Positions 1 to 64,000 of a stretch of 64,000 nucleotides of DNA are shown here, piece after piece. Origin of the DNA: Selaginella moellendorffii (Eukaryota > Plantae > Lycopodiophyta). The notes beneath the pieces are model-generated. The model was not told where the DNA came from. It searched no databases and saw only the letters and a list, made by a program, of their open reading frames with translations. Made by a program: the position numbers and the translations under genes. The stretch's first letter is position 1. The number at the start of each line of letters is the position of its first letter. The DNA lies in NCBI RefSeq assembly GCF_000143415.4, contig NW_003314316.1, forward strand, positions 1,262,666 to 1,326,665. Direction: 5' to 3'.

Positions 1-10948: not shown

Positions 10949-12435
10949 TTAGAGCAAGTTGTCTCTGTTTATCAAGCAAGATGCCCAAGCCTCGCTTGAA
11001 GGAGCTACAGGCTGAACCCAGTGACCAGGAATTCGACTGCAAGGAATGACACCACACTTGCGTCAAAAACTCCAAAAAGAAGATTGCAAAGTACCTCCCA
11101 ACAGGTACAATATATGTGTCCCAGCCCCTTCGGACCTGCAAACTTGCTATAAGTACGAAATAGCAAGCGCGCTCAAACCTCTATCAGCGTCCCCATGTCG
11201 ATTCTGCTACCATAGTAGTAGCGGTAGAGGTCGGCCGGCAATCGTTGATCCGGTTCCTCGCTTGTTTTCGTGTTACTGGGCTGCGGAGGTGCTTCCTTGA
11301 TGGTATTTTCATCGTCCGTGGAGGGATTCCTTGCTTCGGCATTTGCAGGCAAGGCTTCAGCAGTAGCTCCGGCAGCCTGTCGCTCTTCTGCTTCAACTGC
11401 GGCACGGACGCTCTCCATGAATGCATCATCATCTTCTGGGAACAGATGCCCTGGGACACACAAAAGCGGGCATGTCAAACCAGAGACGAGTGAAAAGGAG
11501 CCAACCTTGCTTCTTAAGTTTCTGGACGCGAAGTGAACGCAACTCCTGGAGTTTTTCAACAAGTAGCACCATTTCCATCTGCAAACAAAAACGGGAAACA
11601 GTGTAAGCGAGTACGCAAAACAGACATAGGCTGGACCTCTTTCTCCAATCGCAACCGCGCCTCCTTCGCTTTCTTTTGAGCAACATTGTTCATCTCTTCC
11701 ATCTGAGCAAACCTGCTGTCAAACAAGAAACGAGGAAAGAAAGAACTAGAAACTATCATACCTTCTTCTTAGCAATGTCTCTCGCAATCTCACGAGTTCT
11801 CCATTCCTCCGCTTGACGATCGGCTTCCTCGAAAAGTTTGTCCGCCTACACAACGAAGAATTGTAAGCAACGAAGCATAAAACTACCTATAGAACAAAAG
11901 AGAAAAAAGGGAACCAGAAAGAAAGAATGAAATCTAAGAACTTACCATTCTCCTCTTCTCGGCCTCGTGCTGCCTCTTGATCTTGCGACGCTTCCTGTTA
12001 CTCTTCAATTTCATCCTCCTTTCCCGAAATTTCGCCACGGCAGTGAGTTGCTCCCACGCCGCAGTTCCATCCACCACGCCTTGCAGCGGAAGAAGAAGCC
12101 CCTCGATCTCCCGCCGCAAATGCCGAGCTGCGTTCGCCGCCAAATTCTCGGCCTCGTCGATCTCATTGCCGTTCTTTCGGACCGCGTCACAAAGAATCCC
12201 ATCGATGCACTGCTTCCTCGGATCGTCACTAAAGAGGAGGGCACGAGCCTCTCCTTGCCCGGGAACGCGCTCATCCTCGGCTCGCCTTGCAGCGATTACT
12301 TCCAGCTCCAGAGACCTGTGATCGATCGGCGCCGGGCTCTCAAGGAAAGAAAATGGGATCACTTACACGGCTTTGAGAAGCTCCAGGCTGTGCTCCAGGC
12401 GCTCCAGATGGAGGCGCAGCTGTGGCGCTTGCCAT
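10949..12435 (-). CDS. SNRNP59: U11/U12 snRNP 59 kDa protein (PDCD7 homolog), multi-exon
   Basis: Exons encode EEADRQAEEWRTREIARDIAKKK, LLVEKLQELRSLRVQKLKKQG|HLFPEDDDAFMESVRAAVE, YRYYYGSRIDMGTLIE, RRGWDTY and SRIPGHWVQPVAPSSEAWASCL. ATG at 12435, TAA at 10951-10949. Confidence 0.85.
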
Positions 12436-12567
12436 AGCCGAGAATCCATAAGCCCTAAAATACTTATTCCACGTGGAGAGATCTCAGCCGTTTGCTCTCA
12501 ACGGTCGCGATCTCTCTCGTCTTGGATTATAATTCGATAGAATAGATGTTATGATAGAAGAAGCGCG
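12436..12567. promoter_or_regulatory. Putative bidirectional promoter (132 bp between divergent ATGs) with G-box CACGTG at 12470-12475
   Basis: Head-to-head start codons of U11/U12-59K and the FGGY kinase; CCACGTGG palindrome. Confidence 0.55.
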
Positions 12568-15077
12568 ATGGACCCTAGTAATAGCAGCGGATATGGAAGG
12601 GGATTGTCGATCGCGAGGAGCGTCTACCTTGGCATCGATGTCGGCACAGGCAGCGCCCGCGCCGGTGAGTCTTTCGATCGAATCGCGATCCTCCATCCTT
12701 TGAAACATACTGATCGATCGAATCGATCAATCCTTCCAGGTGTTTTCAATCACTCCGGCCGGCTCTTGGCGACCGCGAGCAGTCCATTGCAAATGTGGAA
12801 GGATGGAGATTTCGTGGAGGTATTTCCTTGGATTCCTCGGGATTTTCTCTCAACCGGATCGTTTTCCTTTGTTCCTTTTCCTTTCTGTGTGGGAAAAAAA
12901 TTTGAGTATAGCAATCGTCCACAGATATCTGGCATGCTGTTTGTGCCGCCGTCAAGGCGGCTTGCGAGAACGCTGCTGTCTCGAGCTCGGAAGTTTGCGG
13001 CATTGGATTTGCTGCAACGTGTTCTCTTGGTAAGTAGCTTACTACGAATGAAGAACTTTAGTTGTTTTTACTTTGCTTGTTTCGTAGTTGCTATAGGGGC
13101 GGACGACAATCCAGTGTCCGTTTCGATATCGGGTGATGCGAGACGCAATGTCATTGTCTGGATGGATCACCGAGCAGTGGATCAAGCCAAGCGGATCAAT
13201 GCAACCGGGTCACCCGTTCTACAATTTGCTGGTGGTGGTCTCTCGCCGGAAATGGAACCTCCTAAAGTAAAACGATTTTGCTGTCTAGAACTTGATCGAT
13301 ATGTGTTTTGCAGCTTTTATGGGTCAAGGAAAATCTTCCCGAGTCGTGGGCGGTTGCTTTCAGGTGGATGGACCTCAGTGACTGGCTTACATACAGGTAC
13401 TTTTTCTCGATTTTCCTTCCTTTTTACGAACTTTGGCCGTCCACTTCGGCTTCCTTCAGGGCTACTGGTGATGATACTCGAAGCTTGTGCACTACAGTCT
13501 GCAAATGGGGATACCTCGGGCATGCTCATCTTCAACATCAATCGAATAGTGACACTGTTGCAATGGAAGCTTGTGGATGGGACGACGTTTTCTGGCAAGA
13601 AATTGGTCTTTCCGACCTGGTGGAAGGACAATATACAAAAATCGGTAAGCACGTAATTCAATGCACTTCAGTTTTCCTCATCGTTTTTTTTTTTTTTTTT
13701 TTTTTGCCAGGGAGATATGTTGCATTCCCAGGCCATCCGCTCGGGAACGGTCTTAGTGCTTTAGCGGCCAAGGCAAGCAACTCTTCAGCAAGACTGCCTT
13801 TGGCTTAGCTATTATTTTTCTTGTAGGAACTTGGACTCCTGGAAGGCACTCCGGTGGGGACTGCTCTAATCGACGCTCATGCTGGCGGCGTTGGTGTTAT
13901 GGAGGGTGTTCCTTCAAAAGATGAGAGCATTACAGAAAGGATGGTCCTAGTGTGTGGAACGTCAACATGTCATATGGCTGTGTCCCCCGAAAAAGTTTTT
14001 ATTCCTGGGGTCTGGGGTCCGTATTGGTCAGGTATGTCTCATGTCTTTTACGTGATGTTCTGCTACTTAAATGACGCACTGCAGCTATGGTTCCTGGATT
14101 CTGGTTAACAGAAGGTGGCCAGAGCGCAACTGGTGCTCTAATCGACCATCTTATATCCAGTCATCCTGCATCTTCCGTGCTCCTTGAACGTGCAAAACTG
14201 CAAAGTAAGTGTAATTTGATTTTCGTTCTTCATTTTCATCATGTTTATAAGCTATACGTTCTATCAGAGACTTCTATCTACGAGTTATTGAATGAGATTC
14301 TTGATACATTGGCCTCCCATCCTGACGTTCTTTTTCAAGGTGCTTTGACGAGAAATCTACACTTGCTTGCAGATTTTCACGGGAACAGGTTTGGGCGGCA
14401 TTTACTTTTGGTGGTCTCATGAACGACTATTACAGGTCACCGTTGGCAAATCCTGACGCAAGAGGTGTCATCAGTGGCTTGAGCCTAGATGATGATCCAC
14501 GAAGTCTGGCTCTGCTTTATCTTGCAGCTATACAGGGCATAGCATATGGAACGCGCCATATCGTGGAGCACTGTAATTCTCACGGCCTTCAGGTTGAATT
14601 TTGCGTATTCCTGTGGATTCCTACTTATCATTCTATATTGCGACAGATCAAGACACTATTAGCATGTGGAGGTCTTTCTAAGAACAAGGTCTACTTGCAA
14701 CAACATGCAGACATCACAGGCTAGTTTTCTTTACATCACTTTAGCACGGTTGTAACGAGTTTCGATGTGCAGGATGTTCCGTGATTTTGCCAAGGGAAAA
14801 GGAATCTGTTCTTCTGGGGGCAGCTATCCTTGGAGCTGTTGCTGCGAAGAAATTTCACAATGTCAAGGAGGCAATGGAAGCCTTGAACGCACCTGGATTG
14901 GTAATATGGAATTCGTTTTGCGGATATTGGATCTAAAATGTTTTATAACAGGTAGTCGAGCCATCTCGACATAATACAGTCCAGAAATACCACGATGCAA
15001 AATACAAAATCTTTAGATCATTATACGACCAGCAAGTTGTATATCGACAACAACTGGATACCGTCTTAGGCTGCTAA
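12568..15077 (+). CDS. FGGY-family carbohydrate (pentulose/ribulose) kinase, multi-exon
   Basis: [86 protein letters not shown] and [14 protein letters not shown]. Stop TAA 15075-15077. Two GC-AG introns. Confidence 0.92.
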
Positions 15078-15628
15078 AATTCTTTCTGTAAGTTATATGA
15101 GTTTTTTCTGTTTTTACCATGGAAAGCATAACCATTGCCTGCTGAGCTCTCGGCATATCCCAGAATTATCGAATTCCACAATGCAGCGTCGCGATGTTTC
15201 ATATTATTGAAAACACTGCGCGCATCTTCGATGCTTCCACATTTCCCAGAGCTGATCAGGGCATCACCTGGTTACTGCTCTTGGCGAAGTAGGTACTGGC
15301 AAGCAGGGATAGTGGAAAAGGTAACAAGGTGATGGCTCACACGGCCAGGCAAACAATTATCTCGACGAAGCGCAGACAAAAAGTGGGATCTATGAAACCG
15401 TGGCCAAGAAAAAGGACAAGGATGACAGGAACGTAGAAACAGAAGATGGTTTCAGGTCGACGAGTCCGCTGCCGCCTCGCACAGTGGCACTGTTGCTCGG
15501 TTTTGTGAGTAGAGGCCAGCGAGTAGGCTCAAAGTTCTGCATGGCTCGTCTACCTTGTAAGCAAACCGCCAAGCTCGCTCGGTTTAAAAGCTCCGATCGC
15601 CTCTTGCGAGGGATTCCAGTTCCGGATC

Positions 15629-18558
<2,930 letters not shown>

Positions 18559-18607
18559 TGTTTATGGTGGCGTCAACTTTGTAGATCACTTGCCATCAAT
18601 GAATGTT

Positions 18608-21600
18608 TTAGACTTTTACGATCTCCCATGACGCGGCATATTCGGCTTCACGAGGGGGCACGAAAGGCTTCCACAAATCACGAACACTTCTCTCGCCACA
18701 GTGGGGGCATTCGTTAGCCACGATCTCGGCAATCTCTGCATTAGCCTTTCACGAAAACAACGCATTTCTTAGAAGAACTCAAGGAGAAGTGTCTTGACTC
18801 TCACCTGGTCCAAGGGATGGATTCCCGATTCCTCCTCCTCCGCAAGATAGTCTTTTTTCGAGTGTGGAGGCTTTTCCACTGCAAGCACTGACATTCGTTT
18901 CTTCAGCTCCAGTATCCGATCTCTCTGCCATTCCAAAGTTGAAGCATTTTCAACAACGAAAAAAACAGGAGCATACCTCAGCCTTCTCGCCAGTTTTCAA
19001 CATGTAGTTGATCAAGCATTCCGTGTGGAAACAATGCTCGCAAGGGAACACGTAGAAGAGACTTGCCGGACCATGGAGGGGGTCATAAGCGAGTATCTTT
19101 CTCCGGCAATCCTGGTGACGCCAACACAGCTCGACTAACAGAGTTTATCAACAAGGAAGACAAACTTACAGCGCATTCTTCGTCTGGCGTTGTAACTGCG
19201 GATCGTTGGGAAAGATCATTGATGTCTTTTCTCAGTTTCTCGGCATTGAGAGTGTCGTCGTTCATTTCTAGTTTCAGTTCTTCGATGCGAGCGTTGTACT
19301 CTTGCAGAGACGCGTATATTGCTTCCTGAAGTGATGCAAAAGGTCATTAAGTCGTTACTGAGAAACAAAAAGAGATTGCCAGACCTGAAAATCGTTGATG
19401 AGGGTGAATTCTGGAAAGAATGGAAGGATGTCTTCGATTTTGAGCAGGCCTTGCGTTTCATTCACGAATGCCACGGCCTTCTTGATGTTTTCTCTCTTGG
19501 TTCCTTTCTCCTCCTTTATCACGTGCTTTGCAATGCAGAGCCATAGTTTCTTTCGAAGCTCTTCGTCCCCTTCAACTTTATCGGCCTCCATCTTTGCCAG
19601 GTCCACATCAACCTATATCAAAAGGATGGCATCCAGTAAAACAACAATGTAAACGAACCTTCAAAGAAAGAGAAACTGCCTCTTCGTGCAACCCCATCAT
19701 ACTGTAAAGAAAGACACAGGCCTCCGTTTGCTTTTCGTCCAGACACACTCGCAACGCGTAGTTCGGGTCGTAAAAAACATCTGGTTTCCCAGGCTGTTCT
19801 CTACCATATTTCACTTGCAAGAATTTGAGAAGCTCTTTTTCGTCTCCCTAAAGTGATGATAAAAAAGAAAATTGAGGAAAAGGCAGAGAAACTAGGTACC
19901 TGTTTCACAAGAAGTGATACTAGAAGATTGTGTATGGTTGTGTCTTCGTTTTTCAGTCGCTGCACACAAAACTCCAAGTACTTGATTGCCTGGTGAGCCT
20001 CTTCCCTGCACGAGTAAGAGAATCAGAAAAGGCATACAAGGATAGCACATACCTTGGCCGGGAAATACTAGAATATCGCATCAAAGCAGGAATCAAGTTT
20101 TGAGGATTGAGCCCTTCGCACGACATCCAAAACTCAACGGTCTCATTAGCGTCGAGCATTATCAACGCTGGTGCAAATTTATACTGTCGGGAACAGACAC
20201 AGAATTAGCACAAGGAAAAACTAAAAAGAAAGTATAGTACCTGAAGTTCGAGAGGTACGTTCTCTCTTCTCAGCACGGCCAGTGCCTTCTTGGCGTTTCG
20301 TTGCTGGTAAACAGCACGAGAATTCAGTTAATAACACTTAATAAACAAATTAACCTGAATGTGATGGTTCACAACAGTCTCGTAACGATTTTTGAGACTT
20401 GCGAAGAATACAAGTTCTTCATGTCTTCCATAGCTGAAACAGGGACAACAAGTTAAAAGCTTTAAAGTTACAACCTACACAAACCTTGTAAGAAGCTTCA
20501 ATGTGGTAGCCTCGTCCAGGGTATCCTTAGAATCACTCAAAAAAGCCTTGAACTCCTCCACAACTCCAGCATACTGCGACTGCGTTTCGTCGTTGTGTAG
20601 CAATAGCTGATTCATCTGTTATCGGGAAGACAAAAAAATTACAGACTATATATCTGCATTCATGCTTGAAGTACCTTATCCAGATACAATTCCACAACCC
20701 ACGTCGCCACCATTGTAATTTGTGATCGTTCATCTCTTCCGAGGCTGTCTAATTTCCGGAGGAGATAAGTGCGCAAAGCATCCTATAGTAACATACACGT
20801 CAGTGTTCAGCTCAAATAAATGTTTTGCGGGTTCTTTACCTGTTCGTTTATTTTCAAAAACTTCAACGCAATTTCTTCGAACGTTATGACACCAGTAATC
20901 TGAAAGTTCTCTATTAGATAGGAAGAGCTCATGAAGAAAGGTCACCTTTGCGTAGAAGGAAGCTGCAATCATGTACTTCTTCGCCTCAAAAGCAGCATCT
21001 GCCTACACATAGAGCTGTGAATTTATTTACAAAGGAGAAAAACGCAGATAATACCTGTGCTCTGTAAACTTCATCTTTCTGAAAGATGTTCCGGCAATGC
21101 TCAAGTGCGGCAGCATACTCCTTCATACCAAGGTAGACTCGCCACATATCACGGTCCTCGTCGTGTACAGTTATCTAGAACCAAAGAGAACTAAGAAACC
21201 AAACCTCAAACTTTCTTACCTCGAAAATAGATGTGTTACTGTAAGCGTAATACGCCCCAGCAGCATAGTCTGCACAGAGTCCGAGCATGTTTGGCGCGGT
21301 CATATCGAACACAGAATCCTCTTCTACAAGCTTCTGACTGGTCCGATTCACTACCTGGGACCGTCAAAACATCTCAAGATCTCCATATGATACGATTCAA
21401 TAGGAAGTTACCTTCAGTTTCCCTCCATAAAGAAGGAGAAAATGGTGCTGTGTCAATGAAAGCGCCTCAGGTCGTGTGCTACTGCCATCCTCATTGATCT
21501 TTGAGTACTCCAGAAGCCATTTGCTTCCCACGATACTGTCCTCGCTGCTCGAGATGGTCATAGATCAGTCTCTTATGAACAGTCAGAGCATAAAAATTTA

Positions 21601-22803
21601 GCACCTTACTTGGGTGGTGATATGAAGCTCACCGTGATATATACCTGGTCCAGCCAGCCAAGCGAACGACTCCGCGTAGCGTTTTCCATAAAAGTGTATC
21701 TCACTGTGCATGAAAGTTAGGAACAGATACAGGAGTATATAAAACCCACCTCTTTTGAAACTCGCCGGGAAGTTCTGTGAACTTGACAACACGGCCTGCA
21801 TACGAAGAAAACAGGCTCTGCGAGCACAGCATGAAAATGTTATAAAGTTCTCACAAACAACACAAAATGAACATACCTCTAGCGAGCCCGTACCAACGAA
21901 GACGTAAAGCTTTGTCGGAGTCACAGCCATGATGAAGTACCGCGTAGTAGTGCTGCTGCTTATATTCTCGATCTAGAGTCAAGTTTCGTCAGCCAAAGAA
22001 GAAACAATGCCGCAAAACATACCTGCAAGCCCGTAAACGCCTCCTTGAGCTCCGTAAGTTCAAACAAAACTTTCACGTATTTCTCCTTCTTGTCCTTCTC
22101 CTCTACGAGCATTTCATAGATCTGTCCACTTGCGGTTGCAAGCACAATCTCTCCCGATGAATCTGCATTGTCATGAAATCGACTTCCTTAGCAGCACAAG
22201 CAGGCAGCGGAAAATCTTCACTACTTACAGTCGCTTAGCTGGGACTTGTTCCAGCAAACAGCATTGACGAGCACGCCTTTGAGCCGAGAAACAGCGCGAA
22301 CTTTCTTCCATTTCGCATGGATGTAAAAGGTCTCGGCACCACTGCTGCTCCGGAGATTTGCTAGACAGTGCCTTCCACTGGGATCCAGGAAAACCTTACA
22401 AACGTATTGGTCGGCTCCGCGGCTCAACTCCAACTCTATCCGATCACGGGAAAAAAGCTCACAGTTTTCAGAAGAAACAAAGAAAGCGAGCGTGAATTTT
22501 CCTTGATTTTTTGGGAGACTCACCTAAGTTATCCCCGCCTCCAAAATCGTGACGAACAATCCAGCCGCTGCTAGTACCGACGAGCAGGACATTGTTTCCA
22601 GCGGCTACTGAGGTGACAAGCCCGTGACCTTTGGCGGCGTTTTGCTCCAGCACATCCAAGCTGAAGATCTTGATCTCTGGCCTCGACAGTGAAATCGCCT
22701 GGAAATCCTGCGAGGAATTGGATCAGCGATCGACGATTCAGCTCAATCTCACCTCGTTGAGCCCCGATTGAGCGGGCGAAGACGACGTCCATTCATCCAG
22801 CAT
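18608..22803 (-). CDS. VPS18: Vacuolar protein sorting 18 (PEP3/VPS18; HOPS/CORVET subunit), many short exons
   Basis: FSLDVLEQNAAKGHGLVTSVAAGNNVLLVGTSSGWIVRHDFG, KVFLDPSGRHC, FYIHAKWKK, LRKKLWLCIAKHVI, LLKIEDILPFFPEFTLINDF, RING (YVFPCEHCFHTECL...NECPHCGE). ATG at 22803, TAA at 18610-18608. Confidence 0.93.
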
Positions 22804-22811
22804 TGCTGCCT

Positions 22812-22820
22812 AAACCCTAA
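22812..22820. promoter_or_regulatory. telo-box upstream of VPS18 (duplicated at about 29979)
   Basis: AAACCCTAA 9 bp from the start codon. Confidence 0.5.
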
Positions 22821-23839
22821 TCTCGCCCAGGTGTAAGAATTATGAACCTAATGTAAAAAGGTAAAGTAGATTTCGTTTGACCATAAGCATCTTTTACAAC
22901 TTAGATGTACAAATTGGGTTTTACTAAATCTGCTCTCGCTTCAAATTTAAGAGTTTGTTTTTAGGATAAGTTTGAAAACTAATTAAATATAAATTGGTGC
23001 TAGATTATAAATTTAGATGTGATCATTATGTTTAAGATAATTCTTATATTCTGTATAATTGGCAAATTTAGACACTTTTCATAAATAGCTAATAAGTTTA
23101 AAATTTGACCAAATGGGAAACTACAACAAAAGTGTCTTGATAAATATAATAAACTATTACATAATAAATAATGAAAGGTTAAGCTCAATATGAAAATGGT
23201 TTTTAACACTAATTTAACAATATACCATATCAAATATATTTTGTTAGATGACAATTTACAACTTCATTCTTTAGTGCCCTTCTAGATTATGTACCACTGA
23301 CTAGTCTCTCAACTAGTTTGAATGGAAACTCTAGCAATACCAATTTCCTACTATCATGTTAGTAAAAAAAATTTATCTAAAAAGATTAATAGATAAATTT
23401 TGATACCCACAATACCCATTTGTTTTGTGACAATAACATATCTCAAATAACTTTTTATATGGCTCAATTTGATGTTAATTGTGTTAACTCTCTCCACCTT
23501 GTGCAAACAATTGTCCTTTAGGAAAATCTTTTTATTTCCTAGAACAAATCTCCTCCCCCTACCTTATATGAAAGCATGTTCTAGGCTTTCACCCCAGTTG
23601 TAAGAGTTTGTCTCATTAAATATAGAATGATGTTAGATTATGAATTTAGATGTAAGAATAATACTATTGTGTTCAAGACAATTTTTAAATCTGTAAATAT
23701 GCCCAATTAACAAATTTAAACACCTTTTATAAATAACCAATAGGACCAAACAGGACCAAACATAGAAAATGATAACCAAGACTTAAGTTCGCCTTAGAAT
23801 TTTTTATGCAAAGCCAATACCATAGCACCTCATTCATGC

Positions 23840-25040
23840 CAAGGAGAACACCATATGAGGTTTGGTATGGCATTAAACTGGATGTGAGTCTTTGCAAGTA
23901 GTGTTCAGGAAACACAAGGATAAGTTTAAAAAGTTTCTCTAACTGAAGTCAACAAAGGACAATTAGGCCACATGTAATATTGCACAATAGAGCTGGAGGA
24001 TGGTGACAATCAAGGGAATTTAGCAGGACAACAAGGGTGATGCATCAAGTGGGGATGGTGTTGGAGACAACAGAAATAGTGGATCCAGTTGGTCCCAAGA
24101 TGGCAAATCCATTGGTTGCAAGGAGGAAAGTCATAAGAATGAAGTTCCCAGAAAGCATCAAGGGTATGATCCCAAGCATAGAGGCAGAAAAGGTAGTGAT
24201 AGATAGGATTCCATACACATAGATGGTGGGTGGACTAGTCTACTTCATAGGGAGTATTCTTGGCAAATCCTGACTTTCCATATCAAACTGGTGTTATGTC
24301 CTTGAAGGGAATAGCAAATTCTGTTTTGTGTTACACAAGACAAGCAATTTCAGCTCAAGCTGCTAGGATACTCAAATGTGGATTGAGTAGGAGAAGTTGA
24401 TAAGCAACTTCTAGCTACGTCTTCAATGCAATAGTTATATGGGGTAGCCTAGGGATGACACAAGCAATCAAGGAGATCCTCTGACTCAAAACTTTGCTCC
24501 ATAGCTTGAGCTACAAGCAGGGAGAGGCAACTCTCCCTAATTATGGCAATCGAGGAACCATTGTGTTGCCTAAGAGTTCATGGATTCATAGCAAGACAAA
24601 GTAATCCAGCAAAAATGGTGGACATATTCATGAAGCAATATTTGCACAACACACACAAGCTCTTGGGGTGCAGACAGCTTAGCTTAAGTGGGAATATTAA
24701 GGGAATGTTCCAACTTCCCTCAAGACCAAGTTGACTCTGGCACTGTCTCAAGAGCTCTGTGCGGGAGGGATCTTGGGGATAAGCTGCTCGTCCATGGCTT
24801 TGAAAGATGCCCTGTTGAGCTTGGGGAAACTCTAACAGTGAGATAGTCACTGCAGCCCTTGTGATGGCTTGTGAATCAAAAGATGCTAGACTTTTGATGA
24901 TCTTGCATGACAGGTTAGTGTCCAAGACCTTAGAGTCTTACAATTTGGGCAAACACTCCAGATTTCATAAGACCCATGTTGTATATCCAAGGTGAGGGCT
25001 ATGTAGACCAGCAACAGAAGAAGCAGTGAACATCTTCTTG
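23840..25040 (+). mobile_element. Highly degenerate Ty1/Copia remnant (duplicated at about 31090-31538 + 36341-37195)
   Basis: Fragments translate as RTPYEVWYGIKLDVS (post-integrase), IPYT.MVGGLVY (RT end), KLLGYSNVD and HSKTK...VDIFMK (RNase H), followed by a PPT-like aagtggga. Many stops and deletions. Confidence 0.6.
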
Positions 25041-26293
25041 AGATATTTTATTTGCTAGATTTAAGCATTATTAATTGAGAATAAATAAGAAATCTACTTT
25101 TCTTTTGCTAATCAGGAGCAAAACACTACACTCGCACATGCAAAAAGTTTGGCATCATGAAAGACTAGAGAATGAATCAGCACTCACCTCTTAGACAGCC
25201 AAGAAAAAAGCTTAATCCAATATATCTTTGGAAAGGATAAAAATTACATGTTTCATTTTTGAAACCAAAGCCAAGATTCTGGAATGCTTGTTGGCTCTGC
25301 TAGGTACTATTAGGTTTTTATTGACAAAATAAAATAATTTGTTATGCGTTGCATGTAGCAATATCTGGTTTGCTTAATAGTAGTGTTATTTCTACTTATT
25401 AATCCAATTGATCAAATAAAACTTTATAATTATAAATATGTTTATAATTTTTAAACACAAGATTAACCATTAGAATAAAAAATAATATATTAGAAAGTGT
25501 TTATGAAAATTTATTTATTATAAAAATGTTTATAAATTATAAATACAAAATTAATCTAAATGAATAATAATCATTGGCAAAATATCCTAGAATATCCAAA
25601 CATATTTATGTATATTCACTACCACCCTATACAGCTTAAGCAAACCAAAAAAAGAAGAGACACAACTAACAGCCATGGTGATAGAGCCTGTTGGAGAAGC
25701 AATCCACAGATCCAATAATCTGATTGCTCAGCTGATCAAACCAGGAGGTAAATACTGTGTATGTATCTGCTGTTTTAAATCTTTGTGACACTCTGCCAAA
25801 TCTAGAGACATACATATACCTCAGCCTGCGTGCGTGTGAGGGAGGGGGGGAAATATATATATATATATTTCCTCTAGACCCTTAACTCAGATAAACATTG
25901 ACTGATTGTTGCTTGGACGACAATTATTAGTTGGGAAACCGTACAATCCTTATTTCAAGGTATGTATGTGTCTTCAGATACAAAAACGAAGAGCCTTTAT
26001 ATTTTCCAAAGGTCTACCGGATTCAATTCATTGCTTGGTCCGACTGCACTCGCGTCCTGTTTCTCCAGGATGACAAGAACGGGATAACTGGAGGTGAGTA
26101 CTGTCATCAAGGGCCTGAAACATACACGAGTTTTCTTGTCTGATTAAAGTATAATTCCCAGACAAAAAACATTATGCCTTAGGACTTAGAATTATTCAAA
26201 AAGAAAAGTCCACGGTAGACTTTTCCCACGCTATACCTTTCCAAGATCACGAGCAAAGCAATGGTGCGGTGCTGGTAGTGATCACCAACGGGC

Positions 26294-28407
26294 ATGGCAG
26301 CAGCGACTTTGCTCGAGGCGATTCGAATCGCGGACAAGGTTGGCACAATATCCACTTCGAGCAAGGTCTGTAGAAACCAATGTAGGATCCTCATCGCGGC
26401 AGTCGGCTATGTCCGAGACTACCTCAGGCAAATCCAGGATCTCAACTTCGCGAGCAACGAGCCAGCCTTCGTGTGGGACGAAACCGTGGTTGTCCTTAAG
26501 AGAGGCATCCATCTCCTCAAGTCGTGCCAAGAAGGCAATTGGATTGCCCGGAGCCTGCTGTTCAAGGAAAGCTGCGATGAGTTCCAGAGCATTTATCCCG
26601 AGATCTTCAACTGCGTCGAGCTCGTCAGCGTCTATCTCTTTCAGCTGGCAGCGTCCACCTCGCACAGATCCAGGATTTCCCAGGCTTACAACTCGTGCCT
26701 CATGAGGCAGAACTCGAGCAGCATACTGGAAGAAGCCGGAAGGAACGATCAGAAGGAGCTCATGACTCTCGCAATGAGCCAAGAGCCGGGAAGCCTGACG
26801 ACCGAGAGCGAACGAGCCAAAGAGATACTCTGCTCCATGCTCCTGGGAAACAAGTCAGTGATTAACCACAAAGAACTCAAGCTGACAACACACCTGGGAC
26901 AAGGAGGTTTCGGAACCGTGTACGAAGCAATCTGGCTCGGTCACAAGTTTGCAGTGAAAGTCTTCCCTCAAGGTGACAAGAGCTTCGCCAAAGAGCTCGC
27001 GGTTCTTCAAGCGGACAAGCATCCCAACGTGTTGCACATCGCCAGCCAGTCTTTCGATGAAGAGAAGCAGCGGTACTCGCTGGTGATGGAGAAGATGGAC
27101 ATGGACCTGGAAAACTACGTCCTCAAGAAGAAGAAGTCTCTCCCGTTGCTGTCGATCATGGCAGTGATGCTCCAAGTTGCTACTGGCATGGCGTGGCTTC
27201 ACTCGAAGAATATAATCCACCGGGACCTCAAGCCGCAGAACATCTTGGTTGGCGAAGAAGACAACGATCTCGTGAGTATCAGGATTGCCGACTTTGGAGT
27301 CTCGAGGCCAAACTTCATCTCCTCCCAGATCGAAGCCGTTAGCATCCAAGGCACCAGGAACTTCATGGCACCGGAAGTGTGTAGCGGCGAGCGCTACACG
27401 AAAAAGGCCGACGTTTACAGCTACGGGATGTTGATTTACCAGCTTGTCACTGGAAACGTTCCGTTCGAGGACGGGATGGACATGGAGCAAGTCCTTCAAG
27501 GCGAGCGTCCTGAGATACCAGCCACCTGTCCGGAGTTCCTGTCGCAGCTCATGCGGGAATGCTGGAGCCACGATGCGAAAGAGAGGCCTTCCTTCTCGGA
27601 TATCTGCGAGCGGCTGAGGCAGCTCAAGACCAGGATCATCACTGGCATCGAGTCCATCGACGAGTTACGGGCCAAGTTGGTTGAAGTAGCCGGGTCGTCT
27701 TCTTCTTCTTCGTACTCGTCGTCTTCCTCATCCTTGTCGCACAGCAGGACTCGAGTGAACCTGGATTCTTTTGTCCAAGCGACTGAAGGGCTTTGGACCA
27801 AAAATCCTCCATCTCCCCTTGTACAGGTAAACTCTTTTGTTTTTAGTAACTTCCGGTGCTCATTGCGTTTAGTTTCAGCCGGTACCACACCGTCCTCAGC
27901 ACGTCGCACCAGTAGCAAAACCGGATAACAGGACCGAGCTCTTCGAAGTGGTGAAGAACGGCCTCGTCAAAAACGCCTTCGAGAAAGCTCTGTCCCTGAA
28001 CGATCCTTCCACGGTCTGGTGGCTTTGCACCAAGGTAATCCATTCACGTCCTCCAGCTGCTCATCAAAGCTTTGTCAGCTCAGGTGGAGCATACCGTCCT
28101 GCTCGTCTTCAGTGAATCAATGCTCATGGAACTGGCCGAGCAAATCAACACCAACTTCAAGGAAGACACTGCTCGCAGGTTGCTCTGGATCGACGAGATT
28201 GGCATCTTGCTGTTCAAGGACGTCAATGGACAGGCATGGTCATCACCTCGGATGCTGAGGATCCTGGAGCAGCTTTCACAGAACCTCCACGGCATGATGG
28301 CTATAACACCGCCAAAGAGCGAGCTGGGGATGAAGCTGGCGAACATGCTGGGCGGCACCAACGTGGGTCTCCAGGTTCGTATGAAGCTCTTCGTGTTATT
28401 CGTTTGA
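26294..28407 (+). CDS. MLKL/HeLo-like N-terminal domain - Ser/Thr kinase - EDC4/VARICOSE-C-like fusion protein, copy 1 (intact; exons 26294-27826, 27879-28034, 28084-28407; about 670 aa)
   Basis: Helical NTD (KVCRNQCRILIAAV...VLKRGIHLLKSCQEGNWIARSLLFKESCDEF). Kinase motifs GQGGFGTVY, FAVK, IIHRDLKPQNIL, IADFG, GTRNFMAPE and KADVYSYG. Ser-rich linker. Phase-0 GT-AG introns join DNRTELFEVVKNGLVKNAFEKALSLNDPSTVWWLCTK|VE...LMELAEQINTNFKEDTARRLLWI. Confidence 0.85.
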
Positions 28408-28664
28408 TTCAAATCGTTTGTCGTCGCAGCGTATCCGCGTTGCAGTTGACAACAAAGTTCAACACATGGGACTCCTCGGAGGATACTTTCCAGCGGAACA
28501 CCGGTAGTTTCGGAGTATTTCGATGTTCTAATTTCCTGCCTGCCAAAAGCATCAACCATGCTTCACGAAAGAACCATAAAGAACTTGCCAATTCCCGTTC
28601 TGAACTTTGAGTGAACGCCTATCATCGTTTCATCCTGCGACAAATATCCAAGAACAAAGCTCTC

Positions 28665-29257
28665 ACCATTCTTGAGTAGACGGTGAAGATCCCAACCTTT
28701 TCGATCTAGCAGCAGCAGTAGCAAGCAGCCTTGGCAGCTTCCGCAGCAGCGTAGACACCAGTAATTCTCGTCGCCACAGCATCGAGGATCATTGCTCTCC
28801 GCTCAAAGAACGACTTTGCCACTTTCAGCTTCTCGGATCCCCATAGGCTTGTAGACGATCCCGGCAGCTAGCCGCTGCTTCATGACCTTGGCTGGACGAA
28901 CGTAAGCATCGCCCAGCTTGGCCTTCAATCTCTTCAAGCGCTTTTGGGTACAGCAACCCACCTGAAAATCCGATCGTCCGCATGACCACCACCACCGCCT
29001 CCCGCTTTGTTGCGCTTGCCCGGATTCTTGGAGCCGGTGCTCTCGCCGTGCAAGGACGAGGAATTTGCTGGAGCCACACCAGCAAGCGCCTTGTCTTGCT
29101 CTTTGGTCCCTTCCTTCTCGGCGTGCTCGGACCAGAGATCACGCGATCCAATCGGGCCATAGGTGCGAACAATGCTGAGTACATCGGCAGATCCTTGGGT
29201 CTCTTCTTGGCGTAGAGGAAGGGATTGGAGATCGTGGATGTAGAGGCAAGAACACAA
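28665..29257 (-). pseudogene. Disrupted copy of a basic protein gene convergent with the kinase; weak resemblance to plant mitoribosomal mL80-type small proteins
   Basis: GC-rich coding-like DNA in shifting frames: LSIVRTYGPIGSRDLWSEHAEKEG..SKT RRLLVWL..., DRIFRWVAVP. Paralog at 47956-48504. Confidence 0.4.
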
Positions 29258-29319
29258 AAGGAACTAGAATCGAACTAGAATCGAGGCCATTTCTTATGGC
29301 TGATTAAAAGCCATTTCTT

Positions 29320-29504
29320 ATGGCTGATTAAAGTATAATTCCCACAAAAGAAAAGTCCACGGTAGACTTTTCCCACGCTGCAAAGCAATGGAGCGGCGCT
29401 ACTGGTGATCACCGACGAGCATGGCAGCAGCGACTTTGCTCGAGGCGATTCGAATCGCGGACAAGGTTGGCACAAGATCCACGAACACAAACTCGAGCAA
29501 GGTC
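29320..29504 (+). pseudogene. 5' fragment of the kinase fusion gene (upstream region + about 28 codons from ATG 29421), truncated at the duplication junction
   Basis: ATGGCAGCAGCGACTTTGCTCGAGGCGATTCGAATCGCGGACAAGG identical to 26294 onward, then an abrupt switch to VPS18 sequence. Confidence 0.85.
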
Positions 29505-29970
29505 ACCACTGCTGCTCCGGAGATTTGCTAGACAGTGCCTTCCACTGGGATCCAGGAAAACCTTACAAACGTATTGATCGGCTCCGCGGCTCAACGCCAA
29601 CTCTATCGGATCACGGGAGAAAAGCTCACAGTTTTCAGAAGAAACAAAGAAAGCGAGCGTGAATTTTTCTTTATTCTTTTGGAGACTCACCTGAGTTATC
29701 CCCGCCTCCAAATTCGTGATGAACAATCCAGCTGCTGCTAGTACTGACGAGCAGGACATTGTTTCCAGCGGCTACTGAGGTGACAAGCCCGTGACCTTTG
29801 GCGGCGTTTTGCTCCAGCACATCCAAGCTGAAGATCTTGCTCTCTGGCCTCGACAGTGAAATCGCCTGGAAATCCTGCGAGGAATTGGATCAGCGATCGA
29901 CGATTCAGCTCAATCTCACCTCGTTGAGCCCCGATTGAGCGGGCGAAGACGACGTCCATTCATCCAGCAT
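29505..29970 (-). pseudogene. Truncated duplicate of VPS18 5' exons
   Basis: Near-identical to 22338-22803, including introns and telo-box; ends in exon 3 after RHCLANLRSSSG. Confidence 0.9.
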
Positions 29971-31538
29971 TGCTGCCTAAACCCTAATCTCGCCCAGGTG
30001 TAAGAATTATGAACCTAATGTAAAAAGGTAAAGTAGATTTCGTTTGACCATATATATGGTAGTACTAAATTTGCTGTCACTTATTTTCTAGGATAAGTTT
30101 GAAAATTAATTAACTATAAAATGGTGCTAGATTATAAATTTAGATGTGATCATATGTTTAAAATAATTTCTATTAACAAATCTAAACACTTTCCTTAAAT
30201 AGCTAATAAGCCTAAAATTGACCAAATGTATCTTGGCAAATATAATAAATTATCACATAATGAATACTGAAAGGCTAAGCTTAATATCAAAGGGGTTCCT
30301 AATACTAGTAAATGTAATTTAATTATATAAATTTCATATTAAATATGCTTTATTAAATGATAATTTAAGATATCATTCTTTTGTGCCCTTCTAAATTATT
30401 GTATACTGACTAGTCTCTTAACTAGTTTGGGTGGAAACTCTAGCAATATTAACTTCCTACTATCATGGTAATAAAAGAAAAATATCTAGAAAGATTGATA
30501 GATAGATTTTGATACCTACAATAACATTTGCAATAATGATACACCTCAAATAACTTTTTACATAGATTAAGTTCATGTTAATCATGTTAACTCCTTCCAC
30601 TTTGTGCAAACATTTGTCCTTTAAGAAAATCTTTTTATTTCCTAGAATTAATCTCCTCCTCTTACCTTATATGAAAACACATTTTGGGCTTTCACCCAGT
30701 CTTAGGAGTTTCTCTCTAGGACAATCACAAAAATCTATTAAATATAAAATGATGTTAGAATGTGAATTTGGATATGGGAACAACACTATTATGTTTAAGT
30801 TAATTTTTAAATCTGTAAATATGCCCACTTAACAAATCTAATCTCTGTTCATAAATATCCAATAGGACCAAATGAGACCAACACATAAAGAATGATATCA
30901 AGAGTATCTTGATAAACACAGTAAACTATCACTTAGCAAATATGGAGGGACCAAGCTTGACATTATAAAAGTTCCCAATATTAGCAAGTGTAAGCCATCA
31001 CACTCTAGGAGGCAACAAAAGCTCACTAACAAGACTTAAGTTTGCCTTGGAATTTTTTATACAAAGCCAATAGCAATTTAGCCAACTTACCTCATGTCAA
31101 GGAGAACACCATATAAAGTTTGGTATGGCATTAAACTGGATGTGAGTCTTTGCAAGTGGTGTTCAGGAACCACAAGGTTCAAAGATGATCATTAGTTGTC
31201 ATCTTTAATGAGTCTAGGACATATACAACACAAGATCTTTAACCATTGAAACAGTTTTCCTTGACTGAAGTCATAAGGGACAATTAGGGCACATATAATA
31301 GTGTAGCTGGAGGTGAGGATGGTGACAATGAAGGGAATTTAGTAGGATAACAAGGATGATGCATCAAGTGGGGATGGTGTTGGAGACAGCAACAATAGTG
31401 GATCCAGTTGGAGTGCCAATATGGCAAATCTATTGGTTGGGACCTTGAGCTACTAACAAGGAGGAAAGTCATAAGAATGAAGTTCCCCTTGGAAAGCATC
31501 AAGGATATGATCTAGAGGCAGAAAAGGTAGTGCTAAAT

Positions 31539-34500
31539 TGTTAGGCGCCAACTTTGACCACGTGGTCAACGTTGGTCAAAGGGAGGCTTAAGGATATATT
31601 AAAGCATGTTAGGGTGAGGAACCTCAAGAGGTGGCGTAACATAGTCTAGGGTGATTAGATTTTTGTCTTTTTGTGCTGGATCATAACATTGGTATCAGAG
31701 AAGTTGGTTGCAATGGTCGACCAAGCTGAATGCTAGAATCCTATTGTCGATGGTGGTGCCGACGAAGCTGCAGAGATTTGGACCATTCAAGATGTGGTTC
31801 ACGAGCTGTGAGCCCTTAATTGAAATCAGCAAGAGATGCAAGATGAGATGCATGGCATGATGGATACCATGCGTGGGCGTGTTGAGGCACTCGAGGTTGG
31901 ACGGGGTAGCACTCCAAGTAAGCCTTCTTTGGTAGATCGACTCAAGATTCCAACCTTTTCTGGTGATGGTGGTGTGGACGAGTGTCTGGCTTGGCTAGCC
32001 AATGTGAATAAGTTCTTGGCTGCTAGGGGAACTCCAGATGTAGAGGCTTTAGTGGCTATTCCAATGGTTTTGCGTGATGTGGGTCTTCGATGGTGGAATT
32101 GGCTTGAGGAGTCTCGTGTTGCAGATAAGAAACCACCAGTGTCTACTATGGATGAGTTTGAGGTTGCTTTCCATTTACGTTTTGCCTCTCATTACAACAT
32201 GGAGAATGCTCGTACAGAACTTTAACATTTCCAGCAAGGGAAAATGACACTTGGGGACTATATTGAGAAGCTTACTTGCTTGATTAGTCATATTCCAACG
32301 AAGGATCCAGATCAAAACAAGTCTTACTTCATTGATGGCCTATATAGTGAGAACATGTGGCAACACTTGCATCATTTTCAGCCTACAAAGAGTTTGGAGG
32401 AGCTCTTTGATGGGGCTCGTCGACTTGACAATTACAAGCACAAGTCTTGCAAGCGTTCGTGGAGTCCTTCTATCGAGAATCATCGTGATGATCGCCATGG
32501 ACACGAGGATAGGAACAAGTATCACAAGTTGAAGTCAGTGGTGACTACTTCGGATGCAAAGGGGTCCAAGAAGCAGAAGTTCTTTGTGAAGAATTATAGA
32601 CAGGGTTGTCATCATTGCGGCGAACTTGGACACTACAAGGCTGATTGTCCACAGTTGAAGAACAAGCAATAGGACAAGAAGAATGCCCAATCTTCTTCTC
32701 ACCATAAGTTAGATACTAAAAAGTTACAAACTTTGCAGCGTGAGGATGACGAGAATGACCATTCCGGTTAGAGGAAGAGACTTTCGATTGTTGCTCATCA
32801 GCTCAACTGTGTGTGGAACAAGATGGAGCTCGAGGATATGCGTGAATCAGCTTTAATGCTGGAGGGCGTGTTCCATGGCGATCCAGTGTGAATTTTACTG
32901 GATAGTGGGAGCGATGACAACTTTGTTTCGGCAAAGTTTGTTGCGGAGCATGGCCTGGTCACATGTGGAGTTCTTCCATACGCAGTGGAAGGTGCAGCTA
33001 CCTCTGCTCAACATTTTGATGTTTGTGTCGAGGGGTTGGAAGTGTTGGTTGGCAAAATCACACTTGTGGAGACTTTTTATTTCGCGGATATCCATCGTGT
33101 GGATCTCATTCTTGGGATGCCATGGTTGGTGAAGGTGGATCCAGAGATAAAGTGGAGCATTAAGTGTATCTTGCTGAAGTATGGTGGCGTTAAAGATGTG
33201 TGGTTTGGCGAGGGCGTTCAACCATCAGTTGTTATACTCTCTACTACATCTTTGAAGCAGGTTTGTCATAATGAAAAGCACTTTCGAGTTACTTATTGTT
33301 TGTTCGTGACTTGGGGGCCTAAGGCACATGTGGGGAAGAAGCAGCAATATGGGACGTACTTGATGAGTTTTTTGATGTTTTTCCATTTGAACTTCCCCAT
33401 GGGTTGCCTCCGTTACAAGGTGTGGAGCATGGGATTACATTGGAGCCGGGGACGTGGCCAATTTACCGGCGTTCATTTCGGTTAAGTTATGCAGAGGAGC
33501 AAGAAGTTCAACAACAACTCAAGGAATTACTTGGGTTTGGATTTATTCAGCCAAGTAAGTCCCCGTTTGGTGCTCCGGTCTTGTTTGTGAAGAAGAAGGA
33601 CAATTCAATGCTAATGTGTATTAACTACCACGCTTTGAACAAGAAGACAATAAAGGATAAGATGCCAATGCCACGTGTGGATGATATCCTAGACAAGCTT
33701 GGTGAAGCACGAGTGTTTACCAAGATTAATCTGAGGAGTGGATATTATCAGATTGCAATGGATGATGCATCTATCTCCAAGACGGCATTCAACACAAACT
33801 TCGGACATTTTGAGTTTACAGTTATGCTGTTTGGTTTAATGAATGCACTGGCCACATTTACTCGATTGATGACGGAGGTATTTGGGCGTTATCTTCATGA
33901 GTTTGTGGAGATTTTCTTGGACAATACTCTTGTTTTAGCAAGAATATGGAGGAGCATAAGGTGCATTTGAGCAAGGTTCTTTTGTTACTCCGAGACAGCA
34001 AACTTTATACGAAGAAGAGCAAATATGAATTTGCAAAGTTGAAGGTGGAATATCTAGGCCATATTGTGACATCTAAGGGTGTCAAGACGGATCCAAGGAA
34101 GGTGGCTGTGGTGGAAAACTGGCCTACACCGACTACAGTGGCCGAGTTATGCAGTTTTCTTGGTATGGCTAGTTACTACCGACGTTTCCAGCATAAGTTT
34201 GCCAAGGTGGCTATTCCTTTAACGCGGTTGTTACGCAAGAATGTGCCATTCGAGTGGAAGCAGCCACAAGACGAGAGTTTTGTGTCGCTGAAACGATTGT
34301 TGAGCGAGACTCCAGTGCTTTGGATTGCTGATCCATCGAAACCTTACGAGGTGACATGCGATGTGAGTGGTTATGCACTGGGAGGAGTTCTCATGCAAGA
34401 AGGACAGCCTATTGCATATGAGAGTCGAACTTTGAATTTCGCGGAGCAATGTTATTCCACATATAAGCAAGAGTTACTCTCTATTGTTCATGCTTTGCGG

Positions 34501-36340
34501 ACGTGGCGGCACTATCTTTATGGTGCAGTGTTCGTGGTATTGACAAATCACAAACCAGTTGTGTATCTTTTCACACAGAAGGAGTTGAACACTAGGCAAG
34601 CTCGTTGGATGGTCAAACTCATAGAGTTTGGGAAGTTTCCTATTGAGCATCGTCCGGGAAAATCAAATGTGGTGGCTGATGCTTTATCTCTTGTTCGTCA
34701 TGTGACAACGTTACAAACATGATTTTGTCATCATTTGAGTAAAGTGGTCAGCGAGTTTGGGCAGTTGGTTGAGCATGCTCAGGCTCAGGATGCTAAGATG
34801 GCCTCTTTGTGAGACCAGATGGAAGCCCTTTTCTCCTTGGTGGATGGGATTCTCTACTACAATAGCTGTGTATATTTGCCACGGGTGGATGCATTACTTA
34901 CTCAAGTTTTATTTCACTATCATGATCGTCTAGAGGCCGGTCATTTTGGGGGGAAGAAGACATATGAGTTGATTAAGCGCAACTTTTATTGGAGGAATAT
35001 GAAGGCTGATATCCTCAAGTATTGTAAATCATGCGAGCTTTGTCAGCGGGTTAAGGTGCCATAGGAGAAGCCAGGGGACTTTTGCAACTTTTACCTATTC
35101 CTCAGAGCCATTGGTGTAGTTATCTCTATGGGTTGTTTGCCACGAACACAAAGGCAAAAGGAGCAAGTATGGGTCATAGTGGATCGGTTGACGAAGTATG
35201 TGTAGTTGTTGGCTCTTAGGAAGACTCACTGGCTCAAACTTGGCTGCGGTTTACTTGGAGAAGGTTTTTCTTGATTTTGGTTTGCCAGAGGACATCATTA
35301 GTGATTGAGATTCAAAGTTCACTAGTGGATTTTGGAAAAGCTTTGCAAAGGCTATGCGAGTGACTTTGAAACTCTCGAGTGGAGATCATCCTCAGACGGA
35401 TGGGCAAACCAAGTGTATGAATCAGGTGGTGGATATGCTACGTTGTAGCATTGGTCAAAGGCAAGGACAGTGGGATCCATATCTTCCGTTGGTGCAATTT
35501 GCTTACAACAATAGCCAACACAATGGAACCAAGCTAAATCCTTACTTTGCCATGTTTGGAAGGCATCCTTGAACAACAGTGGAGTTGGGATTGCATTTGA
35601 GTAAGGACGTTCAACTTAAGCTTGATTCCGAAGCGATTGATTTGGCCACAGAACTTGATGAGATTCTGGTGGTGTGCAAACAGAATTTGCAAGCAGCTCA
35701 GGATAGAGTAGAGAAGTTTGCCAATAAGCATCGCCAATTCTGGGAATATAAGGTCGATGATCTCGTCTTTGTGCGAGTGATCTTTCCGTCAAGTGAGCGG
35801 CAGAACACCTTGGTGCCTTTACGGACAGGGAAGAGTGATAAACTTTCTTATTGATATGCTGGTCCATATAAAGTGTTGGAGCACATTGGTAAAGCGGCTT
35901 ATCGGGTGTGGCTGCTAGCTAGGGTGAAAATTCATCTGGTATTTTATGTCAGCCAGTTGAAAGGTGTACTATCTCGGAGTGACAGGCCTAATGCCTCCTT
36001 GATGTATACGGCTGTGGAAGATGGCCCAAGAGCTTGAGTAGGGTTCCCTAGAAAGGGTGATCACCAGTCCTTGGGACAAGGACTTTGTTGGGGGGGAATT
36101 GTTAGGTGCCAACTTTGACCACATGGTCAACGTCGGTCAAAAGGAGGCTCAAGGATAAATTAAGGCATGTTAGGGTGAAGAACCTCAAGAGGTGGCATGC
36201 CAACTTTGACCACGTGGTCAACACCGGTTAAAGGGAGGCTCAAGGATATATTAAGGCATGTTAGGGTGAGGAACCTCAAGAGGTGGCATAGCATAGTCTA
36301 GGGTGACATGATCTCTGTCTTTTTGTACCGGATCATAACA
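31539..36340 (+). mobile_element. Ty3/Gypsy LTR retrotransposon (element G1), full-length but decayed
   Basis: TG...CA LTRs 31539-31688 and 36100-36340, TSD TAAAT, PBS tggtatcagag 31690, PPT ggggggaat. Gag (31836-32672, zinc knuckle CHHCGELGHYKADC), protease LLDSGSD, RT, RNase H and integrase with stops and frameshifts. Empty site at about 24200. Confidence 0.95.
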
Positions 36341-37225
36341 TAAATAGGATTCCATACAGGTAGATGGTGGGTGGCCTATTTTATTTCATAGGGAGTATTC
36401 CTAGCAAATCTTGACTTTCCATATCAAGGTGCTTGAAGGGAATAACAAATTATGTTTTGTGTTACACAAGATAAAAGCAATTTCAACTCAAGCTACTAGG
36501 ATAACTCAAATGTGGATTGAGTAGGAGAAATTGATAAGCAACTTCTAGATATGTCTTCAGTTTGGGCAATGCAATAGTCATATGGGGTAGCCTAGGGATG
36601 ACACAAGTAACCAACGAGATCCTTTGACTCAAAACTTTGCTCCACTACTTGAACTGCAAGCAGGGAGAGGCAAATATTCTTAATTGTGACAATCAAGGAA
36701 CCATTGTGTTGCCTACAAGTTCATGGGTTCATAGCAAGACAAAGTATATCTAGCAAAAATGGTGGACATATTCATGAAGCAATGTTTGCACAACACACAC
36801 AAGCTCTTGGGGTGCAGACAGCTTAGCTTAAGTGGGAATATTAAGGGATTGTTCCAACTTCCCTCAAGACAAGTTGACTCTAGCACTATCTCAAGAGCTC
36901 TGTGTGGGAGGGATCTTGGAGATAAGCTGCTCATCCATGGCTTTGAAAGATGCCCTATTGAGCTTGGGGAAAGTATAACAATGAGATAATTGTTGCAATC
37001 TTTGTAATGGCTTGTGAATCAAAAGATGCTAGATTTTTTATGATCTTGCATGACAGATTAGTGTCCGAGACCTTAGAGAAGTCGAAACCTCTTGCAATTT
37101 GGGCAAACACTCCAGATTTCCTAAGACCCATTTTGTATATCCAAGGTGAGCACTATGTAGACCAGCAACAAAAGAAGCAGTGAACATCTTCTTGAGATAT
37201 TGTACTTACTATATTTAAGTATTAA

Positions 37226-40200
37226 TGTAGCGCATGTGATCATGGGATGAGATTTGGATATACTGTCACCGTGAATCCTTGGAACCTTAGGGGATAAATA
37301 GGGATAAAATAGCCACTAAGGGCTCTCTTATCAAGCAATTGCCCCTTTTTCAGTTGGCTTAAGGGGAGAGAGATAAAGTGCACTATAGTTGGTATCGGAG
37401 CAAATGGCATGGGTTTGATTCCCATTGATTAGTGGCTACTTAAAAATATAATATACCCTTAAGTAAGGTATATTCCTACCCGTAAATTTGAAATCGTACG
37501 TATTAGGCATCCATGCGTACATCCTTCCTTTTGTGTGGAGTATCTACGGACGAAAGTATCCACTATGGGACTGCGGTACGGGTGTGTTAGGCGCCACCTT
37601 TGACTACGTGGTCAACGTCGGTCAAAGGGAGGCTCAAGGGTATATTAAGGCATGTTAGGGTAAGGGACTTAACCTACCCTAGGGCTCACAGTGGAGTGGC
37701 GGCGTAGTGGAGCTTTTGAGGTAGCTCGGGGGTGGTTGGTGGTGAGGAACCTCAAGAGGTGGCGTAGCATAGTCTAGGGCAACTAGATCTTTGTCTTTTT
37801 GCGCCGGATCATAACATTGGTATCAGAGGATTGGTTGTGATGGCCGACCAAGCTGAACGCTGGAATCCTATTGTCGATGGTGGTGCCGACGATGGTGCCG
37901 ACGAAACTGCAGAGATTTGGAGCATTCAAGATGTGGTTCATGAGCTGCGAGCCCTTAATCGAAATCAGCAAGAGATGCAAGACGAGATGCATGGCATGAT
38001 GGATACCATGCGTGGGCGTGTTGAGGCACTCGAGGCTGGACGGGGTAGCACTCCAAGTAAGCCTTCTTTGGTAGATCGACTCAAGATTCCAACCTTTTTC
38101 GGTGATGGTGGTGTGGACAAGTGTTTCGCTTGGCTAGCCAATGTGAAGAAGTTCTTGGCTGCTAGAGGAACTCTAAATGCAAAGGCTTTAGTGGCTATTC
38201 CAATGGTTTTGCGTGATGCGGGTCTTCGATGGTGGAATTGGCTTGAGGAGTCCCGTGTTGCAAATAAGAAACCACCAGTGTCTACCATGGATGAGTTTGA
38301 GGTTGCTTTTCATTTACGTTTTCCCCCTCATTACAACATGGAGAATGCTCGTATAGAACTTTGACATTTCCAGCAAGGGAAAATGACACTCGGGGACTAT
38401 ATTGAGAAGCTTACTTGCTTGATTAATTGTGTTCCAACGAAGGATCCAGATCAGAAAAAGTCCTACTTCATTGATGGCCTATATAGTGAGAACATGCGGT
38501 AACACTTGCATCATTTTCAGCCTACAAAGAGTTTGGAGGAGCTCTTTGATGCGGCTCGTCGACTTGACAATGACAAGCACAAGTCTCACAAGCGTTCGCG
38601 GAGTCCTTCTGTCGAGAATCATCGTAATGATCGCCGTGGACACAAGGATAAAATGCCGATGCCACGTGTGGATGATATCCTGGACAAGCTTGGTGAAGCA
38701 CAAGTGTTTACCAAGATTGATCTGAGGAGTGGATATCATCAGATTGCAATGGATGATGCATCTATCTCCAAGACAGCATTCAACACAAGTTTCGGACATT
38801 TTGAGTTTACAGTTATGCCGTTTGGCTTGACGAATGCACCAGCCACATTTACTCTGTTGATGACGGAGGTATTTGGGTGTTATCTTCATGAGTTTGTGGA
38901 GATTTTCTTGGACAATATTCTTGTTTTTAGCAAAAATATGGAGGAGCATAGGGTGCATTTGCGCAAGGTTCTTTTGTTACTTCGCGACAGCAAACTTTAT
39001 GCGAAGAAGAGCAAATGTGAATTTGCAAAGTCGAAGGTGGAATATCTAGGCCATATTGTGACATCTAAGAGTGTCAAGACGGATCCAAGGAAGATGGCTG
39101 TGGTGGAAAACTGGCCTACACTGACTACAGTGGCTGAGTTGCGCAGTTTTCTTGGTATGGCTAGTTACTACCGACGTTTCCAGCATAAGTTTGCAGAGGT
39201 GGCTATTCCTTTGACGCGGTTGTTACGCAAGAATGTGCCATTCGAGTGGAAGAAGCCACAAGACGAGAGTTTTGTGGCGCTGAAACGATTGTTGAGCGAG
39301 ACTCCAGTGCTTCGCATTGCTGATCCATCGAAACCTTACGAGGTGACATGCGATGCGAGTGGTTATGCACTGGGAGGAGTTCTCATGCAAGAGGGACAGC
39401 CTATTGCATATGAGAGTCGAACTTTGAATTTCGCGGAGCAACGCTATTCCACATATGAGCAAGAGTTACTCTCTATTGTTCATGTTTTGCGGACGTGGCT
39501 GCACTATCTTTATGGGGCAGTGTTCGTGGTGTTGACAGATCACAAACCAGTTGTGTATCTTTTCACACAGAAGGAGTTGAACACTAGGCAAGCTCGTTGG
39601 ATGGTCAAACTCATGGAGTTTGGGGAGTTTCCTATTGAGCATCGTCCGGGAAAATCAAATGTGGTGGCGGATGCTTTATCTCGTGTTCGTCATGTGACAA
39701 CATTATGAACACGATTTTATCATCATTTGAGTAAGGTGGTCAGCGAGTTTGGGCAATTGGTTGAGCATGCTCAGGCTCAGGATGCTGCGGTGGCCTCTTT
39801 GCGAGCCTAGATGGAAGCCCCTTTCTCATTGGTGGATGGGATTCTCTACTACAATGGCCGTGCATATTTGCCACAGGTGGATGCATTAATTACTCAAGTT
39901 TTATTCCACTATCATGATCGTCCAGAGGCCGGTCATTTTGGGGGGAAGAAGACGTATGAGTTGATTAAACGCAACTTTTATTGGAGGAATATAAAGGCTA
40001 ATATCCTCAAGTATTGTAAATCATGCGAGCTTTGTCAGTGGGTTAAGGTGCCACAGGAGAAGCCGGGGGGACTTTTGCAACCTTTACCTATTCCTCAGAG
40101 CCATTGGTGTAGTATCTCTATGGACTTCATCACTTGTTTGCCACGAACACAGAGGCAAAAGGAGCAAGTATGGGTAATAGTGGATCGGTTGACGAAGTAT

Positions 40201-41460
40201 GTGCGGTTGTTGGCTCTTCAGAAGACTGTCACTGCCTCAGACTTGGCTGCGGTTTACTTGGAGAAGGTTTTTCCTGATTTTGGTTTGCCGGAAGACATCA
40301 TTAGTGATCGAGATTCAAAGTTCACCAGTGAATTTTGGAAAAGCTTTGCAAAGGCTATGCAAGTGACTTTGAAACTCTCGAGTGGAGATCATCCTCAGAC
40401 GGATGGGCAAACTGAGCGTGTGAATCAGGTGGTGGAGGATATGCTACATTGTAGCATTGGTCAAAGGCAAGGACAGTGGGATCTATATCTTCCATTAGTG
40501 CAATTTTCTTACAACAATAGCCAACACAGTGGAACCAAGCTAAATCCTTACTTTGCCATGTTTGGAAGGCATCTTCGAACAACGGTGGAGTTGGGATTGC
40601 ATTTGAGTAAGGACGTTCAACTTAAGCTTGATTCCGAGGCAACTGATCTGGCCACAGAACTTGATGAGATTCTGGTGGTGTGCAAACGGAATTTACAAGT
40701 AGCTCAGGACAGAGCGGAGAAGTTTGCCAATGAGCATTGCCAATTCCAGGAATATAAGGTGGGTGATCTCGTTTTTGTGCGAGTGATCTTTTCGTCAAGT
40801 GAGCGACAGAACACCTTGGTGCCTTTACGGACAGGGAAAAGTGATAAACTCTCCCATCGATATGCTGGTCCATATGAAGTGCTGGAGCGCATTGGTAAAG
40901 CGGCTTATCAGGTGTGGCTGCCAACTAGGGTGAAAATTCATCCGGTATTTTATGTCAGCCAGTTGAAAAGTGTACTATCTCATAGTGACGGGCATAATGC
41001 CTCCTTGATGTATACAGCTGTGGAAGATGGACCAGGAGCTTGAGCAGGATTCCCCAGAAAGGGTGATCAGCGGTACAACTTGTCCTTGGGACAAGGACGT
41101 TGTTGGGGGGGAAGAATTGTTAGGCGCCAGCTTTGACTACGTGGTCAACTTCGGTCAAAAGGAGGCTCAAGGGTATATTAAGGCATGTTAGGGTAAGGGA
41201 TTTAACCTACCCTAGGGCTCACAGTGGAGCGGCGGTGCAGTGGAGCTTTTGAGGTAGCTCGGGGGTGGTTGGGTAGTGAGGAATCTCAAGAGGTGGCATA
41301 GGGCAACTAGATCTTTGTCTTTTTGCGCCGGATCATAACAGGGTGGATGATTAATTACTTCACATGGAATAATTGGTTTACACAATGGAAGGATTGGTAA
41401 ATTCAGTGCGGAAATGGAGGTGCTGGTTCCCCTTGGCTCAGTAGGGGTTGTAGTCAATAG
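37226..41460 (+). mobile_element. Truncated LTR-element remnant (LTR + iMet PBS + leader), split by Gypsy G2
   Basis: Starts tgtag at 37226, PBS tggtatcggagc 37390-37401, resumes after the G2 TSD at 41346. Absent from duplication unit A. Confidence 0.6.
37585..41340 (+). mobile_element. Ty3/Gypsy LTR retrotransposon (element G2, same family as G1) with internal deletion of zinc knuckle/protease/RT N-terminus
   Basis: LTRs 37585-37816 and 41118-41340, TSD GGGTG, PBS 37818. Gag 37831-38364, RT/RNase H 38506-39708 (FLDNIL), integrase 39811-41043 (H-H-C-C, SMDFIT, HPQTDGQTER). Confidence 0.95.
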
Positions 41461-41714
41461 TCAATAAGGACAAGTTTGGCATCATTCATTCATTCTCCAA
41501 AAAAGCTTAATCTGATCTATCTTTGGAAAGGATAAAAATTAAATGTTTCAATTTTGAAACCAATGCCAAGATTCTGGAATGCCTTAAGCACTACTAGGTT
41601 TTTATTGACAAAATAAAAAAAGGAAGAGACATAACTAACAGCCATGGTGATAAAGCCTGTTGGAGAAGTAATCTATAAATCCAATAATTTGATCGCTCAA
41701 CTAATCAAACCTTT

Positions 41715-42141
41715 ACTAACATCAACCTCTAACAACCTCTACTGAGCTAGAATTTACCAATCCTTCCATTATGTAAACCAATTATTCTATATGAAACAAT
41801 TAATTATCCACCTGTGTTGCATGTGGATCAATCTTTCATCCATAGATGCTTTATAAAAGGAAGAATATAGATATCCAATACTTACAATTTCAAATTTAAG
41901 GGTAGGAATATATATTGCTCAAGGGTATGTTATATTTTAAGTAGCAACTAATGAATGGGAATCAAATTTGTGTCATTTGCTTCGATACCACAATCTCTCT
42001 CCCCTTAAACTAACTGAAAAAGAAACAATTACTTGATGAGAGAGTCTTTAATGGTTATTTTGTCCCCATTTATTCTCTAAGGTTCCAAGAATTTATAATG
42101 ACCATATATTCAAATATCATCCTATAATCATATGTAGTACA
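41715..42141 (-). mobile_element. Second, inverted copy of the LTR/PBS remnant of 37226-41460 (a further partial copy lies at about 61230-61475)
   Basis: Reverse complement aligns with 37226-37584 + 41346-41450; PBS seen as gcttcgatacca at 41979-41990. Confidence 0.65.
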
Positions 42142-42188
42142 ATATATATTTACTATTTTAAATCTTTGTGACACTCAATTAAATCTAG

Positions 42189-42204
42189 ACACACACACAC
42201 ACAC

Positions 42205-42239
<35 letters not shown>
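42189..42239. repeat. Compound (AC)n(AT)n microsatellite
   Basis: acacacac...atatatat run. Confidence 0.9.
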
Positions 42240-42240
<1 letters not shown>

Positions 42241-43270
42241 GAGTTATTACCCAACACCATCACAAGCCATCTCCACTCTTGATGCAAACTTATTTTGGAA
42301 TAATATCAAAACAAAAAAAAATTGAATTCCACTTTGAAAGAAGAATTGAGGAAATAATTATAAAGATGTGCTTCCTCAAAGGAAATTATCAAATTCGTTA
42401 AGGGAATTATCAGATCCAAGTGACATAGTAGTGAGTATCCACAGCAAAAAGTTCAATATCAATACCAGTCAACACTTTACATGTGATATGTGTCATAACA
42501 CCTTTTCTCACCCTACCTCCCATTGGCTGAGAGTGTAAGACGTGGTTAACAAAATAACCCTTTGACAATTACCCCCCATTGGACGGCAGGATGGCTGCCA
42601 TAGGCTGGATCCAGTGGCCCAGAAAATTTGGCAACTCTTTATTTTTATAAATTTCCTATAGATTTGGCATCAACTCATATAACATTGACAGCTTGTTGCT
42701 TGGACGACAATTATTAGTTGGGAAATGGTACAATCCTCAAGGTGTCTTCAGATACAAAAACGAAGATCCTTTATATTTCCAAAGGCCTACCAGATTCAGT
42801 CCGACTGCACTTGCGTCCTGTTTCTCCAGGATGACAAGAACGGGATAACTGGAGGTGAGTGCTGATCCATTTCCAGTCTCTCATGTGAGCCTCCCACTAC
42901 TGTCATCAAGGGCCTGAAACATACACGAATTTTCTTGTCTGATTAAAGTATGATTCCCATGCCTTAGGGCGGGGTTCCATGCTCCACCCTGGGGGGAAAA
43001 TTTCCAGGGGGGGGAAATAAAACCCTGGGTTCCATGCCCCCCCTGGTGACATGGCACCAAAAATGGGGGGGAAGGGGGGAACCCGGTGTCCCCTCCGTAA
43101 ATTTCTCCCAGAGCCTGGAACCCGGTAAAATACACAAATAAAATAATGCCATGTGGCTAAATTGCCACATCATCTAAAAATTTGGCCTGCCCTAATTTTG
43201 TGAGCATGCGAGTTCTTGGAGGGTTTTGGGGGGGATTTTTGCAGTGATTTGAGAAGGAAGTTTGTAAAAA

Positions 43271-44078
43271 ATGGAGAATTGCTCACCCTCACCTCATCCA
43301 TGGTTGCAATTTGGCTCTTATTCTAGTTCATCAATAGCTCAAACTCATGTAAGTATGAAATTTTGTAATTCTAGAATTTTGCTTATTTTTCTTAATGTCC
43401 AGGGAGGAGAGGGCTCTTCTTTTAGTGCTAGCATGGGATCTATGCCAAATGCAGCTATGATCCAGGTACTTTTCATTTTCTCTTTGGTTTTTTTCTTTTG
43501 TTTAATAATGGTTTTTAGCCTGGCATTCCTACATTCAACCCGATAATTGGATTTGTTCCAAGTATCCCTACAATGCAAGCTAACTTCAATTCATCGAGCC
43601 AGGTATTTTTTTCCAATTGTTTTCCTACTTTGTGTTGAATGCATTTTTGCAATAGCAAGGATTTCATGGTGGGGGAATTGGAAATTCCTCTTTCACAACT
43701 TTATTATCACTACCTCCTCCAGGAACTAGCTCTTTTGATGGAGCAACAAGTATTCCAGAGGTACAATAAATATTATTTATGTTTATTTTTTGATTTCACA
43801 ACTTGTTTTCCCAGAATGAACCAACTTTGAATGATGAACAAAAAGGAAAATGGTCTACTGATGAAAATATGGCTCTTCAATATGCAAAGAGGATGGAAAA
43901 AGAGAAGGATCGAGAAGGCGGTGGCCGTAGAAAATCGATGAAAGGACCAGAGAAGTGGCAACACATTTCCGGCATCTTACGTTCACAGGGATTTCATCAC
44001 ACACAAATGCAATGTGAGTCACAATGGGATGAGCTTGTGGATGACCGGTATAAGAACCCTAGCCTGCATCATGGTTAA
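43271..44078 (+). CDS. Harbinger Myb/SANT (trihelix-like) DNA-binding protein, spliced, probably decayed
   Basis: Last exon KWSTDENMALQYAK...EKWQHISGILRSQGFHHTQMQCESQWDEL shows Trp spacing of Myb/SANT. Upstream exon structure is uncertain. Confidence 0.65.
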
Positions 44079-45309
44079 ATTTGTCGGGGTCAAAATCTTC
44101 CATGAACCTATCATTCCGTGTGATCATTAAGTTATGTAGCACACAATAAGCCATGATGTTATTTGCAAGGATGCCTGGATGACCTCCGAATCCTTTTCGA
44201 GCTAGCAATTTCCATTGCCTCTTTAAAATTCCAAAAGATCACTTGACAACAATCCTCGTAGAAGAATGAAGGAAGTTGTACTGCTCTTTGCTATGAAACC
44301 TGTTTGGATATGAGACCAACACCGGTAAAGCACAGTAATATCCTCCATCTGCAATGATATATTGTGGAATGTCCCCAAACTCTGTGTGGTATACTGGACC
44401 ACATAAACGCTTCTTCTCAATCCAAGCCTTCTTCAAACCACTAGAATTCCAAACTCGTCTATCTGGAACACTACCTGCTATCCCTATTGTTATGTCAAGG
44501 AATGAAGTCTTACTGTCTACCACGGCTTGAACTACCATCGAGTAGTACTTTTTTGCCCCAGCATACCAATCCGTTGCATCCTCTGATCCTGGGAGCTCGA
44601 TTGCAATGTGAGTGCAATCCATTGCACCACAACAATTTGGAAATCCACGCAATCTCTGAAATCCAGTTATAACTTCTTTCATTCCCTCCTCATCCGGCCA
44701 ATGGATCATTAGTCCTTCATGCTCAAGCAATGCATACCTGAAACGGCATAGACAAGCTTGGGCAATGCATGAAGCCACTCCAAATGCATCACCAATTGTT
44801 CGCCACATATCCCCGGATGCCAAACGTTTCAAAGCAATAGCTACTTGCTTTGAAATAGGCAAGTGCCGCCTTGGTATTTCTGCCAAACCTGGAGGAGGCC
44901 TCCTAACCAATTTTGGAGCAAGCTCATCACAAAGAAAAGTGAATATAGATACCGAAACCCGAAAAACTTCTCTGAATCTTTGTGGATCTATATGAAGAAC
45001 CTCAAGTTCTGTTTGATACCACCAGTGTAGACTTCTCGGCTTGATGTAGTACACACTGATTGATAGCCCTAGGAGCTCCTTTTTAGTGATCACTCTCTCA
45101 ACAAATGAAGATGTAGCAGGACATGGCATAGAAAGAACTATAGCAATCGCTTCCTCCACCATTCGAATGAACAAGAGTTTTCTTAAAACCAGAACTAAAA
45201 TCATATCTTCCTCCTCCAGAAAGAACAACTCTACCAAATTTAAGTACCTCATCACAATCCCTACAGCATGGGAAATGATCGCCAAGGAAAAATCAGTGAG
45301 CCGTGGCAT
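44059..45309 (-). pseudogene. Harbinger (HARBI1-like) DDE transposase with premature stop
   Basis: FREVFRVS...QVAIALKRLASG...GFPNCCGAMDCTHI...GSVPDRRVW...IIADGGY...YNFLHSSTRIVVK*SFGILKRQW. The consensus VERAFG is mutated to K + TGA; the frame continues to CVLHN and a TAG at 44061-44059. Confidence 0.85.
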
Positions 45310-45594
45310 GGTGTGTGCTCAATTTAGGGTAAACAAAATTGGCACCCTAATCCTTTATGACGTGGCAAAAAAAACGCTGATGTGTAAACTTACGTGGCAT
45401 ATAAAGAAGAGGGTTACATGTAACCATTAAAAAAATGGGGAGGGGAGTTTTTTTTGGAGGGGGGGAGAAATTTCCAGGTGGGTGGAGCATGGAACCCTGC
45501 CCTTAGGACTTAGAATTATTCAAAAAGAAAAGTCCACGGTAGACTTTTCCCACGCTATACCTTTTACAAGAATGGTGCGGCGCTGGTAACGGGC

Positions 45595-47691
45595 ATGGCA
45601 GCAGCGACTTTGCTCAAGGCGATTCGAATTGCGGACAAGGTTGGCACAATATCCACTTCCAGCAAGGTCTGTAGAAACCAACGTAGGATCCTCATTGCGG
45701 CGGTCGGCTATGTCCGAGACTACCTCAAGCAAATCCAGGATCTCAACTTCGCGAGCAACGGGCCAGCCTTCGTGTGGGACGAAACCGTGGCTGTCCTTAA
45801 CAGAGGCCTCCATCTCCTCAAGTCGTGCCAAGAAGGCAATTGGATCGCGCGGAGCCTGCTGTTCAAGGAAAGCTGCGATGAGTTCCAGAGCATTTATCCC
45901 GAGATCTACAACTGTGTCGAGCTCGTCAGCGTCTATCTCCTTCAGCTGGCACCGTCCACCTCGCACAGATCCAGGATTACCGAGGCTTACAACTCGTGCC
46001 TCATGAGGCAGAACTCGAGCAGCATGCTGGAAGAAGCCGAAAGGAACGATCGGAAGGAGCTCATGACTCTCGCAATGAGCCACGAGCCCGGGAAGCCTGA
46101 CGACCGAGAGCGAAACAGCCAAAGAGATACTTTGCTCCATGCTCCTGGGAAACAAGTCAGTGATTAACCACAAGGAACTCAAGCTGACAACACACCTGGG
46201 ACAAGGAGGTTTCGGAACCGTGTATGAAGCAATCTGGCTCGGTCACAAGTTTGCAGTGAAAGTCTTCCCTCAAGGTGACAAGAGCTTCGCCAAAGAGCTC
46301 GCGGTTCTCGAAGCGGACAAGCATCCCAACGTGTTGCACATCGCCGGCCAGTCTTTAGATGAAGAGAAGCAGCGGTACTCGCTGGTGATGGAGAAGATGG
46401 ACATGGACCTGGCAAACTACGTCCTCAAGAAGAAGAAATCTCTCCCGTTGCTGTCGATCGTGGCAGTGATGCTCCAAGTTGCTACTGGCATGACGTGGCT
46501 TCACTCGAAGAATATAATCCACCGGGACCTCAAGCCGCAGAACATCTTGGTTGGCGAAGAAGACAACGATCTCGTGAGTATCAGGATTGCCGACTTTGGA
46601 GTCTCGAGGCCCGATTTCATCTCCTCCCTCATCAGCAAAGCCACCGCCAAGCAAGGCACCAGAAACTTCATGGCACCAGAAGTGTGGACCAGCGAGCGCT
46701 ACACGAAGAAGGCCGACGTTTACAGCTACGGGATGCTGAGCTACCAGCTTGTCACTGGAAACATTCCGTTCAAGGTCGGGATGGACATGGAGCAAGTCCT
46801 TCGAGGCGAGCGTCCTGAGATACCAGCCACCTGTCCAGAGTTCCTGTCGCAGCTCATGCGGGAATGCTGGAGCCACGATGCAAAAGAGAGGCCTTCCTTC
46901 TCGGATATCTGCGAGCGGCTGAAGCAGCTCAAGACCAGGATCATCACTGGCACTGACTCCATCGATGAGTTACGAGCCAAGTTGGTTGCAGCAGCCAGGT
47001 CATCTTCCTCTTCTTCGTACTCGTCGTCTTCCTCATCCTCGTCGCACATCATGAACCTGGATTCTCCTGTCCAAGCACCTGAAGGGCTTTGGACCCAAAA
47101 TCCTCCATCTCCCGTTGTCCAGGTAAACTCTTTTGCTTTATGTAACTTCTGGAGCTCACCACCTTTGGTTTCAGCCGGTACCACACCGTCCTCACCAAGT
47201 CGCACCACCAGATCAAAGGACCGAGCCCTTCGAACTGGTAAAGTACAGCCTCTTCATAAACGCCTTCGAGAAAGCTCTGTCCCTGAACGATCCTTCCACG
47301 GTCTGGTGGCTTTGCACCAAGGTAATCCATTCACGTCCTCCAGCTGCTCATCAAAGCTTTGTCAGCTCAGGTGGAGCAAAGCGTCGTGCTCCTCTTCAGT
47401 GACTCAATGCTCATGGAAGTGGCCGAGCAAATCAACACCAACTTCAAGGAAGACACTGCTCGCAGGTTGCTCTGGTTCGCCGAGATCCTGTTCATCTTGC
47501 TGTACGTCAACGTCAATGGACAGACATCACCTCGGATGCAGAGGATCTTGGAGGAGCTTTCACAGAACCTCCACGGCATGATGGCTATAACACCGTCAAA
47601 GAGCGAGCTGGGGATGGAGCTGGCGAACGTGCTGAAAAGAACCAACGTGGGTCTTCGGGTTCGTATGAAGCTCTTCGTGTTATTCGTTTGA
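45595..47691 (+). pseudogene. HeLo-like/kinase/EDC4-C fusion gene, copy 2 (+1 frameshift at about 46087-46089 between NTD and kinase; exons end 47122, 47175-47321, 47371-47691)
   Basis: gagCCCgggaag versus gagCCgggaag in the other copies. NTD ORF 45595-46167, kinase ORF from 46139, splice sites intact. Confidence 0.85.
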
Positions 47692-47955
47692 TTCAAATCG
47701 TTTGTCGTCGCAGCGTATCCGATATGGGAACAAACTTCAGAAGAAAGGGAAAAGAAAACTGTGAAATAAAAAAGCTGCGGAACACCGGTAGTTTCTGAGT
47801 ATTGAGATGTTCTAATTTTCTGCCTGCCAAAAGTATCAACCATGCTTCACGAAAGAACCATAAAGAACTTACCAATTCCCATTCGTAACTTCGTCTCATC
47901 CTGCCGGGATAAACGTGAAGGAAACTTACGAGATAAATATCAAAGCACAAAGGTC

Positions 47956-48504
47956 TCACCATTCTTTAGTTCTTAAACTCGAGTAGACGGTGAAGATCCC
48001 AACCTTTTCGATCTGGCAGCAGAGCCTTGGCAGCTTCCGCCGCAGCGCAGACACCAGTAGTTCTCGTAGGATCATCGCTCTCCGCTCAAAGAACGATTTT
48101 GCCGCTTTCAACTTCTCGGGATCCCCATACTTGTATGGCTTGTAGACGATCCCGGCAGCTAGCCGTTGCTTCTTGAGCTTGGCTGGACGAACGTACGCAT
48201 CGCCCAGTCTCTTCAAGCGCTTCTGGATCACTCTCCTCCGGTACACTTGCGGCTCGGGGATCTTGGGATCGGCGAGCGGCAGGCGATCCGGAGGTGGCAC
48301 AGCAACCCACCTGAAAATCCGATCGTTCGCGTCACCGCCTCCCGCTTTGTTGCGCTTGGCCGGATTCTTGGAGCCGGCGCCCTCGCCGTGCAAGCACTGC
48401 GTGTGGACGAGGAATTTGCTCCGGAATTTGAGCAAGCGCCTGCTCTTGATCCCTTCCTTCGCGTGAGATTGCGCGATCCAATCGGGCCATCGGCAGATCC
48501 TTGG
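47956..48504 (-). pseudogene. Basic protein gene convergent with kinase copy 2, 5' end interrupted by Copia insertion (mL80-like N-terminus, tentative)
   Basis: Open frame KEGIKSRRLLKFRSKFLVHTQCLHGEG...IFRWVAVPPPDRLPLADPKIPEPQVYRRRVIQKRLKRLGDAY...; the 5' remainder lies at about 60951-60985. Confidence 0.45.
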
Positions 48505-48765
48505 CCTGTGCCACGTGGCTAGTCCACGTGGAGAGACACGAGTTCATTATGCCATGACGGATCTTGAGCGTTTCACCTTTCGTTAGATGGTATCGGAGCA
48601 ATGCCTGGGAGAGCGAGAAGAATTCGAAACCGTAGGATCAGGGCGACACTTGCTAGGGTGAATCGGAGCCTCCGTCTACGTAGACAGGGGCGTGGCCTAA
48701 TCCTAGCGCTCCAGGCCTTGCAAGAGGCACTGGACAACTAAGAACCTGGACCTAGACTTGAACGA

Positions 48766-49857
48766 GTGGTGGGATTGGGTATCGGCACCCATGGCAGCCA
48801 CTGTTCCTACAAATCCGCCTCCAAATCCACCATCTCAAATCCGACTGTGTCTACAGCGGATATCATTTCAGTGGACGCAAATCCACCAAAATTTGATGGG
48901 AGGAACTGGCGCTTCTGGAAGACAAAATTCGAATCCTATATGGATGAACGAGGCCTCTGGGACATCACCACAGGAACTGAGACACTTCCAGATACAGCCA
49001 CAATGGATGAAACTGCCAAGTATCGCAAGAAGGACCGGAGAGCTTTGGGCAAATTCCACGCAGCGCTGGAGGGGCGAGAATTCCATTGCATTGGACGGTG
49101 CAAGAGTGCAAAGGAAGCGTGGGAGGCCATGAAGCAGACTTACCAGTTCCCTTCAACATCCCATCGCATTTTTCTACGGAAGCAGCTTCATGCACTGGTG
49201 ATGGCTGAAGGGGACGACCTCAAGGATCATCTTGCTGCTGTGCGAACAATCCTAGATGATCTTAAGGATGTGGGAGCAAACATAGAGGATGAAGAAGAAG
49301 CAGAGCTGGTGCTCGTCACACTTCCTCCATCCTTTGATCCTCTCATACGTAGCCTCACTACCACTGGAACTACTCTAACCCTGAATGGCGTGATCAGTAG
49401 CCTCCAGGACGATGATCTGAGACGAAGAGCAACAACAGGATCAGAGGCCGTTGCATTCTACTCTTCTCTCAGGAAAGAACCAGTGAACAAAGGGAAACAA
49501 GGAGCCTCTTCATCCAAGAAGCCCAAGTGTTCTCATTGCAACAAGAAAGGCCATGACGAAGCTCAATGCTGGGTGAAAAATCCATCTCTCAAGCCTGCAA
49601 GGAACAATGCAAAGAAAAAGGTCGTACATGCCTTCATCTTGTCACGAGCTATGGCTGTGGCAGCACTGTCTACAGAGTGCATCTACCTGGATTCTGCTGC
49701 TACAGACCATATGTTCAACAGTGATAAGTACTTTGAAGCCTATGTTCCTACAGCCACTGAGGAGTATGTCATAATTGGCAATGCCCAGCAGCTTGCTGTG
49801 AAAGGAATTGGAACCATCATTCACTTTACCACAAGGAATAGTCGTGAAGATTCATGA
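48766..49857 (+). CDS. Copia gag-protease region (DUF4219/UBN2-type gag, CCHC knuckle, aspartic protease)
   Basis: KFDGRNWRFWKTKFESYM, SAKEAWEAMKQTY, LVTLPPSFDPLI, CSHCNKKGHDEAQCW, YLDSAATDHM; frameshifted at the end. Confidence 0.85.
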   Translation: MVGLGIGTHGSHCSYKSASKSTISNPTVSTADIISVDANPPKFDGRNWRFWKTKFESYMDERGLWDITTGTETLPDTATMDETAKYRKKDRRALGKFHAALEGREFHCIGRCKSAKEAWEAMKQTYQFPSTSHRIFLRKQLHALVMAEGDDLKDHLAAVRTILDDLKDVGANIEDEEEAELVLVTLPPSFDPLIRSLTTTGTTLTLNGVISSLQDDDLRRRATTGSEAVAFYSSLRKEPVNKGKQGASSSKKPKCSHCNKKGHDEAQCWVKNPSLKPARNNAKKKVVHAFILSRAMAVAALSTECIYLDSAATDHMFNSDKYFEAYVPTATEEYVIIGNAQQLAVKGIGTIIHFTTRNSREDS

Positions 49858-50029
49858 GGTTCTTTATATTCCTGGTTTATGTGCTAATTTGTTCTCTATG
49901 GGCCAATTTGCTAAGGATGGGTATCAGTTTGCCATTACACCTTGCCAATTCCAGCTGATCTCGACCACAGGAGCTATCCTCACAGTGTCCTGGCCTGAAC
50001 GGCATGACCTCTACCACCTTACCATGCTG

Positions 50030-51690
50030 CCCGACACGAACCATGGGAATATTCTAAGAATATTCTATGGCATGTGGCCGTAATGCCTTAAGGGTTGGGA
50101 GGTTGGCCTAGGGTTTGTTCTCTTGTTCGTTTCATTGGTATTAGAGTAGTATGTTCTTTTGGGGATGGCAAGTGAGCAAAATATTGATCCTAATGAGGAG
50201 TATGGCGTTAATGATGATAGCTATGACGATGTGAAAGAAACTTTTGATGATGTCGTTATGTGGCAAGGACGCCAAATTTCTAAGGTTCAAAACGACATAA
50301 AGGAAGTTAAGGATTTCGTCAATCTTATTAAGGATTTTTTGCTTCTCATGGACCCTCAAGGGTTGAGTCAATCTCATGTCCGTGATTACCATTAGTATGT
50401 CAAGCATCTCAAGGATTATGGTATCATGGAATGAAAATCATCACCAAATGTTTGTGATAGTCAAGAGGTTGATTCTTGGTTGAAATTATGGGAAAGTTGT
50501 TAGTCTCACAATTCTTATGAGGATAAGGTGAAGATAAATTTCTTTGTGACGAAGCTTACGGGCCATGCTTCTTCGTGGTGGAAGAACTACATCAAAGCTA
50601 ATCCAAAGCTGACTTCTTAGACTAATTTGACGAAGGTTTTCCACACTTCATTTGTCAAAAAGTTTGAAGAGGTTGATCTTGTGAGCTAGCTGTTAGAGAT
50701 CCGGCAGGGGACTTTGTCTTTAGATGCGTATGCCCGCAAGTTTCGTGATCTTTGCCTTGGTCTTACGGGCACCTATAATGAGCTGCTAAAAGTGTAATGT
50801 TTCATCAAAGGATTGAGCTCAGTGGATATGCAGTAGAAGGTCAAAAAAGATTTTCCAGCAACATTGACTGATGCTATCACTAAGGCTCAAATCTTTTTGC
50901 CCAAACCGTCGGTCAACTAAGTCAACTCTGGTTAAAAGGATGGTCTCCGGGGTGGTCAACGTGATGACCAACCCATCAATACTTCATCTTCAGGGAAGAA
51001 ATAGCCATTGTTTCATTGTAGCTCGAAGAGTGGAGATGGTAATGAGGCAAAAAGACATTGGTTAGACCAACAAGAGAAGAACAAGGTGGAGGGCAATTGT
51101 TTTTGTTGTCACAAGGCTGGACATCATGGCAAGGATTGTCCTCTTGTGAAGGGATCAAAAAATGCTAAAGTGAATGTGGTGGAATCCATTGTGAATACAG
51201 CTCAGGCATTTGTTGTGGTGGCTCTTCCACAAAAATTCAAGAATCTAAATCTCGAGTTCATATCAACTCTGTTGAGATTAATGGTTCTATGCACAATCAA
51301 CTTGTGAAGGCCAAAGGGGACATTCAGGGTAATGCTGTTAGTATTCTTTTTGATCCAGGTGCTACACACAACTTTTTGAACTCCAAGGTGGTGAAGAAAC
51401 TTGGTTTGCCTGTGGAAAAGAGTTCAATCATCTACGAGATGGTTATGGCAGATGGATATAGCACTCATGTTTACGGTGAATGGGCTCCAAGTGTTCCTTT
51501 GACGGTTCAGGGGATTCTCGACCATTTTAACATTTGAAGCAGTGTTGTATCTCTGCTCCAATATTGAAGATTTTTGATCTTGAAAAGCCTTTTGTGGTCG
51601 AGACAGATGCAAGTGACATTGCTATTGGAGCCGTATTGCTTCAAGTTGGGCATCCTCTTGTATATATGAGCCATAAGTTTGATGCCACAC
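50030..51690 (+). mobile_element. Degenerate, internally deleted Ty3/Gypsy fragment replacing the Copia integrase region
   Basis: PBS-like tggtattagag at about 50136, gag (KLTGHASSWWKNY), CFCCHKAGHHGKDC, protease ILFDPGATHNF joined directly to RNase H PFVVETDASDIAIGAVLLQ. Boundaries approximate. Confidence 0.7.
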
Positions 51691-51779
51691 AGCGGAAAGG
51701 CTCTCTATGCATGCACCATGGAGGGCTGGGTCATTCCGCTGTTCAGCTCGAGACATGGTCTCATCTTGTGCAGCTGGGA

Positions 51780-52622
51780 CTCCGAGGACCTATGGAGAAG
51801 CCATGGCCTCACAGGAAGCGTATTACTGGCGTGTAGCAATGGAAGCCGAGATTGCTTCATAGCAAAAGAACAAGACACATGTTCTTGTTCCAACTGTGCC
51901 TTCCAATCGCCAGGTTATCAAGAGCATGTGGGTGTATGCTCTGAAGATTAATCCTGATGGCTCAGTTCGCTACAAGGTGCAATTGGTGGCGAAAGGATGC
52001 TTGCAAGTTCCTGGACTTGACTACAATGACACCTTCGCTCCCGTGATGGATGTGACCACGGCGTTTCTTTATGGTGCGCTTGAAGAAGAAATCTATATGG
52101 CACAGCCAGAAGGATTTCTAGCCGCTGGAAAAGAGGATCATCTCTGGCTTCTCAAGAAAGCTGTCTACAGCTTGAAACAAGCACCCAGATCTTGGTACAA
52201 ATGCTTTGACGATTTTATACTAAGTGTGGACTTTTCCCGTAGCATGGCAGACCCAAATCTTTATATTCAGGTGGACGGTGAATCATTTGTGATCATCGCT
52301 CTTTATGTTGATGATACTCTTGTCATCCATAATCACCGCTTAATTTTTCTCCAGGTTAAGTGAGATCTTTGCAGCCAATTCGAGATGAAAACTCTTGGCT
52401 CAACTTCCTACTTTCTTGGCATGGAACTTGTGTGTGATCACTCTCAACACACTATCTATCTTCACCAAGCCAAGTATATAGAAGAGATGCTAGCCAGGTT
52501 TTCTATGACGAGCTCTAATCCAGTGGCGACACCAATGGAACCAGGCTGCTAGCTTTCACGAGCCATGTCTCCTAAGACAGAGGACAACAAGAGAGCCATG
52601 GACTCCATCCCTTACAGACAAG
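51780..52622 (+). pseudogene. Copia reverse transcriptase (RVT_2), interrupted at PYRQ|AVGSLMY by the chromovirus
   Basis: WVYALKINPDGSVRYKVQLVAKG, MDVTTAFLYGALEEEIYM, LKQAPRSWY, LYVDDTL. Confidence 0.85.
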
Positions 52623-53434
52623 TGTAAATCACAAATTTTTCCTTTCCAATTTGCCAACTTACCTCGTCTATTTGACCAACATTGCCTTGGCTTTTACCTA
52701 AGTTCCCTCACCAAGGTTCCCGCCTATTGTACCAGCTACTACTTGGTCCTACTTGGTTTCAGCTACTCACTGCATGAGCAATGAAGCGTTAGCCATCCAT
52801 CCAATGATTCCCAAATCTTTCCCAATCCCCCTCCCCAGGTTAGATTGGATTTAAGGTTTGGCTACACTCCCCGTAGGCACAAGCAGCCAAGCACACCAAG
52901 TCTCTAGGTTCTTAACATCCCTTGGTGCAACAAGACTTGGTCATAGGACCCTCTAAATCCCAAGCCTTGGGTGCAACATTTGCTTCGGGACGCCAGGGCA
53001 AAACACCGTGGCCTAACGGCCCGTTATGGGTACCTCTAGTCCCCCCCCCCTCACTTCCATCTCGAAAGGAAGGCCCAAGCCCTTAGAAAGGGCTAGGACC
53101 AATGAACCACAAGGTACTCAAGTGGGGCACGGCACCACTCCACATGAGCCAAGAGCACTGCAGTCAGTTTCCCTTCCGGGAGTGGGAGTACTCTTGAGCA
53201 CTTCCTTGGGTGGCCCTCCGGCACCACTGAGTCCATGCTCACTCCCACCCAAGGCCCCTCGGTCCCAGTCTCAACTCAAGTTAGTTTGGAGGTACCACTG
53301 GAAAGTTCCTTCAAGACTGGTTCCTAGACCTCACTATCCCTACTATACTTTTGGAACCCCTTGCACAGCCCCCCCCCCCCCCCCCCCCTGGGAGACACAC
53401 GCTTTGGGCTTTCACCCCTCGACTTGTATTAATA

Positions 53435-53685
53435 CTCGGACTTGGTCTCGGACTCGATCTCGGACCCGACTTAGGACTCGATCTCGGACTAGATCTCGGA
53501 CTTGACCTCGAACCCGATTTCAGACTCGACCTCGGACTCGACCTCGGTCTCAGACCTGATCTCGGATATCGAACTTTGTCTCGAACTCGGTCTCAAACTT
53601 GGTCTCAGAGTCGGCCTTGGACTCGATCCCGGACTCTATCTCGAACTCGGTCTTAGAGTCGGTTTTAGACTCGATCTCAGACTTG
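53435..53685. repeat. Degenerate 12-bp tandem array (GACTCGATCTCG-like) in chromovirus LTR
   Basis: Repeating ggactcgatctc/gaactcggtctc units. Confidence 0.8.
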
Positions 53686-56600
53686 GTCCCATCCAATCAA
53701 CTCTCTATCATTTCAGTCATGCTTTCAATGATCCTTTAGCCTACGACACCTTGGGGAGTTGGTTCCTTACAACTCCACCACCTATAGAAGAAGTTCGATG
53801 CCAACATTGAACATATCTTTTTAATCCTATGACTTGTTGACCACGTCTTCGGGGGCATCCCCCCACTTAGCGGTGTGTTTAAGTTAGCCTCCCCGGTCAA
53901 GAGCCCATGACAACGGAATATAGGTGTCCCTATACCCCTTACTTCACCACGCCCTAGTATGGGGTCGGGACTTGAACATAGCCTTACTTTACTAGAGGTT
54001 TGGGACTCAAACCCAACCTCCGTAGAATACGTCTACGGATTCGACATCCCCGTGGGGAGTTGGGCGTAATTCCCTACGCCTGGTTGACCTAGCTAACCCA
54101 TGCTAATTAGCTACCTTCGGCGCGCCTTCAAGTCCCAACATATGCCATTGCTCAACTTCACAAGTTGATACTTTTAATTGAACTTTGCATAACTATAGAG
54201 AGTTCTGCCATGCAGAAATTCCTCCACTAGATCTCGCGCGTTCGCTAGGTTCTCCTCCGGTTCCCATGTTACTTTGCAGTGTGGAAAACCTTTCCACTTC
54301 ACATGGAACTCTTTCACCTCGTGTGCTTGTCGCTTGCTCTTGCATGCATTGAGGATGGCCTCGACTTCATATTCCTCTTCCCCTTGGATAACCTCAGGTA
54401 AAGGTTTCACTTGGTCCTTGCGAAGTGGATCCTCAAAGTACGGTTTGAGTAGGTTCACATGGAACACGGGTGCATCTTCCCCATCTCTCGAGGAAGTCGG
54501 AGGCAGTAAGCCACTTTACCGATTTGTGCCTCAATCTCGTAAGGCCCTGCGAACTTGTTTAATAAACTCAAGATCAGTTCATTTCCAGGAATAGATGCAT
54601 TTTTACCTTTGGGTCAACTTCCAGCTGATCCCACTTGGTAGCCTTAGGTTCTTGGTGTTCAGCCACACCTTCTCCCCAGGTTGGAACTCTATGTCCCGGC
54701 GCTTCTGATTCGCATATTTGGTTTGCCTTTGTTGAGCCCGCTCCAAGGAATCCTTCACTAGATTCCAAATGTTGAGCCTTTCCACCATGAATGCCTCCAT
54801 TGCAGGTAACTCTCCATGATATTTGGCCACGCTGCGTTCCACAAGACCTTCAATAGCTCGCCCATTGATGACTTCCCATGACTCACCCCGATACTCGAGT
54901 GTGGTGAGTTGTTATAACACATTTCCGCAAGTCTTAAATGACTTACCTAATCGGTCTAGTCTCCCGAGACATAACATCGCAAATAATCCTCTAGCTGCCT
55001 ATTCACCCTTTTCATTTGTCCATCTGTCAAGAAGTGTTAGTGCTACCAAACTTGACTTAATACTCAATACCTATCTGTGGGTGATAGGTTGTGTTGAATT
55101 TCAACTTGGTGTGATACTATTCCAGGAGAGTTCTCTAGAACCTACTGGTGAATATCTTATCTCAATCTAAGATGATCTCTTCTGGCCTTCCCTGCACTCA
55201 AACCACTTGTTCGAAGAATAGCTTCACCATACCTTCCGCATCCACTTCCGTTGTGGTGGGTATGAAATATGCCATCTTCGAAAATCAGTCCACCACCACA
55301 AATATCGCATCGAACCCCTCACTTGGGGGGAGTCCCATGATGAAGTCCATCGTAAGACATTTCCACTGGCAATCTGGAATTGGGATACTTTGTAATAAGC
55401 CCCCACTAGCCTTAGTCACGGCTTTGACCTACTGACATGTTGGACATGTCTTTACATAGTCTTGGATGTCCTTAGCCATATCTGGCCAGTGATACTTCCT
55501 CTTGAGTAAGCCCATCGTCTTGGGCACTCCGCCATGTCCCGCAAGAGGTCTGTCATGACACTCTTTTAAAGCTATCTTCCTTAATTCCCCTTCTGGAACA
55601 TACACCCTTGTTTCTTTATAATATATAAGTCCATTGCATTCCGCATAACTTGTTATTTCTTCCATTGGCAACTCACCTCTCTAGTGAGCTTCTCACGCCT
55701 CAGCAACACTTCTTGTGTTAGACCATCGCTCTTATACGTTGTCCGCACATTATCCCAAAAGGTTTTTGTTGTGCTAGATATTATTAACTTCAAGCTTGCT
55801 TTTCAACTTAGAGCATCTACCACAATGTTGCTCTTCCCAGGTTTATACAAAATCTCGCAATCAAACTCAGCCAAAGCGTTAGCCCACTGACCTTGTTTCC
55901 CTTTTAGGTCAGGTTGTGACAAGAAATGTTTCGTTGCCACATTATCCATGTAAACTTTGAAGTGCCTCCCAAGGTAGTGTCGCCACTCCTTGAGTGCGTT
56001 GACCACCGCAAATAATTCCTTCTTATGGGCAAGCCACTTTCACTGAGCCTTGTCCAACTTCTTCGAGAAAAACGCCATTGGATAGTTGTCTTGCTTCAAA
56101 ATTGCGCCTAACACAAAGTCCGAAGCATCTGTTTCTACCTCAAAGTCCTTACCAAAGTCAGGTAACGCCAACACGAAGGTCTTCCTTAACTTCCCTTTGA
56201 GGTGGACAAATGCCGCCTCGCATTCCATTGTCTATACCATCTTCCTTTTACCTGTTTGGTCCGTTAAGGGCAGGGCTACTCTCGAATAATGTTTGATAAA
56301 CTTTCGATAGTAGTTGCATAGCCCCAAGAATGCCCTCAGCTTATGTACATTCAATGGTCACTCCCATTCCTGGATCACTTAGACCTTCTCAGGGTCCACC
56401 TTGAGCCCGTCCTTGCCCACCGTGTGCCCGAGAAACTTTACCTTTTGTTGAGCAAAGTCACATTTGCTCTCTTTAGCATATAGCTTGTGTTCCCTTAGTT
56501 TCTCAAACACCTTCGTCAAGTGTTCGGCATGCTCCTCTAGCGTCTCGCTATATATCAGGATGTCGTCAATATAAACGACCACGAAGTGATCCAGATAGGG

Positions 56601-59600
56601 TACAAAATGTGGTTCATCAGCGCCAAAAATGTTGCCAGCGCATTGCACAACCCAAAGGGCATCACTAGAAACTCGAAGCTCCCATACCTTGTTTGACAGG
56701 TTGTCTTTTCGACATCTTCCTCTACTACCTTGATCTAATAGTATCCTAACTTTAGGTCAATCCTCAAAAAGTATTTTGCCTTTCCCAATCTATCGAACAA
56801 GTCCTCAATCCTTGGCAAAGAGTACTTGTTTTTCTTTGTATACATGTTGAGCAACCGGTAGTTTGTGCACATATGCATAGATCCATTTTTCTTTTTCACA
56901 AATAACACTGGTGCCCCATACAACGACTTGCTCAACTTAACATACCCTTTGTCCACCAACTCTTTTAGTTGGCGTTTGAGCCCCTTGAGTTCCTTTTTGT
57001 TCAAATGATAGGGGGGACGAACCACCACCTTAGCACCTCAACCAACTCAATCTTGTGTTCTATCGGTCGTGCGGGGGGCAACCCCACTAGAAGCTCCTCT
57101 GGCATAGTATCCTAGAATTAGTCCAACACCCACTGGATCACTAAAGGTATTTCTTCCATTCCCGTCTTTTTGTCACTCTTCACCGAGAGTAAGCATAAAA
57201 ATCCTGCCTTGGTTCCTTTAGTGAGTTGTCCTCTCATGGACACCATGTTTAAGCAGGAGTCTTTGGCTTTACATTGCCCTACTTTTAGATCCTAGGCCTC
57301 CACCTTGGATCGTTCTCCCCGAGCATTCGCCAGTACCACAAAGTTCCACCCTTGTCCATGTAGGGCTACTACAAACCGATTAAACCAATCCATCCCGAAA
57401 ATTATGTCAAATCTTGCCATGTCTAACACGATTAAATCCATGTCTACTTTTCATATCCTTACTTCGACTCTCGCTTGTCTAAGTATCTCATCGGTGCTTT
57501 AGCTACCTTGAATAAACTCTATCATCCTTGGTTCACCCAGCCGTTGCACTATTAGTCTGGCTTGCCGGACTATGTCTGCAGCCACAAAATTATCCGAAGC
57601 ACCCGTGACAATAAGGATCTTAATAAAGTTACCTTCGAGCTTCCCTCGGAGGGTTAGTAGATGTCGCGAACAACTCTCTACCAAAGTTGCTCATGTAATG
57701 AAGAACTTTGAGCTAGGGACTGGATCATATACCTCAATTTAAATTTCACCCGACTTAATGGCCATATTGGCTCTGGCCTTCTTCGGGTAAGGACATTCCC
57801 TCAAAAAGTGTCCCACTTCACTACAATTGTAGCATATGTTATTTCCCATGCTGCTAACAAACTTGACCTTCTTATCCATGGGTTTATCTCTTTTTGCTTG
57901 ACTCTCCCACGTACTTGCTCGCTGGCCACTAGATTTACCTTTCCGGAACCCCGAGGACTCATTCTTAGAGAAACTCTTCTTGAATTTCCCTTTGCTATAT
58001 GTTCCCCTTGGTTTAACCCCTTTGCTAAACGTGAACCTCGACCCCATCGTGTTCCCTTTTCACAGGTTATCATTGAAATGCACCTTGATAGCCGTATCCA
58101 ACGCTTCCTTGTAGTTGGTCGAGTTCCAATGCATCACCTCGCCGCAAGCCCAAGTTTGCAAGCTTGATATGAAGGCATGGAATGCATCCATATCACCCAT
58201 ATCTGTAACAAGTATCCTCTTTGCCATAAACCCATTCATATACTCTTGAATGGTTTTAGTCTGCTTCAGCTTACTCAGCTCACCCCTTAGGTGTGGAGTA
58301 GCATTCAGGGGAACATAAGTCGCATGAATCCTTGCCTTCATCATTTCCCAAGTGGCCACTGATCCTTCATTAGCCTCTATCGTTCTCCACCAAGACTTAG
58401 CATTATCTGCCAAGTATGGTTTTGCATATGGGACCTTCTCTGAGCTCGGTAACTGCAACGCTCAGAAGTAGTCTTCCATATCGTAAAACCAATCCTCCAC
58501 CACCTTATAGTCATTCACTCCCTTGAAGACCGGTAGGGGCTTTGGTTTGTACTTGGGAACTGCTTGAGGGACTGATTCCACTTCGGTCTGTTTGACCTTG
58601 TTTGGTTTTGCCTCAGTCCCTGCCGAAGGGTCTGCAACTTCTGCACTGCCAGCATCTGCAATCTTTCGCCTTTTCTTCCGCTTCTCGTCACGCTTTAGCT
58701 TGCGTATGAGAGTCTCTAGCAGGGCATTGGTATGTGCCAATTGTCCTTCTAGAACATCCAATCGAGCCTTGGATGACTGAACCTCACCACCACACTCCTA
58801 TTTGGAAGTTTCCTCACTAGAGTCCTCCTCATGCAAGGATTCCTCATCCATATCCTCTTGTTCAACCAAAAGCTCTAGCTCTTGAGGAGGTTCCATCTTC
58901 GCCTTAGTTCGTTTCTGCCCTAACTTTGCTATCTCTCAGCAATCCACCTCTATCCTTCGCTAGAACTGAGGAAAAGGCTCCAATACCAAATTGTAAGCCA
59001 CAAATTTTTTCTTTCCAATTTGCCAGCTTACTTTGTCTATCTGACCAACACTGCCTTGGCTTTTACCTAAGTTCCCTTGCCAAGATTCCCGCTTATTGTA
59101 CCAGCTCCTACTTGGTCCTACTTGGTTTCAGCTACTCACTGCACGAGCAACAGAGTGTTAGCCATCCATCCACAAATCCCAAATCTCTCCCAATCCCCCT
59201 CCTTGGGTTAGACTGGATTTAAGGTTTGGCTACACTCCCCGCAGGCACAAGCAGCCAAGCACACCAAGCATCCAGGTTCCTAACATCCCTTGGTGCAACA
59301 AGACTTGATCATGGGACCCTCTAAATCCCAAGACTTATGTGCAACACTTGCTTCAGGATGCCAAGGCGAAACACCATGGCCTAACGGCCTAGTATGGGTA
59401 CCTCAACCCCCCCCCCACACACACACTTCCATCCCGAAGGGAAGGCCCAAGCCCCTAGGAAGGGCGAGGACCAATGAACCACAAAGTACTCAAGTGGGGC
59501 ACCACTCCACATGAGCCGGGAGCACCGCAGTCAGTTTCCCTTCCGGGAGTGGGAGTTGCTCTTGAGCACTTCCTTGAGTGGCCCCTCCGGCACCACCTGA

Positions 59601-59794
59601 GTCCATGCTCACTCCCACCCAAGGCCCCTCGGTCCCAATCTCAACCTCAAGTCAGTTTGGAAGTACCACTGGAAAGTTCCTTCAAGACTGGTTCCTGGAC
59701 CTCACTATCCCTACTATACTTTTGGAACCCCCTGTATCCCCCCTCCCCCCTGGGAGACACATGCTTTGGGCTTTCACCCCTCGACCTGTATTAA

Positions 59795-60065
59795 TACTCA
59801 GACTCGGTCTTGGACTCGATATCGGACTCAATCTCAGACCCGACTTTGGACTCGGTCTCAGACTCGATCTCAGACTCGACCTCAAACCCGATCTCGGACT
59901 CGACCTCGAACTCAGTCTCAAACCCAATCTCGGATTGCTGACTCTGTCTCGAACTCGGTCTCGAACTCGGTCTCGAACTCGGTCTCGGAGTCGGCCTCGG
60001 ACTCGATCCCGGACTCTATCTCGAACTCAGTCTCAGAGTCAGTCTTGGACTCGATCTCAGACTTA
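59795..60065. repeat. Degenerate 12-bp tandem array in the other chromovirus LTR
   Basis: Repeating gaactcggtctc/agactcgatctc units. Confidence 0.8.
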
Positions 60066-60151
60066 ATCCCATCCGATAAACTCTTTATCATTTCAGTCGT
60101 GCTTTCGGGGATCCTATAACCTACGACACCTTGGGGAGTTGGTTCCCTACA

Positions 60152-60763
60152 ACAAGCTGTTGGCAGTCTCATGTATCCACGCACCCAGATATTTCTTTTG
60201 CCGTGAGCAAAGTTAGCCAATTCCTGGCTAATCCTAGATCTCAACATTGGGCAGCAGTGAAACGCATCTTCAGGTACCTTCGAGGTACTACTTACCTTGG
60301 ATTGTGCTACCAGGGAAAAGAGCTTACCCTCACGGGCTACTGTGATGCTGATTTTGGGGGAGACTGTGACACACGCAAGTCCACCTCTGGCTATTCGTTT
60401 TCCCTGGGCAATGTGACAGTCTTGTGGTGCAGCAGGAAGCAAAGTACAGTGGCAACCTCTAGTACTGAAGCAGAATATTTGGCAGCCTCACAAGCTACCA
60501 AAGAAGGTGTGTGGTTATGCTCACTACTTTCTAACCTTGGTGTGAGTGTGAAGACTCCCACTCGCCTCTTCTGTGACAATCAAAGCTGCATTGCGTTAGT
60601 GGCCAATCCTCACTTTCATTCACGCACCAAACACTTTGGGATTCATCATCATTTTGTTCTTGAGAAAGTGGAAGATGGCACAATTGAGCACTGCGACACG
60701 ACCACTCAGGTTGCAGATATCTTCACAAAAGCAGATTTCAAGTCCATCATGAAGGGCTACTGA
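60152..60763 (+). pseudogene. Copia RT C-terminus / RNase H
   Basis: AVGSLMY, HWAAVKRIFRYLRGT, GYCDADFGGD, STEAEY, CDNQSCI, RTKHFGIHHHF, ADIFTK. Confidence 0.88.
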
Positions 60764-61553
60764 TGAGCATCACTCGTGATGGCCACAGTGCCAGTGGGAG
60801 TGTTGAGAGTGGCCCTGTGCCACGTGGCTAGTCCACGTGGAGAGACACGAGTCTTCACTGGTTCACCATGTCACACATATGTACATTTTTCATTCCATAT
60901 ATGCTATGACGGATCTTGAGCACCATCACTCAGTTTCACCTTTCTTTAGATCTTCTTGGCGTAGACCTCGTGGATGTAGAGGCGCAACGAGCGATCTCCA
61001 CTTCAACAACCCTATCGAAATATCGATTGCAGAACAGAATCGAACTAGAACAAGAACAGCATGATCCATTTCTAGTCTCTCAATTTTGAAACCAATGCCA
61101 AGATTCTGGAATGCCCCAGGCACTATTAGGTTTTTATTGACAAAATAAAAAAAGGAAGAGACATAACTAACAGCCATGGTGATAGAGCTTGTTAGAGAAG
61201 CACTCTATAAATCCAATAATTTAATCACTTATAGTTACTAACTAACCTTTATTGAGCCAGAATTTACCAATCCTTCCATTATGTAAATTAGTTATTTTAT
61301 ATGAAACAACTAATTATCCACCTGTATTGCATGTGGATCGATCTTTTGTCCATAAATTCTTTATAAAAGGAAGAACATAAATATGGATGCCTAATATCTA
61401 CAATCTCAAATTTAAAGGTAAAAATATACCTTGCTCAAGAGTATGTTATATTCTAAGTAGTAATCAAATTTGTGACCATCTTCTCCCACTATTGTCTTGA
61501 AACATATATGAATTTTCTTGTCTAATTAAAGTATGATTCCTAGAAAAACAAAA

Positions 61554-61791
61554 TGCCTTAGGACCTAGAATTATTCAAAAAGAAAAGTCCAGACAAAAAA
61601 AAATGCCTTAGACTTAGAATTATTCAAAAAGAAAAGTCCAGACAAAAAAAAATGCCTTAGGACTTAGAATTATTCAAAAAGAAAAGTCCAGACAAAAAAA
61701 AATGCCTTAGGACTTAGAATTATTCAAAAAGAAAAGTCCAGACAAAAAGAAAACTGCCTTAGGACTTGGAATTAATCAAAAAGAAAAGTCC
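61554..61791. repeat. About 50-bp tandem repeat (about 4.7 copies) amplified from the kinase-gene leader
   Basis: Unit tgccttaggacttagaattattcaaaaagaaaagtccagacaaaaaaaaa starting at 61554, 61604, 61653, 61703, 61755; single copy at about 26160-26212. Confidence 0.9.
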
Positions 61792-61797
61792 ACTGTA

Positions 61798-62244
61798 GGA
61801 AGAAGTCGGAAGGAACGATTGGAAGGAGCTCATGACTCTCGCAATGAGCCAAGAGCCGGGAAGCCTGACGACTGAGACAGAACGAGCCAAAGAGATACTC
61901 TGCTCCATGCTCCTGGGAAACAAGTCAGTGATTAACCACAAGGAACTCAAGCTGACAACACACCTGGGACAAGGAGCTTACGGAACCGTGTACGAAGCAA
62001 TGTGGCTCGGTCACAAGTTCGCGGTGAAAGTCTTCCCTCAAGGTGACACCAGCTTTGCCAAAGAGCTCGCGGTTCTCGGAGCTCACAAGCATCCCAACGT
62101 GTTGCACATTGCCGGCCATTCTTTCGATGGAGAGAAGCAGCAGTACTCGCTGGTGATGGAGAAGATGGACATGGACCTAGCAAACTACCTCCTCAAGAAG
62201 AACTCCCTCTCGTTGCTGTCGATCGTGGCAGTGATGCTCCAAGT
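61798..62244 (+). pseudogene. Internal fragment of the kinase fusion gene (linker + kinase N-lobe only)
   Basis: ELMTLAMSQEPGSLTTE...GQGAYGTVYEAMW...IVAVMLQV, truncated before HRD. Confidence 0.85.
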
Positions 62245-62447
62245 CGGAATCAAATTTGTGACCATCTTCTCCCGCTACTGTCATCAAGGGCCTAAAACAT
62301 ACACCAATTTTCTTGTCTGATTAAAGTATGATTCCCAGAAAAAAAATAAAATGCCTTAGGACATTAGAATTATTCAAAAAGAAAAGTCCACGGTAGACTT
62401 TTCCCACGCTATACCTTTACAAGAATGGTGCGGCGCTGGTAACGGAC

Positions 62448-64000
62448 ATGGCAGCAGCGACTTTGCTCGAGGCGATTCGAATCGCGGACAAGGTTGGCAC
62501 AATATCCACTTCCAGCAAGGTCTGTAGAAACCAACATAGGATCCTCATCGCGGCAGTTGGCTATGTCCGAGACTACCTCAAGCAAATCCAGGATCTCAAC
62601 TTCGCGAGCAACGGGCCAGCCTTCGTGTGGGACGAAACCGTGGCTGTCCTTAACAGAGGCCTCCATCTCCTCAAGTCGTGCCAAGAAGGCAATTGGATCA
62701 CGCGGAGCCTGCTGTTCAAGGAAAGCTGCGATGAGTTCCAGAGCATTTATCCCGAGATCCACAACTGCGTCGAGCTCGTCAGCGTCTATCTCTTTCAGCT
62801 GGCACCGTCCACCTCGCACAGATCCAGGATTGCCGAGGCTTACAACTCGTGCCTCATGTGGCAGAACTCGAGCAGCATGCTGGAAGAAGCCGGAAGGAAC
62901 GATCGGAAGGAGCTCATGGCTCTCGCAATGAGCCAAGAGCCGGGAAGCCTGACGACCGAGACAGAACGAGCCAAAGAGATACTCTGCTCCGTGCTCCTGG
63001 GAAACAAGTCAGTGATTAACCACAAGGAACTCAAGCTGACAACACACCTGGGACAAGGAGCTTACGGAACCGTGTACGAAGCAATCTGGCTCGGTCACAA
63101 GTTTGCAGTGAAAGTCTTCCCTCAAGGTGACACCAGCTTCGCCAAAGAGCTCGCGGTTCTTGAAGCGGACAAGCATCCCAACGTGTTGCACATCGCCAGC
63201 CATTCTTTCGATGCAGAGAAGCAGCGGTACTCGCTGGTGATGGAGAAGATGGACATGGACCTGGCAAACTACCTCCTCAAGAAGAAGAAGTCTCTCCCGT
63301 TGCTGTCGATCGTGGCAGTGATGCTCCAAGTTGCTACTGGCATGGCGTGGCTTCACTCGAAGAATATAATCCACCGGGACCTCAAGCCGCAGAACATCTT
63401 GGTTGGCGAAGAAGACAACGATCTCGTGAGTATCAGGATTGCCGACTTTGGAGTCTCGAGGCCCGATTTCATCTCCTCCCTCATCAGCGAAGCCACCGCC
63501 AAGCAAGGCACCAGAAACTTCATGGCACCGGAAGTGTGGAGCGGCGAGCGCTACACGAAAAAGGCCGACGTTTACAGCTACGGGATGATGATTTACCAGC
63601 TTGTCACTGGAAACGTTCCGTTCGAGGACGGGATGGACATGGAGCAAGTCCTTCGAGGCGAGCGTCCTGAGGTACCAGCAACCTGTCCAGAGTTCCTGTC
63701 GCAGCTCATGCGGGAATGCTGGAGCCACGATGCAAAAGAGAGGCCTTCCTTCTCGGATATCTGTGAGCGGCTGAAGCAGCTCAAGACCAGGATCATCACT
63801 GGCACCGACTCCATCGACGAGTTACGAGCCAAGTTGGTTGAAGCAGCCAGGTCATCTTCCTCTTCTTCGTACTCGTCGTCTTCCTCGTCCTCGTCGCACA
63901 GCATGAACCTGGATTCTCCTGTCCAAGCACCTGAGGGGCTTTGGACCCAAAATCCTCCATCTCCCGTTGTCCAGGTAAACTCTTTTGCTTTTAGTAACTC
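62448..64000 (+). CDS. HeLo-like/kinase fusion gene, further copy (exon 1 62448-63974 open; gene continues beyond window)
   Basis: ATG 62448 MAAATLLEAIRIADK..., 509 codons in frame to the conserved donor CAG|GTAAAC. Intact GQGAYGTVY, HRDLKPQN, DFG and APE. Absent from the ORF track only because no stop falls inside the window. Confidence 0.85.
   Translation, partial: MAAATLLEAIRIADKVGTISTSSKVCRNQHRILIAAVGYVRDYLKQIQDLNFASNGPAFVWDETVAVLNRGLHLLKSCQEGNWITRSLLFKESCDEFQSIYPEIHNCVELVSVYLFQLAPSTSHRSRIAEAYNSCLMWQNSSSMLEEAGRNDRKELMALAMSQEPGSLTTETERAKEILCSVLLGNKSVINHKELKLTTHLGQGAYGTVYEAIWLGHKFAVKVFPQGDTSFAKELAVLEADKHPNVLHIASHSFDAEKQRYSLVMEKMDMDLANYLLKKKKSLPLLSIVAVMLQVATGMAWLHSKNIIHRDLKPQNILVGEEDNDLVSIRIADFGVSRPDFISSLISEATAKQGTRNFMAPEVWSGERYTKKADVYSYGMMIYQLVTGNVPFEDGMDMEQVLRGERPEVPATCPEFLSQLMRECWSHDAKERPSFSDICERLKQLKTRIITGTDSIDELRAKLVEAARSSSSSSYSSSSSSSSHSMNLDSPVQAPEGLWTQNPPSPVVQVNSFAFSN

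What the first reader, a model, noticed from the sequence alone, without database searches (positions are those of the whole stretch)
27879..47691. Diversifying-selection signature concentrated in the EDC4-like domain between paralogs
Seen: hand alignment of exon 3 (28084-28407 vs 47371-47691) gives about 21 amino-acid-changing codons and two in-frame indels against only about 3 synonymous changes. The adjacent 49-nt intron (28035-28083 vs 47322-47370) is identical. Exon 2 is similarly variable (TELFEVVKNGLVKN vs TEPFELVKYSLFIN), while the AFEKALSLNDPSTVWWLCTK core is invariant. The kinase core is clearly more conserved. Inference: positive selection on surface residues, as expected for a ligand- or effector-sensing integrated domain rather than neutral decay.
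Basis: partly seen in the sequence, partly recalled or inferred. Interest (0 to 1): 0.8.

Follow-up and report, generated by a model that had tools for sequence, protein, structure and literature searches.

The report
Fast-changing tail domain in spikemoss kinases
In a repeated spikemoss gene that joins a cell-death-type helical bundle, a kinase and a borrowed piece of the mRNA-decapping scaffold EDC4, the borrowed piece changes its amino acids far faster than the rest of the gene and than its own introns. This looks like selection for diversity at about a fifth of its positions, but it is tangled with copying between repeats and is not proven.

Summary
The window is Selaginella moellendorffii. 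It holds three copies of a tandem gene: an MLKL-like four-helix bundle, an intact-looking kinase and an EDC4/Ge-1 C-terminal domain. The scan had already noted this architecture here and on another piece of this genome.

**Observation: confirmed, with one correction.**
- Copy 1 and copy 2 differ in exon 3 by 22 residues and two in-frame indels.
- That is about 28 nonsynonymous against about 4 synonymous differences.
- Introns 2 and 3 are identical.

**Selection tests on 12 copies from two haplotype scaffolds:**
- Domain-wide dN/dS in exon 3 is about 1 (0.94 over all copies, 1.5 in the clade with the shared introns). It is not significantly above 1. The kinase gives 0.47 and the N-terminus 0.41.
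- A site class with omega about 6-7, covering about 18-21% of codons, is strongly supported within that clade (LRT 25-30).
- That support survives separate segment trees, a recombination-aware bootstrap, removal of the indel loop, and use of intact copies only.
- It vanishes with plain site models over all 12 copies on segment trees (p=0.2).
- The kinase control gives a weaker signal.

**Other points:**
- Gene conversion is demonstrated, and copy 2 is a mosaic.
- Pseudogenisation of copy 2 explains at most 7 of the 25 differences.

The parts
26294..27826 (+). Copy 1 (W1), exon 1. It encodes the MLKL-like four-helix bundle and brace (aa 1-190), a kinase with intact G-loop, VAVK, HRD, DFG and APE motifs (aa 195-441), and a Ser-rich linker.
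   Evidence: ORF. 100% identical to NCBI protein P0001. Pfam Pkinase 1e-52. The N-terminal model's best PDB matches are AtMLKL3 (6KA4) and human MLKL NTD (2MSV).
27827..27878 (+). Copy 1, intron 1 (52 nt, GT..AG). It differs from copy 2's intron 1 at 10 of 52 positions.
   Evidence: Copy 2's intron 1 is identical to that of the other lineage (G3p, G5).
27879..28034 (+). Copy 1, exon 2. It holds the end of the linker and helices 1-3 of the EDC4_C-like domain. The 3' 62 nt are identical to copy 2.
28035..28083 (+). Copy 1, intron 2 (49 nt). It is identical in W1, W2, W3, G2 and G6.
   Evidence: The spliced joint is seen in RNA-type contigs on the copy-2 counterpart.
28084..28374 (+). Copy 1, exon 3 (97 codons), helices 4-8 of the EDC4_C-like domain. 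This is the hypervariable exon. Candidate selected codons are 3, 8, 36, 37, 40, 44-45, 50, 52, 77, 87, 88, 90, 91 and 94 of this exon.
28375..28429 (+). Copy 1, intron 3 (55 nt, phase 0). It is identical in W1, W2, G1, G2 and G8.
28430..28507 (+). Copy 1, exon 4 (25 codons plus TAG), a tail beyond the EDC4 homology. Copy 2 has a different version of it.
45595..47122 (+). Copy 2 (W2), exon 1. An extra C in the run 46087-46089 shifts the frame, with a stop at 46165-46167. The kinase part groups with the other lineage (W4/G5/G7).
   Evidence: A DNA run covers the site and reports no indel.
47175..47321 (+). Copy 2, exon 2 (49 codons, with a 9-nt deletion). The 5' part is of the other lineage's type and the 3' part is identical to copy 1, so a recombination breakpoint lies inside this exon.
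47322..47370 (+). Copy 2, intron 2 (49 nt), identical to copy 1.
47371..47658 (+). Copy 2, exon 3 (96 codons, open frame), of 'type B'. This type is shared with the intact copy G1 and with G2.
   Evidence: RNA-type contigs match with 0-1 mismatches.
47659..47713 (+). Copy 2, intron 3 (55 nt), identical to copy 1.
47714..47764 (+). Copy 2, exon 4 (16 codons plus TGA).
   Evidence: same tail as P0010.
62448..64000 (+). Copy 3 (W3, matching P0004). The window end cuts it inside intron 1. The rest was read from L001 10001-12200.
61798..62244 (+). A 447-nt relic of exon 1 (gene positions 435-884) just upstream of copy 3. The same relic sits upstream of G2 on the other scaffold.

Best explanation
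**The locus.** The stretch is part of a polymorphic tandem array in Selaginella moellendorffii, evolving by birth and death.
- At least 5 copies lie on this scaffold and 8 on the syntenic second haplotype scaffold. About half of them are broken.
- Each gene encodes an MLKL-like four-helix bundle, an active-looking kinase and a C-terminal Ge-1/EDC4-type helical domain.
- Copies exchange sequence by gene conversion or unequal crossing-over, so every copy is a mosaic.

**What happens in exon 3.**
- One clade of eight copies has nearly identical introns 2 and 3.
- Within that clade, exon 3 (helices 4-8 of the EDC4-like domain) has accumulated amino-acid replacements at about a fifth of its codons. 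Many of these codons carry 3-5 different residues. The rate is several times the synonymous rate.
- The hydrophobic core and the reading frame are kept.
- The change is episodic and lies mostly on the lineages leading to exon types B and C. Copy 1 keeps an ancestral-like type A.

**Most likely cause (inferred, not shown).** Diversifying selection on a binding surface made of the second half of helix 6, the loop after it, and the polar face of the last helix. Meanwhile the flanks are homogenised.

**Function (inferred by analogy).** The domain is a recognition module, either for pathogen proteins that target the decapping scaffold or for the scaffold's own partners. Binding would then be read out by the kinase and the MLKL-like executioner domain.
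For: **Identity and architecture:**

**Array and haplotypes:**

**Mosaicism:**
- AU tests reject each partition's tree on the other partitions (all p<0.05, down to p=1e-46).
- Copy 2's intron 1 and the 5' part of its exon 2 are of the other lineage's type. G8's intron 2 is a hybrid.

**Exon versus flanks in the eight-copy clade:**
- Mean pairwise distance is 0.100 in exon 3, against 0.026 and 0.025 in introns 2 and 3.
- Tree-free minimal changes per site are 0.30 nonsynonymous, 0.23 synonymous and 0.08 in introns 2+3. Nonsynonymous versus introns gives p=2e-6.

**Codon models** (my own GY94-F3x4 code, whose likelihoods equal IQ-TREE's):
- M2a vs M1a in the clade: LRT 30.5, omega2 7.4, 21% of sites.
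- Three separate segment trees: LRT 12.8, p=0.0016.
- Bootstrap under M1a with recombination: 0 of 103 replicates reach 29.9, and the maximum is 13.2.
- Without the indel loop: LRT 26.3. With the four intact copies only: LRT 20.2.
- Branch-site style test on all 12 copies, with the foreground defined by intron type: LRT 25.0, omega2 6.2, 18% of sites.

**Constraint is still present:**
- omega0 is about 0.03-0.13 for about 35-42% of sites.
- Background lineages have omega 0.48.
- Exon-3 indels of 3, 6, 15 and 3 nt are all in frame, whereas intron indels are 1, 5, 6, 11 and 12 nt.

**Not an effect of pseudogenes:** 18 of 25 W1/W2 differences are shared with the intact G1.

**Surface:** in the last helix the variable residues lie 177 degrees from the hydrophobic moment (permutation p=0.039).

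**Plausibility of the target:**
- CaMV TAV binds the final C-terminal helix of VARICOSE (PMC6504953).
- A rust effector associates with EDC4 (PMC4749346).
- Wheat Pm13 is a resistance gene made of an MLKL N-terminal domain and an active kinase (PMC10951266).
Against: - Domain-wide omega is not significantly above 1 in any set (0.94, 1.52 and 1.16).
- Site models over all 12 copies are only p=0.009 on one tree and p=0.20 on segment trees.
- With six intact copies from both lineages, p=0.12.
- The clade, and the foreground, were chosen after seeing the data.
- The same tests give LRT 6-10 in the kinase. So recombination or model misfit inflates them, or selection is not confined to this domain.
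- Exon-3 synonymous sites are also more diverged than the flanking introns (p=0.005). This fits intron homogenisation, with the exon merely older.
- Several variable codons differ by 2-3 adjacent bases. Single-step codon models over-count such changes.
- Variable sites are not enriched at positions that are variable or polar in EDC4 proteins.
- Variability in helix 6 is not periodic.
- I had no model coordinates, so I did no true surface mapping.
- There is no functional or population data. Expression evidence rests on short contigs of runs whose RNA status is a guess.
Confidence: 0.55

Rival explanations
1. Relaxed constraint plus divergence-limited gene conversion, with no positive selection. 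The borrowed EDC4-like domain is only loosely constrained in a redundant, decaying array. Exon 3 drifted apart, helped by multi-nucleotide mutations. Once it had diverged and carried indels, it blocked heteroduplex formation. Conversion then kept homogenising only the conserved flanks (the 3' part of exon 2 and introns 2 and 3). That makes the exon look accelerated.
For: - Domain-wide omega is about 1.
- About half of the copies are broken.
- Even the kinase and N-terminus have high omega (0.41-0.6).
- Conversion is demonstrated.
- Exon-3 synonymous sites are also more diverged than the flanking introns.
- All-copy site models on segment trees are not significant.
- The kinase control also scores.
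- Variable sites are random with respect to EDC4-family conservation.
Against: - A class with omega of about 6-7 is favoured over omega at or below 1, with LRT 20-30, in the clade, in intact copies only, and in the branch-site style test.
- That support exceeds every one of 103 recombination-aware null simulations.
- Six codons carry 4-5 different residues among eight copies whose synonymous change is only 0.23 per site.
- The core is conserved and all indels are in frame.
- Background lineages show omega 0.48, so the domain is constrained where it is not diversifying.
Confidence: 0.3
2. Selection is real, but the partner is endogenous. The Ge-1-type domain dimerises with VARICOSE, or binds decapping factors. 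The paralogs have then diverged to bind different endogenous partners or to avoid cross-dimerisation (subfunctionalisation), and are not sensing pathogen molecules.
For: [quoted passage not shown]
- The fold and the motifs W-L-C, LSQ and W are kept.
- The acceleration is episodic and lineage-specific.
Against: - Copy-number and type polymorphism between haplotypes, many pseudogenes, transposon-rich spacing and multi-state hypervariable codons are more typical of arms-race loci.
- The last helix has lost the conserved EDC4 pattern (RLVIHVVNSLL-like).
Confidence: 0.15
3. Artefact. In this two-haplotype Sanger assembly, mis-joined reads from 90-95% identical copies created chimeric copies. The pattern of identical introns and divergent exon, and the 'recombination', would then be assembly products.
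For: - An earlier follow-up on another piece of this genome judged one copy there to be an assembly patchwork.
- The NCBI models P0002 and P0009 fuse neighbouring copies.
- Public contigs laid on copy 2 are too short to test linkage.
Against: - The window has no N runs.
- Each exon-3 type with its flanking introns recurs in two to four independently assembled copies on two scaffolds.
- RNA-type contigs carry type-B exon 3 with 0-1 mismatches, and the exon2-exon3 and exon3-exon4 joints.
- A 2024 DNA run covers copy 2, including the frameshift site, at 97% identity or more.
Confidence: 0.05

Closest known systems
Kinase fusion proteins and MLKL-type resistance proteins of cereals (e.g. wheat Pm13, MLKL_NTD + active kinase; WTK4 with an HMA-like integrated domain)
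   Same: - An N-terminal MLKL-like four-helix bundle followed by a kinase with all catalytic motifs (Pm13 in PMC10951266).
- An extra, non-kinase domain fused to a kinase, as in integrated-domain tandem kinases (PMC13478195, listed).
- A clustered, polymorphic locus.
   Different: - The extra domain is an EDC4/Ge-1 C-terminal domain. I found this in no described kinase fusion.
- In the 1.8-billion-protein library it is fused to a kinase only in this Selaginella cluster.
- The host is a lycophyte, not a cereal.
- No resistance phenotype, effector or cell-death activity is known.
EDC4 / Ge-1 / VARICOSE C-terminal domain (Pfam PF21289; PDB 2VXG, 4Q2S)
   Same: - The sequence profile match passes the curated cutoff (28-34 bits).
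- 31-40% identity to the last ~120 residues of 1,100-1,800-aa EDC4 proteins.
- The eight-helix model's best PDB match is 2VXG, TM 0.75.
- W, C, S and W of the WLC / LSQ / W motifs are invariant.
   Different: - It is detached from the WD40 scaffold and fused behind a kinase.
- It has a five-residue deletion after helix 4.
- The conserved last-helix pattern of EDC4 is replaced by hypervariable, often charged residues.
- An extra exon-4 tail is present.
Exon-faster-than-intron evolution in multigene families (MHC peptide-binding exons with homogenised introns; snake-venom PLA2 isozymes). Recalled from general knowledge, not checked in papers here.
   Same: - Flanking introns are nearly identical among copies, while the exon between them differs mostly by replacements.
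- Gene conversion is at work.
- Multi-state hypervariable codons sit beside an invariant core.
   Different: - Here the domain-wide omega is only about 1-1.5.
- Synonymous sites are also elevated.
- The ligand is unknown, and half of the copies are pseudogenes.
Arabidopsis MLKLs (AtMLKL1-3; PDB 6KA4, 6LBA)
   Same: The best structural match of the N-terminal 195 residues is AtMLKL3 (Foldseek probability 1.0, TMq 0.61). The domain order of helical bundle, brace and kinase fold is the same.
   Different: - AtMLKLs are described as pseudokinases (statement in PMC10951266). Here the G-loop, Lys, HRD, DFG and APE motifs are intact.
- Pfam MLKL_N is not matched directly. There is only a weak DUF7792 hit, and MLKL_N is matched in the nearest outside relatives.
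- The C-terminal domain is different.

Membership tests
EDC4_C / Ge-1 C-terminal domain (PF21289) | Profile match above Pfam's gathering score | tested here: met
   Scores are 28.1, 27.9, 33.9 and 31.0 bits against a cutoff of 27. One paralog (P0008) scores 26.2, just below it. Single exons alone score below the cutoff.
EDC4_C / Ge-1 C-terminal domain (PF21289) | Sequence homology to the C-termini of bona fide EDC4/VCS proteins (Ge1_WD40 + EDC4_C) | tested here: met
   phmmer against 1.8 billion proteins gives E=1.7e-11 to 1e-4, matching the last ~120 residues of 1,100-1,800-aa proteins. Two of these were confirmed as Ge1_WD40 + EDC4_C.
EDC4_C / Ge-1 C-terminal domain (PF21289) | All-helical Ge-1 C-terminal fold | tested here: met
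   The AF2 model has pLDDT 87.6 and eight helices. The Foldseek top matches are 2VXG (TMt 0.75) and 4Q2S (0.71), at weak E-values of 0.006-0.02.
EDC4 / VARICOSE protein (the decapping scaffold itself) | N-terminal WD40 propeller and a long Ser-rich middle region | tested here: not met
   The protein has an MLKL-like bundle and a kinase instead. It is a fusion carrying only the terminal domain.
Plant MLKL family | N-terminal four-helix-bundle (HeLo/MLKL_N) executioner domain plus brace | tested here: inconclusive
   The fold's best matches are AtMLKL3 6KA4 and human MLKL 2MSV, at probability 1.0 but E=0.05-0.13. There is no direct Pfam MLKL_N hit (DUF7792 at 0.003). The nearest outside relatives carry MLKL_N. 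NCBI names P0001 'mixed lineage kinase domain-like'.
Plant MLKL family | Pseudokinase domain (as in AtMLKLs and animal MLKL) | tested here: not met
   GQGGFG, VAVK, HRDLKPQN, DFG and APE are all present. In this respect it resembles wheat Pm13.
Kinase fusion proteins with an integrated domain (plant resistance proteins) | A kinase fused to a domain otherwise found in an unrelated host protein | tested here: met
   Kinase plus EDC4_C.
Kinase fusion proteins with an integrated domain (plant resistance proteins) | Confers pathogen recognition or resistance; the integrated domain binds an effector | not testable with these tools
   There is only literature plausibility that EDC4/VCS is a pathogen target.
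Genes under diversifying (positive) selection | Domain-wide dN/dS significantly above 1 | tested here: not met
   Exon 3 gives omega 0.94 over 12 copies, 1.52 over the 8-copy clade and 1.16 over 4 intact copies. None differs from 1. Tree-free counts give 1.05 and 1.65, the latter with p=0.046.
Genes under diversifying (positive) selection | A class of codons with dN/dS significantly above 1, robust to recombination | tested here: inconclusive
   Met in the intron-defined clade (LRT 30.5; 12.8 on segment trees; bootstrap p<0.01; intact copies only, 20.2) and in the branch-site style test (25.0). Not met for all 12 copies on segment trees (p=0.20). The kinase control gives LRT 6-10.
Genes under diversifying (positive) selection | Selected sites are exposed and clustered | tested here: inconclusive
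   In the last helix the variable face is opposite the hydrophobic face (p=0.039). Helix 6 is not significant. There is no association with EDC4-family variability or polarity.

The most novel reading that the evidence does not exclude
The array encodes a lycophyte class of intracellular immune receptor. An MLKL-like executioner domain and an active kinase carry an integrated copy of the last domain of the decapping scaffold EDC4/VARICOSE as bait. The hypervariable polar face of its final helix would then be the surface that catches pathogen proteins aimed at the decapping complex. This is the helix that a plant virus protein is reported to bind in VARICOSE. If so, integrated-decoy kinase receptors, and P-body targeting by pathogens, would predate seed plants.
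Probability: 0.2. Interest if true: 0.8.

Novelty: new variant of a known kind. Interest (0 to 1): 0.55.

Why it matters
Kinase fusion proteins and MLKL-type proteins have only recently emerged as plant resistance genes, and almost all known cases are from cereals. Three features here resemble resistance-gene loci:
- a tandem, haplotype-polymorphic array in a lycophyte;
- a fused domain whose donor protein (EDC4/VARICOSE) is a documented target of viral and fungal proteins;
- hypervariable codons on a conserved scaffold within that domain.

If the selection signal holds, it gives a concrete and testable case. There are defined exon-3 types and about 11-15 candidate contact residues. These can be used to ask whether integrated-bait receptors and surveillance of the decapping machinery are ancient in land plants.

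If it does not hold, the locus is still a clean example of how gene conversion among paralogs can mimic accelerated exon evolution.

Tried and rejected
1. **Pair-only dN/dS (W1 vs W2).** Omega is 2.0 but p=0.11, so I did not treat it as evidence by itself.
2. **IQ-TREE codon runs.** The report file does not print omega. I wrote my own GY94-F3x4 likelihood code and checked that its lnL equals IQ-TREE's for five partitions.
3. **Full optimisation of three segment trees jointly.** This timed out. I replaced it with per-segment M0 branch lengths plus one scale factor each.
4. **'Relaxation after copy 2 was pseudogenised'.** Rejected as the main cause: only 4 of 25 differences are private to copy 2 and 3 more are shared only with G2.
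5. **'Introns are conserved because they are constrained'.** Rejected. Between the two lineages, introns 2 and 3 differ by 27% and 15%, about as much as or more than exon 3.
6. **Sequence search of the C-terminal part against PDB chains.** No hit. The fold search was needed.
7. **Mapping sites on the 3-D model.** The tool returns no coordinates, so I used only secondary structure, helical moments and EDC4-family conservation.
8. **Public reads.** Only short Logan contigs were available, and their RNA status is a guess. They confirm the two splice joints and the presence of type-B exon 3. They cannot assign expression to copy 2 or verify long-range linkage.
9. **Literature search for this architecture.** It found nothing specific.
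10. **Joined exons.** Window exons were searched one by one by reference. Whole-protein work used the database protein P0001, which one search returned as identical.

Full report
**What the stretch is.**
- The window is from Selaginella moellendorffii, scaffold GL377620.1.
- The exon-1 translation of copy 1 is 100% identical to the NCBI protein P0001 (685 aa, 'mixed lineage kinase domain-like protein').
- A self-comparison finds three copies of one gene on the + strand. W1 is at 26294-28507 and W2 at 45595-47764. W3 starts at 62448 and is cut by the window end. A 447-nt exon-1 relic lies at 61798-62244.
- Between the copies lie Ty3, Harbinger and Copia elements. Upstream are a PPR gene, a subtilase gene and, by synteny, a Vps18 gene.
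Exons were searched one by one by reference, and whole-protein work used P0001.

**Gene model.**
- P0001 and its paralogs (alignment A1) give four exons for W1: 26294-27826, 27879-28034, 28084-28374 and 28430-28507. The introns are 52, 49 and 55 nt, all GT..AG.
- Contigs of two runs that look like RNA show joints that remove exactly 49 and 55 nt at the W2 counterparts.
- W2 carries an extra C in the run 46087-46089. This shifts the frame of exon 1 and leads to a stop at 46165-46167. A 2024 DNA run covers the site and reports no indel.

**Protein architecture.**
- The kinase domain scores 1e-52 and has every catalytic motif.
- The C-terminal 180 residues pass Pfam's EDC4_C cutoff in four of five tests.
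- They match the extreme C-termini of 1,100-1,800-aa EDC4/VARICOSE-type proteins at up to E=1.7e-11.
- They fold (pLDDT 87.6) into eight helices whose best PDB matches are the Ge-1 C-terminal region 2VXG and the Pdc1 Ge1 domain 4Q2S.
- The N-terminal 195 residues fold into a helical bundle whose best matches are AtMLKL3 and the human MLKL N-terminal domain.
- The nearest relatives outside Selaginella carry Pfam MLKL_N.
- In a library of 1.8 billion representative proteins, the EDC4_C-like tail is joined to a kinase only in this Selaginella cluster.

**The observation.**
- It holds. Introns 2 and 3 are identical between W1 and W2.
- Exon 3 differs at 22 residues plus two in-frame indels, with 27.8 nonsynonymous and 4.2 synonymous differences (omega 2.0).
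- Exon 2 differs by 10 nonsynonymous and 2 synonymous changes plus a 9-nt deletion. Its 3' 62 nt are invariant.
- The kinase has omega 0.45.
- For the single pair, omega above 1 is not significant (p=0.11).

**More copies.**
- Using exact-protein look-ups, I fetched the rest of this scaffold and about 58 kb of scaffold GL377616.1.
- Together they hold 12 alignable copies: W1-W4 and G1-G8.
- The two scaffolds are syntenic. The upstream flank is 98.3% identical, and blocks inside the array are 96.6-99.8% identical.
- They are therefore most likely the two haplotypes of one locus, with different copy content.
- W2, G2, G5 and G6 have frameshifts or stops in exon 1. G3p and G4p are partial, and G3p has a stop in exon 3. 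W1, W3, W4, G1, G7 and G8 are open.

**Mosaic history.**
- Trees for the N-terminus, the kinase, the linker-to-exon-2 segment and the intron2-exon3-intron3 segment conflict. AU tests reject each tree on the other partitions (all p<0.05, down to p=1e-46).
- W2 is a visible chimera. Its kinase groups with the W4/G5/G7 lineage (95% support).
- Its intron 1 is identical to that lineage's, and the 5' half of its exon 2 is of that type. From the 3' half of exon 2 onward it belongs with W1.
- G8's intron 2 is a hybrid of the two intron types.

**Exon versus intron.**
- Eight copies (W1, W2, W3, G1, G2, G4p, G6, G8) share near-identical introns 2 and 3. Intron 2 is identical in five of them, and intron 3 in five.
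- The other four copies have clearly different introns (27% and 15% divergence).
- Within the eight, mean pairwise distance is 0.100 in exon 3, 0.026 and 0.025 in the two flanking introns, 0.032 in the kinase and 0.087 in intron 1.
- Tree-free minimal changes per site are 0.30 (nonsynonymous), 0.23 (synonymous) and 0.08 (introns 2+3).
- Nonsynonymous exceeds the introns (p=2e-6), but synonymous does too (p=0.005).
- The identical introns are therefore not a clean neutral yardstick. They are either young or homogenised, and the exon as a whole is more diverged.

**Codon models.** My GY94-F3x4 code reproduces IQ-TREE's likelihoods.
- One-ratio omega over the 12 copies is 0.94 for exon 3, 1.02 for exon 2 and 0.84 for the linker.
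- It is 0.47 for the kinase and 0.41 for the N-terminus. The last two are significantly below 1.
- So the would-refute condition 'dN/dS not above 1 with more paralogs' is met at the level of the whole domain.
- Site models tell a different story:

| Data set and test | Result |
|---|---|
| All 12 copies, one tree, M2a vs M1a | LRT 9.4, p=0.009 |
| All 12 copies, three segments with their own trees | p=0.20 |
| Eight-copy clade, one tree | LRT 30.5; omega2 7.4; 21% of codons |
| Eight-copy clade, segment trees | LRT 12.8, p=0.0016 |
| Eight-copy clade, without the indel-rich loop | LRT 26.3 |
| The four intact copies of the clade only | LRT 20.2 |
| M1a null on three different segment trees, analysed on one tree (103 replicates) | maximum LRT 13.2, against 29.9 observed |
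| Branch-site style test, all 12 copies, foreground = the intron-defined clade | LRT 25.0; omega2 6.2; 18% of codons |

- A two-ratio model puts omega at 2.2 on the lineages of exon types B and C, against 0.48 elsewhere (p=0.028 for omega above 1; post hoc).
- Controls with the same tests give LRT 6-10 for the kinase, 3-5 for the N-terminus and about 0-1.6 for the linker and exon 2.
- The signal is therefore strongest, but not unique, in exon 3. Some inflation from recombination or model misfit is likely.

**What varies.**
- The candidate codons, in exon-3 numbering of W1, are 3, 8, 36, 37, 40, 44, 45, 50, 52, 77, 87, 88, 90, 91 and 94.
- Six alignment columns carry four or five different residues among the eight copies.
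- W1's type matches the other lineage at most of these sites, so it is ancestral-like. The changes lie on the branches to types B (W2, G1, G2) and C (W3, G4p).
- 18 of the 25 W1/W2 differences are shared with the intact G1, and only four are private to W2.
- All exon-3 indels (3, 6, 15 and 3 nt) are in frame, unlike those in the introns.
- About 35-40% of codons are under strong constraint.
- On the model, the sites fall in short helix 4, the second half of helix 6, the loop after it and the last helix.
- In the last helix, the variable residues form a stripe 177 degrees from the hydrophobic stripe (p=0.039). In helix 6 there is no significant periodicity.
- Variable sites do not coincide with variable or polar positions of EDC4 proteins. 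Several replace the conserved last-helix pattern of EDC4.

**Reading.**
- The most economical account is an array evolving by birth and death with frequent conversion. In it, part of the EDC4-like domain has undergone episodic, site-restricted acceleration of amino-acid change while its core stayed constrained. I give this about 0.55.
- The main rival is relaxed constraint with conversion that stops at the diverged exon. It explains the intron/exon contrast and the domain-wide omega of about 1. It does not explain the multi-state codons or the size of the site-class signal. I give it about 0.3.
- That the domain senses pathogen molecules is an analogy only.
  - Kinase fusions and an MLKL-type protein are resistance genes in wheat.
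  - A rust effector associates with EDC4.
  - CaMV TAV binds the final C-terminal helix of VARICOSE.
- An endogenous partner (VCS dimerisation, DCP2) is an equally testable alternative.

**Earlier notes of the scan.** The architecture had been noted on this window (s1-337339, s1-328929). It had also been followed up on another piece of the genome (s1-431093), with a warning about assembly patchworks. I checked for N runs (none in the window) and for recurrence of each type in several copies. Long-range linkage could not be verified with the short public contigs.

Noticed in passing
window 16417-22872 vs L003 1-6459; L001 11157-17064 vs L004 1-5979; L001 19823-22170 vs L004 8194-10541: Scaffolds GL377620.1 and GL377616.1 are syntenic (98.3%, 96.6% and 99.8% identity). 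They look like two haplotypes of one array with different copy number and spacing. The copies at the same position after the flank (W1 and G1) are only about 91% identical and carry different exon-3 types.
   Followed up: partly
window 61798-62244; L003 11978-12407: A 430-450-nt relic of exon 1 (gene positions about 435-890) sits just upstream of copy W3. The same relic lies between G1 and G2 on the other scaffold, so it is a shared scar of an old partial duplication.
   Followed up: no
L004 24599-26828 (copy G8), intron 2: The 55-nt intron 2 of G8 is a hybrid. Its first 37 nt are of the 49-nt type and its end is of the 54-nt type of the other lineage. It also has a TAG rather than CAG acceptor. 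This marks a conversion or crossover breakpoint inside an intron.
   Followed up: partly
window 47818-47959: Contigs of two RNA-type runs skip 140 nt in the 3' region of copy 2, with non-canonical ends (TC..CA). This is probably a paralog or allele lacking that segment rather than an intron.
   Followed up: no
window 26864-27628 (kinase domain) and its paralogs: The kinase domain itself gives a modest positive-selection signal (site-model LRT 6-9; branch-site style LRT 10, with about 9% of codons at omega of about 5). This is either an artefact of recombination or real change at a few kinase sites.
   Followed up: partly
L003 12677-15922 (P0002, 804 aa); L001 10001-15672 (683-aa product): Some NCBI gene models run across two neighbouring copies (G2+G3p; W3 to W4). 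Annotated protein lengths and isoforms at this locus are therefore unreliable.
   Followed up: no
window 31613-36180 vs 37585-41341; ORFs 38506-39708 and 39811-41043: Two copies, about 92% identical, of a Ty3-type retrotransposon segment (RT-RNaseH and integrase) lie in tandem between W1 and W2. The region 32-42 kb has a strong positive GC skew.
   Followed up: partly
window 44239-45309 (-) and 48766-49857 (+): A PIF/Harbinger-type transposase ORF (DDE_Tnp_4) lies just upstream of copy 2. A Copia-type gag ORF lies just downstream of it.
   Followed up: partly
window 28430-28507 vs 47714-47764: Exon 4 exists in at least three versions among the copies (25, 16 and about 20 codons). They differ by indels and many substitutions. 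This tail lies beyond the EDC4 homology and is predicted with low confidence.
   Followed up: no
window 29346-29482: A 137-nt copy of the region around the gene's start (82% identical to window 26199-26355, which spans the last 95 nt of the 5' flank and the first 62 nt of exon 1) lies 0.8 kb downstream of copy 1, without a gene behind it.
   Followed up: no
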